Of a stretch of 64,000 nucleotides of DNA, positions 1 through 64,000 are shown one piece after another. The translations under genes and the position numbers were made by a program. The notes under the pieces were generated by a model. The model was not told the DNA's origin, ran no database searches, and saw only the letters and a program-made list of their open reading frames with translations. The DNA lies in the NCBI GenBank assembly GCA_964347325.1, contig CAYFYA010000009.1, forward strand, positions 4,685 through 68,684. The letters are read 5' to 3'. This DNA is from an uncultured Methanomassiliicoccales archaeon. GTDB taxonomy: Archaea > Thermoplasmatota > Thermoplasmata > RBG-16-68-12 > JAJISG01. Each line of letters opens with the position of its first letter. The stretch's first letter is position 1.

Positions 1-41
1 ATGACGCTGGTTTTTTAGCTCCTATCCTGCGAACCCATGAT

Positions 42-608
42 GTGTTCCGTGCCCGCGGCAAGAGCCATGCGAAGTTGAAGATCTGCGCCGTAGGAGAGGA
101 GGCGGTCGGAAAGACGAGTTTGATCCGCCGCTTCGTGGCCGACAAGTTCAGCGAGGAGTACATCAAGACCGTCGGTACCCACTTGAGCAAGAAGACTGTG
201 AGGCTAGAAGACCTTGACGGCGGCCCTATCAAGGTGGACGCCATCATCTGGGACATCATGGGCCAGCGGAGCTTCTCAGACCTTATCCAGGATGCCCATT
301 TTCAGGGGGCAAAGGGCGTCTTTGCGGTGTGTGATATCACCCGTACAGACACCCTTGGGAAGCTTAACGGATGGCTGGTGAAGCTCTTCAGCACGGTCGG
401 ACTCGTCCCGGTGGTTATCATGGCGAACAAGTGGGACCTCAAGACGGCTCGCCAAGTCCGGAAGGAGGACATGATGAGAATGTCGGAGACCTACGGCAGT
501 CCCTACTTCCTGACGAGTGCAAAGACGGGGCAGAACGTTCCTCAAGCCTTCGAGGACCTGATAAGGAGAATTCTCGAGAGGCGGGAGACCAAAACGATCA
601 CTGGTTGA
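42..608 (+). CDS. Ras/Rab-like small GTPase (paralog 1 of 3)
   Basis: G1 P-loop GEEAVGKTS; switch I YIKTVGT; G3 WDIMGQ (non-canonical DxxGQ); G4 NKWD; G5 TSAKTG. GTG start at 42, immediately after the ATG at 40. Confidence 0.85.
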   Translation: MFRARGKSHAKLKICAVGEEAVGKTSLIRRFVADKFSEEYIKTVGTHLSKKTVRLEDLDGGPIKVDAIIWDIMGQRSFSDLIQDAHFQGAKGVFAVCDITRTDTLGKLNGWLVKLFSTVGLVPVVIMANKWDLKTARQVRKEDMMRMSETYGSPYFLTSAKTGQNVPQAFEDLIRRILERRETKTITG

Positions 609-747
609 GCCCTCTGCTGAATGTTCCGCAAATCCTGCTCAGGAAGTGCTCCGGAGGGGATGTCATCCTCATAGGGTTCAATCCCTCGATTAAGCCCTGA
701 CAAACGCATGGAAACGTGTTTCTATAACCGTATCCCTACGGATATGA

Positions 748-909
748 AAGTGGAAACGAGGCCTTGACAAGGAAAAAGTCCGGAATGTCGGGAGCAGCCT
801 CATGGTCGCGATCCCCGCGCAGCTCGCCGCCATGGTGGGGATTGAGGCCGGAGATCACTTGGAGTTTGACCATATCGGGGATGGGACGCTGCGGCTGCGG
901 AAGGTCTAG
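748..909 (+). CDS. AbrB/SpoVT-type (swapped-hairpin) small DNA-binding protein; start unresolved, possible frameshift relative to the ATG at 744
   Basis: Open frame from 748 reads ...VRNVGSSLMVAIPAQLAAMVGIEAGDHLEF..., matching the AbrB/MazE core. There is no in-frame ATG/GTG/TTG upstream of M802. The ATG at 744 (MKVETRP*) is in the +2 frame. TTTCTATA TATA-like box at about 720-727. Confidence 0.45.
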   Translation, partial: KWKRGLDKEKVRNVGSSLMVAIPAQLAAMVGIEAGDHLEFDHIGDGTLRLRKV

Positions 910-1175
910 GTGAGGGCCTTCTTCTCACTCTTGAATCTGGTAGAGGCGAGCAGTGCAATGCCGACGAAGACCAGAATCAAGGCAACGACCCCAGTCGGAG
1001 GAATCCACCACGCCCACGACGTCCACACTGAAGGTCCTGGAGAAGAAATGTAGACCCAGCCAAAAACAATGACCCACAAACCTTGTAGCCCAGCCACAGC
1101 GAAGATGAGAGCTACGATCACGAGGCCTGAGTAAAGGGCAGCGAGTCCCCAACCCCTCCTTGTCATGCGTGTCAT
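906..1175 (-). CDS. small membrane protein (3 predicted TM helices)
   Basis: MTRMTRRGWGLAALYSGLVIVALIFAVAGLQGLWVIVFGWVYI... is a hydrophobic 90-aa ORF. The longer upstream ORF extension was ignored. Confidence 0.5.
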   Translation of the reverse strand: MTRMTRRGWGLAALYSGLVIVALIFAVAGLQGLWVIVFGWVYISSPGPSVWTSWAWWIPPTGVVALILVFVGIALLASTRFKSEKKALT

Positions 1176-1340
1176 GAGAACCCCTCGGTCGGCGATATGC
1201 ATGACACACGTTAACGATTGCGATATGTTAGCACGAGACCCCCTGCTTGCAGCATGCTTGCAGGTTGAGGCAGGAAGATCCTCGTCCAAAGTATGGAAGG
1301 GCGCATCCACGCAAGTGCGGATACTGACCCATTTGTGGAG

Positions 1341-1436
1341 TGCTCCCGAGGGGATTTGAACCCCTGTCAGGGGCTTTCTCTGGCTCCAAGGAGCCGCGAG
1401 AGGCCCCGATGCTTGACCGGACTACACCACGGGAGC
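1341..1436 (-). tRNA. intron-containing archaeal tRNA (anticodon tentatively CUC, Glu)
   Basis: Reverse complement gives acceptor GCTCCCG/CGGGAGC plus discriminator A, T-arm AGGGG-TTCAAAT-CCCCT, anticodon stem GGGGC/GCCCC enclosing a 28-nt loop. That is 21 nt more than canonical and contains a GGCTCC-TT-GGAGCC hairpin, consistent with a bulge-helix-bulge intron after position 37. No CCA is encoded. Confidence 0.7.
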
Positions 1437-1543
1437 GGCCTGCCAGCCTACTCCCGCGCCTCTATTTTGGCTTTTCTGTATCGCGAGTGGAAGCCACCGC
1501 CCCGCCGGTAAGGTTAGATAGGGTCACGGCTGTCTGCTTCGGA

Positions 1544-2596
1544 GTGACCTTAGAGATTCGTCCGTTCCAACCTCGATCGGCCACTGAGCCGGAGTGGGCG
1601 ATGTACCACCGGTTTCGCCGCCTGAGACAAGAAGAGCGAGAGCCAGATGACCCGCTCATGGAGGACAGCGCGATGGAGCAGCTGATGAAGCGGCAGGACC
1701 CCCAATGGGAGCAGCTCTACTTCGCCGCCGTTGAGGGAGACAAGGCACCAGACAAGTGCTTGGGGTGGCTCGAGCTGGGTCTAGCACGGAAGGATTCCCT
1801 TGCCCACGAGACAAATGCACATATGTTATGGGTCGAGATTGAGGTTCTCGCTCCCGAGCGCAGACAGGGCATCGGCACTCGCCTGCTGGCCAAGGCGGCC
1901 GAGCTTGCCAAGGAGAGGAATCGATCCCTCATCATAGGCGGGAGCGACGAGGACGAAGGCAAAGCCTTCATCGAAGCCGTGGGGGCCAAGGTGGCCCAGT
2001 GTTGGCGGGAGAGCAGACTTTACCTTGACAGAGTGGATTGGAATATGATGGAGGAGTGGGTCCGGGACGGGCAACAACGGTCGCCCAAGACCACGTTACT
2101 GTTCTTCACCGACATCCCCAATGATTCCGTAATCGAGGAGTACTGCGAACTCCTTCAGGAGGTGTCCAATCAGGAGCCTCGCGGAGATCTCGATCTCGGT
2201 GATGAATTCCTGACACCGGAGATCCTTAGGCAGCGGGTGGCCAACTTCAACAACGCCGGCGGGACGATCCTAAGGGCAATCACTCAGGAGGGCGAGGGTG
2301 ACCTCAGCGGTCTCACAAACATGGGGTACCTCCCCTCCGAGAGAACGCACATCCGCCAATTCATGACAGGGGTCAAGGACGTTCACCGTGGAAGGGGTCT
2401 GGGAAAATGGCTCAAGGCGGCGATGCTCATCAAGGTTCGAGAGGAGTACCCCCAGGTGAAGGTGGTCCGAACAGGCAACGCCACCTCGAACGAGGCGATG
2501 TTGTCCATTAACGTGAGGCTAGGTTTCAAGCCGTATCGGGAGGGGGTCGAGGCGCAGATACCCCTCAAGGCCTTGGAGGCCTACCTCAACTTCTAG
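1544..2596 (+). CDS. tandem-GNAT N-acetyltransferase
   Basis: Two GNAT motif-A regions (RRQGIGTRLLAKAAELA and HRGRGLGKWLKAAMLI). The ORF-track N-terminus (1340-1543) overlaps the tRNA. GTG 1544 (VTLEIRP...) or ATG 1601 is the likely start. Confidence 0.7.
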   Translation: MTLEIRPFQPRSATEPEWAMYHRFRRLRQEEREPDDPLMEDSAMEQLMKRQDPQWEQLYFAAVEGDKAPDKCLGWLELGLARKDSLAHETNAHMLWVEIEVLAPERRQGIGTRLLAKAAELAKERNRSLIIGGSDEDEGKAFIEAVGAKVAQCWRESRLYLDRVDWNMMEEWVRDGQQRSPKTTLLFFTDIPNDSVIEEYCELLQEVSNQEPRGDLDLGDEFLTPEILRQRVANFNNAGGTILRAITQEGEGDLSGLTNMGYLPSERTHIRQFMTGVKDVHRGRGLGKWLKAAMLIKVREEYPQVKVVRTGNATSNEAMLSINVRLGFKPYREGVEAQIPLKALEAYLNF

Positions 2597-2606
2597 GGCC
2601 GATTCC

Positions 2607-4088
2607 TTAGGGAAGGACGAGTCCAAAGGCCTCCTTCATCGCCTCACCCGTCTCGTCCATGAACAGGTGTTTTAACTCTGTGTACTCGTGCAGCCCGTAG
2701 ATCCCGAGCTCTCTTCCGACGCCTGACTGCTTGTAGCCGCCGTGGGGTGTCGCGCAGCTGAGGATGTGGTGATGGTTGACCCAGACCGTGCCCGCCTTGA
2801 TCTTACGTGCGAACTCCTCTCCACGCTGAAGGTCCCCCGTCCAGACCGAAGCAGCCAGCCCGTAGGAGGTCCCGTTGGCGAGTTCCAGGGCCTCTGATTG
2901 GTCGTCGTAGGTAAGAACAGAAAGCACTGGGCCGAAGATTTCCTCCTGGGCAATCCGCATGTCGTTCTCCACGCCGTCGAAGATCGTCGGTTCCAAGAAG
3001 AAGCCCTTCTCAAATCCCTCTGGCCTCTTTCCCCCCAGGACAAGATGGGCTCCCTCTTCGACGCCACTGGTGATGTAGCCCTCCACCTCCTCCCGCTGTT
3101 TCTCAGAGATCAGAGGCCCCATGTCGGTCTCCCACGAGGCCGGAGTTCCGAGTCGCATGGCCTTGGCCCTATTCACAAGGCCTTCCACGAAGGAGTCATG
3201 GAGGTGTGAGGGGAGGATGAGGCGGGTCCCCGAGAGACATATCTGACCCTGGTGGAGGTACGCCCCGAAGAGGGTCCCCTGGAGGGTCTCCTCAGAGTCC
3301 GCGTCATCCAGCACAACCATAGGGGATTTCCCGCCGAGTTCGAGGGTGACCTTCTTCACTGTCGGTGCGGCCATGGCCATGACCTCTCTCCCGACCTCGG
3401 TGGAGCCGGTGAAGGCGACCCTGTCCACGTCTGGGTGGGTGACCAGCTCCCGACCAACCTCCCTCCCCGCACCCGTTATGATGTTGAGGACTCCTGGAGG
3501 TACTCCCGCATCGAGGGCCATCCTACCGTATTCCAAGGCCGTCAGGGGCGTGTATGAGGCAGGTTTGAGGACCATGCTGTTCCCGGCGGCCAGGGCCGGT
3601 GCGACCTTCCACACGGCCATGAGAAGGGGGAAGTTCCACGGGAGAATTCCTGAACAGACACCGATGGGCTCCCGCACGACTCGGCTCTTGATGCCGATGT
3701 CTGGGAGGTCGACGATCTCGTCCCCCAGTCTCGCTGCCAGGCGGGCGAAGTGCCGGGTATGCTCGATGACCATGGGGATGTCAGCATAGCTAGCTTGACG
3801 GATGGGCTTCCCGCCGTTTAGAGACTCCAGGGATGCGATTTCCTCGGCGTTGGCTTCCACCAATCTGGCCAGCCTCTCCAGGACCTCGCCTCTCTTTGAC
3901 GGATTCATCGTGGGCCACGGGCCCATGTCGAAGGCGTCCCTCGCGGCATCGATGGCTGTCCTGGCGTCCTCCCTGGACGCCTTTGGCACTGTCGCGATGA
4001 CGTCTTCGGTGGACGGGTCGAGGACGTCGTAGGTCTCGCCGGAGGCCGCGTCCACCCACTGATCTCCGATCAACATCTGGTACTGCAT
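2607..4088 (-). CDS. NAD(P)-dependent aldehyde dehydrogenase
   Basis: ALDH signatures VTLELGGKSP and EEIFGPVL plus catalytic Cys region QGQICLSG. Start taken at MQYQMLIGDQW. Confidence 0.9.
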   Translation of the reverse strand: MQYQMLIGDQWVDAASGETYDVLDPSTEDVIATVPKASREDARTAIDAARDAFDMGPWPTMNPSKRGEVLERLARLVEANAEEIASLESLNGGKPIRQASYADIPMVIEHTRHFARLAARLGDEIVDLPDIGIKSRVVREPIGVCSGILPWNFPLLMAVWKVAPALAAGNSMVLKPASYTPLTALEYGRMALDAGVPPGVLNIITGAGREVGRELVTHPDVDRVAFTGSTEVGREVMAMAAPTVKKVTLELGGKSPMVVLDDADSEETLQGTLFGAYLHQGQICLSGTRLILPSHLHDSFVEGLVNRAKAMRLGTPASWETDMGPLISEKQREEVEGYITSGVEEGAHLVLGGKRPEGFEKGFFLEPTIFDGVENDMRIAQEEIFGPVLSVLTYDDQSEALELANGTSYGLAASVWTGDLQRGEEFARKIKAGTVWVNHHHILSCATPHGGYKQSGVGRELGIYGLHEYTELKHLFMDETGEAMKEAFGLVLP

Positions 4089-4152
4089 GGGATTCCCCGC
4101 GGAAAGACGCCACACTTATACTTCTGTTCTTCCATGGAGCCCGGGGAAGCGG

Positions 4153-5199
4153 TTGAGGGCAGTCCAGTACCACGGTCCGGGGAAGCCCCTGACCCTCGAG
4201 AACGTCGAGGACCCGGAACCTGAGTCGCGGGAGATCCTAGTTCGCGTCGAAGCCTGTGGGGCCTGTCACAGCGATCTGCACGCCATGCAGGAGCACTTCG
4301 CACCGTTGGACGAGGGTCACATCCCCGGCCACGAGATCTCAGGCCGTGTAGAGGCCTTCGGCACCGACTGCAGGAACTCCTACGACCTCAGCGGGGGTGA
4401 TCCTGTGATCGTCTCCTGGATCGCCTCTTGTGGCGTTTGCCCCGAGTGCCAGCGAGGCGAGGAGAATTACTGCAGATACTTGGAGCATCCGGGGCTGACT
4501 CCCGACCGTCCCGGTGGTCTAGCCGAGCTGGTCGCCGTCCCGGAGCACGTCGTGATCCCCTTCCCGCCCGAGGTTCCCCTGGAGGATGCGAGCGTGCTGT
4601 CGTGCGCCTACGGGACGGCCTATAACGCTCTCCGGAACCGAGGTCGCCTCCGGGGTGGTGAAACCATGGCCGTCTTCGGCTGTGGCGGGCTGGGGCTAGC
4701 GACCATACAGCTGGGGACCATCTTCGGAGCCTCGACGATCGTTGGGGTGGACATCTTGGAGGAGAAGCTGCCGTTGGCCGGGGAGCTGGGGGCGAGCGTC
4801 CTCATCGACGCCTCGAAGGAGGATAGTGTGGGTCGGATACTGGAGGTCACGAGACAGAGGGGTGTAGACTTGGCCCTGGAGGCCCAGCCCGAGCCAGACC
4901 TCATCAGATCCCTGGAGGTCGTCCGGAGGGGTGGACGAGTCGTTGTCATGGGACTTCACCCCATGGGTTCGGAGATTCCGATGGACATCATGGGGTTCTC
5001 CCTCTACAACCTCTCCCTTGTCGCCTGCTTCGGTTACAGCCCCAGAAGAGATCTCCCCCAGCTCGTGAACCTGGTGGCCGCAGAGCGTCTCGACCCGGGC
5101 AAGATCATCAGTCGCTACTATCCACTGGAGGCCGTTAACGAGGCCTACGCGGACCTGGAGTTGGGGAGGGTAGCCAGGGCGGTCATCAGAGTCCGCTAG
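4153..5199 (+). CDS. zinc-dependent alcohol dehydrogenase (MDR family)
   Basis: CGACHSDLH, GHEISGRVEAFG and GCGGLGLATIQLG Rossmann motif. Likely TTG start at 4153 (MRAVQYHGPGKPL), divergent from the ALDH gene. Confidence 0.85.
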   Translation: MRAVQYHGPGKPLTLENVEDPEPESREILVRVEACGACHSDLHAMQEHFAPLDEGHIPGHEISGRVEAFGTDCRNSYDLSGGDPVIVSWIASCGVCPECQRGEENYCRYLEHPGLTPDRPGGLAELVAVPEHVVIPFPPEVPLEDASVLSCAYGTAYNALRNRGRLRGGETMAVFGCGGLGLATIQLGTIFGASTIVGVDILEEKLPLAGELGASVLIDASKEDSVGRILEVTRQRGVDLALEAQPEPDLIRSLEVVRRGGRVVVMGLHPMGSEIPMDIMGFSLYNLSLVACFGYSPRRDLPQLVNLVAAERLDPGKIISRYYPLEAVNEAYADLELGRVARAVIRVR

Positions 5200-5202
5200 C
5201 TC

Positions 5203-5607
5203 TCAGACGAACTCCGTGGGCACCTCACCTGCGGTCGACACCAGGAGCTTGGCGGCCTTGGTGTACCGCATTACCTTCATCATGCTACCCTTAAGCTTGA
5301 ACTTGCCCGTGAGGAGGCCTCGGATCGGGTCGATCTCCTTGTTGATCAGCTTGATCCAGTTGCCGTAGGGGCCAGCATACGTGAAGGCTGTATCGAGTTC
5401 TTCCCCGGGTTCCAGCATCCGGGCCTCTCGACACTTCCCGTGCCACAGGTTGACGTAGAAGACAGCCTCTTCCTCGAGGCCGCCCTCCGGCTGACATATG
5501 AATAGGAAGTCCCCCTCCCAGTCCCTGGCGGCCTCCGCATACGCCTCGTTGCTGTTGATCCTCTCCATGAAGATTTCAATCCACTCTTGTGAAGGAAAGG
5601 TGGCCAT
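5203..5607 (-). CDS. SCP2 sterol-carrier domain protein
   Basis: C-terminal LLTGKFKLKGSMMKVMRY matches the SCP2 signature. Paralog of the ORF at 59346. Confidence 0.7.
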   Translation of the reverse strand: MATFPSQEWIEIFMERINSNEAYAEAARDWEGDFLFICQPEGGLEEEAVFYVNLWHGKCREARMLEPGEELDTAFTYAGPYGNWIKLINKEIDPIRGLLTGKFKLKGSMMKVMRYTKAAKLLVSTAGEVPTEFV

Positions 5608-5670
5608 GCTTACCGCTGTCTCGGTACGGGAACTCACTATTTAACACACCTCAAGGCGTCCGGGCCCGAT

Positions 5671-7689
5671 CTATCCCCAGGGCGACGGCACGAGGGTCGA
5701 CTCTGACCAGTAGACGTCCACGATGGCCCCCTCCAGCACGACCACGGCTATCGTCACCACCTCCCCACGGAGCCAGGCCGAGACCGCCAGCTCAAGGGTT
5801 CTCCAGGAGGCCTGGGAGTCGCCAGTTACGACGCCAAGCTGGTTCTCCGTGACGACGTGTGTCGTCCCGTTGATCGTGATGATGATCTCGTTCCCCGCTC
5901 CCCCTGGGGCTATCCCGATGAAGGCGTTCTCGATGGTGTGGTTTTGCCAGATGGCCTGAATGTCCGCTGGCTGGCCAAAGGTCTTGGCCCGGTACGAGTC
6001 GACAGCCCTCTCCAGGTTGCTGTCTATGACGGGGGGCGCGGTGTACTCCTCACCGTCGACGATGGCATACTTCTGGATAGTGAAGCCAGCATACAGAGGG
6101 ACCACGTAGGCGTACCTCACGTGACCTCCGACCATCCGGAAGGGGTACAGGTAGGCCTCGTCGATCCTCAGCTGCTGGAACCCGATGGCGCCGCTCGCCA
6201 GGTAGTTGCTGACCTGGAGTATGACGGTATCCAAGTCCACCACGCTCAGGCCCTCGAGGTTGAAGAAAAAGGCCTCCCCCGTCCTCGAGTTGACGTTGAC
6301 GACGCCGCCGAGGACGCGACTAGCTTGCTGGACCAAGGGGACCTGCCAGTACGAGGTCCCTCCGACCACTACGAAGCGGGATGCCACGTCGTCTGGGTTG
6401 TAGAGGTGGAGCTTGTTGACCACGCCGTAAGTCAACCCGAACCTATTGGCGGCCCACCAGGAGGTCCAGTCGTACACGTACTCATCTGGGATAACCACCT
6501 CTAACCAGGAGGGGATGGTCGGGTCGTCGACGTCGTGGACCGTGAACCCACCGGATTGCGCGTCAACGATGACGATCTTCCGGAGGACTCCTCGATCCTG
6601 TAGGTTGAGATTCTCGGCCATGTACAGAATCCAGAAGGGATTGAGGTCGTCGTCGACGTCGAAGCGCACCTGGAAGATGTAGAGCTCGCCCGAGAACTGT
6701 TCATTCACCTTCTTGATCAACCGTCTCTCCCAAGGGATCCGTTCCTCGTGGATTTCAAGGGGCTTCTCCACCACCTGAACGACCTGCGGCTCCTGGCGAG
6801 TCATGTTCTCAGGCAGGTTCTTCAGGAGGACGAAGAAGGGGACGTGGGGGTTTCCAAGCCATTTCAGGGTCTCGTAGGTCGGGGCATTCACCCAGACGAA
6901 GTCGCCCCTTACGATCGTCGGATGGGTGTACTGGAAAAGGAAGTCCGGGTCATCCTCGAAGGCGCTGGCGAAAGGACCGTAAGCCCGCCGGAGATACTGG
7001 GTGGCCAGATCCCACGACACGACACGGATGTGACTCGTGTTTGTGACGAAGAAGCTCGGATTCCCTTCGATGGTGTTTTCCGTGAGCGCCCGGGGTAGTG
7101 GTGTCGTCGTGGCACCCGCCGGAAAAACCGCCAGGCTAATCACTGGTCCCGCGATGATCGAGAGCCCTAGGAGGAAGGCGAGGAGCCGAGGTCGTGTCAC
7201 CCACGGGACGGCGTTGTAGAGCCTGCCAAGGAGCCGCCTGTGACCTGCGATGGCGACTACGATGACGGCCACGACGAGGATGATTACAACCCAGAGCGAC
7301 AGTCCCAGGCCGTCCGCTCCCGCCGGCACCAGGGACGGGGCGAGGGCGTAGAAAGAAACGGCGGATCCTGCGGCCCACGCCCCAAAGCCGTGTAGAAGCA
7401 TGAAGGGCAGCCATCGGTGGTCGAGCATCAGGTCCAAGATGAGACCGCCCAAGAGGGCCATCATACACCATGTCAGAAGAGCGAGAGGGGAGCCGATGTA
7501 GAAGCCGTAGGTCAGCAGTACGGTAGCAGCCACCACCTCGATGAAGATGACCGTCCCAACGAGGCGGCCCCAGGGGAAGCGCCATCCCTTCCTCGTCATC
7601 TTCGGCTCGAAGTACAGGCCCATAAGAGCTGCTGGCAGTAGGGCAAGGAGATAGGTGCTGACGGCCATGAGCCCGAGATACTTATCCAA
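5671..7689 (-). CDS. large polytopic membrane protein with ~450-aa extracytoplasmic C-terminal domain, unknown function
   Basis: 5-6 N-terminal TM helices followed by a soluble domain with N-glycosylation sequons. No recognisable catalytic motif and no WWDYG, so it is not AglB. Confidence 0.6.
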   Translation of the reverse strand: MDKYLGLMAVSTYLLALLPAALMGLYFEPKMTRKGWRFPWGRLVGTVIFIEVVAATVLLTYGFYIGSPLALLTWCMMALLGGLILDLMLDHRWLPFMLLHGFGAWAAGSAVSFYALAPSLVPAGADGLGLSLWVVIILVVAVIVVAIAGHRRLLGRLYNAVPWVTRPRLLAFLLGLSIIAGPVISLAVFPAGATTTPLPRALTENTIEGNPSFFVTNTSHIRVVSWDLATQYLRRAYGPFASAFEDDPDFLFQYTHPTIVRGDFVWVNAPTYETLKWLGNPHVPFFVLLKNLPENMTRQEPQVVQVVEKPLEIHEERIPWERRLIKKVNEQFSGELYIFQVRFDVDDDLNPFWILYMAENLNLQDRGVLRKIVIVDAQSGGFTVHDVDDPTIPSWLEVVIPDEYVYDWTSWWAANRFGLTYGVVNKLHLYNPDDVASRFVVVGGTSYWQVPLVQQASRVLGGVVNVNSRTGEAFFFNLEGLSVVDLDTVILQVSNYLASGAIGFQQLRIDEAYLYPFRMVGGHVRYAYVVPLYAGFTIQKYAIVDGEEYTAPPVIDSNLERAVDSYRAKTFGQPADIQAIWQNHTIENAFIGIAPGGAGNEIIITINGTTHVVTENQLGVVTGDSQASWRTLELAVSAWLRGEVVTIAVVVLEGAIVDVYWSESTLVPSPWG

Positions 7690-7740
7690 GGATTTGGCCT
7701 TTTGCTAACTCCAGCGAACCCAGTCATCCCCTGATGAGTC

Positions 7741-8772
7741 TCAGGGCTGGTCGTAAGCGTAGTAGTAATCGGGCTCCTCCTGGCTGGCCATGATATCTCT
7801 CATCTCGGCCAGGAGGTCTCGCTGCTCCTTGGCGTAGTGGACCATCGAACTCTCCTGTAGGAGCTGTGCCACAAGGACTCGTACGGTTCTGAAGGGGTGC
7901 ACCCCGGTGAGCTGGGCGTGGCTCCTTGCCCTGGCGACCCTAACCTTCCTTGACCCGCCGGCGAAGAGGCCGCCGCCGACCTGTCCCTCCTCGGTGGTTC
8001 CCCCCACCCCGCCGCCCGCGAAGGCCTCATCGGCGCCGGTGCCGATGCCGGAAGCCGTTACGGGGATGATGGTACCGTACCCGAAGATCCTCCCGAGGAC
8101 TCCTTGGGTCGTCGTCAGGTCCGTGACGTTTTCATATCTCACGGTCCTCTCGCGCTTCCGGATAATGCCGGCCTTGAGTATCAATCGAAGGTCGGTCACG
8201 AGGTAAGTATGGCTTCTCCTGTAGAGATCCACCAGCCCCATTCCGAGGACGGCCATGACGGTGGAGTAGACCGGGAGGAAGAAGGCGTTGGCGCCTATGT
8301 CCGGGGCCTGGATCGTGAGGTATAGAGCGAAGGCGATGAAGGCCCCGAAGACCGCCAGGTATGTCCACCTGATGAGGATGACGGACGCGCCGATAGCGAA
8401 GACCGTGAGGGCCAGGGCCCAGATGAGGAAACGGATTGCTGTCACGCCTGCCGAGTACCCGAGGAAGTCCTCGAAGGATACCCATCCAGTGACAGCGTTG
8501 AAGAGATAGGCGAATCCGATGCCCACGCCGAGGAGGTAGATGAAGGGCGTGTGGAGGTCCAGGAAGGAGAGGGGGTGGGGGGTGAGTTCGGCCCTGAGGT
8601 CTTCCCCTCGGAGCAGGTCATATCTGGGCCTCCAAGGCCCAGGGATACGGCGAAAGGCCGCTTTCAGCCGATAGAGTAACCGCGAGCGCACCCCATTCCC
8701 TTGAACCGGCGGATGCAGCCCTGAAGTTAAATATGTTTCGGGAGAGGCTAGCCCTTGGTCGCTCTCCCCCAA
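7741..8772 (-). CDS. membrane protein with bacterial-type PH (bPH_2/DUF304-like) domain
   Basis: TM helices then YLVTDLRLILKAGIIRKRERTVRYENVTDLTTTQGVLGRIFGYGTI (bPH_2 pattern). Gly-rich low-complexity linker. The start is uncertain and overlaps the 3' end of the next gene. Confidence 0.6.
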   Translation of the reverse strand: MGESDQGLASPETYLTSGLHPPVQGNGVRSRLLYRLKAAFRRIPGPWRPRYDLLRGEDLRAELTPHPLSFLDLHTPFIYLLGVGIGFAYLFNAVTGWVSFEDFLGYSAGVTAIRFLIWALALTVFAIGASVILIRWTYLAVFGAFIAFALYLTIQAPDIGANAFFLPVYSTVMAVLGMGLVDLYRRSHTYLVTDLRLILKAGIIRKRERTVRYENVTDLTTTQGVLGRIFGYGTIIPVTASGIGTGADEAFAGGGVGGTTEEGQVGGGLFAGGSRKVRVARARSHAQLTGVHPFRTVRVLVAQLLQESSMVHYAKEQRDLLAEMRDIMASQEEPDYYYAYDQP

Positions 8773-9497
8773 ACCTGTCTCTTGATCTTTTTGAAGCCCA
8801 TCTGCTCGCTCAGGTTGATCGATACATCGTTGTCCTGAAACACGTGACAGACGGGCGTCTTACCAAGCGCGAAGACCCTCTCCAGCAGTGCGGTCGCGGT
8901 GGTCTTCGCATAACCGCGACCTCGATAGGGCTTCCTGACGTGGAGGAAACCCAGCATGATGACGTCGTCGGTCTCTAGATGTGTCATGTCCCAGGCGGCC
9001 AGCTCACCATCGACGTAGATTCCTGCCGTCATTCCAGTCTCGATTCTCGAACGGACGTAGTCTGTTGCCTCACTGTCTAGCCACCTCTGAGCGATCATCT
9101 CGGCGTGTTCTGGCCTCACAGGTTCTGTCTCCATCACGCTGGTCGGGCGGAAGTCCTCATGCTTCATGTCGAAGAGCCACGTCGGTTCCTCGATCTCCAC
9201 CTCCATGACCTCCTCCATGATCGGTATCAGGTCCAGGTCCACGGCCGAGAAGTGGTAGTCCCCCGCTGGAAGCTTTGAGAGGACTTCGCGCAACCGGTCT
9301 GAGTCGGTGGCAGTCAGGCAGAGGCTTCCCTGTTCCAGATCGAAAACAGCGATGGCCTGCAGATCATCCAAATCGTCGAACAGAACTTCAGGACCGGGCT
9401 CGCCATGAAAGATCCGGTGGATGACCCAGGCGTTCCCCGCAGGGTCCTGTTCCAGCCAAGTACGAATCCTGGCTAGCTCACCCTCCGAAAGGTCCAC
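8748..9497 (-). CDS. GNAT family acetyltransferase
   Basis: C-terminal GNAT core VRKPYRGRGYAKTTATALLERV...NLSEQMGFKKI. Confidence 0.65.
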   Translation of the reverse strand: MDLSEGELARIRTWLEQDPAGNAWVIHRIFHGEPGPEVLFDDLDDLQAIAVFDLEQGSLCLTATDSDRLREVLSKLPAGDYHFSAVDLDLIPIMEEVMEVEIEEPTWLFDMKHEDFRPTSVMETEPVRPEHAEMIAQRWLDSEATDYVRSRIETGMTAGIYVDGELAAWDMTHLETDDVIMLGFLHVRKPYRGRGYAKTTATALLERVFALGKTPVCHVFQDNDVSINLSEQMGFKKIKRQVWGRATKG

Positions 9498-9528
9498 GAC
9501 TAGCCAAGGACGACGGGGTATTAAGCCG

Positions 9529-10824
9529 TTAGATGCCCAATTTCTCCCGGTAGGCCTCTATGTCCAGTAGTCCGTGCCCGCTGACGTTGAAGGCGATGGC
9601 TTTGTCCTCCCCGGTCTCCTTGCACCGCAGGGCCTCATCGATGGCTCCTGCGACGCTGTAGGCCGATTCGGGGGCTGGCAGAAAGCCCTCCGTCGTTATG
9701 AAGGTCTGAGCCCTGTCGAAGACGTACCTCTCGTCCGCGGGGTAGGCGATGGTGTCGATATAGCCGAGGTGCCTCAGGAGGCTTATGATGGGGGCGGCGC
9801 CGTGATACCTCAGCCCGTCGGCCCTGATGGGCACCATCTCCTTCTGATGGCCGAGGGTGTACATCTTCAGCATCGGTGTTAGCTCTGCATGGTCAGCGAA
9901 GTCGTACTTGTACTCTCCCTGAAGGTTGGGGGCCGCCTCGCTCTGAGTCGCTATGAACTGGATCTGCCTGCCCTTGAGGGCGTCGGCCACGAAGGGGATC
10001 ACGAAACCGCCGAAGTTGCTCCCGCCTCCGAGACAGGAGATCATGACATCAGGATAGTCGTCGGCCATCTCGAACAGCTTCTTCGCCTCGAGGCCAATGA
10101 CGGTCTGGTGGAGGAGGACATGGTTGAGGACCGACCCCAAGCAGTAGATGGTGTTGGTGTCCCTCCCCGCCTCCTCTAGCCCCTCCGAGACGGCAATTCC
10201 CAAGGACCCGGGATGGTTGGAGTCCTTCTTGAGAAGCTCTCTGCCCACCTCCGTCTCCCCGCTGGGAGAGGCCCTGACAGTCGCGTTGAACAGCTTCATG
10301 AATCCGCGCCGCTCGCGTTTCCACTCGTACACTGCTCGAACCCAGTAGATAACGAGCTCGAGGCCCGCGAGGCTCGCGGCGTAGGCGAGGGCTGTGCCCC
10401 ACTGGCCGGCTCCGGTCTCTGTGGAGAGCTTCTCGTACCCCTCCTCCATCGCGTAGTAGGCCTGGGCTAGGGCCGTGTTGACCTTGTGGCTCCCCGTTGG
10501 GGAGTAGAACTCGGCCTTGTAGTACAGCCTGGCCGGCGTCTTCAGCTTCTCCTCCAGGCGTCGTGCCCTGATGAGGGGTCTGGGTCTGCCGGCCTGCTCG
10601 TAGAATTCCAGGACGCCCTCAGGGATGTCTATCCAACTCGCCTCCGAGTTCTCCTGCTCGAGGCAGTGTCGGAGCAGGACCTCCTTTAGCCGCTTGAGAC
10701 GGACCTTCCCCTCGTCCGGATCGGCCGGTGGAGGCAGCGGCTCTGGGAGGTCTGGAAGGATGTTGTACCAGGTAGTCGGCTTCTCATCTTGTGCTAGTTG
10801 ATACAGCACTCTACCCCGCGACAT
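9529..10824 (-). CDS. trpB: TrpB-like PLP-dependent enzyme (tryptophan synthase beta, TrpB2 type)
   Basis: PLP-lysine motif EFYSPTGSHKVNTALAQA, GGGSNFGG glycine loop, length typical of TrpB2. Confidence 0.85.
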   Translation of the reverse strand: MSRGRVLYQLAQDEKPTTWYNILPDLPEPLPPPADPDEGKVRLKRLKEVLLRHCLEQENSEASWIDIPEGVLEFYEQAGRPRPLIRARRLEEKLKTPARLYYKAEFYSPTGSHKVNTALAQAYYAMEEGYEKLSTETGAGQWGTALAYAASLAGLELVIYWVRAVYEWKRERRGFMKLFNATVRASPSGETEVGRELLKKDSNHPGSLGIAVSEGLEEAGRDTNTIYCLGSVLNHVLLHQTVIGLEAKKLFEMADDYPDVMISCLGGGSNFGGFVIPFVADALKGRQIQFIATQSEAAPNLQGEYKYDFADHAELTPMLKMYTLGHQKEMVPIRADGLRYHGAAPIISLLRHLGYIDTIAYPADERYVFDRAQTFITTEGFLPAPESAYSVAGAIDEALRCKETGEDKAIAFNVSGHGLLDIEAYREKLGI

Positions 10825-10857
10825 TCCATCCCCTCGGGCTCGGAAAGGAGAGACGCC

Positions 10858-11508
10858 TTAAAGGGTTTCCTTCGCCGTACGAACCTCCGCGGCCACCTCT
10901 TGCGCAGCCCCCACGGGATCCTTCGCCGTGGTGATTCGTCGGCCCACAATCAGATAGTCCGCACCCTGCCTGATGGCCTCCACGGGGTCCCCGCCCTGGG
11001 GTCCCACCCCAGGTGAGAGGATTAGCAGCTCGCCCACGATCGTCCTTAGCTTTGCTATGGTGGCAGGGCGAGTGGCCCCCGCCACGATACCAGCGGCCCC
11101 CGCCTCCCTAGCCAGGAGGGCCATCTCCTCCGCTACAGGGAGGAGAAACGTGTTGGCGCCGGGATGGCTCATGGCGGTCACCACATACACAGCCCCCTTG
11201 GCGGCTTCGATGCAGGCCCTGAGGGAGTCCTCTCCCGGGAAGCCGTGGACAATGATGCCTTCGGCCGCATGCTCGAAGGTTAGGCCTACGATGAGGCGAT
11301 CGGTGTCAGGGATGTCCGCCACCTTGAAGTCGCAGAGTACAGGTCCGTAGGCGGAGAGGGTGTCCACAATCCCGAGTCCCGCTGAGAGGACCAGCGGGTA
11401 GTTGACCTTGAAAGCGTCGCAATAGCCTGAGGTTTCCTCTGCGACCCGAACTGCCCTCTGCGGATCTGTCATGTCCAAGGCAATGATCAGCTCGGTTTCC
11501 CGCTTCAT
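10858..11508 (-). CDS. pyrF: orotidine 5'-phosphate decarboxylase
   Basis: LIIALDMTD...DAFKVNYP...DFKVADIPDT, the OMP decarboxylase active-site pattern. Start at MKRETELIIALD. Confidence 0.85.
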   Translation of the reverse strand: MKRETELIIALDMTDPQRAVRVAEETSGYCDAFKVNYPLVLSAGLGIVDTLSAYGPVLCDFKVADIPDTDRLIVGLTFEHAAEGIIVHGFPGEDSLRACIEAAKGAVYVVTAMSHPGANTFLLPVAEEMALLAREAGAAGIVAGATRPATIAKLRTIVGELLILSPGVGPQGGDPVEAIRQGADYLIVGRRITTAKDPVGAAQEVAAEVRTAKETL

Positions 11509-11619
11509 CGGTCCCCCAAACCTCGCTCCCTGCAAAAGGCTTTTGAGGCACATCCAGAAATGAGAACCACCTCACTAGCTTTATGTATCCGGTGACCCAA
11601 GGGAGGAAGCTGGCAGACC

Positions 11620-12195
11620 ATGGTCTCCGAGTATCAGATGAAGAGCAAGGTGTGCCTCGTCGGCGAGGCCGCCGTCGGGAAGACCAGCCTGATTAGCCGC
11701 TTTGTGAAGGACGAATTCGACGATCGCTACGTGACCACCTTGGGCGCAAAGGTCTCAAAGAAGGAGATTCAGGTGGAGGTACCCGAGAATGACCTTATCA
11801 TCCAGATGGACATGGTGATCTGGGACATCATGGGGGAGAAGGGCATCAGGGATCTACTCAAAGAGGCCTTCTTCCACGGGGCTCAGGGTATCCTCGCGGT
11901 CTGCGACCTCACCCGCTACTCGACTCTGAGGGAGCTGGACGATTGGGTGCAGTCGGTCTACAACGTGGTGGGAAACATCTCCGTCGTCTACGCCATCAAC
12001 AAGGTTGACCTGAAGGACGAGGTGATGGTCCTCTTTGACGAGAGGGAGGTTGCCATGGCGACGCAGGCCTTCGACGCCCCCCACTTCTACACCAGCGCGA
12101 AGACGGGGGCCAACGTACAGATAGCATTCCAGAGCCTGGCGGACGATATCGTCAGGAGGAACCTGGCCACGGACATCATCCAGCTGGGGCCCTAG
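11620..12195 (+). CDS. Ras/Rab-like small GTPase (paralog 2 of 3)
   Basis: GEAAVGKTS, YVTTLGAK switch I, WDIMGEK, NKVDL, TSAKTG. Located between pyrF and the ATP synthase operon. Confidence 0.85.
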   Translation: MVSEYQMKSKVCLVGEAAVGKTSLISRFVKDEFDDRYVTTLGAKVSKKEIQVEVPENDLIIQMDMVIWDIMGEKGIRDLLKEAFFHGAQGILAVCDLTRYSTLRELDDWVQSVYNVVGNISVVYAINKVDLKDEVMVLFDEREVAMATQAFDAPHFYTSAKTGANVQIAFQSLADDIVRRNLATDIIQLGP

Positions 12196-12322
12196 GGGTT
12201 CAGGAGTCGCCAGACGATAATGCCGTAGCCCAGGGCCAGAACTACAAGCGATAGAATCCATATCCAGCGGAAGAACCTCGCTCGATTCTCCCCAGATTCG
12301 AGCCAGGCGAAGAACCGCTCGA

Positions 12323-12946
12323 TCATGCCCTCGCCTTGAACCTCTTCAGCCTGAAGATGTTCTCCCTCTCCATCTCCTCGAGCCGCTGACGGATGAAGTT
12401 CTCCGTATCGGCAAGCTCAGGGATGACCCGGTGCTCCAGGGCGTTCACCCTCCGCTTGACCTTCTCAATCTCCTCGATGAGGCGACGCATGGTCGTCTCG
12501 ATCTCGGCGGCCACGATGACGTCCTCGATGAGGCTCTCGTAGGCATCGGCCGCCTCGTCGATTCGAGCAGAGGTTCCGATGATGCCGTACCCCCTCTGAG
12601 GTATGGTCTTGCGGACGCTGCGAGACTCGATCTTCGGGACAACTATTCCCATGACGTTCCTGGTGGTGAGCTCCAGCTGAGGGATGTCTATCAAAGCGTA
12701 GGCGGCGGACTTCACCACCAGCTTTCCCCGTTCCGCCGTCGCTATGTTTATCTTCTCCTCAGCCTCGCGATACCTGTCAACCAGGTTGGATCGGACCTCC
12801 TTGGCGCGGTCGAGGACCTTAAAGAACTCGACAATTAGGGCGTCCCGTTTGAGTTTTAACAGGCGGTGGCCCCGCTCTGCCATGCGACGAATCCGCCGAA
12901 CCTGGAGGAGCTGGGAGCGAGTGGGCTTGTACTCCGCCAGGACCAT
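12323..12946 (-). CDS. atpD: A-type ATP synthase subunit D
   Basis: Coiled-coil subunit D sequence. Last gene of the atpHIKECFABD operon. Confidence 0.9.
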   Translation of the reverse strand: MVLAEYKPTRSQLLQVRRIRRMAERGHRLLKLKRDALIVEFFKVLDRAKEVRSNLVDRYREAEEKINIATAERGKLVVKSAAYALIDIPQLELTTRNVMGIVVPKIESRSVRKTIPQRGYGIIGTSARIDEAADAYESLIEDVIVAAEIETTMRRLIEEIEKVKRRVNALEHRVIPELADTENFIRQRLEEMERENIFRLKRFKARA

Positions 12947-14329
12947 CTAGGCGGCCTTCCGGTGGGCTGGGTGGTATTGCTCCATGGTCTTCCGGTCTAT
13001 CTTCGTCAACCAGGCCTCGTCGAGGCTCGCCAGGAGTTCCCATCCTATCTCGAGGGTCGACTCGATTTCCCTATCCTCCTCGGACCCCTGCCGTATGAAC
13101 TCGTTTTCGAACCTGTCCGCGAAGTCCAGCAGTCTCCGGTCGCGGTCCGAGAGGGCCTCCTTCCCGACGATGGCCACGAGGCCCCGAGCGTCCTTCCCTT
13201 CGGCGTAGGCGGCATAGAGCTGGTCGGATACCTGCTTGTGGTCCTCCCGGGTTCTCCCCGGACCTATCCCTGCGTCCATGAGGCGGGAGAGTGATGGAAG
13301 TGGGTCGATGGGCGGATAGATGCCCTTTCTGTGAAGCTCCCTGGCGACACCGATCTGGCCCTCGGTGATGTAGCCGGTAAGGTCTGCAATCGGATGGGTC
13401 CAGTCATCATCCGGAATGGCCATGATGGGGATCTGGGTGATGCTCCCCTTCTTCCCCTTGATCCTGCCGGCCCGCTCGTAATTGGTCGCCAGGTCCGTGT
13501 AGGTGTATCCGGGATAACCGCGACGTCCCGGGACCTCCTCCCTAGCGGCGCCGATCTGGCGGAGAGCCTCGGCGTAATTCGTCATGTCGGTCAGGATGAC
13601 CAGGACGTGCATGTCAAGGTCGAAGGCCAGGAACTCGGCTGCGGTCAGCGCCATACGGGGGGTGATGAGCCTCTCGACGGCTGGGTCGTCGGCAAGGTTC
13701 AGGAATAGGACAGCCCGCTTCAGGGCTCCGGTCCTTTCGAAGTCGTTCATGAAGAGCCGGGCCTCTTCGTTGGTGATGCCCATAGCAGCGAAGACAACGG
13801 CGAAGGGCTCCACGGCGCCCGGCACCTTGGCTTGGCGAGCAATCTGAAGGGCCACCTCATTGTGGGGCAACCCGGCCCCGGAAAAGAGGGGGAGCTTCTG
13901 CCCCCGGACCAGGGTGTTCAGGCCGTCTATCGTGGAGATGCCCGTCTGGATGAACTCGCTGGGGTGGGCACGGGAGTAGGGGTTCATGGCCGAGCCAACG
14001 ACCTCGCGACGGTCCTCGGGCAGAATCTTCGGTCCTCCATCGATAGGCTCGCCGCTTCCCGATAGCACGCGGCCCAGCATGTCCTGGGAGACACTTAGAC
14101 GGATGGTCTCGCCGAGGAACTTCACGCTCGAGGAGCGATCGATGCCTCTGGTGCCCTCGAAGATCTGTACCACGACCATGTCGTGGGAGGTGTCTAGGAC
14201 CTGACCTCGTCTTTTCTCCCCGTCGGGCAGGCTGACCTCAACGAGTTCGGCATACCCGACCGGATCAGTCTTCTCCACGAAGACGAGGGGCCCTGAGATC
14301 TCGGTGATCGTGCGGTACTCCTTCACCAT
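12947..14329 (-). CDS. atpB: A-type ATP synthase subunit B
   Basis: Non-catalytic B-subunit sequence. ATGA overlap with the atpA stop. Confidence 0.95.
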
Positions 14330-16098
14330 CAGCTAGCCTCCAGCTTCCTGAACTCCTCCTCCATCTGGCCCATCGTCTCCTTCATCTCCTCCTCCAGGTT
14401 CTCCTCGTACTTCACCCGCGATAGACGGGCCCGAGAGGGGAGGTTGGCGATCTCCGATATCGGAATCTCCAGATTCAGGGCGCGCCGCCCCAGCTCATCG
14501 TACCTTTTGATCGCCTCAATAAGGTGGAACTGGTTCTCCAGGGTGCAGTAGGTGTCCACAGGATGGAAGGCGTTCTGCTGGAGGAAGTACTCCCTGATCA
14601 TCCGGGCCGTCTCCAGGGTGAGCTGCTGGTCCTCAGGCAGAGCGTCGGCACCGACGAGACGGACGATCTCCTCCAGCTCTGACTCCTCCTGAAGGATGCG
14701 CTGCGCCCACTCTCGAAGCGAAGGCCAGTTCTCGTGAACCTTCTTCTGGAACCACTCCTTGAGGGTGGGAGAGTAGAGGCTGTAGGACGTGAGCCAGTTG
14801 ATGGCCGGGAAGTGGCGTCTCTCCCGTAGCTTCGTGTCCAGGGCCCAGAAAACCTTGGCGATGCGAAGGGTGCCCTGAGTTACGGGTTCCGAGAAGTCGC
14901 CACCCGAGGGTGAAACGGCGCCGACCACGGAGACGCTTCCCTCCGCGCCGTTGAGGGTCGTGGCGCGCCCCGCTCGTTCGTAGAATTCAGAGAGACGAGC
15001 GGCTAGGTAGGCTGGGAAGCCCTCTTCTCCGGGCATCTCCTCCAATCGAGAGCTGATCTCCCTCATGGCCTCCGCCCAGCGGCTCGTGCTGTCCGCGGTG
15101 AGGTAGACGTGATACCCCATGTCTCTGTAGTACTCTGCCATGGTCATCCCGGTGTAGACGGACGCCTCCCGGGCGGCCACGGGCATGTTACTGGTGTTGG
15201 CGACCATGATCGTCCTGTCCATGAGGGGCTCCCCCGTCTTGGGATCCACTGTCTCAGGCAGCATGGTCAGCATCTCGGTCATCTCGTTCCCCCGCTCGCC
15301 GCATCCGATGTAGATGACGATCTGGGCGTCGCACCACTTGGTGAGCTGATGCCCGCTCACCGTCTTTCCCGTTCCGAAACCACCTGGGATGGCGGCCGTG
15401 CCACCCTTGGCAAGCGGGAATAGGAAGTCGAACACCCGCTGCCCCGTCAGCAGTGGCACCGAGGGCATCAGACGCTCCTTCACTGGTCGCGGGAGTCGGA
15501 CGGGCCAAGTCTGCATCGCGGTCTGGGTCGTGCCGTCCTGCATTGTCAGGACGGTGTCTTCCACGCTTACCTGGCCCTCGCGGACGTCCTTGACGGTCCC
15601 TTTCAGCCTCGGCGGCGCAAGAACCCGGTGCTCGACGTGCTTCGCCTCCTGGACCAGGCCGATGATTTCCCCACCGTTCAGTTCGTCGCCTGGCTTCACT
15701 CGCGGCTTGAACTCCCACCTCGCGCCCCGATCCAAGGCGTTGGCACGAACGCCTCGAAGGATGTAGTCTCCCATCCGATCCTTAAGCACCGGCAATGGCC
15801 TCTGGACTCCGTCCAATATGCTTCCCAAGAGACCGGGGCCTAGCTCCACCAGAAGCGGCTGTCCAGTGTCAATGACCCTCTCGCCAGGACGAAGGCCGCT
15901 GGAGTCCTCGTAGACCTGTATGACGGTCCGATCACCTGCGAGGCCAATGACCTCGCCCATGAGCTCCTCCTCGCCAACCAGGACGACATCGTACATCCGA
16001 GGCATGATGCCCGTGGCGGTAATGACTGGTCCCGCTACGCGATAGATCTCGCCCGTCTTGCCCTCGGGGGCATCCTTCGATTTCACGGCTGTTGCCAT
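14329..16098 (-). CDS. atpA: A-type ATP synthase catalytic subunit A
   Basis: Walker [11 protein letters not shown], 589 aa with the non-homologous region typical of A/V-type A subunits. Confidence 0.95.
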
Positions 16099-16106
16099 TC
16101 ACTCAC

Positions 16107-16409
16107 CTAGTCAGTCTTGAAGAGATCAACACCAATGGCCCGCTTCACCTTCTCACGGAGGTCTTCCTCCTCCTCGCCGCCGACGGCGACCACGACGGGC
16201 CTGGGAAGGCTCCGGAGCCTCCTTCGCATGCCGAGGGAGAGGTTGGACATCTCGTCGTTCTTCAGCACCAGGATGCCTACCTCCTCGTCCTCGATGGTTT
16301 CCTCAACGATCCTCTCCATCTCCTCAGGAAGGGTCGAGCGAATCTTCCGGACCCCCGCCAGCCGGAAACCGATGACAAACTCATCACTCCCTACAACAGC
16401 TATCTCCAC
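16107..16409 (-). CDS. atpF: A-type ATP synthase subunit F
   Basis: 100 aa, MEIAVVGSDEFVIGFRLAGV..., typical V/A-type F subunit. Confidence 0.8.
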   Translation of the reverse strand: MEIAVVGSDEFVIGFRLAGVRKIRSTLPEEMERIVEETIEDEEVGILVLKNDEMSNLSLGMRRRLRSLPRPVVVAVGGEEEEDLREKVKRAIGVDLFKTD

Positions 16410-17492
16410 TCAGATCACCAGCATCTCGCGAATTGTATCCTCATCCAGGCCGCTTGCCTTGCCCCTGGAGATGATTCTGACATTCCCCACCTCGTTGGTT
16501 TTCCGTACCAAGTAGTCGAGGACCGGCAGGACGGAGAGGGGGTGAAGGTTGCCTCCCGTGGCAGCCTGTTTCAGGTGCCATTTCTCCATCGCCCGGATCC
16601 CGTCCGCAATCCGGGGCTTCTCCACCGTGAGATAAGGGGAGAGAACCTCGTGGAAGGGCGTCTCCCGGAGCCTCTCAACTAGGGCCGGAAGTTCAATCCC
16701 CATCATTCCCGACAGACTCTCCTTGGAAAGGTTCAACCCGCCGTTAATGAAGATCTGCCTCGCCTCGACCCCCTCGATGCCTCGAACTCGTAGAAGGGTC
16801 TGAAGGTTGACAAGGTCGATCTCTCTCCTGATGAAGTTGTGGAACAGCCGGCTGGGTTCCGGCGTTGGCGGAACGGTCTCCAGCAGGTGCTCGTAGAATA
16901 CCTTGTCCAGAAGGTCCTCGTAGGCGGCCAGGCTCGTTAGCTCAGAAGCCGTGGGCGGAAGGCCCATGAGGACCGGGCCGTAAATGGTGGGCTCGAGGGC
17001 CTCAACAACCTCGTCCAGGGTCTCCAAGGCGATCAGGCTCCTGAGGGAATCCAGGGGGAAGCTCCCTGCGGGTATCATGTCCTCCAGGATTTCCTCGTCC
17101 GTGGCGCCGTAGAATCGCCCTCGCAGGACCGTCTTGATGTTCCAGACATCCCAGCGATCTAGGAAGGCAGCGATCATCTCCTTCAGCGGACCTTCGGAGA
17201 ACTCGATGATTTCATGGAAGACCTTTGCCAGGTTGTTTCGCGTCGCCATTTCCACTAGGTCGACACCGGAGTAGCGGGTGGCGAGCTCCCTGATTTCCTC
17301 GTTGTACTGGCCCTCGCCTAGGACCCTTGCGATTTCGGGGATCGACATCTTCAGAAACCTGTCGTATGTGGTCTTGGTGAGGAGGAGGGCTTTCTTGGCT
17401 TTCACCCGGGCGGTGACGTATGGGTAGTTACCCAGATCAATCGGAAGACGATCCCTGATTCTCTTGGCCAGAGATGCCCTCCGTACCGCCAC
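16410..17492 (-). CDS. atpC: A-type ATP synthase subunit C (V0-d homolog)
   Basis: 360-aa helical protein in the conserved operon position. Confidence 0.85.
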   Translation of the reverse strand: MAVRRASLAKRIRDRLPIDLGNYPYVTARVKAKKALLLTKTTYDRFLKMSIPEIARVLGEGQYNEEIRELATRYSGVDLVEMATRNNLAKVFHEIIEFSEGPLKEMIAAFLDRWDVWNIKTVLRGRFYGATDEEILEDMIPAGSFPLDSLRSLIALETLDEVVEALEPTIYGPVLMGLPPTASELTSLAAYEDLLDKVFYEHLLETVPPTPEPSRLFHNFIRREIDLVNLQTLLRVRGIEGVEARQIFINGGLNLSKESLSGMMGIELPALVERLRETPFHEVLSPYLTVEKPRIADGIRAMEKWHLKQAATGGNLHPLSVLPVLDYLVRKTNEVGNVRIISRGKASGLDEDTIREMLVI

Positions 17493-17493
17493 G

Positions 17494-18051
17494 TTAGTCC
17501 CCCTCCCACAGTAGTTCCGCGACCTCCTTGATGATGTCCTCCCAAAGGTCTTCGAGGAAGGTCTCGTAGGTGAGGTCGATGCGGCGACTCCCGTCCCTGC
17601 TCTCGATAACGAATCCGCCGATGCAGTCGAGATCGCCTATGACTTCGGTCTTCACTAGTCGTCCAAGGACCTCCGCGTCGCGCTCGTTGCTTCGGACGAA
17701 ACCTTCGGAGATATCCTCCTGGTGTCTCTGAACCAGGGCCACCAGGAGGGCTTTGTCGGGACCCTGCTTCCGGAGCCGTTCCCGAGCACTCCTCAGGATA
17801 CCATCCAGGACCTCCTTTTGAGCCTGGAGCGCGACTCTCCGGGCCTCCAATTCAGCCCTTGAGGTCTCCCTCTGTTGTCGCCTTGATGCTTCTGTCTCGG
17901 CCTGAGATTTCCTCTCCTGGGTCAGCTCCTCACCCTCGGCTCGCACCTCGGCAAGCATCCGCTCGCGCTCCTCGTCCGCGGATGCCAGTATCGCATCCGC
18001 TTCGCGCCTCCCGCGGTCGAGGATCTCCTCGACCACCTTATCCAATGACAT
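17494..18051 (-). CDS. atpE: A-type ATP synthase subunit E
   Basis: Charged coiled-coil N-terminus plus globular C-terminus, in the conserved position. Confidence 0.8.
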   Translation of the reverse strand: MSLDKVVEEILDRGRREADAILASADEERERMLAEVRAEGEELTQERKSQAETEASRRQQRETSRAELEARRVALQAQKEVLDGILRSARERLRKQGPDKALLVALVQRHQEDISEGFVRSNERDAEVLGRLVKTEVIGDLDCIGGFVIESRDGSRRIDLTYETFLEDLWEDIIKEVAELLWEGD

Positions 18052-18064
18052 CTCGTTCTGGCGC

Positions 18065-18301
18065 CTAGCCCGCGACGGTCGGAATCAGCCCCACCATGAT
18101 GATCGCCACGACGAGGCCGAAGATGATGATCGTCTCGGGGATGACCATCAGTACCAGTCCCCGAACAAATAGCTCCGGTTTTTCAGCCATGGCACCCACG
18201 GCAGCGCCTCCAATCACCTTCTCTGCCCACGCGGTCGCGAATGCTGCGCCCACGATGGTCAGGGCCGCGCACAACGCCAGCATCTCTACTTCGAACACCA
18301 T
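18065..18301 (-). CDS. atpK: A-type ATP synthase proteolipid subunit K (c)
   Basis: 78-aa two-helix proteolipid with a conserved carboxylate (PETIIIFGL). Confidence 0.85.
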   Translation of the reverse strand: MVFEVEMLALCAALTIVGAAFATAWAEKVIGGAAVGAMAEKPELFVRGLVLMVIPETIIIFGLVVAIIMVGLIPTVAG

Positions 18302-18317
18302 TCTTTTTCACCTCTTT

Positions 18318-20297
18318 TCAAACCGTTTGTGTAGCTTGAGCCCCGAAGGGCTTGAAGGGCATTCCATTACCCTTGAAGAACTTCATGAAGAACTCTACAT
18401 AGTTAAGCCTGAGCGCCTGAATTCCCGAACTCAGTCCGCCCAATAGGAGGACGATCATCTGAGCTCCAACCAAGAGGAAGATCCCGAAGGCGACCAGAAG
18501 TATTCCTTGGTCGAATATCAATCCGTTGAAGATTGCGACGTTGAGGGACTCCGCGATATGTGCCTTCGCGACGGCCAGTCCCGCCAACCTGGTGTAGGAA
18601 ATCATGTTGGCCAGCAGGCCTGCCACTTCAAGGATAGCGACGGGGTTCCCGATGGTCACTAACTCCATGACCGCCATGATGACGGCTCCGCCCAGGAGGA
18701 AGCCAAAGGCGACCCAGGGAATGGTGAAGCCGAAGATCTCTAGGCCGCCGGCTGGAACCCACAAGAACACGTTGTCCCAGACCCAGCCACCGATACGATT
18801 CCATTGGACTCGGAAGATAATAATCATGAATAACCCTAGCAGGACGAAGAACCATGCAGCCTTTGCGGCTGCATGACGTCTGTCATGCTGAAGTTCATTA
18901 TAGAATCCTATGATGAAGCCGAGCCCTAGGTGGAGAAAGGCAGCGACGATGGAGAGGATCAGCAGATCCATTACGTCAACGAGTTTGCGGAGAACGGGCT
19001 CGATAGGGATATCCACTCCCATGAGCATCTCCCAACTGACCTCCACTGGAGCTCCGGGCTCATGGTGGACCTCTGGGGCGTGGAACGGGATTCCAAAGGC
19101 GTCGGCATAGATGAAGGTCCCGAAGAATGCGGTCACGATCCCCGCGACTAAGATAATGGCAAGGAACCGCCTCAAGTCTACACTGCGCTTGACCTTGCTC
19201 AGGCCGATGATTCCGATGACGGCCAGGACGATACCATACCCAAGGTCGCCGACCATCATGCCGAAGAAGACGGGGAGGATGACGAAAAGGGCCAGCGTCG
19301 GATCCACTTCCTTTGGGTGCGGGGTCGAGAACAGCTGCGTGAGGAGTTCGAAGGACCTGACCGGTTCTGGGTTGTCCAGGAGGACCGGAGACTCTTCCAC
19401 CTCGCTCTCCAGCTGATCCACGTAGAGGCTGCCCAGATTCTGCAGCCGACTGCTGACCTCCTCCCAGCGCTCCTTCGGAATCCAACCCTCCGCCACGAAG
19501 GAGTGCTCGCTGGCGGCGAACCTCAGCGGGGCCTCCGCCTTCTCTACCTCCTGCGTGAAGAAGTCCTCCGCAGAGACAACGAAGGAGGCGAACCGCTGAC
19601 GGAGGATTGTGAGGCGACCGCGCACCTCCTCCAACGTCGACTCCAGCTTCCTCTTCTCTTCCAGAAGGTCCCCAAGCATGACCCTCGGGTCACCCTCACT
19701 CCCCGGGACCTCCAGCGGGACGAAGCCGAGTCGTGAGAGGAGCTCTCTGACCTCGGACTCATGCCCCTTCTCAACGAACAGAGCCAGCACGGCACCAGTC
19801 CGGAGGACCTCATACCTCTCCGTAATCTCGTCCAGGCCCACTAGATCCCTGGGCAGTGTTCCCACAAAGACCGCAAGGTTCTCATAGCCGGAGTACTCGG
19901 ACAGTTCGAGGCCAAGGTCAGCGAAAGGTGCAATGGCCTCAATGCGCGGGTTCAGGTCGGCCAGCAGCTCCTCGATGCCCGTCCTAGTCTCGTCCTCCTC
20001 CCGGATGTTGAGTTCGAGGGTCAGGAGTTTCTGCTGGGCATCGGGGCCCACCTCCTCTCGCTCGATGATCTTCAATGTCTGCAGCTCGAGGACGCCGGCA
20101 ATAGACCTCAGCTTCAGAAGGGTCTCGGAGACCTCGGAGGCGGTCTCGAGCGGCTGCCCCATCTCGAAGGTCTCGTCCGCGTCCTCGAAGTCCACGATGT
20201 GAAGGGCCTGGAGGCCATAGAGTGCATCTATGGTCTGGGGTAGCAGGTCGCGAGGCCCGACGATGAGGGCCCGGACCATCTCCTTAGGTCTCAGCAT
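18318..20297 (-). CDS. atpI: A-type ATP synthase subunit I (a)
   Basis: Cytoplasmic N-domain plus C-terminal multi-TM domain with the conserved Arg region. Start taken at MLRPKEMVRALIVGP, overlapping the atpH stop. Confidence 0.85.
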   Translation of the reverse strand: MLRPKEMVRALIVGPRDLLPQTIDALYGLQALHIVDFEDADETFEMGQPLETASEVSETLLKLRSIAGVLELQTLKIIEREEVGPDAQQKLLTLELNIREEDETRTGIEELLADLNPRIEAIAPFADLGLELSEYSGYENLAVFVGTLPRDLVGLDEITERYEVLRTGAVLALFVEKGHESEVRELLSRLGFVPLEVPGSEGDPRVMLGDLLEEKRKLESTLEEVRGRLTILRQRFASFVVSAEDFFTQEVEKAEAPLRFAASEHSFVAEGWIPKERWEEVSSRLQNLGSLYVDQLESEVEESPVLLDNPEPVRSFELLTQLFSTPHPKEVDPTLALFVILPVFFGMMVGDLGYGIVLAVIGIIGLSKVKRSVDLRRFLAIILVAGIVTAFFGTFIYADAFGIPFHAPEVHHEPGAPVEVSWEMLMGVDIPIEPVLRKLVDVMDLLILSIVAAFLHLGLGFIIGFYNELQHDRRHAAAKAAWFFVLLGLFMIIIFRVQWNRIGGWVWDNVFLWVPAGGLEIFGFTIPWVAFGFLLGGAVIMAVMELVTIGNPVAILEVAGLLANMISYTRLAGLAVAKAHIAESLNVAIFNGLIFDQGILLVAFGIFLLVGAQMIVLLLGGLSSGIQALRLNYVEFFMKFFKGNGMPFKPFGAQATQTV

Positions 20298-20619
20298 GAA
20301 CTGCCTCCTCGAACCTCTTGAGGAGAAGCTCAATGGCCCGGTCGACCTTACCCGATGCAACTGCCCTTATTCTCTGGGCTTCTTCGTTTCCCCTTTCGAG
20401 TATTTCCTTGAGCTCAGCTTGCATGGCCGCCGCGGCAGCCTCAAGGACTTCCTGATACCGCCTCTCTGCCTGCTGTCGGAGATCGGCCTCGAGGTTCAAG
20501 GACTCCCCCTTAGCCTTCCGGAGCCGACGATCCTTTTCCTCCTCAGACCTGGCTTTGAGGTCCCGGACTTGTCGCTCCGCTTCCCTTACCTTCTCGAGGG
20601 CTTCCAGCCGCTGAGCCAT
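20284..20619 (-). CDS. atpH: A-type ATP synthase subunit H
   Basis: 111-aa charged coiled-coil (MAQRLEALEKVREAERQ...), first gene of the operon. The longer ORF-track extension was rejected. Confidence 0.7.
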   Translation of the reverse strand: MAQRLEALEKVREAERQVRDLKARSEEEKDRRLRKAKGESLNLEADLRQQAERRYQEVLEAAAAAMQAELKEILERGNEEAQRIRAVASGKVDRAIELLLKRFEEAVHAET

Positions 20620-20687
20620 GGGCGGCTGCACAAACTTTGGGGCCGACTTAAACCTTACGTGGACGACCTCGTCGAGGATACCTAGCC

Positions 20688-21875
20688 ATGCGGAAAGGGC
20701 TAAAGCGGGCGAGGCATGAGTATGGTATGGGGGATGAGGACGGACCCGAGTTTCGATTCGACGAGTCCAGGCAGCAGTTGGCCAAGGCTCATCGACGGGA
20801 GGTAACCCTTCTCGGCTCTCTTGGACTAGTACTCTTCCCGCTGGTTCTCTACCTCTCGATGTTGACGGGGATCTCCCTTCGACTAGAGGCCTGGACCATG
20901 ACATTGAGTGAGAATCCATGGATAGGCGTGGCTCTGTACCTGGGGGTCGGGTACCTCATCCTGAATCTCGTCGCTCTTCCCCTCCGAATCATGGGTAGGC
21001 TGACACAGCGTAGATATCAGCTGACCAAACAGTCGTGGGCCTCGTGGGGGATGGACCTGATAAAGTCGATGTCCCTCGGCCTCCTCCTAGCCCTACTTTC
21101 CGTTGAGGCCCTGTACTGGACGATCCGCAACTTCGAACTGTTCTGGTGGCTGGTCACGTGGGTCCTAGCCCTGGCCTTCACGGTCGTAGCTGGCTACCTG
21201 GCTCCCGTCGTGATTCTACCGCTCTTCTACAAGGTCCGAAGGCTGGACGATGCTGAGCTGAGAGAGAGGCTCTCGGAGCTTGCGAGAAGGGCCAATGTCC
21301 CCGTAATGGGGGTCTACGAGTTCCGATCGAGTCCGAAGACCGAGAGAGGCACCGCTGCAGTAGCCGGTCTTGGGAGCACCAGAAGGGTGCTGTTGAGCGA
21401 TCACATCACCAGGGACTACTCGGCAGACGAAGTGGAGGGGATTCTGGCCCACGAGCTGGCTCATCACGTTCAGGGGGATTCACGGATTTCCCTTCTCATT
21501 TCGGCTGTTTCCTCACTTCTGGCCCTCTATCTGGCAGACCTCTTCGTGAGATCCACTATGACGCTATTGGGAGTGTCTGAGCTGGCCCAGGTAGCCAACC
21601 TCCCTCTCTTCGTCCTCTTCGGGTCTGTCTATTCCATGGCCCTCGGCCCGCTAACCCGTGGCATCTCAAGGTGGAGGGAGGCCAAGGCCGACCGGCTGGG
21701 GGCGTCGCTCTGCGGGAGGCCCCGGGCCCTGGCGAGTGCCCTCGTCAAGCTGCACGACCAGAACCTCTCCGACGCCAGCCCGCCGCGACCCGTGGAGGTC
21801 CTCTTTTACACCCATCCAGCGGGCAAGAAGAGAGTGACCACCCTCCTCGCCCTCAGTGCTGGGCAGGACGGTTAG
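20688..21875 (+). CDS. M48 family zinc metalloprotease (HtpX/Ste24-like), membrane-bound
   Basis: HELAHH zinc motif, FYTHP motif, multiple N-terminal TM helices. Divergent from the atp operon. Confidence 0.8.
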   Translation: MRKGLKRARHEYGMGDEDGPEFRFDESRQQLAKAHRREVTLLGSLGLVLFPLVLYLSMLTGISLRLEAWTMTLSENPWIGVALYLGVGYLILNLVALPLRIMGRLTQRRYQLTKQSWASWGMDLIKSMSLGLLLALLSVEALYWTIRNFELFWWLVTWVLALAFTVVAGYLAPVVILPLFYKVRRLDDAELRERLSELARRANVPVMGVYEFRSSPKTERGTAAVAGLGSTRRVLLSDHITRDYSADEVEGILAHELAHHVQGDSRISLLISAVSSLLALYLADLFVRSTMTLLGVSELAQVANLPLFVLFGSVYSMALGPLTRGISRWREAKADRLGASLCGRPRALASALVKLHDQNLSDASPPRPVEVLFYTHPAGKKRVTTLLALSAGQDG

Positions 21876-22285
21876 AGGGGAGCCACATCGAGCTTCTCCA
21901 CGTAGGGCGTCGACTCTATGGTGTGAAAGGCGTGTCTCAACTCCCGGGCATCGCCCTTGAAGGCCACCACGTCGCAGCACTTCTGCCGGTCTTCACCGAA
22001 GTCGAGGTGAAGGAACGACTTGAACATCTGAGGGTTATCGTGAAGCGCGCTGTGGACCTCCTTCTCGGCCTCGTGGGAGTAGATTACCATGGCCACCCCC
22101 TCGACCGGACCTTTGAGTTGATGGAGGCCTTGGTGCTTGTCGAGGAAGACCCGAAGAGCGTCCCTAATGACCTCGGAGCGGTTCTGGTAACCGATCTCCT
22201 CCATTACCTCGTCGATCTCGAGGGCCAGCTCCTCGGGGAGACTGAAGGAGAGAACATCGACCCGCCGGCCCTTCTGTCTCGTCAT
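21872..22285 (-). CDS. nikR: NikR-family metal-responsive transcriptional regulator (ribbon-helix-helix plus C-terminal metal-binding domain)
   Basis: N-terminal RHH (RVDVLSFSLPEELALEIDEVMEEIGYQNRSEVIRDALRVFL). C-terminal His/Cys ligands (HEAEKEVH...H...CC...H) arranged as in NikR. Last gene of the metal ABC transporter operon. Confidence 0.8.
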   Translation of the reverse strand: MTRQKGRRVDVLSFSLPEELALEIDEVMEEIGYQNRSEVIRDALRVFLDKHQGLHQLKGPVEGVAMVIYSHEAEKEVHSALHDNPQMFKSFLHLDFGEDRQKCCDVVAFKGDARELRHAFHTIESTPYVEKLDVAPL

Positions 22286-23145
22286 CTTAGCCTCCCGTAG
22301 ACGGCACTCCAGGCGAAGAGACCTACGGCCGTGAAGACAATGATGCCGCTCGGGGCCACATCGTAGGCGGCCGAGACCAGTGTCCCCACGACTACGCTGA
22401 TGATCCCAAAGGCCACCGCCAAGGTCGTAGTACCCCTGAAGGAGCGATTGAACTGGAGGGCGGTGAGTCCAGGGAGAACGACGAGGGCACCAACGAGGAT
22501 GACCCCGATCACCTTTATGGCGAGCACGATGGTCACGCCGACCAGGACGTTGAAGGCGACTTCCAGTCGACTGACGGGTATCCCCCTCAGCCTGGCGGCC
22601 TCCTCATCGAAGGTGATCGCCATCAGCTCCTTGAAGAAGAGACCAATGAAGGTGAAGGCCGCGATTGCCAGGATGGAGATGGTGACGAGGTCTGTTGAGC
22701 TGATGGTGAAGATCGACCCGAAGAGGAGAGTGAGGATTTCCACATTGAAGCCCCCTGCGAGGCTGATGACTATGAGACCGACCGAGAAGCCCAGGGCAAC
22801 CATGACGGCAAGGGCCGCGTCGGTCTTAGCGAAGCCTCGCCTTCGCATGAAGGAGATTGCCAGGATGGAAAGGATCGAGATGACCAGGGCAGCGAGGGTG
22901 GGCGAGACGCCGATGAGCAGTCCAACGGCAATGCCGCCGAAGGCGATGTGACCGACGGCGTGCCCGGTCATTGCCTCCTTCCTGAGGAGAAGGAAGAGGC
23001 CGACGAGGGCGCTAGCCACGGCCGCCACCGTCCCGCCCAGGAGCGCATACTGGAAGAACTGGAGGCCCATAAGGCGGGAGAAGTCGAGGAAGGTGAAGTC
23101 AGCCGCTCTCATCACCCCCCTGGGGGCTCTCTCCGTGGAAGACAA
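22282..23145 (-). CDS. znuB: metal (Zn/Mn) ABC transporter permease (ZnuB/TroCD family)
   Basis: 8-9 TM helices with the typical cluster-9 ABC permease sequence. Confidence 0.85.
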   Translation of the reverse strand: MSSTERAPRGVMRAADFTFLDFSRLMGLQFFQYALLGGTVAAVASALVGLFLLLRKEAMTGHAVGHIAFGGIAVGLLIGVSPTLAALVISILSILAISFMRRRGFAKTDAALAVMVALGFSVGLIVISLAGGFNVEILTLLFGSIFTISSTDLVTISILAIAAFTFIGLFFKELMAITFDEEAARLRGIPVSRLEVAFNVLVGVTIVLAIKVIGVILVGALVVLPGLTALQFNRSFRGTTTLAVAFGIISVVVGTLVSAAYDVAPSGIIVFTAVGLFAWSAVYGRLR

Positions 23146-23932
23146 AGCGGAAGTGCTCTCCGTAGGCCTGCCGCAGAATCTTCTCGATCTCTAGGTCGTC
23201 GGAGATGGGGGCTATGTTCACGGTTCGGTTGACGCACATGATCTCCGACATGCGGTAGAAGACGGCCGTCAAGTCGTGAGAAGCGATCAGGATGGTGATT
23301 CCCTTTCGCCGATTTAGGAGGCCCAGTCGGTGGTAGAAAGCCTCTTGGGCGTTGGCATCGATTCCGGCCACCGGCTCATCCAGCAGGAGCATCTTGGGTT
23401 CGCCGACCAAGGCCTTGGCGACGAACATCCGCTGCATCTGACCTCCCGACAATTCTCCTATCCGCTTTTCCGCCATTTCCGTGAGTCCCATGAACTGGAG
23501 GGCCTCGTCTACACTTTCCCAGTCCTTTCTGCTCAAGCGGCGCCCTAGGTTGCCGCCGCCCGCTCTCCCGAGCCCGACGAGTTCCCGAACCGCCAGGGGA
23601 AACTGAACGTCGAAGTTGATGGCATCCTGGGACACGTAGGCGAGGTCCTCCCACTCGGAGAAGGAGTTTATGTCCGTGCCGAAGAGGCGGACCGACCCAG
23701 AGTGGTGCGGCAGGATGCCTAGGATCGCCAGCATCAGGGTCGTCTTCCCGCCGCCGTTGGGGCCGACGATGCCGACGTAGTCGCCCTCGTGGATGGTGAA
23801 GGTGACGTCCTCAAGGACCTGCGCACCTGCGCGGAATACGTTGAGGTTCTCCACCTCCAAGACGGGAGGACCGTGAGACGAGACGGACTGAGCGCCCGCC
23901 TCTTTTACTGCCGTCATGTCCTGGCTAGGCAT
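23099..23932 (-). CDS. znuC: metal ABC transporter ATP-binding protein (ZnuC family)
   Basis: Walker A GPNGGGKTT, LSGGQMQR signature, Walker B LLLDEP. Confidence 0.85.
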   Translation of the reverse strand: MPSQDMTAVKEAGAQSVSSHGPPVLEVENLNVFRAGAQVLEDVTFTIHEGDYVGIVGPNGGGKTTLMLAILGILPHHSGSVRLFGTDINSFSEWEDLAYVSQDAINFDVQFPLAVRELVGLGRAGGGNLGRRLSRKDWESVDEALQFMGLTEMAEKRIGELSGGQMQRMFVAKALVGEPKMLLLDEPVAGIDANAQEAFYHRLGLLNRRKGITILIASHDLTAVFYRMSEIMCVNRTVNIAPISDDLEIEKILRQAYGEHFRFVFHGESPQGGDESG

Positions 23933-24875
23933 CTAGACCCACCTTAAGACTCTCCAGGTTTGCCTCCATCTGTTCGAGGTAGTTCCTCCCCTCATCGGGA
24001 CCAGTCAGGAGGTAAAGGCTCAGGATCGCAACCACGACTCCGGCATCCCGCTCCAAGGTGCTCTTCAACGCCTGGACGTACGCGTCCGAGTATACAGGCG
24101 TGACGTAGAGGGTGTAGATCCCCTCTTCCTGCATTCTGTCCACGATCTCAAGAAGATGGATTGGACTCGGGTGCTCTTCCGCGGTGAGTCCTATGATCCC
24201 GATGACCTCGAAACCATACCTGCGGCCGAGGTAGCTGAAGGCGTCGTGGGCCACTATGATGGCCCCGAGGGAACGGTTCGACAACTCGGAGTCGTAAGAC
24301 GCATGAATGGTCTGAAGCGAGGTGAGGAGCGCTTCCGCACGCGCCTGGTAGGACTCGGAGTTCGCTGGATCCACGCCCTGGAACGCCTCCAGTATAGCTT
24401 GGGCCTCTAGCCTAGCTATGAAGGGGTCGATCCAGGTGTGCGGGTCGAACTCACCCCCGAGATCGTGGTCATCCCCCTCGTGTGGCGGTATGAGGTAGTC
24501 CTCTGCAAGGCGCGTGGCCTCGACTACAAGGGTTTGCCCGACGTCCAATGCTGGCAAGATGTCCTCCTCGACCCAGGGCTCGAGGCCCGCCCCGTTGTAG
24601 ATGAACAAGTCCGCCTCCCGCACGGCCGCGATGTCGCCGGGTGATAGGTCGATGGCGTGGAGTTCGACGCTAGAGGGAATGAGGGTCCGTACCCGCGCGT
24701 CCTCTCCTCCGATTCGCTCTGCGAAGTACCCCAGCGGATAGAAAGTCGCCACTACTTGGAGGCGCTCATCGCTCGTAGGAGGACCAGAAGCCATCGAGTA
24801 GACTAGACCTCCTCCGACCGTTGTAACGAGGACGATGACCGTACCGATGAGGAAGCTCCTCTGTTTGGTGTTCAC
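23925..24875 (-). CDS. znuA: metal ABC transporter substrate-binding protein (ZnuA/TroA cluster-9) with His/acid-rich loop
   Basis: Signal/TM anchor, cluster-9 solute-binding fold, HEGDDHDLGGEFDPH His-rich loop typical of ZnuA. GTG start. Confidence 0.85.
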   Translation of the reverse strand: MNTKQRSFLIGTVIVLVTTVGGGLVYSMASGPPTSDERLQVVATFYPLGYFAERIGGEDARVRTLIPSSVELHAIDLSPGDIAAVREADLFIYNGAGLEPWVEEDILPALDVGQTLVVEATRLAEDYLIPPHEGDDHDLGGEFDPHTWIDPFIARLEAQAILEAFQGVDPANSESYQARAEALLTSLQTIHASYDSELSNRSLGAIIVAHDAFSYLGRRYGFEVIGIIGLTAEEHPSPIHLLEIVDRMQEEGIYTLYVTPVYSDAYVQALKSTLERDAGVVVAILSLYLLTGPDEGRNYLEQMEANLESLKVGLDA

Positions 24876-24930
24876 TTGCCATGCATATGCACCATCGTGT
24901 TAATAGCCCTTACTACTATGTTAATAACAT

Positions 24931-25572
24931 GTGCATCGCTTAAATCAGGATGAGGGCTTCATGCCGACAGTGGCGCCGAAAGAAGCCAAGGCTCTGTTGA
25001 CGGAAGCTCAGCGGGCCCTCGAGGCGGGCCAATTCGAAGATGCGAAGCGGGTCATCGAGGATGCCTACGCTCAGCATCCGCACGATGAGAAGGTTCTCGA
25101 GCTGTACCAGCAGATTCTCCTGGCGGACGGTGTCCGCCTCTCCCGGAGGGCCCGCGATCTGCGACGAGACGGCATCAAAGCCTTGGACAAGCGCGATAGG
25201 GCTTCCTTCAGCGATGGCGAGGATGTTAGGGCGGCCTTCGAGAGGTCCATCGAGAGTTTTGACAAGATCCTAGCGGCCAACCCTGAGAACTCTAAGGCCC
25301 TGATGCTGAAGGCTGGTGCCTTGGACAGGATGGACAGAGAGGGCATGGGGGAGGAGGTGTCGGCGCTGTTCGAGAGGGCTCTGGAACTCCATCCGGATAA
25401 CGAGGAGATCCTCTACGCGAGAAGCAGAATAATGGGGGCGTGTCAGCATTGCGGAGGTTCTGGATTCTGCGGTGAATGCAAAGGTTCGGGGGAGGTCTCA
25501 GCCGTCTTCATGCGAGGTGCATGCCCAGCCTGTAAGGGGTCGGGCGTATGCACTCACTGCGGTCTCTTCTGA
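24931..25572 (+). CDS. TPR-like helical protein with C-terminal DnaJ-type CxxCxGxG zinc-finger repeats
   Basis: Four repeats: CQHCGGSG, CGECKGSG, CPACKGSG, CTHCG. The helical N-domain is TPR-like. The alternative start M at 24961 is more likely. Confidence 0.65.
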   Translation: MHRLNQDEGFMPTVAPKEAKALLTEAQRALEAGQFEDAKRVIEDAYAQHPHDEKVLELYQQILLADGVRLSRRARDLRRDGIKALDKRDRASFSDGEDVRAAFERSIESFDKILAANPENSKALMLKAGALDRMDREGMGEEVSALFERALELHPDNEEILYARSRIMGACQHCGGSGFCGECKGSGEVSAVFMRGACPACKGSGVCTHCGLF

Positions 25573-26039
25573 GGGGACAACTCGATATCCGCTACCGCAG
25601 GAGGATCGACCAAGTCAGTTGTTGCGGCCCGTGGACTAGCCGGGGGTCTAGGATCGACCCTGAGGATTCCGGCTTCTTCCGCTAGGTCGTGGGAGAATTC
25701 CATACACTGGTAGGTATGCTGGCCAAGGATGTTGGCCGGGATCGTGACGTTGAAGACCGTGCTCCTCGCAGGGACCACAAGGCCGAATATACCGAAGTTT
25801 GGCAGTGCGAATGTGTGTTGCACGTCCCCCGAGCTGATGTTGAGGATGATCACGTCTCCGAGCGTCACGTTGATTTCGTCAGGGTCAATGCCTGAGAGGG
25901 ACATCTCCATTTTGATGTACACTTTCGGAGCGTCGGGGATATGTACGGGCTCCGTGGGTCTGTAGAGCAAAGCGAAGATTATCGTGACAAGCAGGAAGAT
26001 GATGAAGAGGACCATAGCACTCCTCATCCAGGGCTGCAT
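25554..26039 (-). CDS. membrane-anchored cupredoxin-like protein
   Basis: N-terminal TM helix, then a beta-rich domain with candidate copper ligands HTFALP...YQCMEFSH. Confidence 0.55.
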   Translation of the reverse strand: MQPWMRSAMVLFIIFLLVTIIFALLYRPTEPVHIPDAPKVYIKMEMSLSGIDPDEINVTLGDVIILNISSGDVQHTFALPNFGIFGLVVPARSTVFNVTIPANILGQHTYQCMEFSHDLAEEAGILRVDPRPPASPRAATTDLVDPPAVADIELSPQKRPQ

Positions 26040-26252
26040 GTTGGCTACATAACTATCTAGGCTTTAATATTATTGCCTCTCGATAATCAATCCTGGCACC
26101 GTGACGTCTCTTCGTCTGGGCGGGGTGGACCGGAGGCGCCGGGAGGAAATTGCGGGACGACAAGTCCCGGAATATGGGATAGCCAGGAACCCCCTAACGT
26201 ATTTATACGCCAGCATCCTACGCCGACCGGGCGTGGGAGCACTGGAGGGTTG

Positions 26253-26900
26253 ATGGTGGCGAAGGGAGACCACAAAACAACTTCCACCGGGCTTGCGCTC
26301 GTTGGACTTCTGGTCTTTCTCACGACCCTTACAGGGATCCCGGTGCCGGTGGCGGCGGGACCCGTGACCGTGACCTACGTCATTGAGCTCACGGACGCTC
26401 TTACCTTCGAACTAGATCAGATCATCACGGCGCCGGGGGCAAACGTCACACTTCACTTGAGAAACGTCGGACAGGCGCGACACACATTCACACTTTATAG
26501 TGATGTGAACGTCTCACTCCCGCTGGACACCGAACAGGCCCTGTTCGCCTACTACCAAGACCAGCTAACGGCCTTGATTCTGGATGAGACTCTGGAGGGT
26601 GGGGAGGAGCGAACGGTCAACTTCACGGCCCCTGAGACTGTAGGGATCTACGCCATTGCCTGCATGATCCCCGGCCACGCAAGGGGGGGCATGGTGGGCT
26701 CGATGGTGGTTGGGGCGGTCGGGGGACTTCCGGCGGAGGAACCTGAAGCCGAGCAGGGCATTCCCCTCAGGGCTTACTGGATCGGACTCATTGGTATCTT
26801 CGCCATGATTGCCGTGATTGGAGTGGCCTATTTCGCCATCAAGTCTGAGAGTCGCCACCACACCGACCAGAGGGAGCACAGGAGGCGAGGACTGCCTTGA
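26253..26900 (+). CDS. halocyanin/plastocyanin-like blue copper protein with C-terminal membrane anchor
   Basis: Signal peptide. Type-1 Cu ligands H(TFTL)...C-M-I-P-G-H-A-R-G-G-M (canonical CxxPGHxxxGM). C-terminal TM helix. Start taken at M 26253. Confidence 0.8.
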   Translation: MVAKGDHKTTSTGLALVGLLVFLTTLTGIPVPVAAGPVTVTYVIELTDALTFELDQIITAPGANVTLHLRNVGQARHTFTLYSDVNVSLPLDTEQALFAYYQDQLTALILDETLEGGEERTVNFTAPETVGIYAIACMIPGHARGGMVGSMVVGAVGGLPAEEPEAEQGIPLRAYWIGLIGIFAMIAVIGVAYFAIKSESRHHTDQREHRRRGLP

Positions 26901-27172
26901 GCGAGCTCATCCGGTCGGAGCCACCCACAGAGTCGCTTGGAGCCCTGGTGATGATCTACATCCTGACATTCATGCTGATCTTCTTTGGAATCCTGGTGGT
27001 CTTGGGACTATTCTACGGATGGAACGTTGTTTGGCTCTCGCTCTGGCTCGGGGCGATCTTCATCGTGGCCGCTGTCATTACAGACCTCTATCGGAAGCAC
27101 TTTTTGCCCGACGAGATGGTTGTCAAAACTAGGATGCCGAAGATCATCCCACGAAGGGAGTTGAGGAAGTAG
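26897..27172 (+). CDS. small two-TM membrane protein
   Basis: 91-aa hydrophobic ORF translationally coupled between the halocyanin and Rieske genes. Confidence 0.5.
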   Translation: MSELIRSEPPTESLGALVMIYILTFMLIFFGILVVLGLFYGWNVVWLSLWLGAIFIVAAVITDLYRKHFLPDEMVVKTRMPKIIPRRELRK

Positions 27173-27922
27173 ATGCCTCGAAGAGGAATTCCAGAGGATG
27201 GGATTACTCGCCGGACCTTCCTTAAAGGAGCGTCAATCGCCGGTGGTGCGGCTCTTGCGGGCGTTGGCGTGTACGGAACAGTTCGGTCGCTCGTATCCCC
27301 GCCGGTAACTGTCCAAGGAACCGTTCAGGATACCTTCATCTACGTGCGACCAGAGGGGGCGCTCCTCCCGATCTGGTACGACGGCCTATTCGGCGAGGAG
27401 GCTCGTCTCAGCCACTTCGACGTCGAGCGTGGTGCCAATGTCCTATGGAAGGTCGTCATCGATGGTGACGGACAGATTGTACCTTTCACCGGCTTCCCCG
27501 GTCTCATCCTCAGGATGGAGGAGGACGTCCTCGAGTTTCCCGAAGGCTTCCCGCGGGACGATTATGTGCTGAACGGCCTCTACGCTATCTTCAATTGCTG
27601 TCCGCACGCCTGCTGCCGTCCCGGGTTCCAGTTAATACCCAGGACTTCCTACTTGATCGATCCAGGCTACGAGACCGTGTACTGCCCCTGCCACGACTCT
27701 CAGTACAACCCTCGGCGCCTCGAAAAGTCGGCTCACCCCCCGCCCCCGGATGCCAGCGGAGCTGAGTATGTCGGTATCTACAAGGAACCCGGTCTTGGCC
27801 CTGCCGACCGAGGAATGCCACTGATTCCCCTGGAGCTCGAGGGGGACAAGCTCGTAGGCGTTGCAAAGAACGAGTCTTGGTACCAGTACCTGGACTTCAA
27901 GCGGCGCGTCATTCCGGAGTGA
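27173..27922 (+). CDS. petA: Rieske [2Fe-2S] iron-sulfur protein with Tat signal
   Basis: Twin-arginine signal RRTFLKGASIAGGAALAG. Rieske boxes CCPHACC (CxH) and CPCHDS (CxCH). Confidence 0.85.
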   Translation: MPRRGIPEDGITRRTFLKGASIAGGAALAGVGVYGTVRSLVSPPVTVQGTVQDTFIYVRPEGALLPIWYDGLFGEEARLSHFDVERGANVLWKVVIDGDGQIVPFTGFPGLILRMEEDVLEFPEGFPRDDYVLNGLYAIFNCCPHACCRPGFQLIPRTSYLIDPGYETVYCPCHDSQYNPRRLEKSAHPPPPDASGAEYVGIYKEPGLGPADRGMPLIPLELEGDKLVGVAKNESWYQYLDFKRRVIPE

Positions 27923-28689
27923 GACACTTGGCTAGGAAGCCCTTTGGCGGACTGAGGAAGTACATCTTCGACTGGTTCGCCGAGCGCTTCCCTGTTACAC
28001 CGTGGGCCGAGGCTACCAGGAAGGCCTTCCTCTCAATCCATCGTCAGATGCCCAGGAGCCACGCTGAGAAGTATGAGCTCAAGACCATCTGGTACTGGTA
28101 CCCTCTGTACTGCCTAGGCGGCCTGGCGTTCATTAGTTTCATAATCCTGACGATTACGGGGATAGTCCTGGGGTTCTACTACGTTCCAGACGGCAACATC
28201 CGCATCCTCTCCGATGGGAGCACCACGTCCGGGGCCTATGAGAGCCTCGTGTTCATCATGGGTGAGGTGCCCTTGGGTTACGTCTGGCGCGGCGTCCACC
28301 ACTGGGCTGCACACATCTTCGTAGCGGCCGTCTTCCTCCACATGGCGCGGGTCTACTTCACCGGCGCTTACAAGAAGCCACGGGAGCTCAACTGGATCTT
28401 CGGGATCCTTCTCCTCCTGATCTCCCTCGGGTTTGGCTACACCGGCTACCTGCTCCCGTGGAACAGCCTGGCTTTCGCTGCTGCGACCATTGGCATCAAC
28501 ATGGCCAAGTCGATTCCGATCATAGGGGATCTAACGGCCGAAATCATGTTTGGGGGCCTATCCCTCGGGGCGAACACTGTCCTCAGGATGTACTGGCTTC
28601 ACATATTCGTCCTCCCGCTGATCGGGATTGGACTGATGCTCCTCCACATGACCATCGTCTGGGTTCAAGGAGTGGCCGAACCTCACTGA
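27919..28689 (+). CDS. petB: cytochrome b (b6-like N-terminal heme-binding half)
   Basis: YFTGAYKKPRELNWIFGILLLLISLGFGYTGYLLPW and conserved His in TM helices. GTG start overlapping the Rieske stop. Confidence 0.85.
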   Translation: MRHLARKPFGGLRKYIFDWFAERFPVTPWAEATRKAFLSIHRQMPRSHAEKYELKTIWYWYPLYCLGGLAFISFIILTITGIVLGFYYVPDGNIRILSDGSTTSGAYESLVFIMGEVPLGYVWRGVHHWAAHIFVAAVFLHMARVYFTGAYKKPRELNWIFGILLLLISLGFGYTGYLLPWNSLAFAAATIGINMAKSIPIIGDLTAEIMFGGLSLGANTVLRMYWLHIFVLPLIGIGLMLLHMTIVWVQGVAEPH

Positions 28690-28698
28690 GGTGGAGCA

Positions 28699-30057
28699 GT
28701 GCAGAGTAGAGCGGTGGAGAGCGTCGTCACAGAAAGGCGGGTCGGGTTTCCAACCCAATACGGGCCAACTAGGACCGACAAGAAGCCCGGACATGTCCTC
28801 GTGCCCCACGAGGCCTACAGGGACCTAGTCTTGATTCTAGTCATGACAGGGGCGATGTTCATCCTGACGGCCGTTGCCACGCCCGCTCTCGGCAAGTCCG
28901 CCAATCCAAACGTGGTGGCCGAGGTCGAGCTCCCCGATTGGTACCTCCTCTGGTCATGGGGCCTGCTGAAGATCTCAGAGCTCTTCCCCCAGTTCTCCAT
29001 CTTTGGTTTCACCATCACTACCCTGACCTGGGGTGCTGTTCTCTCCGGCGTCCCCTTCATCATTGTACTACTGCTCCCCTTCATAGACAAGGGGTTTGAG
29101 AGAAGGCCTGCCAAGTCTCCCATCCGGGCTGCCTTCGGCGTGGCCGGTATCGTCTGGGTCTTCGCCGCTTCGGTCTACTCCGTCAACGTCCTGATTCTGC
29201 CCCGCTTCACCACAGCTGAGGGGCTCTCCATCGTTACCGACGATACCCTGAAGTGGATGTTCATCGTCCAGCCAGTCCTATCGGGCATGGTCACCTACAT
29301 CGCCATGAGGCGGCTCGCCTTCAAGCCCATGAGGAGATACAACACCGCTTTCAACGCCTTTGCCCTCTCCATCGTCCTCCTGATCACAATTCTCCTCCTG
29401 GGTTCTGGGCTCGCGGCAGGGGGAAGCTTCGCATCCCACCTGACAGGCCAGAACGTCTACCTGACGTTCTACGTCAGCATCGCAGTCCTAACCACCCTCG
29501 TCGCCCTCTTCATTGTGTTCTTCCAGGACGAACAGCGGGGTAGGCGGACGCTGTTCCTGTGGATCGGCCTGGCGTTTCTACTCCTGGTCCCCCTCACTTG
29601 GTACCTGATGGCCTTCGACCAGCAATCCTTCGACTACGTCCAAGTCTACATCATGACAAACGCCCACATCTTCATCGCCTTCCCCGTCTTCTCAGTTCTG
29701 GTGGCCTACTTCGGCCAGCGGACGCCCTACAGCGACTACGAGTACAAGCTAAACGAGTGTTACCAGTGCGGTCGGTGCCACCTAGTCTGTCCCATCACTA
29801 AGGTGGAGGCCGATGCCCTCGGGGGGCTCAACCTGGTCTACAACGTCTACAAGCGCCAGCACGACGGCGTCCCGATGTGGTCCTGCCTCACCTGCGACGC
29901 CTGCAGTGCTGTCTGTCCCCTAGACATAAACTACTCCGCGTACGTGTTGACGGAGCGGGCGAAGGTCATGAAGGCGAAGCAGCGAATTCCGACGGAGAGG
30001 CCGACCATGGTTTCCGGCCTTACGGTGGCCGACGGCGGTACGGAGGTGAGGCCCTGA
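28699..30057 (+). CDS. cytochrome b C-terminal/subunit-IV-like domain fused to extra TM helices and a 2x[4Fe-4S] ferredoxin domain
   Basis: PDWYLLW (PEWY-type Qo motif) in a multi-TM region. C-terminal CYQCGRCHLVCP and CLTCDACSAVCP (two CxxCxxCxxxCP motifs). Confidence 0.75.
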   Translation: MQSRAVESVVTERRVGFPTQYGPTRTDKKPGHVLVPHEAYRDLVLILVMTGAMFILTAVATPALGKSANPNVVAEVELPDWYLLWSWGLLKISELFPQFSIFGFTITTLTWGAVLSGVPFIIVLLLPFIDKGFERRPAKSPIRAAFGVAGIVWVFAASVYSVNVLILPRFTTAEGLSIVTDDTLKWMFIVQPVLSGMVTYIAMRRLAFKPMRRYNTAFNAFALSIVLLITILLLGSGLAAGGSFASHLTGQNVYLTFYVSIAVLTTLVALFIVFFQDEQRGRRTLFLWIGLAFLLLVPLTWYLMAFDQQSFDYVQVYIMTNAHIFIAFPVFSVLVAYFGQRTPYSDYEYKLNECYQCGRCHLVCPITKVEADALGGLNLVYNVYKRQHDGVPMWSCLTCDACSAVCPLDINYSAYVLTERAKVMKAKQRIPTERPTMVSGLTVADGGTEVRP

Positions 30058-30068
30058 GGCCGGAGGAG

Positions 30069-31061
30069 ATGGGATTCCCCATGAGAGATCTGACGGCAGG
30101 GGAGCGCACCGTCCCTCACCCGATCATGTTCGCCGCCCTCGACAAGGAGGCGGAGTGGGAGGACATCCCCGACGTCGAGATTACGCAGAAGAGTGACTAC
30201 GCCTACTATCCGGGCTGCGTCGACTACTACGACTACGAGATGCAGTTCAGCAGGAACAACTTCGGGGATACGGACCACGGCATCATCTTTGACTCCTCAA
30301 TCAAGCTCCTGAAGGCCATCGGCATTGCCCCCGTTGTCCTGGATCGCTCCTTCATGAAGTGCTGTGGCCACGACCAGCTCTGGCAGGGGAAGGTGGACGT
30401 CTGGACAAAGCTGCGGGAGTACAACGAGAGACTCATGAAGCGCATCTTCGAAGAGGCCGGAGTCAAGACGCTAGTCGTCAGCTGCGCAGAGGGCTATCGC
30501 ACCTTCAAGCTCGATTACGACCTCGGAGAGGTGGAGGTAAAGCACATCACTCAGGTGCTCTACGACCAGGGCATCGAGTTCCGCACTCGCAGGAAGGAAC
30601 TTATCACCTACCAGGATCCCTGCCGGATGTGCCGCCAGATGCCCATAGATCCCGTCTACGAGGAGCCGCGGGAGCTCATCCGCCAGACCGGGGCTGACCT
30701 TGCGGAGATGGAGCACTTCCGGGCGGACGCGACCTGTTGCGGCGTCGCGGGGATGATGTACTGCAACGAGAAGACCAAGGGGATCACGAACGACCGCATG
30801 ATGGAGGCGAAGGAGAGGGATGTGGACTACCTCCTCACAGCGTGTCCGAAGTGTCTGACCCATTTCGGTTGCCAGCAGCACGAAAACTTGTACAGAGAGG
30901 ACCGGGAGGCCTTTCGGTTCCAGGTCATCGACATCACCCAGTACCTGGCCGAATGTCTCGACGAGACCTCCGCTGAAGCCCTGGCGGGTGAGAGGGACGA
31001 GGTGGATAAGCCCCTCCCGAGCCCTGTGGCCAAAGGTGGAGGGTCGGAGGCCTCGCCTTGA
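30069..31061 (+). CDS. CCG-domain protein (HdrB/GlpC/HdrD-like), two cysteine-rich CCG domains
   Basis: YYPGC...CCGHD...C and DPCRMC...TCCGVAGMM...CPKC form two Cx(n)CCGx(n)CxxC modules. Confidence 0.8.
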   Translation: MGFPMRDLTAGERTVPHPIMFAALDKEAEWEDIPDVEITQKSDYAYYPGCVDYYDYEMQFSRNNFGDTDHGIIFDSSIKLLKAIGIAPVVLDRSFMKCCGHDQLWQGKVDVWTKLREYNERLMKRIFEEAGVKTLVVSCAEGYRTFKLDYDLGEVEVKHITQVLYDQGIEFRTRRKELITYQDPCRMCRQMPIDPVYEEPRELIRQTGADLAEMEHFRADATCCGVAGMMYCNEKTKGITNDRMMEAKERDVDYLLTACPKCLTHFGCQQHENLYREDREAFRFQVIDITQYLAECLDETSAEALAGERDEVDKPLPSPVAKGGGSEASP

Positions 31062-31468
31062 CGGAGACACAGGCCGTGCACGAGCCGAGACTGGCGCGTC
31101 ACCGCTCCCGTCAGACGGCGAAGAAGAGCTTCGACGAGATGCGGCGCAACTTCGTCATCAAGTATCCGCGCGGGAAGGGCGTGGTGGCCTACGTCTACGA
31201 GGATATCTGCATGGGCTGCATCCACTGCGCAGACAACTGTCCTGAGAACGTTAGGCCCGATCACGAGGATGCCATCGTCTTCACGGACAAGACATCCTAC
31301 TTGCCCGACCTCAGCTTCGAGACGAGAAAGTCCCTAATCGTGGATGAGAACTGCATCGGGTGCGCCAAGTGCGCGGTCATATGTCCGGTGGAGGCCATTG
31401 TCATGGTCCCACGACCAGGCTGGGAGGTCGTGGACGGTCAACCGGTTGAGATGAAGTCGGAGGCGTGA
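31058..31468 (+). CDS. 2x[4Fe-4S] ferredoxin (NuoI-like)
   Basis: CMGCIHCADNCP and CIGCAKCAVICP. The N-terminal FVIKYPRGKG resembles the NuoI TxxYPxEKG region. Confidence 0.7.
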   Translation: MTETQAVHEPRLARHRSRQTAKKSFDEMRRNFVIKYPRGKGVVAYVYEDICMGCIHCADNCPENVRPDHEDAIVFTDKTSYLPDLSFETRKSLIVDENCIGCAKCAVICPVEAIVMVPRPGWEVVDGQPVEMKSEA

Positions 31469-31794
31469 CCTTGGGTGAAGCTGACGAGGTTCATGAGAGG
31501 CCCCGCTGGCCCCGTAAGATGACCCGGAAGGCGGAGATGAGGCTCATCAAGCAGCTCCCGGGTCTCCAGAAGATCATCCTCATCACCAAGGTCTCTGCCG
31601 TCATCCTCTTCGCAATCGGCCTGGAGGGGCTCTTCATAGGGAACTGGTGGATGGCTGGCATCTTCCTCACCCTGGGCCTAATCTTCACGATTTGGCCCAT
31701 CAAGATGGATGTCCCCAACTTGTGTCCCAAGTGTGGGCAGGCGGCCAAGAAGAATCAGACCGTCTGCCACAACTGCGGAGTCGCCCTCATGTAG
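31465..31794 (+). CDS. small membrane protein with C-terminal zinc ribbon
   Basis: Two TM helices then CPKCG...CHNCG. Last gene of the operon. Confidence 0.5.
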   Translation: MTLGEADEVHERPRWPRKMTRKAEMRLIKQLPGLQKIILITKVSAVILFAIGLEGLFIGNWWMAGIFLTLGLIFTIWPIKMDVPNLCPKCGQAAKKNQTVCHNCGVALM

Positions 31795-31801
31795 ACCCTA
31801 A

Positions 31802-33211
31802 TCAGCCCCTGGGGACCCATAGCAGCCTCGAGGGGTTGATAACGAGAGGTAGATCCACCCTAGCTTTGATCTGACGGACTAGGCCGAAACGCCTCTCAGC
31901 ATCGGCGTCAGGATCCAGGAGATGGATGAGCTGGCTGCTCCGCAGCCTGCACGGGTGTTTCCCGGCAATCTCCAACAGCTCCACGGCGCGGTCGAATCGC
32001 TCACCTCGTCCCGCTCGTTCGGTGACGAAGGGAATTAGGCTGACCGTACCCCCTTCGTGGAGGGAGCCAGCCAGACCAACGGCCGGTCCGCGGACCTCCT
32101 GCCAGCTTGCCAGATCCGCCAGGAGCGGTGGAAGGTCCGCCGTGGAGAGTCGGATTTCTGCCAGGGGGGTCATCCGCGGCTCCCTCGTGACTCCCGATGT
32201 CTGGCCGTAGACGCCGTCCTCTCTCAGAAAACCTTCGCCGAAGGCGGTATCGACGGCCCTTACCTGGGCTCCAAAGGTTTCCTCTGTTCCGTGGAGGAAC
32301 ACAGTCACGTTTTCGCCCTTCCTTTCCGGAGCGTCCCTCGAGGAGGTCGTGTCGCCGAAGAAGACCGCTAAGGGGTGGACTCCAACCCCGGGGATTTTCT
32401 GGAGGGTAGTTCCCACCTCCTCCCAGTCCTTTAGGATGTACGTAAGGGATCTGAGGTCTTCTGCTGAAGGCATCAGCGAGAAGGTCACGGAAAGCGGTAT
32501 GGTAAGACTGCCTCCAGCCAACAGTAGCAACGAGTTCAGGTCGTAGCCAGTCGCGTTGTTGGGTACTTCGTCGAAGCCGCTTTCGCCGTACCCCCCGTCG
32601 GATCCGACGAAGTCCACGTTCCTGATGCAAGTCTCGGGACCTCCTCTGTAAGAGGACAGGATTGTCTCGCCGCGGACGATGTCGCCCATGAAGGAGTCCA
32701 TGGGCAAGGTAGCAAAGAGGGGCAGAAACCAGCCCGCCGCCCTCGCAGCGTCACAGGCGTCGCTCCACCTGGCGCCCACACCGGCTCTAAGGATGCCGTT
32801 CTCCTTGTCGACGTCCACATCGTCGAAGGATGAGAGGTCCAGCAGGAAGCCATCCAACTGTGGGAGGACTTCGCCATCGAAGGGGTCGACCCGTGGAGTC
32901 CAGTCCACGGTGACTTCGCGGTCCCTCATCATCTCTAAGCTCCGGCGGACGTAGTGGAGGGTGTCGCCTTTGAGACCGAGGCTTACAGACGCCACCTCTC
33001 CAGTCGCGACACCGATGGCACTGGAGACGTCGTCCGCCTCTTCCATCGGCAACGTGACAACACTGACGCCATCGAAGAGTCGCTTCAGCTCCTCCGGAAG
33101 TACGCGCCTGTCTCTGAGGTAGAGGGCCTTTGCCTGCTCCGTACTTCGGAGGGTTCTCAATCCAGGCAGGCCAGAGACCATGTCCCTGAAGTCAGCGTAA
33201 GGGATGGGCAA
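31802..33211 (-). CDS. FAD-binding oxidoreductase (divergent GlcE-like subunit)
   Basis: PCMH-type FAD-binding N-domain pattern. Translationally coupled to the upstream GlcD-like gene. Confidence 0.6.
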   Translation of the reverse strand: MPIPYADFRDMVSGLPGLRTLRSTEQAKALYLRDRRVLPEELKRLFDGVSVVTLPMEEADDVSSAIGVATGEVASVSLGLKGDTLHYVRRSLEMMRDREVTVDWTPRVDPFDGEVLPQLDGFLLDLSSFDDVDVDKENGILRAGVGARWSDACDAARAAGWFLPLFATLPMDSFMGDIVRGETILSSYRGGPETCIRNVDFVGSDGGYGESGFDEVPNNATGYDLNSLLLLAGGSLTIPLSVTFSLMPSAEDLRSLTYILKDWEEVGTTLQKIPGVGVHPLAVFFGDTTSSRDAPERKGENVTVFLHGTEETFGAQVRAVDTAFGEGFLREDGVYGQTSGVTREPRMTPLAEIRLSTADLPPLLADLASWQEVRGPAVGLAGSLHEGGTVSLIPFVTERAGRGERFDRAVELLEIAGKHPCRLRSSQLIHLLDPDADAERRFGLVRQIKARVDLPLVINPSRLLWVPRG

Positions 33212-33212
33212 T

Positions 33213-34733
33213 CTACCTCCTCCTTCTGGTCTTGGTCACGTACTTCTCCGAGGGCATCAGCCACCGGAGACGCCCAAGGGCCCTCAAGCCGAACCTCATC
33301 AGGCCGGGGGGTATCTCCGGTGGCACGAGCGGGGGCTTCCTTCCCATGGTCCCCACCAGCTTCCCCCGGTTGACCACGGCCTCGGGGTCGACGGCTTCCT
33401 TGATGGCCCTGAACATCCCACTCACGTTTCCGAACATGGTCTCCAGGTTGTAAGTCATCAGGAGCCCCAGCCCCAGAGGATGGCCCCCCGTATCTGTGAG
33501 AATCCTGTGAAACTTCTCCACGAACGTAATAGCGAGCTGTCCCCGAAGGAGCCTCTCGTTCGTAAGCATGTAGGGGGCCAGGTAGGCCGAACCGCGGTCG
33601 ACGAGGAACCCGTGGAAGGCCACCTCGCCTTTGGACTTCCTTCCGGCCTTCTGAGTGGCCTCCATAACGTGACCCAAGGCGCTCAGGGGCACTAGTCCCT
33701 CCCCGACGACGAGCCCGCCAGAGATTCGCCGCGCATTGTAGGGCTCGTGCCGTCCCTCCCAGAGAGCCGTCGCCACCTCACTGCCCTCCTTCACGCCACC
33801 CGCAGCGGACAGTACCGTTCCAGCGTAGACATCCTCCTCAGCGATGCTCTCCTTGTCCCCTTGGTAGGCCAGGTAGGCCATGGCAGGTCGCTCCGGAAGG
33901 GACTTCCCGATCCCTGCCTGGAGGGTGAGATGAGCACCGTCGACGAACCCGACGTGGTAGGGGGTAATGCAGATTCTGGAGAGTTGACGGAGGGCGCTAA
34001 CGATACTCTGAAGTGACTCGAAGCTGTAGGCGGAGACGCTCGTGGCCTTGGGCCTGGGAATGAGCTGTAAGGTTGCCTTCGTAATCACGCCAAGCGTCCC
34101 CTCAGCGCCCAAGAAGAGGTTCGTCGAGTTGTGGTTTCCCAGACCCAACCCGAAAGTCCGCACACCCGTCTCCAGAATCTCCCCTCCTGGGAGTACGACC
34201 TCGAGGCTCCTGACCCAACGGGAGGGGGGACCGTACATGTATGAGCCTATTCCGACTCCACCGTCGCTGAGGAATCCGCCCACGGTGGAGGACCTGTGAA
34301 GGATTGGGACTACTGGGAGGGCGAGGTCCTGCTCGCCCAATGCCTCGGAGGCCTGATGCCACGTTGCACCCGCTTGGACGGTAACGCACGACCGAATCTC
34401 ATCTGGGTCGTCCACTCTCTTCATCAGGCTGGTGACCATCAGAATGCCCCCGACATTTGGCACTGAACCCCCGTGGAGGGAGGTGCCCCCGCCGCGGGGG
34501 ACGACCGGAATCTCCAGCTCCTCCCCCAGCTGTAGGATCCGAACGACCTCTTGGGTGGACTTGGGCAGTGCAATGATGTCTGGCTTCATGTTGAACTGCA
34601 GGCCAGCCTGCTTCGGGATCGGAGCCAAATCGTGGCCATAGACGAGCTTCTCCGTCTCAGAGGTCGAGACCCGCTCCTCTCCGAGGGTGTCTACGAGCCG
34701 TTTATAAGCGTAGCTAAGGTCGCTGTAAACCAT
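33213..34733 (-). CDS. FAD-linked oxidase (GlcD / D-lactate dehydrogenase family)
   Basis: VVPRGGGTSLHGGSVP FAD-binding motif and the GlcD-like C-terminal domain. Confidence 0.8.
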   Translation of the reverse strand: MVYSDLSYAYKRLVDTLGEERVSTSETEKLVYGHDLAPIPKQAGLQFNMKPDIIALPKSTQEVVRILQLGEELEIPVVPRGGGTSLHGGSVPNVGGILMVTSLMKRVDDPDEIRSCVTVQAGATWHQASEALGEQDLALPVVPILHRSSTVGGFLSDGGVGIGSYMYGPPSRWVRSLEVVLPGGEILETGVRTFGLGLGNHNSTNLFLGAEGTLGVITKATLQLIPRPKATSVSAYSFESLQSIVSALRQLSRICITPYHVGFVDGAHLTLQAGIGKSLPERPAMAYLAYQGDKESIAEEDVYAGTVLSAAGGVKEGSEVATALWEGRHEPYNARRISGGLVVGEGLVPLSALGHVMEATQKAGRKSKGEVAFHGFLVDRGSAYLAPYMLTNERLLRGQLAITFVEKFHRILTDTGGHPLGLGLLMTYNLETMFGNVSGMFRAIKEAVDPEAVVNRGKLVGTMGRKPPLVPPEIPPGLMRFGLRALGRLRWLMPSEKYVTKTRRRR

Positions 34734-34788
34734 AGCCTAGACCACCGGGCGGTCGAAGGGACTCGCCGATATTAACCTTAGGGAAGGG

Positions 34789-35238
34789 CTAGATTCCCAG
34801 GGCCTCTGAGATGCTATCCTTCAGCTGGTCAGCGTCCAGGCCCTCATAATCCAAGTCCAGGGCGCGAGCGACGGCCTTGAGCTTGGACTTGGTGACCTTC
34901 TCTAGGGAGGCGATGATGGCCCGCTTCAGGTCCCGCTCCTTACGGCCCAGAACCTCGATGTCAAGCTCCTGCGCGGCCTCCACGACTCGGGGACTTATCT
35001 CAACCACTGTCTGTATTGGCCTCTCAGATCTGGCCTCGGCAAGCTCCTCCTGTATCTCTCTCTCCACCCTGGCCCTTCCCCGTCGAAACTCCCCCAAGGC
35101 CCGTCCAATACCACGAGCTAGCTCGGGAATCTTCTTCGGCCCAAGCAGGAGCAGGACGGCGATTATGACCAGAATGATGATGGGCTCGAATCCCGACAAT
35201 CCAAACTGCGCGACGATATCGGGGAGCGAGGGCAACAC
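34789..35238 (-). CDS. tatA: twin-arginine translocase subunit TatA/E with extended charged C-terminus
   Basis: FGLSGFEPIIILVIIAVLLLLGPKKIPELARGIGRALGEFRRG. The exact start (TTG or GTG) is uncertain. Confidence 0.75.
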   Translation of the reverse strand: MLPSLPDIVAQFGLSGFEPIIILVIIAVLLLLGPKKIPELARGIGRALGEFRRGRARVEREIQEELAEARSERPIQTVVEISPRVVEAAQELDIEVLGRKERDLKRAIIASLEKVTKSKLKAVARALDLDYEGLDADQLKDSISEALGI

Positions 35239-35328
35239 CAAGAGTACACCTACCAAAGAGTAGTAGCTTCAGAGGCATATATCTTTTTGCAGCCTGGATA
35301 GCTTCAGGCACGGCCCAGAGGACAGCTC

Positions 35329-37041
35329 TCAGCTCTCAGATAGGACCGTGAAGATGGCCCCGAACCTGAGGTCGACGTAGAATGTGAAGGTGAACTCTGA
35401 GGCAAAGTCCCCGCTAACCCAGGAGGTGAGGCCTTCGGCGTGGGTCCAGGATGAGGATCTCGTCATGAAGAGGTGGATGCCGTAGGCGTCCAAGGTCTCA
35501 TCCTCCACACCCGCTGCAAAGGTGTACGTCTGGTTGGGGTCAAGCAGTTCGGACGCCGTCGCCTCAAGCCTCCAGTCTGGGCTTGTTGAGGAGAAGATAC
35601 CGCTCCTCAGCTTCATCAGCTGCCCCGGGTCGGGGGGTCGGATACCCGACTCGCTCAGCTCTACCGAATCCGTTGATCCGGGCGACGCACTGTAGCTTAC
35701 CACGTACGACTCCCCCTGGACCGCCTCCCCCGGATCGAGGAGTGAGTTTCGGTTCGCATCGGAGAACTCCTTTCGGAGAAGAAGGCTGTAGCCGAGATTG
35801 AGACCTAGCATGTAGACCAGAGAGTCCCCATTCGATGCCGAAAGGACCAGTTCATCGTTATCGGGGGATTCCCATAGAGCCGGGAGGAGGGTCAGTTCAT
35901 CGGGCGCGCTGACGTGCAGGGCACTACTCGCTGGTTCCTCGGCTTCGAAGGTGACCTCCAGTCCCTCGTCCGAGGTTCCTGACCAGAGGAGGATGACCGG
36001 CGTCTCGTTACTGGCCTCCAGGACACTCCCCGTTCGGACGCCCGGGGCAAAAGGGCTGGCTGAGTAAAGCACAAACCCCGGAACTTGCAGGGTCACGTTT
36101 CCGGTGGTCAGGAGGGTATCCGCCCTCGCAAGGGGTGGTGCCAGAAGGCCCTGGTTGAAGTAGAGAAAGCCCCCAACGCTGGCCACCACGACGACTGCGA
36201 CCACGGACCAGACAGCGACGGCCGACCTACCGCCCCTTTCCGGGGGTTCTTGCCCTTCGCGTCTGCTCCAGGCCCTCCTCGACATGAGGTAGCCTCCAAC
36301 GTAGAGGAGGGACATGGGGACCGCCACAAGGAACATGGTGATCCCGCTTCCATCGGGCGTGATGAAGGCTCCGAAGAGAAAGAAGGCGATAGTCGCATAC
36401 CGCCAGTTCCGCTTCCAGAAGTCGGGACCGATTATTCCCAACGCTCCAAGCCCCCACATGATCACAGGGGTCTGGAAGGCCAATCCCATTCCGACGAAGA
36501 AGAGGAGGACAATATCGAAGAACTGTTCCGGCCCCACCAAGGGAGCCAGCCCCATGTTAACCCCAATGCCGTAGAGAAAGTCGAAGGCGAAGGGGAGAAT
36601 CACGAGCTGGGCGACCAGGACCCCGCCCACAAACAGCAGCGTTCCTGGCACCGTTATCTTGAGGATGATTCTCTTCTCCCTCTCGTAGAGCCCCGGCGCC
36701 ACGAACTTGGCCAACTGGTAAACAATCCATGGCATCGCCGTAAGCACGGCCAGGAACAGGGAGACCTTGAACTGGGTGACGATGGCCTCCCAGGGGTTCA
36801 ACTGCACCCGCTCGACGAAAACGGGCAGCAGGCTGTCCATGAAGCCCCGGATCACCATGACGGAGATGGAGTTGTAAAACTCTGGCCAGGGATAGGGCCA
36901 AGGTACGCCGAGGTATGGCTGTACGCGAATGGTGAAGCTCATGTAGAACACGAAGAGTGGCATCACCACCCACAGAATCTTGAAGACCCTCTGGCGCAGC
37001 TCCTCCAGGTGCTGGAGGATACTCATCGGCCGGTCTCCCAT
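35329..37041 (-). CDS. tatC: TatC with ~300-aa C-terminal extracytoplasmic extension
   Basis: N-terminal TatC signature (SILQHLEELRQRVFKILWV..., 6 TM). An extra TM helix and a Ser/Thr-rich domain follow the TatC core. Confidence 0.8.
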   Translation of the reverse strand: MGDRPMSILQHLEELRQRVFKILWVVMPLFVFYMSFTIRVQPYLGVPWPYPWPEFYNSISVMVIRGFMDSLLPVFVERVQLNPWEAIVTQFKVSLFLAVLTAMPWIVYQLAKFVAPGLYEREKRIILKITVPGTLLFVGGVLVAQLVILPFAFDFLYGIGVNMGLAPLVGPEQFFDIVLLFFVGMGLAFQTPVIMWGLGALGIIGPDFWKRNWRYATIAFFLFGAFITPDGSGITMFLVAVPMSLLYVGGYLMSRRAWSRREGQEPPERGGRSAVAVWSVVAVVVVASVGGFLYFNQGLLAPPLARADTLLTTGNVTLQVPGFVLYSASPFAPGVRTGSVLEASNETPVILLWSGTSDEGLEVTFEAEEPASSALHVSAPDELTLLPALWESPDNDELVLSASNGDSLVYMLGLNLGYSLLLRKEFSDANRNSLLDPGEAVQGESYVVSYSASPGSTDSVELSESGIRPPDPGQLMKLRSGIFSSTSPDWRLEATASELLDPNQTYTFAAGVEDETLDAYGIHLFMTRSSSWTHAEGLTSWVSGDFASEFTFTFYVDLRFGAIFTVLSES

Positions 37042-37519
37042 TGTTGCGAATAATCGGGCGACGTCTTATAAATCCGCGCTGGTCGAGGTTGCACGCTCGC
37101 TGGGAGGCCAAACCAAGGGTCACCGTGAACCATTCTCATGGATGATAATATAGATTGATAATAATAAATGGACCAACATTAATATAGATTGAGTCCCTCC
37201 CCTTAACTGGGCGACATTCTCAGGCCCGTGTAGAGGAGGGAGACCCTGCAGGAAAATGTAAGGATAGTAGATCTCTCGGCGAGCCGAGGCGTGAGGTTTC
37301 CAGGGTGGATGGTTCGCAGGTCCGCGGAGATCTTGGTGAACAATGCTGACCAGCTCTCAACGGGAGAGCTCAGGTCGATAGCCGATGTCCTTCTAAAAGA
37401 GGCCGCAAACCGGTAGGCACCCCTCGGCAGACACGATCGGCGGCTTCCAGTCGGGCATCCATCAGGCCGCTCACCCCTCGTGACAAAGGTTTAATAAATG
37501 GGAACTATAGTCGGCGCGG
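37042..37519. promoter_or_regulatory. 478-bp divergent intergenic region between tatC and nuoA, with TATA-like boxes and a 13-bp direct repeat
   Basis: TTTATAA (minus-strand sense) about 25 nt upstream of tatC. TTTAATAAAT about 25 nt upstream of nuoA. TAATATAGATTGA at 37146-37158 and 37180-37192. About 300 nt of GC-rich sequence with no ORF of 60 aa or more. Confidence 0.4.
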
Positions 37520-37879
37520 ATGGCCCTTGAGCTCTACTATCCAGTCGCAGTTTTCGTGGTCATCGCAATCGCGTTTCCGTTCGTCACCTACTTGGCCACC
37601 AGGCTCCTTCGGAGGGATAGTCCGACACCCCTGAAGCTAACCACCTATGAGTGCGGCGAGGTACCAGAGGGGGAGGCGAATGTCCAGTTCAACTTCCAGT
37701 ACTACCTCTTCGCCATAATGTTCATTGTCTTCGATGCCGCGGCCATCTTCATCATCTTGTTCGGTCTCATCTACGGTGGCCTGTCGGTGCAGGCTCAGAT
37801 TCTCATGGCTCTGTTCATACTGATCATCACAGCGGCCACTCTGTACTCCCTCAAGAAGGAGGAGGTCTACACAGTTTGA
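37520..37879 (+). CDS. nuoA: NADH-quinone oxidoreductase subunit A
   Basis: 119 aa, 3 TM helices, typical NuoA sequence (TYECGEVPEG). Confidence 0.9.
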   Translation: MALELYYPVAVFVVIAIAFPFVTYLATRLLRRDSPTPLKLTTYECGEVPEGEANVQFNFQYYLFAIMFIVFDAAAIFIILFGLIYGGLSVQAQILMALFILIITAATLYSLKKEEVYTV

Positions 37880-37929
37880 GGAGAAGCATGGCGGTTGCTG
37901 GACTGGGCTGTGCACCTGCGGCCTAGGGT

Positions 37930-38388
37930 TTGGGCAGGGATAAAGTGGCCTTTGAGGATGACCTCGTAAAGGACTTGAAGAAGCGGTTCCCCGACGACGT
38001 CAAGGAGGCAACGGTCTCAAGACCTGGCCGGGTGAAGGCCTCGGTGACCCGAGACGGGTTGCGCCAGGTCTGCTTCTTTCTCAGGGAGGAGAAGGGGTTC
38101 GAGCACATCTCGTGCATTTCGGGTGTCGACTGGGTGGATCGCCTGGAGAACATCTACCACATCCTCTCGTACGAGAACGAGTGCATCATTCAGGTCAGCG
38201 TCGAAATTCCCGCAGACGACCCTTCAGTGCCAACAGTCTCGGAGATATGGAAGGGGGCCCTCTTCCACGAGCGAGAGGCCTATGATATGTTGGGGATCGA
38301 CTTTCAGGGCCATCCAGACCTTCGGCGAATCCTGCTGCCGAACGACTTCAAGTTCCATCCGCTGCGGAAGGACTACACGGGGGAGTGA
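37930..38388 (+). CDS. nuoC: NADH-quinone oxidoreductase subunit C (30 kDa)
   Basis: EREAYDMLGIDFQGHPDLRRILLP motif. Follows nuoA directly with no nuoB between them. TTG start. Confidence 0.85.
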   Translation: MGRDKVAFEDDLVKDLKKRFPDDVKEATVSRPGRVKASVTRDGLRQVCFFLREEKGFEHISCISGVDWVDRLENIYHILSYENECIIQVSVEIPADDPSVPTVSEIWKGALFHEREAYDMLGIDFQGHPDLRRILLPNDFKFHPLRKDYTGE

Positions 38389-39473
38389 TCGTGGCTGAGA
38401 CGATGTGGATAAACATGGGTCCACAACACCCCATGACCCATGGCCTGTGGAACCTCCGCATCAAGGTCGATGGTGACACCATCGTCGACGCCGACCCGGA
38501 GATGGGCTACCTCCACAGAGGAGTGGAGAAGATCTGTGAGGCCCGGGATTATCTAAAGCCCATCGTCCTCATGGATCGCCTCTGCTACGTCTCCTCTCTA
38601 ACGTGGGCCCACGTGTACTGCGTCGCTGTGGAGGACCTAATGGGGATCGAACCCCCACCCAGGGCCAAGTACCTGAGGGTCATCGGCTGTGAGCTCCAAA
38701 GGATGTCCTCCCATCTCATGTGGCTCGCCGCCTTTCTTGCGGACCTCGGCCTCCTCACGGGGTTCCTTTACAGCCTGAGGGAGAGGGAGCTCGTCCTCGA
38801 CCTCCTGCAGATGATGACGGGTCAGCGGATGAACCAGAACTACCCCAGGCCAGGCGGTGTCCACAACGACATCCCCCCGAACTTCCGCGATGAGATCAGG
38901 AAGGCCTTCAGGTATCTCCGTCCGAAGTTCAAGGAGTATGAGGACTTCCTTGACAAGAGTCCGACCTTCCTGCTGAGGACGCGAGATGTCGGGATTCTGA
39001 AACCGCAGGATGGCGTCAACTACGGGGTCACGGGACCCAACCTTCGAGGAAGTGGTGTCAGGGTGGACGTCCGGGAGATGCACCCCTATGACGCCTACGA
39101 CGAGCTGGATTTTGAACCAGTGATCTACGAGGGCGGTGATGCCTACGCCCGATATAAGGTGAGGATGGGAGAACTTATGGAAAGCATGAAGCTTATCGAT
39201 CAGGCCCTGGACCGGCTCCCGGATGGTCCCTTCCGTGTCAAGGCGCCGAAGAGGGCGGAGGGGGAGGGGTATGCCATCACAGAGGACGCCCGCGGCGAGG
39301 CCCTCATCTACATCATAGGCGACTCGAGCGATCGGCCGTATCGCGTGAAAATCAGATCTCCCATTTTCGTGACCCTCTCGGCGCTCCCGCTGATGCTCCG
39401 CGGCTATACAGTGGCAGATGTGGTCTCCATCACGGGAAGCATCGATGTCTGCGTGGGGGAGATTGACAAATGA
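38385..39473 (+). CDS. nuoD: NADH-quinone oxidoreductase subunit D (49 kDa)
   Basis: NMGPQHPMTHG N-terminus and typical NuoD length. Confidence 0.9.
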   Translation: MIVAETMWINMGPQHPMTHGLWNLRIKVDGDTIVDADPEMGYLHRGVEKICEARDYLKPIVLMDRLCYVSSLTWAHVYCVAVEDLMGIEPPPRAKYLRVIGCELQRMSSHLMWLAAFLADLGLLTGFLYSLRERELVLDLLQMMTGQRMNQNYPRPGGVHNDIPPNFRDEIRKAFRYLRPKFKEYEDFLDKSPTFLLRTRDVGILKPQDGVNYGVTGPNLRGSGVRVDVREMHPYDAYDELDFEPVIYEGGDAYARYKVRMGELMESMKLIDQALDRLPDGPFRVKAPKRAEGEGYAITEDARGEALIYIIGDSSDRPYRVKIRSPIFVTLSALPLMLRGYTVADVVSITGSIDVCVGEIDK

Positions 39474-40651
39474 GTTTTCCGCTGGTGAACCTCTTCGATG
39501 TGAGCTTCGCCATCACAGACTTCTTGGTGTGGCTCGCAACGGTGATTCTGCGAGCCATCGCCTCCGTCCCTCTGCTAGGATTCATCGGCTACATTGCTGA
39601 CTTCCTCAACTGGGAACCCGTCTTCTCCTTCCTCACTTGGGCCGTGGCAGCCACTCTGATTCTTCTTTGGGCGGCAATTCTCCACCTCTTGATCTTTATC
39701 TGGGTGGAGAGGAAGGTAGCCGCCCGCCTTCAGGACCGCCGCGGACCCATGCTGTCTCAACCCCTCCGGAGGAACTGGTGGAAGGGCACGGGCTTCTTCC
39801 AGGCCATTGCTGACGCGCTGAAGCTGCTCCAGAAGGAGAACATCACCCCCGCCGATGCAGACAAGCGCATGTTCCACCTGGCTCCCGCCCTCCTCATAGC
39901 CTCCACCCTGGTGATCCTCGTGGCCTTGCCCTTCAGTGAGACCTTCGTGATCGCCAACGTCCCGGCCGGGATCCTCCTCATCCTCGCCGCCTTCTCCCTG
40001 ACGCCCATGGCCATCCTCCTGGCGTCCTGGGCTCAGAACAACAAGTACGCCCTCCTCGGCGGAATGAGGGCCGCGGCCATGATGATGTCCTACGAGATTC
40101 CGATGATCCTGGCGACCATCGGCGTCATCATCATGGCGGGCACCCTCAACCCCATCGAGATCGTCCAGGCGCAGCAGACATCTTCGGTCATCGACGTCCT
40201 GGCCAACATAGGAATTCCGAACTGGTTCATCATTCCTCAGTTCCTAGGCTTCTTCATCTTCCTCCTTGCCATAATCGCTGAGACGGAGCGAGTCCCCTTC
40301 GACCTCCCGGAGGCTGAGGAGGAGCTGGTGCACGGTTGGCTCATCGAGTACGGGGGGATGAGGTACGGGATGGTCTTCGGCTTCAAGTGGCTCAGGACCT
40401 TCGTGGGAGCGGCCCTTGTAGCACTCCTATTCCTGGGCGGATGGGACGGCCCCTTCCTCCCCCAGGAGTTCTGGTTCGTGCTGAAGATCTACTTGGTCTT
40501 CTTCGTCTTTATCTGGATCAGCTGGTCGATTCCCCGCATCCGGATTGATCAGATGATGAACCTCGGCTGGAGAAAGCTCATCCCGCTGGCGCTCTTCAAC
40601 ATACTCTTGGCTGTCCTGGTGGCCCTCGCGAATTCCGAGGGGTGGATCTGA
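39470..40651 (+). CDS. nuoH: NADH-quinone oxidoreductase subunit H
   Basis: 8 TM helices with NuoH/ND1 conserved regions. Confidence 0.9.
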   Translation: MSFPLVNLFDVSFAITDFLVWLATVILRAIASVPLLGFIGYIADFLNWEPVFSFLTWAVAATLILLWAAILHLLIFIWVERKVAARLQDRRGPMLSQPLRRNWWKGTGFFQAIADALKLLQKENITPADADKRMFHLAPALLIASTLVILVALPFSETFVIANVPAGILLILAAFSLTPMAILLASWAQNNKYALLGGMRAAAMMMSYEIPMILATIGVIIMAGTLNPIEIVQAQQTSSVIDVLANIGIPNWFIIPQFLGFFIFLLAIIAETERVPFDLPEAEEELVHGWLIEYGGMRYGMVFGFKWLRTFVGAALVALLFLGGWDGPFLPQEFWFVLKIYLVFFVFIWISWSIPRIRIDQMMNLGWRKLIPLALFNILLAVLVALANSEGWI

Positions 40652-40675
40652 TGGTATCGAGGAGGAGGCTGTGAA

Positions 40676-40939
40676 GTGGTCGATGGCCTACTGATTGTCT
40701 TCGTCATTGTCTCCGCCATGGAGGTGATTGCGAGCCTAGCTGTGGTCACCGCAAAGAAGCTCATGTGGGCCGCTTTCTGGCTTGCCATAGCCCTCGTCAC
40801 TATGGCGGGCATATTCTTTCTATTCGAGTCTGAGTACGTGGCTCTGATCCAGATCATCGTATACGCCGGCGCAGTCCCGGTGTTGTTCCTCTTCGGCATC
40901 ATGCTGACCAGGTCGAGGGTCATGGAGGAGGTGCCATGA
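40676..40939 (+). CDS. nuoJ: NADH-quinone oxidoreductase subunit J, N-terminal half (split gene)
   Basis: NuoJ/ND6-like TM helices. Followed by a separate overlapping ORF for the C-terminal half. Confidence 0.7.
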   Translation: MVDGLLIVFVIVSAMEVIASLAVVTAKKLMWAAFWLAIALVTMAGIFFLFESEYVALIQIIVYAGAVPVLFLFGIMLTRSRVMEEVP

Positions 40940-41163
40940 AAGAGAGGATCCTCGTCTTCGTCGGCCTCGTCCTTCTCACGGCCCTGATGGTGCTCTCCTT
41001 CGGTGGTCTGCCCTGGAATCCCGGGGCCCAGACGGTGTCGAACGAGAGCGTCGCAGAGTCGCTCTTTTCGGACTTCGGCCTCGCAATGATCGTTATGGCC
41101 CTGCTCTTGGCCGTGGCCATGGTCGGAGGAGTGTTCCTGGCCAGGAGGGAGCGGGAGCCATGA
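40936..41163 (+). CDS. nuoJ: NADH-quinone oxidoreductase subunit J, C-terminal half (split gene)
   Basis: TM - soluble loop - TM, typical of the NuoJ C-terminus. ATGA overlaps at both ends. Confidence 0.65.
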   Translation: MKERILVFVGLVLLTALMVLSFGGLPWNPGAQTVSNESVAESLFSDFGLAMIVMALLLAVAMVGGVFLARREREP

Positions 41164-41462
41164 TACCCCTCGAATGGGAGCTCTCTCTATCAGCCATCCT
41201 GTTCGCCATAGGCCTCTACGGGGTCCTGGTGCGGAGAAACGGCATCATCGTCCTGATGTCCGTGGAGATCATGCTGGCGGCAGCCATCATGAACTTCGTC
41301 GCCTTCTCAGCCTATATTAACGACCCTTCGGGACAGATACTCGCCCTGCTGTCCATAGCCCTGGCGGCGGGGGAAGCAGCCATCGGACTAGCCATCTTCC
41401 TGGTGCTCTACCGCGTCCACGGCACTGTCGACCTGGATAAGGTGAGAATCCTCAGGTGGTAG
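41160..41462 (+). CDS. nuoK: NADH-quinone oxidoreductase subunit K
   Basis: 100 aa, 3 TM helices, conserved Glu positions (MSVEIMLAA). Confidence 0.9.
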   Translation: MIPLEWELSLSAILFAIGLYGVLVRRNGIIVLMSVEIMLAAAIMNFVAFSAYINDPSGQILALLSIALAAGEAAIGLAIFLVLYRVHGTVDLDKVRILRW

Positions 41463-41463
41463 G

Positions 41464-43539
41464 TTGTCAGCCCTGGCATGGATTGTTGACATCTCGTGGC
41501 TCATCGTGGCCTCACCCCTTCTGGCCTTCGCCGTCGTCCTAATCTCAGGGAAGAGGCAGTGGCAGGGTGGAGCCCTTTGGACCATCGGGTCCATCGGACT
41601 CTCCTTTGTGCTGTCGATGATCCTTCTAATCCACGCCCTCCTCAACGGCGCCCTGGGAGGACACTTCGAGCCTGTGGAAACGGTCTGGTATCGCTGGATC
41701 GGCCCCGAGGGCTCCGGCTTCGCTATTCACCTCGGCATGCTCATCGACAACCTCAGCGTCCTCATGCTGGCCGTCGTCTCCTTCCTCTCCCTTCTCATCG
41801 CGATCTACTCCCTCGGATACATGGGCCGCGAAAAGGACAAGGCCCGCTACTACTCCCAGATCGCCCTCTTCGTCACGGGAATGCTGGGGACGGTCTCTGC
41901 CAACAACTTCCTCCAGCTCCTCATCTTTTGGGAGATAATGGGGCTCTGCTCCTACCTGCTGATCGGCTACTGGTATCATAAACCCGAGGCGGCCAGCGCG
42001 GCGAAGAAGGCCTTCATTGTCACCCGAGTGGGCGACATCATGTTTCTGGCGGGCGTCATCGCGGTCTTCATCATCTTCGGCACCTTCAACATCCTGGAGG
42101 TGTCGAGACTAGCACAGGGGGTTCCGGTACATCTCATCCTCATCGTCCCCGTCCTGTTCTTCGGAGGCGCGATGGGCAAGAGCGCCCAGTTTCCTCTCCA
42201 CGCGTGGCTGCCGGATGCCATGGAAGGCCCCACAACGGTGAGCGCCCTCATCCATGCGGCTACCATGGTGAAAGCCGGCGTCTACCTCACGGGCCGGGCT
42301 CTCCCGCTGGTGGCGAACTCCCTCGACGCCAGCCTCCTGGTGGCCTTCATCGGAGGCTTCACAGCCTTCTTTGCCGCCACCATGGCCCTGGCCAACTACG
42401 ACATCAAACGTGTCCTCGCCTTCTCCACCATCAGCCAGCTGGGCTACATGTTCCTCGCCCTGGGTACCGCGGCCTATGCCATACAGGTCGGCTTGGAGGG
42501 CTCGGGAGAGGCCTATGGAGCGGCCTTCTTCCATCTGACAAACCACGCCTTCTTCAAGGCCCTCCTCTTCCTCGGTGCTGGGAGCGTCATCCATGCCGTG
42601 GGCACCAACGACATGAGGAAGATGGGGGGGCTCCATGCGAAGATGCGCATCACCTCCCTCACCATGCTCATAGGGGCCATTTCCATCAGCGGCATCTTCC
42701 CCTTCAGCGGTTTCTGGAGCAAGGACGAGGTCCTGGCCACGGCCTTTGGTGCCTCGGGGGTGGAACAGACCTTCCTCTTCCTCTGGATCCTGGGGGTCCT
42801 CACCGCCTTCATGACCGCCTTCTACATGTTCCGCCTCTGGTACATGACCTTCCGGGGGTCCCCCCGCTGGGAGACGGAGCCCCACGAGTCGCCCAAGGTC
42901 ATGACCACGCCGCTGATGATACTCTCCCTCTTCGCCGTCGGCTCAGGTCTTGTGATATTCGCGATGGGAGGTTTCAGCAACTTCATCTTTCCGGGGGTAG
43001 AGGGAGCCCATCCAGAGTTCTCGAACCCAGTCGACATTTTACTGAAGACCTTCACTGGTGCCGGGAGCTTCTCGACGTACGTCTCTCTTCTCCTGGCCCT
43101 CGCTGGCCTCGGCCTCGCCAGGACCATCTACCTGCGGAATCGCCCGTCGCCTGACGTCTTCACAGCCACACGCTCCCGGGCCTCCCTACACACGATGCTT
43201 GAGCGGAGGTATTGGATCGACGACCTCTACGATTACATCGGAGCCAAGGTGGTCTACGGCCTGGCGAGGTTGAGCGATTTCATCGACCGCTACATCATAG
43301 ACGGCTTCGTCAACCTGGTGGCCAGGGGAACCGTCTTCACGGGTCGAGGAACCGACATCTTCGATCGGAAGGGTGTCGATGGCGTGGTGAACGGCATCAG
43401 CCTGAGGACCATCAGGGGAGGGTGGACACTACGGCGAGGCGAGACGGGTCAGGTTCAGACCTACGCTGCGATCATCATCCTCGGAGCGGCCTTCGTTCTC
43501 TTCCTGATCCAGGTTGTCTTTCCACTTCTGGGGGTGTGA
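41464..43539 (+). CDS. nuoL: NADH-quinone oxidoreductase subunit L
   Basis: 691-aa antiporter-like subunit with the long C-terminal helix region. Confidence 0.9.
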   Translation: MSALAWIVDISWLIVASPLLAFAVVLISGKRQWQGGALWTIGSIGLSFVLSMILLIHALLNGALGGHFEPVETVWYRWIGPEGSGFAIHLGMLIDNLSVLMLAVVSFLSLLIAIYSLGYMGREKDKARYYSQIALFVTGMLGTVSANNFLQLLIFWEIMGLCSYLLIGYWYHKPEAASAAKKAFIVTRVGDIMFLAGVIAVFIIFGTFNILEVSRLAQGVPVHLILIVPVLFFGGAMGKSAQFPLHAWLPDAMEGPTTVSALIHAATMVKAGVYLTGRALPLVANSLDASLLVAFIGGFTAFFAATMALANYDIKRVLAFSTISQLGYMFLALGTAAYAIQVGLEGSGEAYGAAFFHLTNHAFFKALLFLGAGSVIHAVGTNDMRKMGGLHAKMRITSLTMLIGAISISGIFPFSGFWSKDEVLATAFGASGVEQTFLFLWILGVLTAFMTAFYMFRLWYMTFRGSPRWETEPHESPKVMTTPLMILSLFAVGSGLVIFAMGGFSNFIFPGVEGAHPEFSNPVDILLKTFTGAGSFSTYVSLLLALAGLGLARTIYLRNRPSPDVFTATRSRASLHTMLERRYWIDDLYDYIGAKVVYGLARLSDFIDRYIIDGFVNLVARGTVFTGRGTDIFDRKGVDGVVNGISLRTIRGGWTLRRGETGQVQTYAAIIILGAAFVLFLIQVVFPLLGV

Positions 43540-43542
43540 CGA

Positions 43543-45063
43543 GTGGCTCTCCCCTACATCTCCGCGATGATCGCGCTCCCCGCCCTCGCAGCCCTAGTCT
43601 CGCTCTTGGGACCCTGGAGCCGGACACAGGCTAGGTGGATTGCCATCGGGTCGGCTCTAATCACCTTCCTAATCTCACTGGCCGTTCTCCTATCCGTCAT
43701 TACGCCCTTCCTGGACCTCGGCCTCCAGCCCGACCCGACGGGAACTTTCGTCGCCTACGAGGAATACCTCTGGTTCCGCATAGGGGACCTGCCGGTCTTC
43801 TTCAGAGTTGGCGTCGATGGGCTCTCCCTCCCCCTTGTCTTCCTCACCGGCCTCCTGTTCCTGGTGGCCGTCATCTTCCCTATGGAGGAGGCGTACAAGC
43901 CGAAAGAGTACTACGCCCTCCTGCAGGTCATCAGCCTGGCCCTCATCGGGGTGTTCATTTCCCTGGACTTCCTGCAGTTCTTCGTCTTCTGGGAGCTCGT
44001 CCTGATACCGATGTACTTCCTCATCAACATCTGGGGAGGTCCGAACAAGCACTACGCCGCCATCAAGTTCCTGATATTCACCCACGTGGGCGGTGTCATC
44101 ATGCTCGTCGGGATCTTCTTCCTGGTCTCATCGACGGGGACACTGAACATGATCGAGATCATCCAGCGAGCCCCGCTACTTCCTCTTTCTCTGCAGGTGA
44201 GCGCCTTCGTGGCCTTCCTCATAGGCTTCGGCGTCAAGCTTCCCATGGTTCCACTGCATACCTGGCTACCGGACGCTCACGTGGAGGCCCCTACAGCCGG
44301 TTCGGTCATTCTGGCCGGCGTCCTGCTAAAGATGGGAGGGTACGGCATCTTCCGCGTAGCTTACTCCATGCTCCCTGGCGCAGCGGTGGAACTGTGGTGG
44401 CTGGTGGCCATCCTGGGCGTTGTGAGCATGATATATGCATCTTTGGTCTGCCTCGCCCAGGTCGACTTGAAGAGGCTCATAGCCTACTCAAGCATCGGCC
44501 ACATGGGGTTCGTCCTTCTCGGAGCTTCGACCATTACCGCTGTCGGCGTCGCCGGAGCGATCTTCCAGCTCTTCAACCACGGCCTCGTGACGGCCGTACT
44601 GTTCATGCTTGCGGGGGCGGTGAAGCACGCAACGGGAAGCCGTCTGATTCCCCACCTCAGGGGCCTGGGATCCAAGATGCCCATCTTTGCCTTCATCCTC
44701 ATCCTTAGCTTCCTGGCCTCCCTCGGGCTGCCAGGCCTCAACACCTTTGTCAGCGAATTCATGGTCTTCGTCGGCACTTATGCAGGACTCCCCGAGGGCC
44801 AGAAGATCCTAGTGATCATTCCGCTCCTCGCAGTAGTCCTCGCCGGCGCATACTACCTCTGGACCATGCAGCGAGTCCTCATGGGTAGCTTCAACGTCCG
44901 GTTAGGAGCCGCCAGGGATCTGCACCTCGACGAGTACCTCCCGATGGTGCTGGTGGCTGTTCTCATAGTCCTGACGGGTCTCTTCCCCGCCATCTGGATC
45001 GACCAGATCTACCCATTTAGCCAGGTCATCGAGGGGTCCGTAGCTCTGGCAGGAGGTGGATGA
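43543..45063 (+). CDS. nuoM: NADH-quinone oxidoreductase subunit M (copy 1)
   Basis: PMVPLHTWLPDAHVEAPTAGSVILAGVLLKMGGYG antiporter signature. Confidence 0.9.
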   Translation: MALPYISAMIALPALAALVSLLGPWSRTQARWIAIGSALITFLISLAVLLSVITPFLDLGLQPDPTGTFVAYEEYLWFRIGDLPVFFRVGVDGLSLPLVFLTGLLFLVAVIFPMEEAYKPKEYYALLQVISLALIGVFISLDFLQFFVFWELVLIPMYFLINIWGGPNKHYAAIKFLIFTHVGGVIMLVGIFFLVSSTGTLNMIEIIQRAPLLPLSLQVSAFVAFLIGFGVKLPMVPLHTWLPDAHVEAPTAGSVILAGVLLKMGGYGIFRVAYSMLPGAAVELWWLVAILGVVSMIYASLVCLAQVDLKRLIAYSSIGHMGFVLLGASTITAVGVAGAIFQLFNHGLVTAVLFMLAGAVKHATGSRLIPHLRGLGSKMPIFAFILILSFLASLGLPGLNTFVSEFMVFVGTYAGLPEGQKILVIIPLLAVVLAGAYYLWTMQRVLMGSFNVRLGAARDLHLDEYLPMVLVAVLIVLTGLFPAIWIDQIYPFSQVIEGSVALAGGG

Positions 45064-46614
45064 GTGGTGGAGATACCAATTCTAACCATCATGCTCTTCG
45101 CCCCCCTGTTCGGGGTTCTCCTGACCTACGCCCTGGGCGAGCGGAGAGGTGCGGTTAGGGTCGCCTCGGTTGTCGTCTCACTTGTTCCCCTGGCGCTCTC
45201 AATCTATCTCCTCTTTGGCTTCCTTCGACCCGACCTGTTTTCACTGGCCACCGACCCCCTGACGGGCCGATATCGCGCCTACGAGGAGGCCCTTTGGATA
45301 CCCCACATCAACGTCTTCTACCGCCTCGGCGTGGACGAGCTCTCCTTCTCTCTTGTCCTGCTAACGGCGATCCTGGTCCCCCTGGCGGTGATATTCTCCT
45401 GGGACGAGGAGCACCGCGTGCGGGAGTTCCACGCAATGCTTCTCCTGATGGAAACCACTATCCTCGGAGTCTTCATGGCTCTGGACTTTTTCCTGTTCTT
45501 CATCTTCTGGGAGCTGCAGCTCGTCCCGATGTACTTCCTGATAGCGATTTGGGGTGGTCCCAGGAGGAGGTACGCGGCGATCAAGTTCTTCCTTTACACG
45601 CAGGCGGCGAGCTTACTGGTTCTCGTCGGTGTCTTCGCGTTCTACTTCTACATGGGAGGCGGAGTCGACGCCTTCAACATGATTGCCATCATCGAAACCT
45701 CCCCCGTTCCGGTCGGCACTATCCAGACGGTCCTCTTCGTCGTTCTCCTGATAGGCTTCGGGACGAAGCTCCCGATGGTGCCGCTGCACACTTGGCTGCC
45801 GGATGCCCATGTGGAGGCTCCGACGGCGGGCTCGGTCATCCTGGCCGGCGTCCTCCTAAAGATGGGAGGCTATGGCCTGATCCGCGCCAACGTCCAGATG
45901 CTACCCCAGGCCTCCGTGGAACTCTTCTGGCTCTTCACCATCATCGGAACGATCAGCATCCTCTACGGCGCCTTGGTCTGCTTGGCGCAGGACGACCTCA
46001 AGCGTCTCATTGCCAACTCGAGCATTAGCCACATGGGGATCGTCATGTTGGGAATCGGGGCCTCCCTCTTCGCCTTCGACCAAGGCGCCGGGGGCTCCCT
46101 CAGCGGCCTCATGGGGATGAGCGGCGCCATCTTCCAGATGTTCGCCCACGGGCTGATTAGCGCTGCCCTCTTCATGCTCGCAGGCTCCGTCCTCCATCGA
46201 CTCGGCACTAGGAACATCTCGGAGCTCGGGGGAATCGCGAACCGAGTCCCAGTGCTGTCTGCGTTCATCTTGACCGCCTTCCTGGCCTCCCTCGGCCTCC
46301 CTGGCCTCGTCGGATTCGTGGCCGAGTTCACCGTCTTCCTGGGCACCTACGAGGCCTTCGGCCTCTGGGTCCTTCTCCCCATATTGACCGTGGTCCTGAC
46401 GGCCGCCTATTACCTCTACGCCGTCCAGCGAGCCGTCCATGGACCCTTTAACGAGAGGCTTGGCTCGATCAAGGACATCTCGCTCTATGAGTTCCTCCCT
46501 CTGGGCGCACTGGCGGCCCTCTTCGCCCTCTTCGGCATCTTCCCGACGCCGCTAATGGATCTCTTCAGTGACTGGACCAGGGTGCTCTTCGAGACAATCG
46601 GGGGGATGATCTAG
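45064..46614 (+). CDS. nuoM: NADH-quinone oxidoreductase subunit M (tandem paralog, copy 2)
   Basis: Same PMVPLHTWLPDAHVEAPTAGSVILAGVLLKMGGYG motif. The flanks have diverged from copy 1. Confidence 0.85.
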   Translation: MVEIPILTIMLFAPLFGVLLTYALGERRGAVRVASVVVSLVPLALSIYLLFGFLRPDLFSLATDPLTGRYRAYEEALWIPHINVFYRLGVDELSFSLVLLTAILVPLAVIFSWDEEHRVREFHAMLLLMETTILGVFMALDFFLFFIFWELQLVPMYFLIAIWGGPRRRYAAIKFFLYTQAASLLVLVGVFAFYFYMGGGVDAFNMIAIIETSPVPVGTIQTVLFVVLLIGFGTKLPMVPLHTWLPDAHVEAPTAGSVILAGVLLKMGGYGLIRANVQMLPQASVELFWLFTIIGTISILYGALVCLAQDDLKRLIANSSISHMGIVMLGIGASLFAFDQGAGGSLSGLMGMSGAIFQMFAHGLISAALFMLAGSVLHRLGTRNISELGGIANRVPVLSAFILTAFLASLGLPGLVGFVAEFTVFLGTYEAFGLWVLLPILTVVLTAAYYLYAVQRAVHGPFNERLGSIKDISLYEFLPLGALAALFALFGIFPTPLMDLFSDWTRVLFETIGGMI

Positions 46615-48165
46615 GTGGCCTTCCCCGATTGGTTCGTCCTGCTACCGGTCATCGTCCTGACGGTCTTCGGGTTCCTCCTCATAGGCCTCACGTTCGTAGT
46701 CAAGCGGAAGGAGAGGCTGGCGGATGTCGCTCTCGTTGGGCTAGTAATCGCCTTCCTTCTGACCATCGACATGGCGGGAGCTGACTTCCTGAGGAGGCTG
46801 GGCCTGGACCTATGGACCGTCCCCGTTGAGGTCAGGCTGCCGGACCTTATGCTGGAGGTCAACGCCTTCGTCCTGTTCTTCTTCCTGGCCATGACCCTCA
46901 CGGGTATCCTGGTGGTCCTGGCTTCCAGGGCGTTCCTGAGGAGGGATGACAGGAATCAGGGAGAGTACTACGGGCTCCTCCTCATCGCCATCGTCGGGAT
47001 GATGCTGGTCTCGGCCTCCACGGACATCTTCGTGCTCTACCTCTCCTTCGAGTTGGCGAGTATTGCCACCTTCGCGCTGGCGGCCTTCAGGAAGAGGGAC
47101 AAGGGGTCTTCCGAGGCGGCCATGAAGTTCTTCATCATAGGCGTCGTCAGCTCCGCTCTCATCCTCTTCGGCATCTCCCTTCTGTACGGTGTAAGCGGTC
47201 ACGTGGGGACCGGTCAAGGCATGTCTGGTCCCTTCACCGACTTGGGCGTCCTTCGGACCACCATCGCCGGCGGCCTCCTTGTCTTCGAGCCAGTCATAGT
47301 GCTGGCGCTCGTCCTCGTTATCGCGGGGTTCGGGTTCAAGGTGGCAACGGTGCCCTTCCACATGTGGGTGCCGGACGTCTACGAAGGCGCGCCGACGACA
47401 ATCACCACCCTCCTGAGTACGGCCTCGAAGATCATGGGCTTCGCAGCCCTCTTCAGGGTCTTCCTCATAGCCCTCGTAGGGGCAGCAGCCCACTGGACCC
47501 TCGCCCTGGGAATCCTCGCCATCGCCACCATGACCTTAGGGAACGTTGCCGCCCTTCCGCAGAAGAGCATCAAGAGGATGCTGGCCTACTCCAGCATCGC
47601 CCACGCCGGCTATGTCCTCATCGCGGTCATCGTGGGCAGCCATCCCGATGGCAGCGTCGCCACCTCCGCCATGACGGGAGGCCTCTACCACCTCCTCGTC
47701 TACGTCTTCATGAAGGGAGGCGCCTTCATCATCGTCGCTATCACCGGGACGCTCCTAATCGGGGAGAGGCTCGACGACTACAGCGGCCTGGCGAAGAGGA
47801 TGCCCCTCATAGCCTTCGGGATGATGATCCTGCTACTCTCTTTGGCGGGTGTCCCACCTCTAGGCGGCTTTGTCAGCAAGTTCGTGCTCTTCCTGTCGAC
47901 GATTCAAGCTTCGACGGTCCCAGGCACCGAGTGGATGGTCGCCCTGGGTATCGCAGGCGTTCTGAACAGCGCCCTTTCCCTGTACTACTACGCCCGAGTA
48001 ATCAAGCACATGTACTTCCTCGAGGGGCCTGGCGGGGTCGTCACAGCTCCGGCGCCCTACAGCTTCGCCATAATGATCGCTACAATCGGGACCGTCGCCA
48101 CTGGAGTTCTTGCCCTGCCCTTCATGGAGTTTGTCAGCCAGGCGGCGTCCTCTCTTTTCGCGTAA
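46615..48165 (+). CDS. nuoN: NADH-quinone oxidoreductase subunit N
   Basis: VPFHMWVPDVYEGAPTTITTLLSTASK NuoN signature. Confidence 0.9.
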   Translation: MAFPDWFVLLPVIVLTVFGFLLIGLTFVVKRKERLADVALVGLVIAFLLTIDMAGADFLRRLGLDLWTVPVEVRLPDLMLEVNAFVLFFFLAMTLTGILVVLASRAFLRRDDRNQGEYYGLLLIAIVGMMLVSASTDIFVLYLSFELASIATFALAAFRKRDKGSSEAAMKFFIIGVVSSALILFGISLLYGVSGHVGTGQGMSGPFTDLGVLRTTIAGGLLVFEPVIVLALVLVIAGFGFKVATVPFHMWVPDVYEGAPTTITTLLSTASKIMGFAALFRVFLIALVGAAAHWTLALGILAIATMTLGNVAALPQKSIKRMLAYSSIAHAGYVLIAVIVGSHPDGSVATSAMTGGLYHLLVYVFMKGGAFIIVAITGTLLIGERLDDYSGLAKRMPLIAFGMMILLLSLAGVPPLGGFVSKFVLFLSTIQASTVPGTEWMVALGIAGVLNSALSLYYYARVIKHMYFLEGPGGVVTAPAPYSFAIMIATIGTVATGVLALPFMEFVSQAASSLFA

Positions 48166-48217
48166 CCCGCCGGTCCTCCTCCAAACCTTGATAAGAGCCC
48201 CGCTTGGTAGTTCGGGT

Positions 48218-49966
48218 ATGGGGACGCACACCGACATTCGCTGGCTTCCCTGGGGCAAGGAGGCCTTCGAGGAGGCGCGGAGGGATAAGAAGCCAATTCT
48301 CCTCGACCTCTCGGCGGTTTGGTGTCACTGGTGCCACGTGATGGATGAGACCAGCTACTCCGATGACGAGGTCATCGGGCTCATCAACGACAACTTCGTC
48401 GCCATCCGCGTGGACATCGACAAGCGCCCCGACATCAGGGAGCGCTACAACTTCGGCGGGTATCCGACCACCGCCTTTCTCGATGCCGACGGCCAGGTGA
48501 TTGCTGGTGGGACCTACATTCCACCCGACCAGCTCAAGCGTACCCTCATGCAGGTGAAGAGCTACTATGATTCCTCTGGCGGCAAGACCCGGGAGACCAA
48601 GGTTATTCCTGAAACCGTGATACGGCCTTCCGAAGTTGGTCTCAGCCACGACATTATGGAGGAGGTCCTGGGATACCTGCTGGAGCAGTACGACGAGCTT
48701 TACGGTGGGTTTGGAAGCGCACCGAAGTTTCCTCAGCCAGAGGCCCTGGATCTCGCTCTCTATAAGTACAAGATTTCGGGCAACAGCTACTTCCTGAAGG
48801 TGATCGAGAAGAGCCTGAGAGCCATGGCAGACGGCGGAATGTACGACCCCGCGGAAGGAGGCTTCTTCCGGTACTCCGTTACGAAGGATTGGTCGGAACC
48901 CCACTATGAGAAGATGCTCGATGTCAACGTGGGTCTCCTTCGGAACTACCTGAACGCCTATTCGCTCCTGGATGACGCGAAGTACAGAGAGGTCGCGAAG
49001 GACATCCTGAGATACATGGAGACCGTACTTCGGGACCCTGCCGGAGGCTTCTACGGCAGCCAGGATGCCGACGAGGAGTACTACAAGAAGTCCTTGGAGG
49101 AGAGGGGCAAGGTTGATCCGCCCTACACAGACGAGACCCTCTATGCCGACCTCAATGGCCAGGCAGTCTCCACGTACCTACGGGCCTCGGCCGTCCTGGA
49201 TGAGCCGAAGTACCAGGAGGCAGCCCTGTCCACGCTTGGCGTCCTTGAGCAGAGAATCTTGACGGGAGACGGCCGCCTCATCCACTACTGGGACGGAGAG
49301 CCAGGGATCGACGCGTTGCTTTCGGATCACGTTCATGTGGCAAAGGCCTACTTGGATGCCTTTGAACACGTCGGGGAGAGTAGGTACCTAGACAGGGCAG
49401 TCGCCATCGCCCAGGAAATGCTGAAGACCTTTCGGGATGACGATGGTCTCTTGAAAGATCGGCAGGCCGAGGATGGCGACATAGGCCTGCTGCGGGTTCC
49501 TCAGAAGCCGCTGGTCGACAATTCTCACGCAGCTATACTTCTGCTCAAGCTCCATGAGATCACACACGATGAGCGGCTACGGGAGGCTGCCAAAGTCATC
49601 CTCGAGGGGTTCACGGGCCAGTACCCACGCTACTCCCTCTTCGCATCCACGTACGCGATGGCCGTCACGACGTTCCTGAAGGGGCCTCTCAGAGTGGTAT
49701 TGGTGGGGGATGATGGCGAGGCGACAGGGACGCTGCAGAGGGAGATTCTCGCTGCCTACCAACCACGGCGTGTGCTGCATCTCATGCATCCCGGGACGAA
49801 GGACTTGATAGAGGCCGGCTTTCCTGAAGATCCCCTCCCTGCTATCTACGCCTGTGTGGGGACTCAGTGCTCGAATCCTCTTACTGGCGCAGACGCCTTC
49901 AAGGAGGCCGAGGCGTTTCTAGTAAGCGTCGACGCTCAGGATGACACAATGAAAACCGGTTCATGA
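48218..49966 (+). CDS. thioredoxin-domain protein of the YyaL/DUF255 family (thioredoxin-like N-domain plus six-hairpin glycosidase-like domain)
   Basis: N-terminal WCHWCH thioredoxin-like motif followed by an alpha/alpha toroid-like domain. Start taken at MGTHTDIRWLPWGKE. Confidence 0.8.
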   Translation: MGTHTDIRWLPWGKEAFEEARRDKKPILLDLSAVWCHWCHVMDETSYSDDEVIGLINDNFVAIRVDIDKRPDIRERYNFGGYPTTAFLDADGQVIAGGTYIPPDQLKRTLMQVKSYYDSSGGKTRETKVIPETVIRPSEVGLSHDIMEEVLGYLLEQYDELYGGFGSAPKFPQPEALDLALYKYKISGNSYFLKVIEKSLRAMADGGMYDPAEGGFFRYSVTKDWSEPHYEKMLDVNVGLLRNYLNAYSLLDDAKYREVAKDILRYMETVLRDPAGGFYGSQDADEEYYKKSLEERGKVDPPYTDETLYADLNGQAVSTYLRASAVLDEPKYQEAALSTLGVLEQRILTGDGRLIHYWDGEPGIDALLSDHVHVAKAYLDAFEHVGESRYLDRAVAIAQEMLKTFRDDDGLLKDRQAEDGDIGLLRVPQKPLVDNSHAAILLLKLHEITHDERLREAAKVILEGFTGQYPRYSLFASTYAMAVTTFLKGPLRVVLVGDDGEATGTLQREILAAYQPRRVLHLMHPGTKDLIEAGFPEDPLPAIYACVGTQCSNPLTGADAFKEAEAFLVSVDAQDDTMKTGS

Positions 49967-49978
49967 CACTTCGGGGCC

Positions 49979-52690
49979 TTAGTCCCAACCGCCGTCGACG
50001 CTCGTCTCGATCTCGCCATCGTCGATTGCTGGAGCGCCTCGCAGCCTGTCAAGGACTTTGAGTACCGCGTTGCGGAAGCGTTCCCAAGCCGCACGGATGC
50101 TCCCCTTCATTGTGTCCGACTCCCTCGCGAGCGGTTGATCATCGGGACCGTCAGAACCCAAGCCCCAAAGTGTTGGGAGCAGGTCCCGGACTCCTCGAAC
50201 TTCATCCATGTCCCCTGACCAGACCTCCAACACCTGACCAAACTCATCATCTATGCGCCTAGACAGCCTCGAGAGCCGAGCTGACAGGGTCCCGTCGTCT
50301 TCACCTCGATACACGAGGGCCACGTGATGGTTCATACCCCGCTCGATCAGGACTTTAGAGTCTCCGAATGTGAGACTCCTGACCGGTGTGTCCTCCCGAC
50401 TCGAGAAGGCTTCGCGAATGAAGTCTTGAACGGCCTTAAACATCGCCACTAGTATGTCCCGGTCCTTATCGGGTGTCAAGGTCTTCGACCGGTGTGCCAG
50501 GAGAATACCGTCGCTGTGAATGACGAAGACCTCTTCGATACTGAATCTCTTTGCACGCATCCACCTCCACGCCACGAAGAGGCCGCCGGCGAGCAGCAGG
50601 GGCGCGATGAGTGCCCACACCACCAGGTCCAATGTGCTTGGACCAACCGGAATCGGTTCGATGAACACCGTGTTGCTGCTGACAGTTTCGGGTTGGCTAC
50701 CCTTTCCATCGGAGTAGACCAGTTTGACCTGGATAGAGGTCGGGCCTACATCCGCCAGAAGCCGCAAGCGGATCCCAAGATCGACACCACTCTCAGGGCC
50801 GAGACTCGTGACCCTCCAGGATATAAGATCGTCGTGGACCGTCGCTGCATACAGGGAGTTGTCTGTGCCCAGGTACTCGAAGCCTGACGGCATTGTTAGG
50901 TTGAGCCAACCCGTCGCCGCGGCTTTTCCCACGTTGCTAAGGGTGACGTTTAGGACGAGGATCCTCCCAACCTCCAACTTTGTGGCTGAGGTCTCAATCT
51001 CTAGGACAGGGTTTGGGGCGTCCAGTGTGACCGGAGCCTGTAGGATTACAGTGGGCTGGGCGTTGCCGTTGCCGTCCGTTGCCTCCCAAGTGACCAGGAT
51101 CCCCATGTCCTGTCCATCCGACATCCCCCCAAGGGTCTGTAACCTCACCGCGAGAAAATGGGGGCCGACGCCGACGTCTGCGAGCATCACGTCGATCCCG
51201 TCCGATGACTGAGTGTAGGGTAGGCTAGGTGTGAGCTCAAGGACCTCGTAGTTTCCTCCCAGGCTCCAGTTCATCCAAGCTTCAGGCGCTGGGACGGATC
51301 CGGTGTTGTTGTAGTACACGGTCGCCACTACCTCGTCTCCCCGTTCGACGGTGTCAACATCGGCTTGCAGGAAGGGCGCAAAGGAAGGGGCCACTACTGT
51401 CGACTCGGCTGAAGTTTGCACTGGTGGGAAGTCGGTTCCCGATGAGTCCGTGTATGATGCTTGGACATCACATGCCACCACTGTCCCATCTGGCGCGTCC
51501 TTATCGACCTCGAGCATCCAACTGATGGTGGTCGAGGAGGCAGGACCTATTGTCGGGAACGACCAGGTGAGAGTGTGGGCGATGTCATCGTATGAGCCTG
51601 TCGGTGTTGAAGATAGATACGAGACATCGGAGTCCAGCTGGGCGTTAACAAGCACTCCTAATGCACTACCGTTGCCGAGGTTTTCGATGGTTAGATCCAT
51701 CTGTATGATGTCCCCGGGATCGGGCAGGAGGGTACTGGGGGAGAGGGTGGCATCGAGATACCCGCTGAAGATGGTAAGGGAGACCTGCTCACTCTGAGTC
51801 GGCGGCCGATAGTCGACGTGGTCCACGGATTCAAAGGAGAAGTTTACGACCGCCAGCGTCCCGTCGGGAACCCCGCCCTTCACTTCGAAGGTAAGGTTGA
51901 AGGAATAGAGCCCCGGAGTCACGTTGGTGAACTCGTAATTCTGGCAACAGCTTCTCACGCCGCCGATGCTGCCTGCGTCATCGCCGACATAGGTAAGCTC
52001 ATCAGGAAGGGTTACGTTGACCCACAGGTAATCGGCATCACCAGGCCCTGAGTTGTTGAACTCTATTCGGAGCTCTTCGACGTCACCCGGCTCCAGAGCT
52101 GAAACCGACGGGACGACGTCATAGCTCATGTTTGGTCGGTAGAAGCCGTACACCTGGAATGTGTAGTCCTTGTCCCTAGGAAACCACGTCGAACCATCCG
52201 AAGAATTCACGCCCGTCCCGTTGGGATACGCTGAGTCTCCGGGCGAGTGGTACCAATCATAGCCCTGTTGGGTGTTGCTTCTTGCTACCACCCAGTAAGT
52301 GGTGTTGTCCCTTAGGTCCACCCAGTCATCGAAGGAAACGTTTACCCAACTCTGCGAAGAGAGGCCGTCCCCAATACCGGAGGTTATGTCAATGGGCGTG
52401 GGAGATGGCGTGGGAGATGCCGGATCATCGTCCCGGAGAGACGCTATCACCCGGGAGGCTCCACTGTTGGCCTCCGCGAGGATGGCGACGCGAGTTATTG
52501 TGAATGCCTCCTCGGCGACGAAGGATTGAGCTATCCAGCTCTTGTCACTCAACTCGTCAGTACCCCCATTGTCGTCTGCGTTCTCGATTTGCATGTGGTA
52601 GGGATCAGCCGCCGCACGAGGGATGAGACCCGGAGCTGCCAGCATAATCACTAGGCACAGGCCGATGGCTATCAGAGGTCCACCGCGCAC
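49979..52690 (-). CDS. single-pass surface receptor: signal peptide, ~640-aa glycosylated ectodomain of CARDB/DUF11-like repeats, TM helix, and cytoplasmic Roadblock/LC7 (MglB-like) domain
   Basis: Signal peptide MRGGPLIAIGLCLVIMLAAPGLIPRAAA. At least 13 NxS/T sequons. Repeats such as PGDVEELRIEFNNSGPGDADYLWVNVTLPDELTYV. TM helix LDLVVWALIAPLLLAGGLFVAWRW. Cytoplasmic tail VFVIHSDGILLAHRSKT...DILVAMFKAVQDFIREAFS...RSLTFGDSKVLIERGMNHHVALVYRGEDDG aligns block-for-block with Roadblock/MglB (strand - helix - strand - strand). Confidence 0.75.
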   Translation of the reverse strand: MRGGPLIAIGLCLVIMLAAPGLIPRAAADPYHMQIENADDNGGTDELSDKSWIAQSFVAEEAFTITRVAILAEANSGASRVIASLRDDDPASPTPSPTPIDITSGIGDGLSSQSWVNVSFDDWVDLRDNTTYWVVARSNTQQGYDWYHSPGDSAYPNGTGVNSSDGSTWFPRDKDYTFQVYGFYRPNMSYDVVPSVSALEPGDVEELRIEFNNSGPGDADYLWVNVTLPDELTYVGDDAGSIGGVRSCCQNYEFTNVTPGLYSFNLTFEVKGGVPDGTLAVVNFSFESVDHVDYRPPTQSEQVSLTIFSGYLDATLSPSTLLPDPGDIIQMDLTIENLGNGSALGVLVNAQLDSDVSYLSSTPTGSYDDIAHTLTWSFPTIGPASSTTISWMLEVDKDAPDGTVVACDVQASYTDSSGTDFPPVQTSAESTVVAPSFAPFLQADVDTVERGDEVVATVYYNNTGSVPAPEAWMNWSLGGNYEVLELTPSLPYTQSSDGIDVMLADVGVGPHFLAVRLQTLGGMSDGQDMGILVTWEATDGNGNAQPTVILQAPVTLDAPNPVLEIETSATKLEVGRILVLNVTLSNVGKAAATGWLNLTMPSGFEYLGTDNSLYAATVHDDLISWRVTSLGPESGVDLGIRLRLLADVGPTSIQVKLVYSDGKGSQPETVSSNTVFIEPIPVGPSTLDLVVWALIAPLLLAGGLFVAWRWMRAKRFSIEEVFVIHSDGILLAHRSKTLTPDKDRDILVAMFKAVQDFIREAFSSREDTPVRSLTFGDSKVLIERGMNHHVALVYRGEDDGTLSARLSRLSRRIDDEFGQVLEVWSGDMDEVRGVRDLLPTLWGLGSDGPDDQPLARESDTMKGSIRAAWERFRNAVLKVLDRLRGAPAIDDGEIETSVDGGWD

Positions 52691-52848
52691 AATCCTATTC
52701 CCGGGACTGTTGCCAAATACCTTTCTTCATCGTTATCATGAAGGGGGGAGGTGTAGAGTGTGGCTCACCCCCCCCGGAGCCGTTGAACGCGCCCTCGATA
52801 ACCATCTCGTTAGGTTTATAGTGAGGTATTCGGACGTCCAGACGTCCC

Positions 52849-53085
52849 ATGGGACCTTCATCGAGCCTGTTTGACCTCCAGATCCACTCTGCAGAGGAAG
52901 CCGAACGATGGATTCTCGTCCTAGTCCAGGCCCTGCGACAGAAGCGGAAGGAGTGGAGGCTCACGATCGCGCATCTGAACGGGGAGGTCCTGTGCTTTGA
53001 GTGTGAGCCCGCGCTAACGAACGATGAGGTCTCGGAGGCCCTGCTCACGCGGCTCGTCCCGGAGCAGAAGCCGGAGGTACCCTGA
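52849..53085 (+). CDS. small hypothetical protein (78 aa) between the receptor and GTPase genes
   Basis: ORF in the divergent intergenic region with no recognisable domain. Possibly a co-transcribed partner of the GTPase. Confidence 0.35.
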   Translation: MGPSSSLFDLQIHSAEEAERWILVLVQALRQKRKEWRLTIAHLNGEVLCFECEPALTNDEVSEALLTRLVPEQKPEVP

Positions 53086-53152
53086 GCAATGTCTCCGATT
53101 CGATAATCAACGGGAAAACTACAATAATGGCACCTGGAAACCAGATCTCGGG

Positions 53153-53734
53153 ATGGTGGCGTCGACGCTAGCGACACTGGAAGAGCCTCGAATGAAGCTC
53201 AAGATATGCATGGTTGGCGAGGCCGCCGTTGGAAAGACATCTCTCATCCGTCGCTACGTCCACGATCACTTCAATAGTGACTACGTGGCGACTCTGGGTA
53301 CTAAGGTTACGAAAAGGGAACTCGAGGTTGAGGTTCCCGGAACCGATCGCACAGAACGTGTCGCCTTGATGATCTGGGACATTATGGGCCAGAAGAAGGT
53401 CCTGGATCTGATGCGTGAGGGGTACTTCCACGGTGCGCAGGGGTTGCTGATGGTTAGCGATCTGAATCGTCCGAAGACTCTGGAGGAGCTCGAGGGCTGG
53501 CGCACCATGATGGTAGATACAACGGGTGAGATTCCGTCCTACCTCTTGGCCAACAAGGTGGATCTGGTGGAGAAGGAGCCCACGACGGACGACCTCGACG
53601 CAGCGAAGAAGCGGTGGGGCTGCTCCTACGTGCTGACCAGTGCCAAAACGGGGGAAGGAGTGGAGCAAGCTTTCTATGATCTTGCTGTCTTGATTCTCAG
53701 GAAGCTCCGAGAGCGGAAAGCCAAAAGGGCCTAG
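53153..53734 (+). CDS. Ras/Rab-like small GTPase (paralog 3 of 3)
   Basis: MKLKICMVGEAAVGKTSLIRRYV, YVATLGTKV switch I, WDIMGQK, NKVDL, TSAKTG. Start at ATG 53153 or 53192; the ORF-track extension to 53024 was rejected. Confidence 0.85.
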   Translation: MVASTLATLEEPRMKLKICMVGEAAVGKTSLIRRYVHDHFNSDYVATLGTKVTKRELEVEVPGTDRTERVALMIWDIMGQKKVLDLMREGYFHGAQGLLMVSDLNRPKTLEELEGWRTMMVDTTGEIPSYLLANKVDLVEKEPTTDDLDAAKKRWGCSYVLTSAKTGEGVEQAFYDLAVLILRKLRERKAKRA

Positions 53735-53739
53735 GCTCC

Positions 53740-54468
53740 GTGGAGGCCTGCCCCGCTCGCCTGGAGGCGTTTCCAAAGGTTTATCTTGACACAGGGCCTG
53801 GCACCGCACCGATGCCCAACGGCGACATCCTCTTCCCGGTGATGTTCGCTGGCATGCTGATCGCCGGCACCCTTATCATCCTTCTCTCGCCTCTCATCTT
53901 CAAACTCACCGTAGACATCAAAACCTGGAAGCTCTACGCCCTGATCGCTCTCGTCATAGGGGTGATGGGAGTCTCTCTCTACGTTGTCTTCCTGGCTCTC
54001 TCCAACTTCCTCTACTTCCTGCCCTTTGTGGTGTTAGTATTGGCCCTCAGGGGAGTCGCCCCCACCTTCCTGTATCGAGGCCTAAGAGAACGCTTCGAGT
54101 TGCGCAAGTTCTGGCCCATCATAAAGGTCCTGATGGCCGTAGGCTTCCTCGCCTACGCCGGTTACCTGACCTACACGATCCTTTTGCTGGCCTTCGAGCA
54201 GCTCCTCGGCACCTCCAGCCCGAACGTTGACATCTCGGAACTCCTCATCATGGCCGTGGGGGGTGCCTTCGTTATCATCCGACTCCTGGCGCGTATTCTA
54301 CCTGAGTCCATCAAAGAGAGGCCCACCGTGTGGATCACAGCCATTCTGCTTTCGGTCGCCTTTGCTGTCATCGCACCCTTCGCCTTCCCCGAATACGACC
54401 TGTACTACAGACTGGCTGGTCTCGGCGGCTGGGTCCTTGGATTCGTCGTGATCTGGAGATTCTCCTGA
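53740..54468 (+). CDS. 6-TM membrane protein (paralog A), unknown function
   Basis: Polytopic. C-terminal ...APFAFPEYDLYYRLAGLGGWVLGFVVIWRFS is shared with the next ORF. An internal M at 53812 is a possible start. Confidence 0.6.
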   Translation: MEACPARLEAFPKVYLDTGPGTAPMPNGDILFPVMFAGMLIAGTLIILLSPLIFKLTVDIKTWKLYALIALVIGVMGVSLYVVFLALSNFLYFLPFVVLVLALRGVAPTFLYRGLRERFELRKFWPIIKVLMAVGFLAYAGYLTYTILLLAFEQLLGTSSPNVDISELLIMAVGGAFVIIRLLARILPESIKERPTVWITAILLSVAFAVIAPFAFPEYDLYYRLAGLGGWVLGFVVIWRFS

Positions 54469-54527
54469 AGTGTGACGCTCTCCCCCGTGATATTCAGCCC
54501 GAATACTGAGAGACAAACCCTTTTCAG

Positions 54528-55205
54528 ATGTCTCCAGCCATCTTCGACCTCGACAGAGGACTGGAGATGGCGGCGGAGAACCTCGTCTCCATATTCGCTA
54601 TACTGCTAGTGCTAGGCTCAGTCCTCTTCCTCTTCGGCCCCTTGTTCTTTCGCCTGCTGAAGCGGGGAATGTGGGCCATGAGTGTCATTGCAGTCATCCC
54701 AGCCTTCGTCGTGGCCTCCATGGGACTCTCCTTCGTGGAGCTCAGCTTCAGTAATCCAGCGATTCTCGCGCCCATAGTGGCCTTCGTATTCGTTGCCAGA
54801 GTCGTTTCTCCCACCCTCGCCCTCCACAACGTGAGAGAGAAGCTGGCATCCAGAGGTCTCTGGGGGAGCACAAGGGCCTTCGCCTTCTTGGGATTCCTGG
54901 GTTTTGGCCTATACGTTGGATACCAGACCTTCGTATCACCGGAGGGGGCGGCCGCCGATCCGGTGCTTGCCACCGAGAGGATTGTGATGGCTGTCGGGAC
55001 CTCGTTCATTTTCCTCAGACTGTACTACAAGGCCATGCCCCGGGAGTCCAGCAGTCTCATGATGGTGTGGCTTGCTGCCATCTTCTTCTCCCTGGCCTTC
55101 TCGGTCGTGGCCCCTTACGCCTTCCCCGACTACCACGTCCTCTACTCCATCTCAGGGGTCATGGGGTGGCTCATAGGTGCGGCGGTGATCGCCAAGTCGC
55201 CCTAG
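54528..55205 (+). CDS. 6-TM membrane protein (paralog B), unknown function
   Basis: Same topology and C-terminal motif (APYAFPDYHVLYSISGVMGWLIGAAVIAKSP) as paralog A. Confidence 0.6.
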   Translation: MSPAIFDLDRGLEMAAENLVSIFAILLVLGSVLFLFGPLFFRLLKRGMWAMSVIAVIPAFVVASMGLSFVELSFSNPAILAPIVAFVFVARVVSPTLALHNVREKLASRGLWGSTRAFAFLGFLGFGLYVGYQTFVSPEGAAADPVLATERIVMAVGTSFIFLRLYYKAMPRESSSLMMVWLAAIFFSLAFSVVAPYAFPDYHVLYSISGVMGWLIGAAVIAKSP

Positions 55206-55281
55206 GCCCTCGCTCGAAGGCCGTTCAGCGACGAAAGACCCTTATCTTGCGCACGACTAGCCTGGTATCGAGGGCGGACGG

Positions 55282-56730
55282 GTGGATAGGGAAGCGCTGA
55301 TAGCCGAGTTGGTGAAGATTCTCGGCCGCGAGAAGGTCATCAGCGACTACGAGGAGCTTCTTGTCTACGAGTGTGACGGCCTGACCATAAACAAGTCCCT
55401 TCCAGAGGTCGTGGTCCTCCCTGAGACTACGGCTGAAGTCCAGGCTGTGGTCCGCCTGGCCAGCCGGATAGGTGTACCCTTCGTGGCGAGGGGCGCGGGA
55501 ACCGGCCTTAGCGGTGGTGCCCTGGCTCTGGAGGGAGGAATCCTAATCTCTCTCGTGCGAATGGACCGCGTCCTGGAGGTGGACCAGGCAAACATGCGGG
55601 CGGTGGTCCAAGCGGGGGTCGTGAATCAGGATCTCAACGACGAGGTCCTACCCATGGGCCTCCATTTCGCCCCAGATCCTTCCAGTCAGCAGTCGTGTAC
55701 AGTCGGAGGAAACGTTGCGGAAAACGCAGGGGGCCCTCACACCCTCAAGTACGGGGTAACCACCAACCATGTCCTGGGTCTGGAGGTGGTCCTCCCAGAC
55801 GGGAACGTGGTGAACATCGGCGGCATGGCGGAGGCGTCGCCAGGATACGACCTCGTCAGCCTAATGGTCGGCTCTGAGGGAACCCTGGGAATAGTCACGA
55901 AGATCACCGCAAGGCTCACGAAGTTGCCTGAGGCCGTGGAGACCCTTATGGCCGTTTTCGACTCCCCTGGGAACGCCAGTACCGCAGTCTCCGCAATCAT
56001 CTCCAGGGGCATCGTTCCCGCAACCGTCGAGCTGATGGATCGTGTCACCCTGGGGGCTGTGGAGGACTACATCCACGCTGGCTATCCCAAGAACGCTGAG
56101 GCGGTCCTTCTCATTGAGGTAGACGGCTTCCGCGAGGAGGTCGAGGAGGACATCAAGGCAGTCGCAAAGGTGTGCATGGAGAACGGCGCCCGCGAGGTTA
56201 GGAGGGCCCAGAACGAGGAGGAGAGGACATTGCTGTGGCAGGGACGCAAGAGGGCCTTCGGAGCCTTCGGACGCATTAGCCACAGCTACTACACCCTGGA
56301 CGGCGTCATACCCAGGAGCAAGCTCCCAGAGGTGCTTCCCAAGATCTACGAGATAGGTGCGAAACATGGAATCACGGTTGCCAACGTCTTTCACGCGGGG
56401 GATGGTAACCTGCACCCCATCATACTCTTCGACGAGCGTAGGGGAGAGGAACTCCAAAAGGCCCTAGCGATGTCGAGGGAGATTCTGGAAGTCTGCGTGG
56501 AGGCTGGTGGGACCCTCAGCGGCGAACACGGGATCGGGGTGGAGAAGCTGGATGTCATGGGTCTCGTCTGCTCGTCTTCTGACCTCGAGGTGATGCAGAA
56601 GGTGAAGGAGACCTTCGACCCTAAGGGCCTCTGCAATCCCGGAAAGCTACTCCCCCGTGGTGAGGGGGTGGAGATGCCCCTCCTCAGAATCCCAGCCAGC
56701 CTGGATGAGGTGTCGAGACGACCGGCATGA
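55282..56730 (+). CDS. glcD: glycolate oxidase/FAD-linked 2-hydroxyacid dehydrogenase subunit GlcD
   Basis: FVARGAGTGLSGGA FAD motif and GlcD C-terminal domain. GTG start. Confidence 0.85.
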   Translation: MDREALIAELVKILGREKVISDYEELLVYECDGLTINKSLPEVVVLPETTAEVQAVVRLASRIGVPFVARGAGTGLSGGALALEGGILISLVRMDRVLEVDQANMRAVVQAGVVNQDLNDEVLPMGLHFAPDPSSQQSCTVGGNVAENAGGPHTLKYGVTTNHVLGLEVVLPDGNVVNIGGMAEASPGYDLVSLMVGSEGTLGIVTKITARLTKLPEAVETLMAVFDSPGNASTAVSAIISRGIVPATVELMDRVTLGAVEDYIHAGYPKNAEAVLLIEVDGFREEVEEDIKAVAKVCMENGAREVRRAQNEEERTLLWQGRKRAFGAFGRISHSYYTLDGVIPRSKLPEVLPKIYEIGAKHGITVANVFHAGDGNLHPIILFDERRGEELQKALAMSREILEVCVEAGGTLSGEHGIGVEKLDVMGLVCSSSDLEVMQKVKETFDPKGLCNPGKLLPRGEGVEMPLLRIPASLDEVSRRPA

Positions 56731-58034
56731 AGCAAAGGCCGGACTGGGCCACCACTCTGGCTTCATCCTTGGAGAACCCCGGCATCCTGGTCGAACCGCA
56801 GGTAATGGTAGACGGAATCGAACCTGCGGCAATGGCCATTCCCGAGACCGTCGACGAGGTGTCCCTCATACTGGCTCACGCACAAGAGCATGGGCTATCC
56901 GTGGTCCCAATGGGTGGGGGAACAGCCCTTCACCTGGGCAATCGGCCCAGAGGAGTGGACCTGCTCCTATCGCTTCGAGGGCTGCGCGATGGGTTCGATC
57001 ACTCCGCATCAGACCTCGTCGCGACCCTCCCGGCTGGCATTACCGTCGGGGAGGCCAACGCCCGGCTGGAGAGCAACGGACAGTACCTGCCCCTAGATCC
57101 CCCAATGGTCGACGATGCAACTGTGGGTGGTGCTCTCGCAGCAAACTCCATAGGTCCCAGGGTCCAGTGTAATGGAATGCCCCGGGGGTGGGTCCTGGGC
57201 ATGACGGTCGTCCATTCCGATGGCTCGGTCACCAAACCAGGAGGCAAGGTCGTCAAGAATGTGACGGGCTACGATCTCGGCAGGGTATATGTCGGGTCTC
57301 TGGGAACGCTCGGGATAATCGTCGACGCAACCCTGAAGATCCAGCCCCTGCCACAAACCGTCACCACGCTCGGCTTTGCGTTGCCCAATATGGACGGGGT
57401 GATGAGAACAGCGGAGGGGATCCTGGAGGCGGGCCTGAATCCTCTTGCGATTTCGGCCCTCAACATGCAGGCTGTCGCTGGCCTCGGTCTGGAGCTCACG
57501 CCATCGTGTCTCCTTGTTGAATTTGGCGGTGGTGAGGCGGCCGTGAGCCGCAGGGTGAGTGAGGCAAGAAAGATCGCAGGGAAGAGAGGAGCTGATCGAG
57601 GGGTCTCACTGAGGGGCAAGAGGGGGAGAGACGCGTGGAGGCGAGTGGCAGATCTCCCAGGTGAGTGGGACATCGTCTTCAGGGCCTCACTGCCCCCCGC
57701 CTCGGTGGGTCCCTACGTCGACGCCCTGGCGGAGGCTCTCGCCCGCGTGGGGGTCGGCGGATCGGTACTCGCGTACGTGGGTCGAGGCATGGTCTACGCT
57801 GGTACGGAAGCTACGACGACCAGGGAGACCCTCGTGGGCTTATTCGAGGAGCTGGTTGGACTGGGCACGTCGATGGGGGGGCACACCATCCTCTGGAAGG
57901 CATTGCCAGACCTCAAGGAAGGTCTCGATGTGTGGGGCCCCAAGCCCGACTCCTTCGACATCATGAGACGACTCAAGCACGAGTTCGACAGGAGTGGGAC
58001 CCTGAATCCCGGCAGGTTTGTCGGAGGCCTGTGA
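56727..58034 (+). CDS. glcE: glycolate oxidase FAD-binding subunit GlcE
   Basis: PCMH FAD-binding domain (VVPMGGGTALHLGN). Overlaps glcD and glcF. Confidence 0.8.
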   Translation: MKQRPDWATTLASSLENPGILVEPQVMVDGIEPAAMAIPETVDEVSLILAHAQEHGLSVVPMGGGTALHLGNRPRGVDLLLSLRGLRDGFDHSASDLVATLPAGITVGEANARLESNGQYLPLDPPMVDDATVGGALAANSIGPRVQCNGMPRGWVLGMTVVHSDGSVTKPGGKVVKNVTGYDLGRVYVGSLGTLGIIVDATLKIQPLPQTVTTLGFALPNMDGVMRTAEGILEAGLNPLAISALNMQAVAGLGLELTPSCLLVEFGGGEAAVSRRVSEARKIAGKRGADRGVSLRGKRGRDAWRRVADLPGEWDIVFRASLPPASVGPYVDALAEALARVGVGGSVLAYVGRGMVYAGTEATTTRETLVGLFEELVGLGTSMGGHTILWKALPDLKEGLDVWGPKPDSFDIMRRLKHEFDRSGTLNPGRFVGGL

Positions 58035-59314
58035 TGACATCCAACTCCCCCACGACATATGAGAAGCTGATGGAGTGCACCCACTGCGGCCTCTGCCTCC
58101 CCTTCTGCCCGACCTACCGCGAGCTGAAGGTGGAGATGGACTCCCCACGGGGTCGCATATACTTGATCAGAGCCCTAGAAGACGGGAGAGTCGGTACGAC
58201 GACTACGCTGGCCAAGCACCTCGACCTCTGCGTCGGTTGTCTCGCGTGTGAGACCGCCTGCCCCTCCGATGTCGCCTTCGGCCATGTCCTTGAAAGGGGA
58301 CGGTCCGTGTTGGGGGAGGCGTCAGAATCGTCGAGCATTCTCCTGGATCTTCTGTATCGCTCCATCCTACCGAAGAAGAACCGCATCGTCGCGTTGGGTC
58401 GGCTCCTGAGGGTGTACCAGAGTTCCCGCTGGGGGTTCCAGGGGCTACCGCTTGTACGGAATAGTAGTGCCTCAAAGACCCTGGGACGCCTCCTAGAAGT
58501 CTTAGGAGCCTTCCCGTCGAAACCCAAGCCAGTCTTCGATCAGGTCTACGAATCCAGGGCATCCAACGGCAAGAGGGTAGGACTGCTAGTTTGCTGCATG
58601 ATGAGGGTTCTCCTTACTAATGTCAACGACGCCACAATCCGTGTCTTGAATCGTAGTGGCTTCGACGTTGAGGTTCCGCCGAGCCAGGAGTGCTGTGGGG
58701 CTCTTCATGCCCACGTCGGTCGCCTTGACGAAGCTCGGCGTCTGGCAAAGTTGAACATAGAGGCCTTCGGTAGATCTGGTGAGCATGCGATTCTGACGAA
58801 CTCCGCCGGGTGCGGCGCTCACATGAAGCACTACTCTCGCCTATTCGAGGGAGATCCAGAGTGGGAGGGAAGGGCAAAGCGCTTCAGCCAAAGGGTCCGG
58901 GATGTCTCCGAGTTCCTGGCCTCCGACGCCTCCCTCGAGGAACTGGGTAGCCTACCCTATCGAGTGGCCTATGATGATCCATGTCACCTGCTCCATGGAC
59001 AGCGTGTGGGGGAGCAACCTAGGAAACTTCTTCAACAGATTCCAGGCCTCGAACTCGTGGACCTTCGAGAACCGGATTGGTGCTGCGGCAGTGCAGGGAC
59101 CTATATGATCACCCAGCGGGAGATGGCCCTCAAACTTCTCGAAAGGAAGCTCGAGGACATCAGGGCCTCCGGGGCAGATGTAGTGGCTTCTGGGAATCCA
59201 GGATGCCTGCTCTGGATCGGATGGGGGCTTCAGCGCGAAAATTCACCAGTGAGGTGTCTTCACCCCGTCGAGCTGCTGGACATGGCACACGGGCCGACCG
59301 CAATGTCTCTATAG
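58034..59314 (+). CDS. glcF: glycolate oxidase iron-sulfur subunit GlcF (2x[4Fe-4S] plus two CCG domains)
   Basis: CTHCGLCLPFCP and CVGCLACETACP, followed by CCG-type cysteine clusters (CCGALHAH, CCGSAG). ATG 58034 overlaps the glcE stop; the upstream ORF-track extension was rejected. Confidence 0.85.
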   Translation: MTSNSPTTYEKLMECTHCGLCLPFCPTYRELKVEMDSPRGRIYLIRALEDGRVGTTTTLAKHLDLCVGCLACETACPSDVAFGHVLERGRSVLGEASESSSILLDLLYRSILPKKNRIVALGRLLRVYQSSRWGFQGLPLVRNSSASKTLGRLLEVLGAFPSKPKPVFDQVYESRASNGKRVGLLVCCMMRVLLTNVNDATIRVLNRSGFDVEVPPSQECCGALHAHVGRLDEARRLAKLNIEAFGRSGEHAILTNSAGCGAHMKHYSRLFEGDPEWEGRAKRFSQRVRDVSEFLASDASLEELGSLPYRVAYDDPCHLLHGQRVGEQPRKLLQQIPGLELVDLREPDWCCGSAGTYMITQREMALKLLERKLEDIRASGADVVASGNPGCLLWIGWGLQRENSPVRCLHPVELLDMAHGPTAMSL

Positions 59315-59345
59315 TAGGGGGAGTTCGGAGAATCGGAGGCCTGGA

Positions 59346-59723
59346 ATGGTACAGTTTTTCACCAAGGAGTTCTTCGACGAGTTGGCCGACAAGCTCAATG
59401 ACGACGAAGAGTGGAACAAGAAGTCCGGGAGTCTGAACACCAAGATAATCGCCACCTGCACCGACAGGGACATCTCCGTGATGCTTGACATCGAGAACGG
59501 GAAGGTCACGCCCGAGGATGCGGCTCCTGAGGACCCCAGCGACTTCAAGTTCGAGGGAGATTATGCGGCGTGGGAGAAGACTGGGAAGGGCGAGGCCGAC
59601 CTGCAGACCCTCGTGATGACGGGGAAGATGAAGTTCAAGGGATCCATGTCGAAGATTCTGTCCATGATGGGACAGCTTAATCGCATGGTGGCCGTCATCA
59701 GGGAGATGCCGAAGGAGTTCTGA
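59346..59723 (+). CDS. SCP2 sterol-carrier domain protein
   Basis: LVMTGKMKFKGSMSKILSMM SCP2 signature. Confidence 0.7.
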   Translation: MVQFFTKEFFDELADKLNDDEEWNKKSGSLNTKIIATCTDRDISVMLDIENGKVTPEDAAPEDPSDFKFEGDYAAWEKTGKGEADLQTLVMTGKMKFKGSMSKILSMMGQLNRMVAVIREMPKEF

Positions 59724-59844
59724 GCAGGCCTCAGTAATAGGATACTGCACCCGTTGGCACGCAGGCGTCATCGGTAATAGGTTTCAGCGGCTACCGAAAC
59801 CTTTTCTATACAGGCAACGTTCGTCGGGCCGCAGGAGGCCCGAC

Positions 59845-60996
59845 ATGATCGATTTTTCCCTCTCTGAAGAGCAGAAACTCATGCAGCAGACGGCTCACGA
59901 GTTCGCCGAGAAGGAGATGAGGCCCGTCTCTGAGGAGTGTGATCGTGAAGCCAGGATGCCTTGGGATGTGGTGGAAAAGGCCCATAAGATCGGACTGACC
60001 ACAGCCTTCATCCCAGAGAAGTACGGCGGGGGAGGCATGACGAGTACTCTGACCTGGTCCATGGTCATGGAGGAGCTCAACTGGGGCTGCGCGGGTATTG
60101 CAACGGGACTCATAGGAGGAGGCCTTGCGATCCTTCCGATCCTCTACATGGGCACGGAGGAGCAGAAGAAGCGGTTCCTGCCCGTCTTCACGGACACGAA
60201 GCCTCGACTGGGGGCCCTATGTCTCACGGAGCCGGAGGCCGGGTCCGATGTCAAGGCCCTGACTACGAAGGCCGAGAAGGACGGCGATGAGTGGGTGCTC
60301 AACGGGGTTAAGAGATTCATTACCAACGGTGGGATTTCCGATATCCATGTCGTCTTTGCCACGATAGACCCGTCCCTGGGCTACTTCGGCATCCGGGCCT
60401 TCGTCGTGGAGAAGGGCAACGACGGCCTCAAGCAGGGGAAGGTGGAGGACAAGATGGGCGTCCGCGCCTCTCACACCTCGGAGGTGATTCTTGAGGACTG
60501 CAGGGTACCTGAAGAGAACCAGCTGGGAGGAGAGAAAGTCTCTTGGATCGGAGCCATGAAGACGCTGGAGATGTCCAGGCCAGTCGTATCCGCAGGGGCC
60601 ATAGGAGTCGCTCGCGCTGCCTACGAGTTCGCCCTCGACTTCTCGAGAACCCGCAAGGCGTTCGGCAAGCCCATCGCCATGCACCAGGGAATCGCCTTCA
60701 TGCTGGCCGACATGAAGACATCCATCGATGCCGCAAGGCTCCTCGTGTGGAGAGCGGCTTGGGACGCCGATCACGACTTGCCGGCAAACAAGGACGCGGC
60801 CATGGCGAAGCTCTTCTCCGCAGACATGGCGATGAAGGTCACCACCGACGCCGTGCAAATCGTTGGCGGTTCGGGCTACATGAAGGACTACCCCGTGGAG
60901 AAGTACATGCGGGACGCGAAGGTGTTCCAGATATGGGAGGGCACCTCGCAGATACAGAGGCTGGTCATCTCTCGGGAGGAAGTGGGGGAACTCTGA
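59845..60996 (+). CDS. acyl-CoA dehydrogenase
   Basis: ACAD fold with its N-terminal helical, beta and C-terminal helical domains, and catalytic Glu near the C-terminus (YEGTSQIQRLVI). Confidence 0.9.
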   Translation: MIDFSLSEEQKLMQQTAHEFAEKEMRPVSEECDREARMPWDVVEKAHKIGLTTAFIPEKYGGGGMTSTLTWSMVMEELNWGCAGIATGLIGGGLAILPILYMGTEEQKKRFLPVFTDTKPRLGALCLTEPEAGSDVKALTTKAEKDGDEWVLNGVKRFITNGGISDIHVVFATIDPSLGYFGIRAFVVEKGNDGLKQGKVEDKMGVRASHTSEVILEDCRVPEENQLGGEKVSWIGAMKTLEMSRPVVSAGAIGVARAAYEFALDFSRTRKAFGKPIAMHQGIAFMLADMKTSIDAARLLVWRAAWDADHDLPANKDAAMAKLFSADMAMKVTTDAVQIVGGSGYMKDYPVEKYMRDAKVFQIWEGTSQIQRLVISREEVGEL

Positions 60997-61321
60997 CCGG
61001 CTGCCCACGGATTTCCCGGTACACCAGGATGAGGAGGATTCCCGAGATTACTCCACCGCCCGGGATGGATAGGACACCCAGCGTGAGAGACGGCCACGCG
61101 GCGCGAGAACCCAACTCGCGCCTGATCGGCGCGTACACCAGGATGAAAGTCAGGGGCGCAAGAGCAACGCTAAGCGCGTAGTAGAGGGCGATTGGAATGA
61201 GCGATGGGTTCTCTGAGGCCGGCTGGCTTATAGGTCGGAATAGTACAGTGGTCAGGAATAACGCGTAGACTATCTGGACGCCGAGAGCTATCTTCGTTCT
61301 CTCCAGCACTCGTTGGTCCAA
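60965..61321 (-). CDS. small hydrophobic membrane protein (uncertain)
   Basis: Three predicted TM helices. Convergently overlaps the ACAD 3' end by about 30 nt, which lowers confidence. Confidence 0.4.
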   Translation of the reverse strand: MDQRVLERTKIALGVQIVYALFLTTVLFRPISQPASENPSLIPIALYYALSVALAPLTFILVYAPIRRELGSRAAWPSLTLGVLSIPGGGVISGILLILVYREIRGQPVRVPPLPPER

Positions 61322-61346
61322 TCCTCTTCCCCTGGACGGGTGGATT

Positions 61347-62498
61347 CTAGGCTGCGACCTCCCTCTCCACTATCGTGGCAATTCCCTGACCGAAGCCTAT
61401 GCAGAGGGTTGCCAGGCCCCACCTCACATCCCGCCTCTCCATCTCGTACAGCAGAGTGGTTAGGATGCGAGCCCCACTTGCACCGAGGGGATGGCCTAAG
61501 GCGATGGCACCGCCGTTAGGGTTCATCTTCTCGTGGTCAATCTCCAGGTCCCTGGAGCAAGCAACAGCAACGGATGCAAAGGCCTCGTTGAGTTCCACCA
61601 GGTCGATGTCGTCCATGGTCAGGCCGGCCTTCTTCAGTGCCTTCCGGCTGGCGGGAATCGGGCCTGTCAGCATGATAACTGGATCCACTCCCGCAACGGC
61701 CATGGTCCTGACCGTTGCGATGGGCTCGAGGTTCAGTTCCCGGGCCTTCTCCTTCGTGGTAAGCATGACGGCGGCGGCGCCGTCGTTGATACCCGACGAG
61801 TTGCCGGCGGTGACCACTCCTTCAGGCTTAAAGGCGGGAGGCAGGCTGGCCAGCTTCTCCAACGAGGTGTTGCGCCTCGGATGCTCGTCCACCTCGAACA
61901 GCGTCTCTTTGCCATCGTCGTCCTTTACAGGCACAGGGACGATCTCATCCTTGAAGCGGCCTGCGTCGATGGCGGCGACGGCCCTCCGGTGACTCATCAG
62001 TGAGTACTCATCGAGCTCTTCACGGCTGAGACCCCACTTTTCGGCAATGAGTTCGGCAGAGATCCCCTGGGGGACTAGATCGTACCTTGCCAGGAGCCTT
62101 TCATTGAAGACGCCGGCGTCGGAGCCCATAGGGACCCTTGTCATACTCTCCACGCCGCCCCCAATCACGATGTCAGATTGCCCAGTGGCCACGGCCATGG
62201 CAGCGATGTTACACGCCTGGAGTGATGAGCCGCATTGACGGTTGACGGACGTTCCAGCAACGGTGTCGGGCAGGCCGGCCGTCAGGACCGCAATGCGGGC
62301 GACGTTCAGGCCCTGTTCCTCGATCTGTGTGTTGCATCCGAACACCACATCCTCTACCGCCCCAGGCTCGACGCCGGTTCGGTCCACTACCTCATTGATG
62401 ACCTGAGCTGCGAGGTATTCCGCTCGCACGTCCTTCAGGGAGCCGTTCTTCCTGCCAACTGGGGTCCGCACAGCTCCGACGATCACACTTTCCAGCAT
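61347..62498 (-). CDS. acetyl-CoA C-acetyltransferase (thiolase)
   Basis: Thiolase N-terminal VGAVRTPVG and active-site Cys regions, 383 aa. Confidence 0.9.
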   Translation of the reverse strand: MLESVIVGAVRTPVGRKNGSLKDVRAEYLAAQVINEVVDRTGVEPGAVEDVVFGCNTQIEEQGLNVARIAVLTAGLPDTVAGTSVNRQCGSSLQACNIAAMAVATGQSDIVIGGGVESMTRVPMGSDAGVFNERLLARYDLVPQGISAELIAEKWGLSREELDEYSLMSHRRAVAAIDAGRFKDEIVPVPVKDDDGKETLFEVDEHPRRNTSLEKLASLPPAFKPEGVVTAGNSSGINDGAAAVMLTTKEKARELNLEPIATVRTMAVAGVDPVIMLTGPIPASRKALKKAGLTMDDIDLVELNEAFASVAVACSRDLEIDHEKMNPNGGAIALGHPLGASGARILTTLLYEMERRDVRWGLATLCIGFGQGIATIVEREVAA

Positions 62499-62606
62499 GT
62501 TCAGCTACCCCTTCTCGTATTGAGCCCTCGTCTTATTAACCCTTTTAGAGTCGCCGAAGAGGTCACTGAGGACGACCCAGACGTTTGTCGACAGCTGTGC
62601 GTCAGG

Positions 62607-64000
62607 CTACTTGCCCTTGAACTCTGGTTCCTTCTTGCTGAGGAAGGCCCCGAGCCCCTCGAAGATGTCCTCTGTGGATGTCACGACGCTGAACGCCAGG
62701 GCCTCCATGTCGAGACCAGCCTCCCCCAGCCCCTGGGCGCTGTAATTGAGGAGCCTCTTAGCGAGTCGGTAGGCGATGGGCGGGCCCTTTGCGAGCTTCA
62801 TGGAGAGCTCATCTACTGCCTCACGGAACTCATCATCCTCCACGGCACGGTTCACCAGCCCGATGGCCTCCGCCTCGGTACCGTCTAGCCGTTTCGCCAG
62901 GAAGACCAGTTCCTTCGCCCTCCCCAGGCCGACGAGCTTAGCAAGCCTCTGGGTCCCCCCTGCCCCTGGCATGAGGCCCAGGGAGGTTTCGGTAGCTCCG
63001 AGGCGAGAGCCGACCGTGGCTATCCTGAAGTCACAGGCGATAGCCATCTCGAGCCCCCCGCCGAAGGTGTACCCCCGAATGGCGGCCACAGTGGGCTTAG
63101 GGAAGTCCTCCAACTGCTTGAACACATCGTTGGTCCTCTTTGTGAAGCCCCACGCCTTGTGAGCCTTGTCGACGCCCGTAAACGCCGTGACGTCCGCGCC
63201 AGAACAGAAGGCCTTCTCGCCGGCTCCCTGGAGGACGAGACAGCGGACCTCAGAGTCTTCCTCAAGGCTCCTGAGAGTGGAGGATATCTCCTCCACCATG
63301 TCCGGCGTGATGGCGTTGTGAACCTCTGGCCTATTGAGGGTCAGGGTGGCCCTCATCGACTCCGGATCCTTCTCCACGATGATGGTCTTGAACTCCGCCA
63401 CCTCCTTTGCTTCATGGCGGTAGAATCCTTGTTTGGCTTTCTCACCCAGCTTTCCCTCCTCAACCATCCTCAGGAGTATGCCTGCAGGCTCATGCCTCTT
63501 GGAGGCTGTGAGTTCGGTCACCACCTTGTCGATGCCGATGGAGTCCGCCAGGGCGAGGGGGCCCTTGGGGAAGGCCGTCCCTAGACGCATGGCAAGGTCG
63601 ATCTCCTCCGGCGGGGCGATCTCCATTTCCACCAGCGAGGCGGCCTCATTCATGATAGGCGCGAGAATCCGGATGGGTTCGAACTCCTCGCCCTGCTCTG
63701 GCTTGATGACAGGTTTCGCGTCGCCCCTGTAGTCGTAGAATCCCTCTCCACTCTTCTTCCCCATCTTACCCGCTTCCACCCTTTCCTTGAAAGGGGGTGG
63801 GACGGGGATCTTCTGCTTCTCCTGGGCGAAGACGAGCAGGTCTATCCCGACCTGATCCGCCAGCTCAAAGGGCCCCATGGGAAAACCTATCTTGAATTTC
63901 ATGGCGGAGTCGATGGCCTCCTTGGCAACCTTCTCCTCGTGGTGGATCCAAGCTGCCTCGTTCATGTAGTGGAAGATAATCCGCGTCGTGATGAATCCTG
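62607..64000 (-). CDS. fused 3-hydroxyacyl-CoA dehydrogenase / enoyl-CoA hydratase; N-terminus lies beyond the window
   Basis: The 3-hydroxyacyl-CoA dehydrogenase C-terminal dimerisation domain is followed by a crotonase fold (CSGADV, FGGGLEMAIACD). The reading frame stays open upstream of M63965 to the window edge. Confidence 0.85.
   Translation of the reverse strand, partial: GFITTRIIFHYMNEAAWIHHEEKVAKEAIDSAMKFKIGFPMGPFELADQVGIDLLVFAQEKQKIPVPPPFKERVEAGKMGKKSGEGFYDYRGDAKPVIKPEQGEEFEPIRILAPIMNEAASLVEMEIAPPEEIDLAMRLGTAFPKGPLALADSIGIDKVVTELTASKRHEPAGILLRMVEEGKLGEKAKQGFYRHEAKEVAEFKTIIVEKDPESMRATLTLNRPEVHNAITPDMVEEISSTLRSLEEDSEVRCLVLQGAGEKAFCSGADVTAFTGVDKAHKAWGFTKRTNDVFKQLEDFPKPTVAAIRGYTFGGGLEMAIACDFRIATVGSRLGATETSLGLMPGAGGTQRLAKLVGLGRAKELVFLAKRLDGTEAEAIGLVNRAVEDDEFREAVDELSMKLAKGPPIAYRLAKRLLNYSAQGLGEAGLDMEALAFSVVTSTEDIFEGLGAFLSKKEPEFKGK

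What the first reader, a model, noticed from the sequence alone, without database searches (positions are those of the whole stretch)
42..53734. Three paralogous Ras/Rab-like small GTPases with a non-canonical switch II motif (WDIMGQ/E) dispersed in one 64-kb window
The ORFs at 42..608, 11620..12195 and 53153..53734 share G1 (GE(A/E)AVGKTSLI), a Rab-like switch I (Y..T(V/L)G), G4 (NK(W/V)DL) and G5 (TSAKTG). All three replace the near-universal DTAGQ with DIMGQ/DIMGE. They are clearly Ras/Rab/Ran-like, not Arf-, MglA- or translation-factor-like. Ras-superfamily paralog families are a hallmark of Asgard archaea and eukaryotes and are sparse elsewhere. Three copies in 64 kb of an archaeon with 60% GC, an A-type ATPase and no other ESPs is unusual. 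Each copy is embedded in a different housekeeping or respiratory context.
Basis: seen in the sequence. Interest (0 to 1): 0.7.

Follow-up and report, generated by a model that had tools for sequence, protein, structure and literature searches.

The report
Thermoplasmata Ras-like GTPases with longin partner
The three genes are genuine Ras/Rab-like small GTPases of a large family specific to Thermoplasmata archaea. The odd WDIMG motif is a signature of that whole family, and the family is repeatedly encoded beside, and once fused to, membrane-anchored proteins with a longin-type fold that probably regulate or anchor it.

Summary
Observation confirmed. ORFs 42-608, 11620-12195 and 53153-53734 are full-length Ras-family GTPases (Pfam PF00071, E 1e-28 to 1e-34). 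All five G motifs are intact and all three carry WDIMG(Q/E).

The motif is not an artefact. All 144 family genes in 83 sequence sources have WD[IVL][MLI]G, and in 382 non-identical relatives the two variable positions are Ile 86% and Met 80%.

The arrangement is not unusual for this lineage. More than 3,200 database relatives exist, almost all from Thermoplasmata or Methanomassiliicoccales MAGs. NCBI already names them "Rab family GTPase". Arrays of 2-4 copies are common, and single MAGs hold at least 6.

Best reading: soluble, lipid-free Ras-like switches recruited or regulated at the membrane by tethered longin domains. This is a new variant of the known GTPase-plus-Roadblock/longin theme. 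Biochemistry is untested.

The parts
42..608 (+). GTPase copy 1 (188 aa; GEEAVGKT, IWDIMGQ, NKWD, TSAK). Its 5' end is close to the window edge.
   Evidence: Its nearest relative, L005 (65% identity), lies 84 nt from a TM-longin gene.
11620..12195 (+). GTPase copy 2 (191 aa; GEAAVGKT, IWDIMGE with Glu at the catalytic-Gln position, NKVD, TSAK). It lies alone between pyrF (-) and atpD (-).
   Evidence: Orthologues occupy the same pyrF/atpD slot (L045, L071, L078, L085). In L085 the slot also holds a second GTPase, a 636-aa protein and a longin protein.
53153..53734 (+). GTPase copy 3 (193 aa from 53153, or 180 aa from 53192; GEAAVGKT, IWDIMGQ, NKVD, TSAK).
   Evidence: The best solved-structure match is the Thorarchaeota Rab 7ezb (E 3.9e-26).
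49979..52690 (-). 903-aa type-I membrane protein, divergent from copy 3. It has an N-terminal signal-like segment, an ectodomain of about 690 aa with DUF11, one TM helix followed by RWMRAKR, and then a cytoplasmic longin-like domain and tail.
   Evidence: It is the conserved neighbour of family GTPases.
50153..50554 (-). Cytoplasmic longin-like domain (residues about 713-846 of the 903-aa protein). It is the proposed GTPase-binding or regulatory module.
52849..53085 (+). Conserved small ORF (78 aa) immediately upstream of copy 3. Function unknown.
53740..54468 (+). Multi-pass membrane protein A (242 aa). It starts 6 nt after copy 3 and is a possible co-transcribed effector. The link is weak.
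   Evidence: It is conserved only in close relatives (L001-L003).
54528..55205 (+). Multi-pass membrane protein B (225 aa), a 33%-identical paralogue of A. The link is weak.

Best explanation
The three genes are functional guanine-nucleotide switches of one Ras-superfamily family that is specific to, and expanded in, Thermoplasmata and related archaea.

The family signature has four parts:
- P-loop G-[ED]-x-A-V-G-K-T, with Ala where Ras has Gly13.
- G3 motif W-D-I-M-G.
- A switch II one residue longer than in Ras and Rab.
- A variable residue (Q, E, R, D...) at the catalytic-Gln position.

The proteins are soluble and carry no lipidation signal. I infer that they act at the membrane through a dedicated partner. 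That partner is a family of proteins whose cytoplasmic longin-fold domain is tethered by one or more TM helices, and sometimes sits behind a large surface ectodomain, as in 49979-52690.

By analogy with MglB, Ragulator, Mon1-Ccz1, TRAPP and SRX, this domain would bind the switch face of the GTPase and act as a platform, GEF or GAP. It would supply or position the catalytic residues that the GTPase lacks or varies. Copy 3 keeps this partner in a conserved module. Copy 2 is the remnant of such a module. The left flank of copy 1 is outside the window.

Shown here: family membership, motif conservation, clade distribution, paralogy, the longin fold (predicted model), gene linkage, and one natural fusion.

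Inferred only: physical binding, the direction of regulation (GEF, GAP or anchor), the input sensed by the ectodomain, and the output.
For: GTPase identity:
- Pfam Ras E 1e-28 to 1e-34 over the full length.
- All G1-G5 motifs are intact.
- The closest solved structures are an Asgard Rab and eukaryotic Rab23, Sec4 and Rab8.

Clade signature:
- WD[IVL][MLI]G in 144 of 144 family genes.
- Ile 86%, Met 80% and Ala13 76% in 382 non-identical sequences; Gln only 54%.

Distribution and paralogy.

Each window copy has its own orthologues in other MAGs, so the paralogues are old.

Partner:
- The conserved neighbour cluster includes the window gene.
- 11 of 13 domain occurrences lie within 1.5 kb of a GTPase, against 29% expected (P 5.9e-5).
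- Reverse look-ups starting from the longin family found an adjacent Ras gene in 4 of 6 cases. The other 2 lie at contig ends.
- P0260 is a natural DUF835 + longin-like + Ras fusion.
- 86 of 120 unfused family members have a hydrophobic TM-like stretch before the domain.
- The fold is supported.

No lipid anchor: there is no C-terminal Cys and no N-terminal Gly2 (sequences).
Against: - No experiment or interface prediction was possible, because the structure tool returns no PAE or contacts.
- The longin assignment rests on a predicted model. Sequence-level evidence (Robl_LC7) is below Pfam's threshold.
- Many family GTPases have no longin gene within the fetched flanks. Their other recurrent neighbours are a KaiC-like ATPase, Lon, and methylmalonyl-CoA mutase, so the partnership may hold only for some subfamilies.
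- Copies 1 and 2 have no longin gene nearby in this window.
- The loci used for the adjacency statistic are phylogenetically related, so the P value is optimistic.
Confidence: 0.7

Rival explanations
1. Each GTPase is a stand-alone housekeeping regulator of whatever it sits next to: A-type ATPase for copy 2, the Mrp/Nuo-like complex for copy 3. The longin-domain neighbour is coincidental.
For: Copy 2 orthologues keep the pyrF/atpD position in several MAGs. Copy 3 lies about 5 kb from four Proton_antipo_M genes.
Against: - Copy 2 is on the strand opposite to both pyrF and the atp operon, so it is not co-transcribed with them.
- In L085, L040, L044 and L048 the same slot holds a GTPase-GTPase-(TM)-longin cluster.
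- The immediate conserved neighbours of copy 3 are the TM-longin gene and the small ORF, not the antiporter genes.
- The fusion protein P0260 argues for a direct link.
Confidence: 0.12
2. The copies are relics of a eukaryote- or Asgard-type trafficking toolkit, either transferred horizontally or ancestral. That would make this archaeon an overlooked ESP-rich lineage with Rab-style membrane trafficking.
For: The best solved-structure matches are an Asgard Rab and eukaryotic Rabs. The partner has a longin fold like those of SNAREs, adaptor sigma subunits and Rab GEFs.
Against: - Composition is native to the window.
- The family has its own signature, and nearly all hits come from Thermoplasmata-type MAGs. 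The single hit labelled Heimdallarchaeota is a 1.7-kb contig at 0.6x coverage.
- RabF motifs are only partly present and there are no prenylation cysteines.
- No SNARE, coat, TRAPP or ESCRT genes were seen in the neighbourhoods examined.
- The published Thermoplasmatales and Aciduliprofundum Rab-like sequences were long-branch and did not cluster with Lokiarchaeum (PMC4915359).
Confidence: 0.08
3. The altered P-loop and G3 make these proteins pseudo-GTPases or constitutively GTP-bound scaffolds rather than cycling switches.
For: Position 12 is non-Gly and position 13 is Ala, Met replaces Ala59, and the catalytic Gln is replaced in 46% of family members, including copy 2 where it is Glu. In Ras, substitutions at 12, 13, 59 and 61 impair hydrolysis (textbook knowledge).
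Against: - GKT, switch-I Thr (98%), Asp and Gly of DxxG (99%), NKxD and SAK are all strongly conserved. This is the pattern expected for nucleotide- and Mg-dependent switching.
- Rabs and Rap also lack Gly12 or Gln61 and still cycle with help from a GAP.
- A dedicated longin or roadblock partner is typical of cycling GTPases.
Confidence: 0.08
4. DIMGQ is a sequencing, assembly or frameshift artefact, or the ORFs belong to a non-Ras GTPase family.
For: None found.
Against: The same motif occurs in three independent genes here and in hundreds of independent assemblies. The Pfam Ras matches are full length.
Confidence: 0.01

Closest known systems
Asgard 'RasL'/Rab-like GTPases (e.g. Thorarchaeota Rab, PDB 7ezb) with their roadblock and longin proteins
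   Same: - Best solved-structure match (E 3.9e-26).
- A single-domain Ras-family GTPase with no prenylation site.
   Different: - The G3 motif is WDLAGQ in the Thor Rab and WDIMG here. The P-loop has Ala13, and switch II is one residue longer.
- The family is confined to Thermoplasmata-type archaea.
- The partner is a TM-anchored single longin domain with no Pfam family.
Eukaryotic Rab GTPases with longin-domain GEFs (Mon1-Ccz1, TRAPP, DENN)
   Same: - Sequence similarity is highest to Rab23, Sec4 and Rab8. The Trp of WD and YxxGA (RabF4-like) are kept.
- A longin-fold protein is genetically coupled to the GTPase.
   Different: - RabF1, RabF2, RabF3 and RabF5 are only partly matched.
- There are no C-terminal cysteines, no hypervariable tail, and no evidence of a GDI/REP cycle.
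- The longin is a single membrane-tethered domain rather than a soluble multi-longin complex.
MglA-MglB (bacterial polarity switch)
   Different: - MglA has a [TG]xPGQ G3 motif and, in its bacterial groups, its own insertion (PMC4316618). The window proteins are PF00071 Ras with DIMG.
- MglB is soluble with roadblock topology. Here the domain has longin topology and is membrane-anchored.
Rup family (Wuichet & Sogaard-Andersen 2014, PMC4316618)
   Same: Prokaryotic Ras-like GTPases with eukaryote-like G1-G5 motifs. Group 1 Rup also lacks the G3 glutamine, and a GAP acting in trans was proposed.
   Different: Rup1 is mainly bacterial, and Rup2 is restricted to Crenarchaeota/Thermoproteota (PMC4316618). 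Neither paper I read reports a DIMG signature or a longin partner. Direct comparison was not possible because no Rup reference sequences were available.
Ragulator-Rag and SRalpha(SRX)-SRbeta
   Same: Longin/roadblock domains act as membrane-proximal platforms that hold small GTPases. LAMTOR2/3 and SRX are among the best structural matches.
   Different: - Ragulator is lipid-anchored through LAMTOR1, and Rags carry their own roadblock C-terminal domain.
- In the SR pair the GTPase, not the longin, carries the TM helix.

Membership tests
Ras superfamily, Ras/Rab/Rho/Ran branch (Pfam PF00071) | Full-length match to the family profile above the curated cut-off | tested here: met
   118.4, 99.8 and 109.7 bits against a cut-off of 21.6. 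Profile positions 1-160/161 of 162 are covered.
Ras superfamily, Ras/Rab/Rho/Ran branch (Pfam PF00071) | G1 GxxxxGK[ST], G2 Thr, G3 DxxG, G4 [NT]KxD and G5 SA[KL] all present | tested here: met
   All five are present in the three copies. In the family they are 96-100% conserved.
Ras superfamily, Ras/Rab/Rho/Ran branch (Pfam PF00071) | Canonical DTAGQ with a catalytic Gln | tested here: not met
   The motif is DIMGQ or DIMGE. In the family Ile is 86%, Met 80% and Gln only 54%. This feature is typical of the branch but does not define it.
Rab family sensu stricto | Five RabF motifs (IGVDF, KLQIW, RFrsiT, YYRGA, LVYDIT; Pereira-Leal & Seabra 2000, recalled from memory and used in PMC4915359) | tested here: not met
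   The family consensus is LG[TA]KV, [ML]xIW, GFRELL, YF[YH]G and AVCDLT. Only IW, YxxG(A) and D-T are kept.
Rab family sensu stricto | C-terminal Cys prenylation motif after a hypervariable tail | tested here: not met
   The C-termini are ...RRETKTITG...DIIQLGP and ...RERKAKRA, with no Cys.
Rab family sensu stricto | Phylogenetic placement inside the eukaryotic Rab clade | not tested
   Only similarity ranking was done: all top 60 PDB hits are Rabs. No reference data set was available for a tree.
MglA | G3 [TG]xPGQ | tested here: not met
   G3 is WDIMG. The MglA motif is taken from PMC4316618.
Arf/Sar | Best profile match to Arf, a DVGGQ G3 motif, and an N-terminal amphipathic helix or Gly2 | tested here: not met
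   Arf E-values of 1e-8 to 1e-10 against Ras 1e-28 to 1e-34. The N-termini are short and lack Gly2.
Rup1 / Asgard RasL | Clustering with reference Rup1 or RasL sequences | not testable with these tools
   No Rup1 or RasL reference set could be loaded. The only proxy is the top hit to a Thorarchaeota Rab.
Longin domain (partner protein 49979-52690) | b-b-a-b-b-b-a-a fold, with closest structures being longin domains | tested here: met
Roadblock/LC7 (Pfam PF03259; partner protein) | Profile match above the gathering score | tested here: not met
   15.1 bits against a cut-off of 23 for the window domain. 10 of 14 members match at E<1, and the best is 2.2e-4. This is consistent with remote superfamily kinship only.
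GTPase-longin/roadblock regulatory pair | Physical, nucleotide-dependent interaction with GEF or GAP effect | not testable with these tools
   Only genomic linkage and one natural fusion support it.

The most novel reading that the evidence does not exclude
Thermoplasmata possess a previously undescribed membrane signalling system. Receptor-like or simply tethered proteins present a cytoplasmic longin domain to a dedicated, multi-paralogue family of Rab-like GTPases (the WDIMG family). If so, the longin-to-Ras-like-GTPase partnership that underlies eukaryotic Rab, Arf and Rag regulation is not an Asgard/eukaryote invention. It would exist independently, or ancestrally, in Euryarchaeota-grade archaea. 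The Ile-Met G3 and Ala13 P-loop would be co-adapted to a partner-supplied catalytic or exchange mechanism.
Probability: 0.3. Interest if true: 0.75.

Novelty: new variant of a known kind. Interest (0 to 1): 0.5.

Why it matters
Small Ras-like GTPases and longin/roadblock platforms are usually discussed as Asgard or eukaryotic signature proteins. This locus shows a large, lineage-specific Ras-like family in ordinary Thermoplasmata. It is genetically coupled to an unannotated longin-fold domain that is anchored in the membrane.

If the coupling is functional, three things follow:
- Prokaryotic GTPase switches gain a new input architecture: ectodomain, TM helix, longin domain, GTPase.
- About 370 'hypothetical' proteins gain a role.
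- The use of longin domains and Rab-like GTPases as markers of eukaryote-like cell biology in metagenomes is weakened.

The conserved Ile-Met and Ala13 substitutions sit at positions that control hydrolysis and Mg2+/nucleotide release in Ras. The family is therefore a natural experiment in switch chemistry.

For the finding as originally framed, the answer is more sober. Three copies in 64 kb is normal for this clade.

Tried and rejected
1. Finding the source contig by exact look-up of P0001 failed: no record.
2. A first homology search with the single longin-domain sequence found one hit only, a limit of the word index. Repeating it with an alignment found 372.
3. A profile search of the domain against PDB sequences found nothing meaningful. 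Sequence alone does not identify it.
I rebuilt the alignment from database hits.
5. I considered modelling the natural fusion P0260 to see an interface. MAFFT misaligned the longin rows onto the GTPase domain, and the tool returns no PAE or contacts, so I abandoned this.
7. I tested for covariation between P-loop position 13 and the G3 Ile-Met pair and saw no clear signal.
8. No Pfam family was found for the two downstream membrane proteins or for the 134-aa ORF 906-1310.
9. Literature searches for this family or this pairing in Thermoplasmata returned only the 2016 single-sequence mention. Absence from the held library does not prove that nothing has been published.
10. I rejected artefact, translation-factor, Arf and MglA readings.
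Full report
**1.

The three ORFs are present on the + strand at 42-608, 11620-12195 and 53153-53734. Copies 2 and 3 are each 42% identical to copy 1, and the three share 60 invariant columns.

Each matches Pfam Ras (PF00071) nearly end to end. The E-values are 2.9e-34, 1.6e-28 and 1.4e-31. Roc and Arf match much more weakly, and no translation-factor family appears. NCBIfam gives only the generic small_GTP domain.

All five G motifs are intact. G3 reads IWDIMGQ in copies 1 and 3 and IWDIMGE in copy 2.

A family HMM finds no further copy in the window. The genes have the GC and GC3 of their neighbours, so nothing suggests recent import.

- An A-type ATPase operon on the minus strand (12323-20360).
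- pyrF (10858-11553).
- Four Proton_antipo_M genes (41464-48165).

**2. The motif is a family signature, not an artefact**

A database search with copy 3 returned 3,212 relatives at E<=1e-5. Where a source names them, it is 'Rab family GTPase [Thermoplasmata archaeon]' or 'small GTP-binding protein'. Of the best 120, essentially all carry WD[IV][ML]G.

A scan of one genome per GTDB species, using patterns built from the three copies, gave 172 confirmed genes. The best 80 matches were kept, in 79 distinct loci. Almost all come from MAGs labelled Thermoplasmata, Methanomassiliicoccales, Thermoplasmatota or 'Methanobacteriota'. The single 'Heimdallarchaeota' hit is a 1.7-kb contig at 0.6x coverage and is probably misbinned.

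In the window plus 82 loci I found 144 family genes, and all of them carry WD[IVL][MLI]G.

Over 382 non-identical sequences aligned to a family HMM, in Ras numbering:

| Position | Residue frequencies |
|---|---|
| 58 | Ile 86%, Val 9% |
| 59 | Met 80%, Leu 9% |
| 13 | Ala 76%, Gly 10% |
| 12 | variable |
| 11 | Glu or Asp |
| 35 (switch-I Thr) | 98% |
| 61 (catalytic-Gln site) | Gln 54%, Glu 25%, the rest Asp, Asn, Arg and others |

Switch II is one residue longer than in H-Ras and Rab7. Asp and Gly of DxxG are kept at 99%. The non-canonical part is therefore the two variable positions, plus the P-loop Ala and the unreliable Gln.

**3. Three copies in 64 kb is ordinary for this clade**

Thirty-seven of the 83 sequence sources hold 2-4 family genes, often as head-to-tail arrays of four within about 2.5 kb. 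Counting only the loci that were fetched, single MAGs hold at least 5-6 copies.

Each window copy has its own closer relatives in other MAGs, so the paralogues are old lineages rather than recent duplicates.

**4. What kind of Ras-like protein**

Among solved structures the best match is the Thorarchaeota 'Rab' 7ezb (E 3.9e-26), followed only by eukaryotic Rabs such as Rab23, Sec4, Rab8, Rab18 and Rab7.

Against the criteria for true Rabs the family fails:
- RabF motifs are only partly present.
- There is no hypervariable tail and no C-terminal cysteine.

The appropriate label is therefore 'Rab-like/Ras-like archaeal GTPase'.

The literature I could search contains one relevant precedent. Surkont and Pereira-Leal (PMC4915359) found single, long-branch Rab-like sequences in a Thermoplasmatales archaeon and in Aciduliprofundum. 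They also noted that none of the archaeal Rab-like sequences they analysed has a prenylation site.

Wuichet and Sogaard-Andersen (PMC4316618) defined MglA and Rup, and noted that Group 1 Rup lacks the G3 glutamine. Later classifications (RasL, ArfL, ArfR, Rup3) do not mention Thermoplasmata or Euryarchaeota at all.

**5. The neighbour that matters**

Divergent from copy 3 lies a 903-aa ORF (49979-52690, minus strand). Reading along the protein:
- A signal-like N-terminus.
- An ectodomain with DUF11.
- One TM helix followed by RWMRAKR.
- A cytoplasmic tail of about 190 residues.

That tail is far better conserved among orthologues than the ectodomain.

Unsupervised clustering of all ORFs within 4 kb of family GTPases ranked this protein family second among conserved neighbours, with 13 loci including the window. 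A jackhmmer search found the domain in 13 proteins. Eleven of them lie within 1.5 kb of a GTPase gene, whereas only 29% of the searched DNA lies that close (binomial P 5.9e-5, not corrected for relatedness).

The arrangements differ between subfamilies, which argues against simple inherited synteny:
- Divergent, as in the window and in L001, L003, L074 and L079.
- Convergent, as in L005.
- Downstream in the same direction after two GTPases, as in L040, L044, L048, L054 and L062.

**6. Fold of the partner domain**

Pfam sees only a sub-threshold Robl_LC7 match. It is 15 bits for the window domain. Ten of 14 members match at E<1, and the best is 2.2e-4. A profile search of PDB sequences is empty.

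A profile search of the protein database found 372 relatives. Every source-given name among the 120 listed is 'hypothetical protein', apart from three proteins called AAA or ATP-binding, which are among the four with an AAA_16 Pfam hit. One further protein carries PF01345 (DUF11). None of the 120 has any other precomputed Pfam domain, and all named ones come from Thermoplasmata-type MAGs. Of 120 unfused members, 86 have a hydrophobic TM-like stretch before the domain, and 72 of those lie within the first 80 residues.

AlphaFold2 with a 60-sequence alignment gave pLDDT 86 and pTM 0.82. The order of elements is b-b-a-b-b-b-a-a, which is the longin topology.

- AP-3 and AP-2 sigma subunits, 12.3 and 11.8.
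- Synaptobrevin-like 1 (VAMP7) and Ykt6 longins, 12.0.
- Sedlin, 11.9.
- A Lokiarchaeota longin, 11.1.
- SRX, Mon1/Ccz1, LAMTOR, Roadblock, MglB and MglC, 9-10.7.

Foldseek independently lists LAMTOR2, AP sigma, COP zeta, MglB and Sec22b, the last with TM 0.75.

Many of these matches are proteins that bind or regulate small GTPases. The others are SNARE N-terminal domains (Sec22b, VAMP7, Ykt6) and coat subunits (AP sigma and mu, COP delta and zeta).

**7. Independent support for a functional link**

(a) Reverse look-ups. I started from six longin-family proteins chosen for contig length or diversity. Four have a Ras-family gene immediately adjacent. The other two sit at contig ends and are uninformative.

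(b) A natural fusion. P0260 (698 aa) is DUF835 + the longin-like domain + a WDILGQ GTPase.

(c) Locus history. L085 has pyrF, then a GTPase 68% identical to copy 2, then a second GTPase, a 636-aa protein and a longin protein, and then atpD. The window's pyrF, copy 2, atpD arrangement is the same slot after loss of the other genes. The 'ATPase context' of copy 2 is therefore incidental. Copy 2 is also on the opposite strand to the atp operon.

**8. The copy 3 module**

Seven loci share a small ORF of about 70-86 aa (window 52849-53085) located 3-102 nt upstream of the copy-3 orthologue. It has invariant F, L, Q, W, ALR, W, FEC, P, L and N positions. Its fold prediction is a generic b-a-b-b-a sandwich and tells us nothing about function.

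Two paralogous multi-pass membrane proteins follow copy 3 (53740-54468 and 54528-55205). They are conserved only in the closest relatives. I list them as possible effectors with low confidence.

**9. Mechanism**

Established by the tool results above:
- The G motifs expected of a guanine-specific Mg-dependent switch are intact. Nucleotide binding itself was not measured.
- There are no lipidation signals.
- A membrane-tethered longin-fold partner is linked to the GTPases by neighbourhood and by one fusion.

Inferred:
- The longin domain recruits the GTPase to the membrane and acts as platform, GEF or GAP.
- The variable residue at position 61 and the non-Gly residues at 12 and 13 suggest that hydrolysis depends on a partner, as in Rab/TBC, Rap/RapGAP and MglA/MglB.
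- In Ras and Rho GEF complexes, the Ala59 methyl group is pushed into the Mg2+ site during exchange (my recollection of Boriack-Sjodin 1998, not checked here). A Met at that position could change intrinsic Mg2+/nucleotide affinity or the exchange mechanism.
- Large ectodomains on some partners suggest an outside-in signal.

The output is unknown.

**10. Verdict**

The claims of rarity and of 'no other ESPs' are not.

The GTPases themselves are new members of a known kind and are already auto-annotated. The clade signature and the membrane-anchored longin partner make the system a new variant of the GTPase-plus-roadblock/longin theme. I found no description of it in the literature available to me.

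Interest is moderate (0.5). It would be higher if binding and regulation were demonstrated.

Noticed in passing
window 1341-1436 (-): An intron-containing tRNA. Rfam tRNA scores 47.3 bits, and ARAGORN reports a 96-97 nt gene with an odd 4-base 'anticodon'. It overlaps the mechanical start of ORF 1340-2596 (a double GNAT acetyltransferase), whose real start must lie further downstream.
   Followed up: partly
window 52849-53085 (+): A conserved 78-aa ORF lies in the intergenic region between the TM-longin gene and copy 3. It is present 3-102 nt upstream of the copy-3 orthologue in 7 loci. It has no Pfam family, and its predicted b-a-b-b-a fold has no specific structural match.
   Followed up: yes
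window 53740-54468 and 54528-55205 (+): Two paralogous (33% identical) multi-pass membrane proteins with no Pfam family lie directly after copy 3. The same pair is present in L001-L003, followed by two FAD-linked oxidase genes (PF01565/PF02913) and, in L001 and L002, a Fe-S/CCG-domain gene.
   Followed up: partly
window 41464-48165 (+): Four consecutive Proton_antipo_M paralogues (691, 506, 516 and 516 aa), an Mrp/Nuo-type membrane arm. They are followed by a thioredoxin-domain (DUF255) protein at 48110-49966.
   Followed up: no
L012, L017, L019, L021, L022, L023, L024, L025, L026, L029: Relatives carry operons of four tandem WDIMG GTPases. Lon protease genes are a recurrent neighbour in these loci (in 13 loci overall). 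A KaiC-like ATPase (PF06745) was seen near the arrays of L012 and L017. It also lies directly upstream of a GTPase followed by a GTPase-like gene of about 270-280 aa in L052 (KaiC-like in 15 loci overall). This suggests hetero-oligomeric GTPase sets and a link to KaiC/DUF835-type modules.
   Followed up: partly
L006-L009, L011, L013, L035: A subgroup with Arg at the catalytic-Gln position (IWDIMGR). In L006-L009 and L013 it is conserved between thiolase/DUF35-like genes and methylmalonyl-CoA mutase plus a MeaB-like GTPase. L011 and L035 show the mutase side, and L035 also the DUF35-like ORF. These are the more distant relatives of window copy 1.
   Followed up: no
L085 1-6234 versus window 10858-12946: The same pyrF...atpD slot holds GTPase, GTPase, a 636-aa protein and a longin protein in L085, but only copy 2 in the window. 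This looks like lineage-specific reduction of the module.
   Followed up: yes
P0260 (698 aa, metagenomic protein): A natural fusion of DUF835 + longin-like domain + WDILGQ Ras-family GTPase. P0241 (762 aa) has a family GTPase followed by a degenerate second GTPase-like region and a long tail.
   Followed up: partly
L083, L084, L086, L088: The commonest longin subfamily (about 184-195 aa, with a TM-like stretch followed by the longin domain) is always followed by a 271-272-aa Ras-family protein. That protein has a helical C-terminal extension of about 90 aa with no Pfam family. The pair sits beside succinyl-CoA ligase genes.
   Followed up: no
L027 (JALTMP010000076.1): The only non-Thermoplasmata-labelled family member is on a 1.7-kb, 0.6x-coverage contig binned as Heimdallarchaeota. 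This is probably a binning error, and it matters for ESP surveys.
   Followed up: no

Follow-up and report, generated by a model that had tools for sequence, protein, structure and literature searches.

An archaeal Rieske/cytochrome b gene cluster with an Hdr-like iron–sulfur module: a possible complex III with electron entry from the N side

How might a quinol oxidase work together with a set of Hdr-like iron–sulfur proteins encoded in the same gene cluster? The question is raised by a stretch of 64,000 nucleotides from an uncultured archaeon (the window, in whose positions all coordinates are given), where eight plus-strand genes (26253-31794) lie tightly packed as one cluster, running from a type-1 cupredoxin through Rieske and cytochrome b proteins to a two-CCG protein, a ferredoxin and a membrane zinc-ribbon protein (Table 1). 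We put at about an even chance the answer that this is a complex III with electron entry on the N side, through an EtfD/HdrD-like iron–sulfur wire. If true, cytoplasmic electrons would gain a direct route into complex III.

Architecture of the cluster

The nine genes of an initial annotation—these eight and a divergent neighbor—were all present at the positions in Table 1, and its picture of the locus was borne out in part. The tight packing that it described is reflected in the junctions, which are overlaps or gaps of at most 14 bp, and its Rieske, cytochrome b, Fer4 and CCG assignments were reproduced with Pfam and NCBIfam. A synteny search recovered the same gene order in about 90 independent contigs or loci from genomes and metagenomes, at identities down to 43%. 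Judging from sequence, all products of 26253-31794 may assemble into a single membrane complex.

Table 1. Features of the cluster and its surroundings (window positions)
Feature	Coordinates	Strand	Characteristics	Junction with next cluster gene
Divergent membrane-anchored protein	25554..26039	-	161 aa; one N-terminal TM; COX2/N2OR-CuA-like cupredoxin fold signal	
CupA	26253..26900	+	Type-1 (blue) copper protein; N-terminal signal or anchor, C-terminal TM anchor	Overlap 4 bp
DUF7318 protein	26897..27172	+	Small, two TM; PF24002 1.5e-13	Gap 0 bp
Tat-dependent Rieske [2Fe-2S] protein	27173..27922	+	249 aa; TAT signal and Rieske matches	Overlap 4 bp (GTG start 27919) or 46 bp (TTG start 27877)
Cytochrome b6-type N-half	27877..28689	+	4 TM; four heme histidines; YCLGG; probable start GTG 27919	Gap 9 bp
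Fusion protein	28699..30057	+	452 aa; subunit IV/cytochrome b C-half, four further TM, 2x[4Fe-4S] domain	Gap 14 bp
Two-CCG-domain protein	30072..31061	+	HdrB/HdrD-C/EtfD-like; cytoplasmic; CCG 2e-17	Overlap 4 bp
2x[4Fe-4S] ferredoxin-like subunit	31058..31468	+	136 aa; cytoplasmic; Fer4 families; "RnfB-like" in the literature	Overlap 4 bp
Zinc-ribbon (ZnR) membrane protein	31465..31794	+	Two TM helices; cytoplasmic C4 zinc ribbon; Zn-ribbon families	
GlcE-like degenerate FAD_binding_4 protein	31802..33211	-	469 aa; convergent, 7 bp past ZnR end	
GlcD-like FAD-linked oxidase	33213..34733	-	506 aa; FAD_binding_4 4e-34, FAD-oxidase_C	
TatA-like; TatC	34789-35256; 35329-37041	-	TatA_B_E and TatC matches; conserved beside cluster	

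The DUF7318 gene holds the same position across nearly all related loci, and in a Geothermarchaeales cluster (L099) it likewise lies upstream of a Rieske-like gene; its product is likely a small subunit of the complex. At the other end, ZnR is likely a tether or assembly subunit, with conserved synteny and with C87, C90, C101 and C104 kept in 13/13 sequences. The cluster belongs to a syntenic respiratory island (ATPase, bc cluster, Tat, complex I), whose TatA-like and TatC proteins plausibly export the Rieske protein.

The Rieske/cytochrome b core and its cupredoxin

Pfam and NCBIfam identified a TAT signal, a TRRTFLK motif and a Rieske domain in the Rieske protein, and the motifs C143-x-H145...C148 and C171-P-C173-H174-D-S176-Q-Y178 are kept in 64-66 of 66 orthologues. 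Its box II, CPCHDSQY (S176 in 65/66, Y178 in 64/66), is of a kind that has been interpreted as high-potential in haloarchaea (PMC3509893). The cytochrome b N-half matched Cytochrome_B (Pfam, 2e-38) as well as ExtP and cytochrome b6 (NCBIfam, both at about 200 bits); its best PDB match was cytochrome b6 (1vf5_A, 2.3e-40), with the YCLGG motif aligned to that of b6. The heme histidines recur in 69-70 of 70 orthologues and the heme-ci cysteine of YCLGG, C79, in 69 of them, so that heme ci may well be present in the complex. This heme, sited at the N-side Qi, has been proposed as the point where ferredoxin feeds electrons into b6f (Dibrova 2017, PMC5600118). The Geothermarchaeales relative L099 lacks the cysteine, so the association does not depend on heme ci.

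On the outer side, CupA gave Copper-bind and SoxE matches slightly under the Pfam cut-offs and PDB matches to blue copper protein 6kol (4.9e-5), auracyanin and rusticyanin. Its copper ligands H77, C137, H142 and M147 recur in 56-58 of 58 orthologues, and an AT-rich, TATA-like stretch precedes its gene. CupA probably accepts electrons from the Rieske protein on the P side. These findings support the Rieske/cytochrome b quinol oxidase module of the initial annotation, with a cupredoxin as likely acceptor; the core probably belongs, more narrowly, to the "green-clade" (b6f-type, split cytochrome b) menaquinol oxidases. Of the two blue-copper proteins claimed there, only CupA is credible. The divergent protein scored below threshold against Pfam COX2 (E=0.0027, 18.1 bits versus a 22-bit cut-off) and against N2OR/COX2 structures in the PDB (E about 3e-3), its putative ligands are not conserved among seven orthologues (H117 and H108 each in 1/7), and its gene occurs only in close-clade loci. 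We consider copper binding by this protein doubtful.

The iron–sulfur module

The fusion protein comprises subunit IV (helices E-H, with PDWY at residues 79-82) within a total of eight TM helices, N-in/C-in, followed by an HdrC/HdrD-N-type 2x[4Fe-4S] domain (Fer4_8 at residues 351-410; C354...C364, C396...C406). Its Cytochrom_B_C match (residues 68-160) is weak, at 19.8 bits against a cut-off of 20.7, and in the PDB it matched the QcrB C-half and HdrC. PDWY is kept in 82/82 orthologues, and each of the eight Fe-S cysteines in 81-82. The AF2 model shows eight helices in a continuous bundle (pLDDT 85-98 over residues 140-340) and a low-confidence Fe-S domain (pLDDT about 35). Hydropathy and the positive-inside rule agree with the eight-helix topology, which places the Fe-S domain in the cytoplasm. 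The two-CCG protein and the ferredoxin have no N-terminal hydrophobic stretch that could serve as a signal peptide.

The two-CCG protein matched TfrB, LdhH and HdrB models (NCBIfam), EtfD (9ojn, 5.8e-14) and HdrB in the PDB, and, through an AF2 model of pLDDT 80.6, the EtfD (1.6e-14), LutA and HdrB folds in Foldseek. Eleven cysteines and one glutamate are invariant in 67/67 orthologues (C49, C97, C98, C138, E140, C184, C222, C223, C231, C258, C261 and C267). An HdrB-like protein with two CCG domains had been proposed; the CCG assignment stands, except that the first domain carries C-A-E-G in place of CxxC and so lacks one cysteine. In the second, none of the five HdrB-type cysteines is missing, and the "bridging" cysteine of its CxxC (C258/C261) is among them; a catalytic disulfide/dithiol site may therefore remain there. 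The ferredoxin contains two CxxCxxCxxxCP motifs, with eight cysteines invariant in 13/13, and its gene sits at the same place wherever a locus has enough flank. It had been called NuoI-like, but NuoI (35 bits) scored no better than RnfB (39 bits), both under the NCBIfam cut-offs.

Elsewhere among archaea, a single chain of 543-626 aa combines subunit IV, Fer4 and 2xCCG, and Poseidoniales-named relatives encode Fer4 and CCG in one chain adjoining a split cytochrome b. The Fe-S domain of the fusion and the two-CCG protein thus make up a split HdrD-like unit attached to cytochrome b, which upholds the notion of a quinol oxidase physically joined to an Hdr-like Fe-S/CCG module and means that the CCG and ferredoxin genes do not constitute a separate GlpABC-type unit. 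The sister group of the CCG module lies within HdrC-HdrB-HdrA-MvhD clusters. In two relatives the fused module is followed by further redox genes—HdrA-like, MvhD and FrhB-like in L099, HdrC/HdrB-like, polyferredoxin and MvhD in L098—and these partners are cytoplasmic electron-donating modules.

Electron entry and its alternatives

In the proposed mechanism, the menaquinol oxidase core would hand electrons to the membrane-anchored cupredoxin on the outer face, while on the N face the Fe-S domain of the fusion, the two-CCG protein, the ferredoxin subunit and the ZnR tether would form an HdrD/EtfD-like chain. A cytoplasmic donor would reduce the distal clusters of this chain; electrons would then pass along the cubane clusters to heme ci/bH and from there to menaquinone, which would be reduced at Qi, and menaquinol would be oxidized at Qo in a normal Q cycle, delivering electrons to the cupredoxin and a terminal oxidase. 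Candidate donors are reduced ferredoxin, acting through the RnfB-like subunit, and/or a flavoprotein (the GlcD/GlcE-like pair or ETF). Both the direction of flow and the identity of the donor are what we infer from several observations: the organization as one unit, invariant in order; the covalent attachment of the Fe-S domain to subunit IV and its fusion with CCG elsewhere; the predicted cytoplasmic location of the module; the replacement of the bridging cysteine as in EtfD, its nearest solved relative; the retained heme-ci cysteine; the donor genes of L099 and L098; a GlcD/GlcE-like pair without a GlcF of its own; and an independent suggestion of ferredoxin entry (Diamond et al. 2022). Against electron entry stand the possible catalytic site in CCG domain 2, the low model confidence of the Fe-S domain and the missing heme-ci cysteine of L099; moreover, a non-pumping ferredoxin:quinone route seems wasteful with complex I in the same island.

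The convergent GlcD/GlcE-like pair, a candidate partner or electron donor, lends itself to another, unlikely explanation: it could dock on a split "GlcF-equivalent", made up of the Fe-S domain of the fusion and the CCG protein, to form a 2-hydroxyacid (D-lactate/glycolate-type):cupredoxin oxidoreductase, for which ferredoxin would not be the physiological donor. The GlcE-like protein (FAD_binding_4, 4e-7) has the canonical GlcE as its closest paralogue in the window; the GlcD-like one reached 154 bits with TIGR00387 glcD, under the cut-off, and is 30% identical to the canonical GlcD. No GlcF gene accompanies the pair, whereas the canonical glcDEF elsewhere in the window has one, and Fer4_8 plus 2xCCG is the makeup of GlcF/YdiJ/LutA-type flavoprotein partners. 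The N-terminal part of the window's GlcF can also be aligned with the Fe-S domain of the fusion (1.7e-4), but BLAST gave no significant match between that GlcF and the CCG protein, which reaches no GlcF model. In most loci whose flank is long enough, the pair adjoins the cluster; relatives at 43-47% identity are among these, and in L016 the pair stays downstream despite an inserted regulator gene. However, its convergent orientation implies separate transcription, and with the whole island syntenic the adjacency may simply be inherited—a caveat for a flavoprotein donor in the entry reading too, as is its absence downstream in L064, where a membrane-protein gene follows ZnR instead, and in three loci with 3.2-3.4 kb of flank (L028, L066 and L089). 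The gene calls surrounding the L097 module likewise do not include it, and L099 has a GlcD-like gene beside HdrD-like genes of its own. The extra ferredoxin subunit would be left unexplained.

Flow in the opposite direction strikes us as quite improbable. Here menaquinol would drive bifurcation at Qo, one electron passing to the Rieske protein and cupredoxin and the other through bL, bH and ci to the Fe-S/CCG module, which would reduce a cytoplasmic acceptor. That acceptor could be a disulfide, at the CCG site, or else ferredoxin, reached through the extra subunit. The Hdr-type descent of the CCG module and the full cysteine set of its second domain favor this, as does the high-potential type of Rieske box II, which would mean a large driving force at Qo; anammox Rieske/cytochrome b complexes, proposed to make NAD(P)H similarly (PMC12954380), offer a parallel. 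On the other hand, passing electrons from heme bH to a low-potential acceptor would be uphill, one Hdr catalytic cysteine is lost and the cluster has no thiol-carrier gene. The lineage, moreover, looks aerobic and heterotrophic (respiratory island, beta-oxidation genes), and organisms with that way of life already have other routes to reduced ferredoxin and thiols. EtfD, the sole characterized aerobic CCG relative, is an entry wire with shielded, non-catalytic clusters (PMC13083937). The low-potential or thiol/disulfide-linked route of the initial annotation, an idea close to this exit, is accordingly not established.

We see little prospect for a module that carries no flux and serves an ordinary complex III as a redox-sensing, regulatory or assembly appendage. 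The flux is itself a deduction, and no catalytic role is known for the zinc ribbon or the additional TM parts, but sixteen cysteines of the cubane clusters and eleven in the CCG protein are invariant, few subunits are better conserved than the CCG protein (60% identity in a comparison that gives the fusion 44% and the Rieske protein 30%), and in relatives the module is coupled to redox enzymes of the HdrA/MvhD/FrhB kind. Finally, that the fusion is an assembly or gene-calling error beside an unrelated CCG/ferredoxin unit can be set aside as next to impossible: one longer apparent fusion (P0043, 682 aa) turned out to be an artefact of ORF extension, yet nothing favoring an artefact was found here, and the idea is refuted by the recurrence of the 435-458 aa ORF in about 200 full-length homologues and on about 90 contigs that stem from many samples and assemblers, by the confident, unbroken eight-helix model and by the independent single-chain fusions.

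Comparison with known systems

The initial annotation recognized no described complex in this arrangement. A complex III with an Hdr-like module has indeed never been studied, but related arrangements have been mentioned in passing: hdrD-like and rnfB-like genes beside the complex III of Ca. Angelarchaeales, with ferredoxin entry suggested (Diamond et al. 2022, PMC9038741), and bacterial cytochrome b fused to Fe-S/MvhD domains (Kao & Hunte 2014, PMC4122944). The cytochrome b heme-ci cysteine, the convergent GlcD/GlcE-like pair and the equivalence of the module to EtfD were additions to that annotation. By sequence and predicted fold alike, the nearest solved relative of the module is EtfD of M. 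smegmatis, in which electrons pass from ETF to menaquinone along a wire of CCG clusters, cubane clusters and heme b (PMC13083937). Neither protein retains the Hdr "bridging" cysteine in CCG domain 1, although the replacements differ: EtfD has C-P-H-C, whereas the archaeal protein has C-A-E-G with its invariant Glu140.

Layout and conservation of the gene cluster

The gene check of the window recovered a divergent gene pair followed by a cluster of eight plus-strand genes, all lying where the initial annotation had placed them. Pfam and NCBIfam agree on a Tat-dependent Rieske protein, a cytochrome b N-half, a CCG-domain protein, a 2x[4Fe-4S] ferredoxin (Fdx) and a small DUF7318 membrane protein—bearing out the domain assignments made from sequence for the Rieske, cytochrome b, Fer4 and CCG products—and describe ZnR as a two-TM protein with a C4 zinc ribbon at its end. 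Stop/start overlaps, said to run throughout the cluster, occur at four junctions but not at the remaining three. A TATA-like AT-rich stretch was read by eye in the divergent intergenic region.

Genes and regions of the window, with coordinates, strand and junctions
Feature	Coordinates	Strand	Junction with next gene or remark
Ras/Roc-family GTPase gene	42-608	+	
ORF, 672 aa	5671-7689	-	
Ras/Roc-family GTPase gene	11620-12195	+	
A-type ATPase operon	12323-20360	-	one flank of respiratory island
Minus-strand protein	25554-26039	-	
Divergent intergenic region	26040-26252		
cupA	26253-26900	+	overlap 4 bp
DUF7318	26897-27172	+	0 bp
Rieske gene		+	overlap 4 bp, given GTG at 27919 as cytochrome b start
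Cytochrome b N-half	27877-28689	+	gap 9 bp
Fusion	28699-30057	+	gap 14 bp
CCG gene	30072-31061	+	overlap 4 bp
Fdx		+	overlap 4 bp
ZnR		+	7 bp to convergent GlcD/GlcE-like pair
GlcD/GlcE-like pair	31802-34733	-	
TatC	35329-37041	-	
Complex I operon	37930-48165	+	other flank of respiratory island
NuoL	41464-43539		
DUF255 protein	48110-49966	+	
DUF11-repeat protein	49979-52690	-	
Ras/Roc-family GTPase gene	53024-53734	+	
glcD	55282-56730	+	canonical operon
glcE	56727-58034	+	canonical operon
glcF	~58034-59314	+	Fer4_8 + 2 CCG

Related loci were drawn from one-genome-per-species contigs, long contigs and metagenomes, and many of them are soil contigs. A synteny search across these relatives found the order cupA-DUF7318-Rieske-cytochrome b-fusion-CCG-Fdx-ZnR to be invariant wherever the contig was long enough, down to 43% identity of the fusion. 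The fusion itself has ~200 detectable homologues of 435-458 aa, and those with a source name all come from Thermoplasmata, Thermoplasmatota or 'Methanobacteriota' MAGs; the covalent union is common in uncultured Thermoplasmatota from the searched soil, sediment and marine metagenomes. An assembly artefact—the caveat raised in the initial annotation—can be rejected, because the same ORF recurs across homologues and related contigs and independent single-chain fusions exist. One homologue, P0043 (682 aa), was discarded as a natural fusion of cytochrome b, subunit IV and an Fe-S domain for use in modelling, since its N-terminus is an out-of-frame ORF extension. The conserved cysteines comprise eight Fe-S ligands in the fusion, eight in the ferredoxin, four in the zinc ribbon and eleven in the CCG protein, and this conservation of the Fe-S, zinc-ribbon and CCG ligands supports function. 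Identity between clades is ~60% for the CCG protein, ~44% for the fusion and ~30% for the Rieske protein; on these comparisons, the CCG protein is under strong constraint.

The quinol-oxidase core

The cytochrome b N-half has its best PDB match in cytochrome b6 (1vf5_A, 2.3e-40), and scores ~200 bits on the NCBIfam b6 and ExtP models as opposed to 88 bits on archaeal SoxC. It is encoded separately from its C-terminal half, a split common to all loci, and its histidines H141/H142, H155, H242 and H257, kept in 69-70 of 70 orthologues, match the conserved helix B and D positions (hemes bL and bH) in the 1vf5_A alignment. Judged from its sequence, the protein is a b6f-type, 'green-clade' split cytochrome b. 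The motif YCLGG, identical to that of b6 and heliobacteria and with C79 present in 69/70 orthologues, constitutes a putative, motif-level heme-ci site of the CxGG type, a motif previously listed only for Firmicutes, cyanobacteria/chloroplasts and one bacterial clade (Kao & Hunte, PMC4122944).

The C-terminal half resides in the 452-aa fusion, which shows a weak Cytochrom_B_C match just below cut-off and matches the QcrB C-half in the PDB at 1.5e-6. Its residues 79-82 form the Qo motif PDWY—with D80, W81 and Y82 each found in 82/82 sequences and P79 invariant in the alignment of orthologues—a motif tied to menaquinol oxidation (Kao & Hunte, PMC4122944). The Rieske protein bears a twin-arginine motif (TRRTFLK) and conserves the ligands C143-P-H145...C148 and C171-P-C173-H174 in all 66 of 66 sequences; its box II reads CPCHDSQY, and the Ser and Tyr of this box are read as high-potential cluster markers in haloarchaea (PMC3509893). 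Taken together, the Rieske ligands, the four histidines and the Qo motif place the predicted core within the Rieske/cytochrome b superfamily. It departs from the b6f type in having 4 + 8 TM helices instead of seven (4 + 3), and a type-1 cupredoxin where a c-type cytochrome or plastocyanin would act as acceptor. No c-type heme motif is encoded in the cluster, save one CxxCH inside an Fe-S motif.

CupA matches blue copper protein, auracyanins and rusticyanin in the PDB, and with its copper ligands H77, C137, H142 and M147 kept in 56-58 of 58 orthologues it is predicted to be a genuine type-1 copper protein. Of the two blue-copper proteins originally claimed, only this one stands: the minus-strand protein has only sub-threshold similarity to CuA domains and a single cysteine, and the candidate ligands differ from one to another of the seven orthologues. 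DUF7318, a constant small two-TM gene between cupredoxin and Rieske in nearly all related loci, probably encodes a small subunit of this archaeal type of Rieske/cytochrome b complex; a literature search for this family of unknown function gave no matches.

Identity of the Fe-S/CCG module

The C-terminal Fer4_8 dicluster domain of the fusion resembles HdrC (match at 1.5e-4) and the N-termini of GlpC, GlcF and HdrD, and contains two CxxCxxCxxxCP motifs, C354...C364 and C396...C406, in which each cysteine is present in 81-82 of 82 sequences. The CCG protein, for its part, is best matched by M. smegmatis EtfD (9ojn) in both sequence (profile search, 5.8e-14) and fold (Foldseek, 1.6e-14), with LutA and HdrB ranking after it. 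CCG domain 2 is complete, with the HdrB-type ligand set C184, C222, C223, C258 and C261; domain 1 has C49, C97, C98 and C138, and its CxxC reads C-A-E-G. Further invariant residues are C231, C267, H100 and H264. In a HMMER alignment with EtfD, C97-C98 corresponds to C538-T539, C138 to C581, the invariant E140 to His583 and G141 to Cys584; the positions of C138, E140 and G141 therefore imply that one Hdr 'bridging' cysteine is lost here too.

Profile searching with the CCG protein, scanning 1.84 billion representatives with the fusion and running Pfam on the matches revealed three arrangements of one CCG subfamily: the split form of the window; Fer4 + CCG in one chain, found beside a split cytochrome b (YCLGG, PDWY) in a relative of the group named Poseidoniales by NCBI; and a single chain of subunit IV + Fer4 + 2xCCG with 543-626 aa. 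The split form conserves the motifs KCCGHDQLWQGK and SCAE[CG]YRTF, of which close variants occur in the fused sequences that were inspected. The one-chain relatives argue for an HdrD-like unit anchored on subunit IV, of which the Fe-S domain supplies one half and the CCG protein the other; together with the EtfD/HdrB fold matches, they uphold the initial proposal of an HdrD-like CCG module coupled to cytochrome b. The sister group, with ~40% identity, is found in soluble HdrC-HdrB-HdrA-MvhD clusters, which—in agreement with the partners seen in the single-chain relatives—suggests that an Hdr-type module was recruited onto the Rieske/cytochrome b complex. The anchor is subunit IV of this complex rather than a NarI/HdrE-type b-heme protein, and no methanogenesis genes are present in the window.

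Filing the module as GlcF, GlpC, RnfB or NuoI was rejected, as all scores fall far under the curated cut-offs. In the GlcF test, the Fer4 part alone touches NF008434, with 23 bits against a 333-bit cut-off, and the CCG protein gave no BLAST match to the window's own GlcF; a separate GlpABC-type unit, named initially as an example of a refuting result, is disfavored by the relatives with subunit IV, Fer4 and CCG in one chain. The ferredoxin reaches 39.4 bits on the rnfB model (cut-off 68.7), and Rnf genes are lacking. The label 'NuoI-like' given to it at first was dropped, with 25.7 bits vs 113 on TIGR01971 and 35 vs 217 on NF004541; the nuo genes sit in an operon of their own at 37.9-48.2 kb.

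Topology and membrane face of the added subunits

Hydropathy combined with the positive-inside rule and the AF2 model both give eight TM helices for the fusion, namely helices E to H of the cytochrome b C-half and four more after them. The model has a pLDDT of 85-98 over residues 140-340 and of ~35 in the Fe-S domain, which is not placed relative to the hemes. A Foldseek search with this model returned only the actinobacterial QcrB C-half (E ~4e-3), the extra four helices being unmatched, and because no histidine is conserved in these four helices no extra heme is expected. With eight TM helices, the fusion would have its N-terminus and Fe-S domain in the cytoplasm and PDWY on the outer side. 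Hydropathy detected no N-terminal hydrophobic stretch in the CCG protein or the ferredoxin, and ZnR is predicted to expose its zinc ribbon to the cytoplasm. The added module as a whole would therefore lie on the N face—the side of heme bH/ci and the Qi site in solved complexes of the family.

Single-chain relatives

The locus L099 (123-11710) stems from GCA_046757245.1, named Ca. Geothermarchaeales by NCBI. It encodes DUF7318, a Rieske-like protein, a cytochrome b without the heme-ci cysteine and a single-chain subunit IV + Fer4 + 2xCCG, followed by FrhB-like, HdrA-like (1019 aa), MvhD/FlpD, HdrD-like, GcvH-like (of the lipoyl-carrier type), GlcD-like and another HdrD-like genes. This locus may represent a flavin-based bifurcating system with the Rieske/cytochrome b complex as outlet.

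A second locus, L098 (5092-13875 of JABAOF010022875.1), has a pentaheme cytochrome c, a 77-aa two-TM protein, a Rieske protein, a cytochrome b (YCFGG) and again a single-chain subunit IV + Fer4 + 2xCCG, with HdrC-like and HdrB-like genes downstream and, further on, a polyferredoxin and MvhD. Given a common record prefix, its contig is probably from the same sample as L017, a related locus whose fusion gene is 100% identical to that of the window.

Genomic neighborhood and respiratory island

The GlcD-like and GlcE-like genes convergent with the cluster have no GlcF of their own. Most related loci whose flank is long enough have the pair directly downstream; it escaped detection in four, and in one related locus (L064) another gene comes after ZnR. 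Searching with the GlcE-like protein recovered 21 close relatives only, with no independent contexts. The island of A-ATPase, bc cluster, FAD-oxidase pair, TatA/TatC and complex I is syntenic as a whole, and its layout in the window, with the cluster placed between the ATPase and complex I operons, matches the description for Ca. Angelarchaeales by Diamond et al. 2022. Since the entire island is conserved and the pair went undetected in four loci, the link between pair and cluster is one that we infer. The window also holds a complete glcDEF, so the organism has GlcDEF besides the GlcF-less GlcD/GlcE-like pair; downstream, to 63965, lie beta-oxidation genes for SCP2, acyl-CoA dehydrogenase, thiolase and enoyl-CoA hydratase/3-hydroxyacyl-CoA dehydrogenase.

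Several further features of the region were recorded. In the complex I operon, three ORFs of ~510 aa come after NuoL, and scans of the first two showed them to be antiporter-like. The ATPase A subunit has 589 aa and no intein, and the distant loci L013-L016 carry inteins in theirs (771-1087 aa). TatC is 570 aa long, with its TatC domain at residues 10-242 and a ~300-aa extension without Pfam match; this long form is common to close relatives, and the TatC of L013-L016 has 271-288 aa. One of the three Ras/Roc-family small GTPase genes (Pfam Ras 1.6e-28 to 2.9e-34) directly adjoins the A-ATPase operon. A thioredoxin-like DUF255 protein of 618 aa is encoded directly after the complex I operon, with a 903-aa DUF11-repeat protein on the opposite strand, and the 672-aa ORF has a third-position GC of 0.81 and no Pfam match.

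Proposed electron route and its direction

EtfD acts as a wire along which electrons from ETF travel over the CCG clusters and a pair of cubanes before reaching heme b and menaquinone; the shielding and full ligation of these CCG clusters were interpreted by the authors of that work as adapting the protein to air (PMC13083937). In view of this analogy and of the partners found in relatives, we propose that the module would feed electrons from the cytoplasm into heme ci/bH and the quinone at Qi. The donor could be reduced ferredoxin acting via the extra 2x[4Fe-4S] subunit, an entry suggested in passing for Ca. Angelarchaeales (Diamond et al. 2022, PMC9038741), or it could be a flavoprotein—for which the GlcD/GlcE-like pair is a local candidate, supported by its lack of GlcF and its position next to ZnR in most loci with sufficient flank.

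The opposite direction would amount to quinol-driven bifurcation, with menaquinol splitting at Qo, its second electron moving over bL, bH and ci to the Hdr-like module and a cytoplasmic acceptor. The high-potential Rieske/cupredoxin branch would then serve as outlet, and a disulfide or ferredoxin as low-potential acceptor. A similar proposal exists for anammox Rieske/cytochrome b complexes making NAD(P)H (PMC12954380). We regard both the route and its acceptors as improbable. Were it true, respiration would make reductant directly, and the debated interaction of ferredoxin with heme ci in b6f would find a natural, hard-wired model in this module.

Under the preferred reading of electron entry, complex III of these archaea would double as a dehydrogenase, and metabolic models with an ordinary bc1 would be incomplete for them. 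An Fe-S chain on the heme-ci/Qi face also offers a natural experiment for two old questions: the purpose of heme ci, including direct Qi reduction by ferredoxin-type donors (the 'FQR' problem of cyclic electron flow), and whether dehydrogenase membrane anchors gave rise to cytochrome bc complexes. In the variants with links to HdrA, MvhD and FrhB, the Rieske/cytochrome b complex may act as the high-potential outlet of flavin-based bifurcation. The interest is real for bioenergetics, if not categorical.

There are only three precedents, namely a two-sentence mention by Diamond et al. 2022, the report of Tully 2019, and Rieske-less bacterial cytochrome b fusions (PMC4122944). The literature search returned no description of the subunit IV fusion, the split-HdrD nature or an archaeal heme-ci motif, of the zinc-ribbon and DUF7318 subunits, or of the single-chain and HdrA-linked variants, and no biochemistry; Pfeiffer & Dyall-Smith 2021 cover only ordinary haloarchaeal petABD, and an ANME review has nothing on Hdr-linked Rieske complexes. 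The early impression that this is not a described complex hence holds for the fusion and the split HdrD, but not for the neighboring hdrD-like and rnfB-like genes, which have been mentioned (PMC9038741). Each module is familiar on its own, but not characterised in this covalent union.

Comparison with known systems

The complex III locus of Ca. Angelarchaeales and the 'MGII-specific complex III' are probably the same system as that described here. The former has a BCP gene upstream of Rieske, with hdrD-like and rnfB-like genes proximal, and lies between A-ATPase and complex I (PMC9038741); the latter comprises cytochrome b, Rieske and an orphan RnfB (Tully 2019, PMC6336850). Each report devotes one or two sentences to it, without the fusion, the split HdrD nature, the heme-ci motif, the zinc-ribbon and DUF7318 subunits, the GlcD/E-like neighbors or the single-chain variants.

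With cytochrome b6f and the green clade (cyanobacteria, Bacilli, Heliobacteria), the core shares a cytochrome b split after helix D, the four histidines and YCLGG. It differs in that subunit IV gains four TM helices and a cytoplasmic 2x[4Fe-4S] domain, in its three extra subunits (CCG protein, ferredoxin and zinc-ribbon protein) and in having no cytochrome f or c. As in the haloarchaeal halocyanin-Rieske/cytochrome b cluster (Baymann et al. 2012, PMC3509893), a blue copper protein replaces cytochrome c and an eighth helix is present. The heme-ci cysteine, however, is absent from the haloarchaeal version and kept here.

In anammox complexes, the added subunits are FAD/NAD(P)-binding and multiheme proteins, as opposed to the Hdr-like Fe-S/CCG module found here. 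The likeness to these Kuenenia complexes consists in a Rieske/cytochrome b genetically joined to cytoplasmic redox subunits, proposed there to link the low-potential chain to the NAD(P)H couple (PMC12954380). The 'PDWF-FeS clade' (Magnetospirillum, Turneriella, Alicycliphilus) likewise has a whole cytochrome b with a Qo motif fused to 4Fe-4S, and its fusions also carry an MvhD or flavin oxidoreductase domain (Kao & Hunte 2014, PMC4122944). These bacterial proteins have PDWF and no clustered Rieske, whereas the archaeal lineage retains Rieske, PDWY and cupredoxin, so that its Q-cycle machinery looks intact.

A functional parallel is offered by EtfD (the Rv0338c/MSMEG homologue, 9ojn), HdrDE and DsrMK, which also combine a membrane b-heme protein with two cubanes and paired CCG clusters on the cytoplasmic face; as in EtfD, one Hdr catalytic cysteine is replaced. 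The anchor here, however, is a Rieske/cytochrome b6 + subunit IV with Qo and Qi rather than a NarI/HdrE-type five-helix protein, the module is spread over two polypeptides with an additional ferredoxin subunit, and a CC pair and a Glu stand where EtfD has C-T and His583. The core thus belongs to the Rieske/cytochrome b superfamily and the added subunits to the CCG/Hdr superfamily, and by analogy the system would work like EtfD/HdrDE/DsrMK grafted onto a b6f-type complex III.

Follow-up and report, generated by a model that had tools for sequence, protein, structure and literature searches.

A subunit IV-like cytochrome b protein fused to an HdrC-like ferredoxin domain in the Rieske/cytochrome b operon of uncultured Thermoplasmata archaea

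Results

An operon for a b6-type complex with additional iron-sulfur proteins

The window, by which we mean the whole 64,000-nucleotide stretch of archaeal DNA analysed here, carries on its forward strand an operon in which each gene, from a copper protein through a zinc-ribbon protein, either shares 4 nt with its neighbour or lies 9–11 nt from it. The first encodes a membrane-anchored blue (type-1) copper protein (26073..26900), recognized by weak Pfam matches to Copper-bind and SoxE at aa 170–214 and by the motif C-x2-P-G-H-x4-M (ACMIPGHARGGM), which we read from the sequence; its true start is likely the ATG at 26253 (MVAKGDHK...). This gene stays upstream of the DUF7318 and Rieske genes in related loci, and its product probably accepts electrons from the Rieske protein in the periplasm. 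The DUF7318 gene (26897..27172; Pfam DUF7318 E 1.5e-13), which overlaps the copper protein gene by 4 nt and encodes a small membrane protein, lies directly upstream of the Rieske gene in loci L001–L015 and L017 and in the P0131 context, and we consider DUF7318 a candidate conserved subunit of the archaeal Rieske/cytochrome b complex. The Rieske [2Fe-2S] protein (27173..27922) is matched weakly by Pfam TAT_signal and Rieske, and its twin-arginine (TAT) signal is also detected by NCBIfam (E 1.8e-5); both of its boxes, C-x-H-x-C-C and C-x-C-H-x-S-x-Y, are kept in 13 of 13 orthologues. TatA (34789–35256; Pfam TatA_B_E E 8e-11) and TatC (35329–37041; Pfam TatC E 1.5e-50), both on the reverse strand and syntenic with the operon in related loci, probably form the export machinery of this protein.

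A four-helix cytochrome b6-type subunit follows (27877..28689), with matches to Pfam Cytochrome_B (E 2e-38) and, over the full model, to NCBIfam cytochrome b6 (E 3.5e-59). The frame is open from 27877 on, and the start is probably the GTG at 27919, which overlaps the Rieske stop codon as GTGA. Its histidine pairs H141/H155 and H242/H257 are 14 and 15 residues apart, as are the histidines that bind haem in chloroplast cytochrome b6. The motif Y-C79-L-G-G is present in all 18 cytochrome b sequences compared, including those of the distant loci L016–L019 (as YCFGG in L016). YCLGG is the attachment motif for haem ci in b6f, heliobacterial and Bacillus-type complexes (PMC4122944), and from this motif alone a covalently attached haem ci is predicted on the archaeal subunit.

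The next gene is the fusion ORF described below, and behind it lies a gene for an HdrB/EtfD-like protein with two CCG domains (30069..31061; Pfam CCG E 2.3e-17; NCBIfam TfrB E 4.6e-25). Its best PDB match is Mycobacterium smegmatis EtfD (9ojn_A, 223 residues aligned, E 1.5e-11), and it also matches HdrB (E 8e-6). Its second CCG domain conserves C185/C223/C224/C259/C262, that is, all five HdrB-type cysteines, together with C232, C268 and H265. The conserved ligands of the first domain are C50/C98/C99/C139 and H101, with CAEG replacing CxxC; the corresponding segment reads CAEC in L016, and L019 has CTG and CAEC. Overlapping the CCG gene by 4 nt is the gene for an RnfB-like 2x[4Fe-4S] ferredoxin (31058..31468; Pfam Fer4_7 and Fer4_21; NCBIfam rnfB E 4.6e-10), which has no signal peptide and whose eight cysteines are all kept in 13 of 13 orthologues. 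The operon closes with a gene for a small membrane protein whose C-terminus forms a zinc ribbon (31465..31794; weak Pfam DZR and zinc-ribbon matches), and this gene follows the RnfB-like ferredoxin gene throughout L001–L015. Gene order is the same in L001–L015 at identities down to 44%.

On the reverse strand, convergent with the operon and ending 7 nt from it, is a gene for a GlcE-like FAD-binding protein (31802..33211; Pfam FAD_binding_4 E 4e-7), accompanied by one for a GlcD-like D-2-hydroxyacid dehydrogenase flavoprotein (33213..34733, reverse strand; Pfam FAD_binding_4 E 4e-34 and FAD-oxidase_C). The GlcD-like protein matches NCBIfam glcD at E 4e-45 (154 bits against a cutoff of 568), and its PDB matches include D-lactate dehydrogenase (E 5e-35), LctD and glycolate oxidase. 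This pair, which lacks a GlcF of its own, directly follows the operon in each of the 10 related loci long enough to include it and is absent from the distant fused variants L016–L019; it is therefore not a universal partner. A canonical-looking GlcD-GlcE-GlcF operon occurs elsewhere in the window (55282–59314), and its GlcE-like protein is 28% identical to that of the orphan pair over 126 residues. Because ATP synthase, the Rieske/cytochrome b cluster, Tat and Nuo all form one syntenic region, adjacency by itself is weak evidence.

The fusion ORF is conserved and uninterrupted in orthologues

The fusion ORF (28699..30057, forward strand; GTG start, 452 aa), directly preceded by a Shine-Dalgarno-like GGTGGAG, combines a subunit IV region (helices E–H), four extra transmembrane (TM) helices and an HdrC-like 2x[4Fe-4S] domain. 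PDWY occupies aa 79–82 (nt 28933–28944), and the two cysteine motifs are C354-x2-C357-x2-C360-x3-C364-P365 (nt 29758–29793) and C396-x2-C399-x2-C402-x3-C406-P407 (nt 29884–29919). A search of four sources (NCBI, JGI, ENA and Logan) gave 197 homologue matches. Among the 120 matches listed, identity ranges from 42 to 100%, nearly all proteins are full length (mostly 427–467 aa), one is a partial copy (P0026, 368 aa), and none is split into two proteins. One homologue, P0001, is 100% identical to the fusion protein and was found on 4 contigs. Each of the 32 aligned orthologues, with identities down to 43%, has the eight cysteines, the two prolines and PDWY, and the junction at which TM8 runs into R341-x-P-Y-S-x-Y-E-x-x-L-N-E-C is likewise invariant.

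It could be supposed that a sequencing or assembly error had merged separate genes for subunit IV and a ferredoxin. The orthologue comparison yielded no support for this, and the conservation of the fusion among orthologues refutes it: the same architecture recurs in over 100 proteins, whose assemblies are independent and come from four repositories, and in 12 genome loci with the same fusion ORF, and the junction region is invariant. We give such an artefact virtually no weight. The single 452-aa ORF of the sequence-only reading is thus real, with over 100 uninterrupted full-length orthologues at 42–84% identity, and the junction near 29700, for which a check of reads or assembly had been suggested, is intact in orthologues from all four sources. 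The fusion is genuine and conserved in these uncultured Thermoplasmata archaea.

The cytochrome b ORF and the fusion ORF share one reading frame, with TGA and GGA between them. Read-through of this in-frame stop was considered and rejected, since the shared frame is not general: it is found in L001, L003 and L011 and not in L005, L007, L010 and L013.

The membrane part contains a subunit IV homologue and four additional helices

The region homologous to the cytochrome b C-terminal domain, or subunit IV, spans aa 22–171 (28762..29211, forward strand) and aligns with residues 240–401 of actinobacterial QcrB (phmmer against the PDB, E 1.5e-6 to 8e-6). Actinobacterial QcrB also provides the best four Foldseek matches in the PDB, which are weak (E about 1e-2). 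The fusion protein scores 19.8 bits with Pfam Cytochrom_B_C (PF00032), just below the cutoff of 20.7; two of its relatives exceed that value, P0136 with 48.7 bits and P0135 with 32.6 bits. PDWY is found in all 16 fused representative clusters, and the order Rieske, cytochrome b, fusion ORF is common to the window and L001–L015. By homology, then, we assign the N-terminal half to subunit IV, the C-terminal part of cytochrome b, with the Qo motif PDWY; the cytochrome b domain and Qo motif proposed earlier stand.

An AlphaFold2 model built on the 32-sequence alignment (pLDDT 80–97 in the TM region) places helices at 37–59, 108–130, 139–169, 190–206, 212–239, 250–275, 278–306 and 308–339. The earlier count of about eight further helices beyond the PDWY region needs correction: the model has eight in total, one before PDWY and seven after. 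Four of these (aa 212–339; 29332..29715, forward strand; pLDDT 81–97) are additional to subunit IV. Their sequence is poorly conserved, most columns of the 32-sequence alignment being variable and none holding an invariant histidine or polar residue, and Foldseek found no PDB fold match for them, the QcrB region alone being matched. They are missing from the short relatives P0124, P0139 and P0136, in which helix H leads directly into the Fe-S domain. Such 4-TM variants have no further membrane domain able to hold a separate quinone site.

The Fe-S domain faces the cytoplasm

The ferredoxin domain (aa 341–430; 29719..29988, forward strand) is the best-conserved stretch of the fusion protein in the 32-sequence alignment. 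It matches Pfam Fer4_8 at aa 351–410 (E 4e-8) and Fer4_17 (E 3e-6), and aa 339–421 match HdrC (5odc_C; phmmer against the PDB, E 1.5e-4). Its best NCBIfam matches are HdrC, GlpC, GlcF and QmoC, all far under their cutoffs; the HdrC equivalog model TIGR03290 gives 26 bits against a cutoff of 160, and the QmoC match is weak (E 2.3e-4). On these scores we regard the domain as homologous to HdrC and not as an HdrC orthologue. Its two CxxCxxCxxxCP motifs, with every cysteine invariant, bear out the proposal of a C-terminal di-cluster domain on the same polypeptide. Such a pairing with the partner of the Qo site is indeed atypical when set against textbook bc1 and b6f complexes.

In the AlphaFold2 model the Fe-S domain has pLDDT below 50, and its modelled geometry is unreliable. 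Its side of the membrane follows from other features. The number of helices before the domain is always even, because relatives with just helices E–H (4 TM) also end in it. The predicted inside loops of the fusion protein contain at least 19 Lys and Arg residues, compared with 4 in the outside loops, and no signal peptides were found on the partner proteins of the domain. Helix count, charge bias and the four-helix relatives place it on the cytoplasmic (n) side, so that topology prediction answers the question of orientation that the fusion had raised. The domain adjoins the Qi and haem bH side, away from the Qo site to which PDWY belongs.

Single-chain relatives in other archaeal lineages

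In P0126, P0131, P0135, P0136 and P0141, Cytochrom_B_C, Fer4 and two CCG domains occur in one chain, and P0140, P0142 and P0146 carry the same motif set as these single-chain subunit IV-Fer4-CCG proteins. The single-chain class makes up 8 of the 16 representative clusters that have PDWY and both Fe-S motifs, and its members adjoin a cytochrome b gene in every retrieved context. The fusion described here is thus one member of a larger group of subunit IV-Fer4(-CCG) fusions, and the single-chain form with both CCG domains is that of other archaeal lineages. The variant in a Halobacteria MAG (L017) has the Fe-S domain and no adjacent CCG gene, and L016 and L019 have downstream HdrC/HdrB copies, a FAD protein, a polyferredoxin and FlpD/MvhD-like genes.

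Assignment of a clade at 45% identity, on contigs of 1–2.3 Mb, to Marine Group II was considered and rejected, since cluster names and accessions point to soil Thermoplasmata MAGs. In Marine Group II itself, a cytochrome b, a Rieske protein and an orphan RnfB have been remarked on (Tully 2019).

Discussion

By gene content, HdrD is split in two in this operon, and its ferredoxin half is fused to complex III. We propose that a wire resembling those of EtfD and HdrDE carries electrons from the cytoplasm to haem bH/ci and Qi, a reading to which we assign a probability of roughly 55%. A b6-type Rieske/cytochrome b complex would thereby be extended in the cytoplasm, on its n side, by a redox arm composed of two cubane [4Fe-4S] clusters on the C-terminus of subunit IV, the two-CCG HdrB/EtfD-like protein and the RnfB-like di-cluster ferredoxin. 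This arm would correspond to a split HdrD anchored by the cytochrome b core of complex III, in place of a NarI-type cytochrome such as HdrE, DsrM or the EtfD membrane domain. A cytoplasmic donor would pass electrons to the CCG clusters, from which they would move through the two cubanes of subunit IV to haem bH or haem ci and reduce quinone at Qi. The resulting quinol would then be oxidized at Qo (PDWY) by the Rieske protein, with electrons leaving via the blue copper protein. In this way complex III would also act as its own dehydrogenase.

In this scheme the step from the proximal cubane to haem bH/ci follows the order of cofactors in EtfD, in which CCG clusters, two cubanes, haem b and menaquinone succeed one another with gaps of 7–9 Å (PMC13083937). 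The cubane domain must be the membrane-proximal element, since it is covalently joined to the membrane subunit. Tight packing of the genes, their constant order in L001–L015 and the single-chain relatives, which act as Rosetta-stone proteins, support a single functional unit, and the conserved YCLGG motif supports a haem on the n side. Several points count against such a wire: helix H is peripheral in known cytochrome b structures; the GlcD/GlcE pair is encoded on the other strand and absent from L016–L019; L017 has no adjacent CCG gene; and CCG domain 1 conserves four cysteines where HdrB has five.

An alternative is that the Fer4 and CCG domains reduce quinone independently of haem, as in enzymes of the GlcF/GlpC/type-E SdhE kind, and that the subunit IV helices, perhaps the four extra ones, are a mere anchor. 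Pool quinone would be reduced at a site belonging to the module itself, with no electronic contact with haems bH/ci. GlcF, GlpC and LdhH are among the NCBIfam matches of both halves of the module, the Fer4-CCG subunit is the membrane-associated one in enzymes of this kind, and we know of no haem in them. The extra helices, confidently modelled, could make a lipid-facing quinone pocket, and nearness to complex III would still allow substrate channelling. However, these helices are the poorly conserved part of the protein, devoid of invariant polar or histidine residues, and they are missing in 4-TM and CCG-fused relatives that retain the Fe-S domain. Moreover, the cubanes of EtfD, the only solved membrane-bound relative, pass electrons to haem and not straight to quinone, and the conserved haem-ci motif lies on the same side as the Fe-S domain. 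We therefore hold simple tethering to be unlikely.

The direction of flow along the proposed wire is a separate matter, on which the sequence is silent; HdrDE, built of the same parts, runs outward, which counts against the inward reading. Modelled on HdrDE and on a proposal for anammox Rieske/cytochrome b complexes, quinol oxidation at Qo could bifurcate, with one electron running along bL, bH/ci, both cubanes and the CCG clusters until it reduces a disulfide or ferredoxin in the cytoplasm, and the other reaching O2 via the Rieske and copper proteins, in a hybrid "Rieske/cytochrome b-heterodisulfide-reductase". The module does equal HdrC plus HdrB by homology, CCG domain 2 retains the HdrB-type cysteines, and the neighbours of the distant L016 and L019 are typical of Hdr-type electron-bifurcating systems. 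The HdrDE chain leads from membrane haem to the CCG site (PMC13083937; PMC4683180). Against this, the literature describes relatives that have the operon as aerobes, whereas noncubane clusters with a catalytic role are sensitive to oxygen; CCG domain 1 is one cysteine short of HdrB, and the vicinity showed no genes for thiol cofactors. The step from bL to bH is already opposed by the membrane potential, and continuing to ferredoxin-level potentials would be strongly uphill. We judge outward flow quite improbable; if it were true, aerobic respiration would be coupled to the making of low-potential reductant.

Inward flow, which we prefer, is favoured by the CCG protein, which by its PDB matches is closer to the oxygen-adapted, shielded and non-catalytic EtfD than to HdrB. 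Ca. Angelarchaeales, relatives with the same kind of cluster, are probable obligate aerobes (PMC9038741). The presence of the orphan GlcD/GlcE pair behind the operon in 10 of 10 loci points the same way, the GlcD-GlcE-GlcF operon of the window being the self-sufficient counterpart. As donors we consider reduced ferredoxin, which would act through the RnfB-like protein, and this neighbouring GlcD/GlcE-like 2-hydroxyacid dehydrogenase, either alone or together. Entry of ferredoxin electrons at complex III of Ca. Angelarchaeales has been suggested independently (Diamond et al. 2022; PMC9038741).

The clusters might instead sense cytoplasmic redox state or oxygen and tune the activity or assembly of complex III. 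Fe-S domains act as sensors elsewhere, and the Halobacteria-MAG variant has its Fe-S domain without an adjacent CCG partner. Two cubanes, two CCG clusters and a di-cluster ferredoxin, with all ligands invariant, nevertheless make a classic multi-step wire, and repeated independent fusion to full HdrD-like modules favours catalysis, which leaves a regulatory or structural role very unlikely.

The core of the proposed complex resembles b6f and the Bacillus and heliobacterial complexes in its split cytochrome b6, which has four helices, four histidines as haem ligands and YCLGG, its P[DE]WY Qo motif in subunit IV and its TAT-exported Rieske protein, the gene for which belongs to the same operon. 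Attachment of a further domain at the C-terminus of subunit IV has a precedent in Bacillus QcrC, which joins subunit IV to a cytochrome c. Unlike the Bacillus type, the appended domain here is an Fe-S domain on the n side and not a cytochrome on the p side. Unlike both b6f and Bacillus types, the archaeal operon has no cytochrome f/c1, a blue copper protein being found in that role; its fusion protein has helix H plus four more helices, and there are three extra subunits (the CCG protein, the RnfB-like ferredoxin and the zinc-ribbon protein).

With HdrDE, DsrMK and EtfD the arm shares the same cofactor-binding domains, with cubanes proximal and CCG distal, and a cytoplasmic module linked to the quinone pool. 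The anchor differs, being subunit IV here and a NarI-type cytochrome of five to six helices there, as does the splitting of HdrD into an HdrC-like part fused to the anchor and a free HdrB-like part. The ligand set of the first CCG domain likewise differs from the five cysteines of HdrB and from C503/C538/C581/C584 of EtfD. QmoC, an HdrC-like Fe-S domain joined to an HdrE-like membrane cytochrome b, offers a parallel in that a di-cluster domain of HdrC type is covalently attached to a cytochrome subunit in the membrane; its membrane fold is, in contrast, of the NarI/HdrE type, with neither a Rieske protein nor a Qo site. GlcDEF likewise sets GlcD-like and GlcE-like flavoproteins beside Fer4 and two CCG components. 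Here, however, the GlcF equivalent is split and membrane-integrated via subunit IV, the flavoprotein genes run towards the operon from the other strand and are not part of it, and all scores are under the NCBIfam equivalog cutoffs.

A literature search for earlier descriptions of a subunit IV-ferredoxin fusion yielded two papers (PMC9038741; PMC4122944). One describes bacterial "PDWF-FeS" cytochromes b with a fused 4Fe-4S domain and, in some of them, an MvhD-like domain as well (Kao & Hunte 2014; PMC4122944). These share a cytochrome b with a Qo-type motif fused to a 4Fe-4S domain, but they are full-length, carry PDWF and have no Rieske protein in the cluster, whereas the archaeal cytochrome b is split, carries PDWY and is accompanied by a Rieske gene. 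The other reports that the complex III locus of Ca. Angelarchaeales has a plastocyanin-like gene ahead of that for the Rieske protein, that its cytochrome b gene is accompanied by "hdrD-like" and "rnfB-like" genes, and that genes for an A/V-ATPase and a complex I with duplicated subunit M flank it (Diamond et al. 2022; PMC9038741). The layout of the window matches that locus, including the flanking A/V-ATPase and complex I, and the two are very probably the same gene cluster. Relatives with this cluster include CuMMO-bearing Ca. Angelarchaeales. The 2022 report is a two-sentence remark that leaves aside the fusion, its topology, the haem-ci motif, the GlcD/GlcE pair and the single-chain fusions (PMC9038741). 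Prior notice is therefore slight, amounting to those two sentences and the bacterial cytochrome b-FeS fusions without a Rieske protein.

Few cytochromes b are known to carry the CxGG motif, and these data extend their number by an archaeal lineage; the archaeal short cytochromes b analysed in 2017 lack it (PMC5600118). The HdrD/EtfD "electron wire" module would likewise gain a third kind of membrane anchor. Entry of electrons from the n side (from ferredoxin) into cytochrome b6f via haem ci has been debated for decades in connection with cyclic electron flow, and to our knowledge it has never been pinned down structurally. The family described here may represent a natural, hard-wired case, in which a b6-type cytochrome with a haem-ci motif, a four-cluster Fe-S chain and a ferredoxin meet on the n side. 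If the wire does end on haem bH/ci, complex III would be shown able to serve as its own dehydrogenase, and the family would provide a tractable model of n-side electron input. The same wire would then explain how electrons from ferredoxin or 2-hydroxyacids are re-oxidized in these aerobic Thermoplasmata.

A subunit IV and an HdrC-like ferredoxin on one polypeptide

The open reading frame at 28699-30057 (+) encodes 452 amino acids from a GTG start, with GGTGGAG just upstream. A phmmer search against the PDB gives a clearer domain picture of this protein than does Pfam. Specifically, residues 22-171 match residues 240-401 of actinobacterial QcrB (E 1.5e-6 to 8e-6) and residues 339-421 match HdrC (E 1.5e-4); Pfam recognizes a Fer4_8 dicluster domain at residues 351-410 (E 4e-8) and a borderline Cytochrom_B_C domain (19.8 bits against a cutoff of 20.7). 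Read directly from the DNA, the Qo motif PDWY occupies residues 79-82, and the two CxxCxxCxxxCP motifs span C354-P365 and C396-P407. Both halves claimed in the sequence-only reading, a cytochrome b C-terminal (subunit IV) region with a Qo motif and a ferredoxin on the same chain, are thus borne out. Its helix count, a Qo helix plus about eight more, is the sole point to be corrected: AlphaFold2 gives eight transmembrane helices in total.

A word-indexed search returned 197 matches to the fusion. Those listed, 120 in all, span over 80% of the query at 42-100% identity, mostly have 427-467 residues, and stem from assemblies in NCBI, JGI, ENA and Logan. The same ORF is found in 12 genome loci of Thermoplasmata/Thermoplasmatota MAGs. 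An alignment of 32 sequences shows no variation in PDWY, in any of the eight cysteines or in the junction that follows TM8 (R341-x-P-Y-S-x-Y-E-x-x-L-N-E-C354), and the Fe-S domain is the best-conserved region. Because independent assemblies share the intact ORF with an invariant junction, an assembly artefact is rejected; this conservation likewise counters a stop codon or frameshift dividing the gene in two, and nearly all of the listed orthologs are themselves full-length fusions. One homolog, P0043, has 682 residues rather than the usual ~436 (48% identity, 94% coverage) and may be a further fusion, e.g. with the CCG protein described below.

The operon and its surroundings

Eight forward-strand genes are tightly packed here, overlapping by 4 nt or separated by 0-11 nt, and the fifth is the fusion gene. 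It is preceded by genes for a blue copper protein (26073-26900), DUF7318 (26897-27172), a TAT-Rieske protein (27173-27922) and cytochrome b6 (ORF opening at 27877, probable GTG start at 27919, end at 28689), and is followed by genes for a protein with two CCG domains (30069-31061; the CCG protein), an RnfB-like 2x[4Fe-4S] ferredoxin (31058-31468) and a zinc-ribbon membrane protein (31465-31794). A convergent GlcE-like gene (31802-33211, -) lies 7 nt past the operon end, and then come a GlcD-like gene (33213-34733, -), TatA and TatC; we refer to the flavoprotein pair as GlcD'/GlcE'. The whole block is flanked by an A-type ATP synthase operon and a Nuo operon, and the gene order from copper protein to TatC is identical in all sufficiently long related loci, down to 44-46% identity.

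The cytochrome b6 and fusion genes share a frame (27919-28699), with TGA and GGT GGA GCA between them. This frame is also shared in loci L001, L003 and L011 but is absent in L005, L007, L010 and L013, and is therefore probably coincidental; programmed read-through is rejected because the arrangement is not kept across loci.

Several neighboring genes deserve mention. Divergent from the copper-protein gene, 25554-26039 (-) encodes a 161-residue protein that has a membrane helix at its N-terminus, matches nothing in Pfam and is kept in place in L003, L007 and L008 (38-42% identity); the sequence (HTFALPNFG...YQCMEFSH) resembles a cupredoxin. TatC (35329-37041, -) has 570 residues, its TatC domain (residues 10-242) being followed by a ~330-residue extension with no Pfam match, and is only 284-288 residues long in L013 and L015. 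The Nuo operon (41464-48165, +) contains four consecutive antiporter-like subunits (691, 506, 516 and 516 residues, all Proton_antipo_M), one above the usual L/M/N set, matching the duplicated subunit M reported in Ca. Angelarchaeales and ammonia-oxidising archaea (PMC9038741). The window also encodes two Ras/Roc-family small GTPases, at 11620-12195 (+) and 53024-53734 (+) (Pfam Ras, E 1.6e-28 and 2.6e-31); 3' of the second are two ORFs, 53740-54468 and 54528-55205, that match no Pfam family.

Cofactor motifs of cytochrome b6 and the Rieske protein

The cytochrome b matches the NCBIfam cytochrome b6 model end to end (E 3.5e-59). Its two conserved histidine pairs, H141/H155 and H242/H257, are spaced by 14 and 15 residues, as are the haem ligands in chloroplast cytochrome b6. 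It also contains Y-C79-L-G-G, a motif identical to the haem-ci attachment site of chloroplast, cyanobacterial and heliobacterial b6 (PMC4122944), and the cysteine is kept in 18 of 18 cytochrome b sequences, distant variants included. In published surveys CxGG is confined to Firmicutes, cyanobacteria/chloroplasts, planctomycetes and some mixed bacterial clades (PMC4122944, PMC5600118), and it was explicitly not found in the archaeal short-cytochrome-b subfamily (PMC5600118). In the archaea studied here, haem ci is a candidate cofactor suggested by the motif.

Box II of the Rieske protein reads C-x-C-H-x-S-x-Y in all 13 orthologs, and this Ser/Tyr pair is tied to high-potential (~300 mV) clusters (PMC3509893). 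PDWY was linked by Kao and Hunte to low-potential Rieske proteins and menaquinol (PMC4122944). Judged by these motifs, a predicted high-potential Rieske protein together with a PDWY Qo site is an unusual pairing. In two lineages (L019, 5426-7924, and the context of the homolog P0131) the cytochrome b beside the fusion has 758-832 residues and an added Big_5 (bacterial Ig-like) domain.

The Fe-S domain faces the cytoplasm

Four arguments agree that the Fe-S domain of the fusion is on the cytoplasmic (n) side. By homology to subunit IV, the N-terminus starts on the n side, and with an even number of helices (eight) the C-terminus must return to that side. Lysine and arginine in the loops number at least 19 predicted inside versus 4 outside, a family-wide pattern. 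Parity is again even in shorter relatives that have only helices E-H ahead of the Fe-S domain, namely P0124 and P0139 and, among CCG-fused proteins, P0126 and P0136. Finally, the Rieske protein has a TAT signal, and Pfam/NCBIfam scans found no signal sequence in the CCG protein or the RnfB-like ferredoxin. This puts the Fe-S domain close to haem bH and Qi, away from the Qo site of PDWY.

A split HdrD and its single-chain relatives

Among solved structures, Mycobacterium smegmatis EtfD comes closest to the CCG protein (9ojn_A, E 1.5e-11 over 223 residues), and HdrB is next; the protein's best NCBIfam match is TfrB. Because HdrC plus HdrB equals HdrD, the operon specifies an HdrD split in two, with the ferredoxin half joined to subunit IV.

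In an exhaustive HMMER scan of 1.84 billion representatives, the window's architecture occurs in only four 50%-identity clusters. About a dozen others have PDWY and both Fe-S motifs, and eight of these add both CCG domains in one chain (Cytochrom_B_C + Fer4 + CCG + CCG; examples are P0126, P0131, P0135, P0136 and P0141). The single-chain genes sit directly 3' of a cytochrome b gene. Upstream is a Pfam-recognized Rieske gene in the P0136 cluster and an unassigned ORF in the others, which in L019 aligns with the window's Rieske protein; DUF7318 adjoins P0131. As Rosetta-stone fusions, these chains show that the ferredoxin and CCG domains function together with subunit IV as a unit.

CCG domain 1 varies by lineage (CCG + CAEG in the window, CCG + CAEC in L016, CTG + CAEC in L019). 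It probably retains a cluster of some type, because at least four cysteines are kept in every lineage; the window's set (C50/C98/C99/C139) is unlike the C503/C538/C581/C584 ligands of EtfD's linear [3Fe-4S] cluster (PMC13083937).

Two distant loci, L016 (5092-13875) and L019 (3541-13074), place the single-chain fusion in operons with polyferredoxin and FlpD/MvhD-like genes; the former adds a multihaem cytochrome c and HdrC/HdrB-like genes and the latter an FAD oxidoreductase. These operons suggest that other archaea, possibly anaerobic ones, couple Rieske/cytochrome b complexes to Hdr-type modules.

Proposed electron path

EtfD provides the structural template. Its cryo-EM structure has two CCG-bound clusters distal and two cubanes proximal to the membrane, then a b haem and menaquinone, in steps of 4-9 Å, with electrons passing from cytosolic ETF to quinone; HdrDE has the same layout and the opposite flow (PMC13083937). 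The cubane-haem contact, the direction of flow and the donors described here are proposals. The cubane domain of the fusion must be membrane-proximal because it is covalently joined to a membrane subunit. In the four-helix variants, the cytochrome b core supplies the only cofactors available in the membrane. The simplest reading is that a wire, running from a cytoplasmic donor through the CCG clusters and the two cubanes, would link cytoplasmic redox partners with haem bH, haem ci and Qi. It is also conceivable, if unlikely, that the fusion is only a tether, the Fe-S module having its own quinone site and no haem contact.

We favor inward flow along the wire, with a probability of roughly 0.55. 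Ca. Angelarchaeales, relatives with the same kind of cluster, are reported to be probable obligate aerobes (PMC9038741); the CCG protein is closer to oxygen-adapted, non-catalytic EtfD than to HdrB; the operon includes an RnfB-like ferredoxin; and GlcD'/GlcE', a pair with no GlcF of its own, follows the operon in 10 of 10 loci. We consider outward, Hdr-like flow improbable. It gains some weight from the distant variants: L016-L019 lack the GlcD/E pair, and L016 and L019 have between them HdrC/HdrB copies, an FAD protein, polyferredoxin and FlpD in its stead.

Among candidate donors for inward flow, GlcD' has D-lactate dehydrogenase, LctD and glycolate oxidase as its nearest structural relatives. 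A complete GlcD-GlcE-GlcF-type operon at 55282-59314 (+) (GlcD-like, 482 residues; GlcE-like, 435 residues; GlcF-like, Fer4_8 + 2xCCG) is paralogous, at 25-30% identity, to GlcD'/GlcE' and the split Fer4/CCG module. It adjoins a beta-oxidation cluster (59845-63965) encoding acyl-CoA dehydrogenase, thiolase and a fused 3-hydroxyacyl-CoA dehydrogenase/enoyl-CoA hydratase, and no EtfAB genes were seen within the 64-kb window; both observations are relevant because the closest solved relative of the CCG protein is an ETF-oxidising EtfD.

Injection at Qi would be stoichiometrically equivalent to an n-side dehydrogenase reducing pool quinone. We infer that any benefit would be kinetic, through channelling and pre-loading of haem ci/bH, rather than added proton translocation.

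Relation to known systems

The window's system combines two known kinds: a Rieske/cytochrome b complex of the b6 type and an Fe-S wire of the HdrD/EtfD type. By all tests for subunit IV, the N-terminal half of the fusion is one; the C-terminal domain is homologous to HdrC but below every NCBIfam equivalog threshold, and the module lacks the NarI-type anchor of HdrDE and EtfD. Kao and Hunte (2014; PMC4122944) listed a few bacterial full-length cytochromes b that carry fused 4Fe-4S/MvhD domains and whose clusters have no Rieske gene. In Ca. Angelarchaeales, Diamond et al. (2022; PMC9038741) noted genes like hdrD and rnfB next to cytochrome b and suggested a ferredoxin entry point, and the 45%-identity clade of the fusion, made up of soil Thermoplasmata MAGs, is consistent with that order. 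A non-exhaustive literature survey, with most subscription-journal papers outside its scope, found no account of the subunit IV-ferredoxin fusion or its topology, nor a description of the haem-ci motif in these archaea or of single-chain subunit IV-HdrD fusions. The cluster has been glimpsed earlier in print, and the mechanism is inferential. Bioenergetics specialists would be surprised by an Fe-S chain hard-wired to the n side of a Rieske/cytochrome b6 complex, and the fusion complex would serve as a natural model of how n-side electrons enter haem ci, a question long debated.
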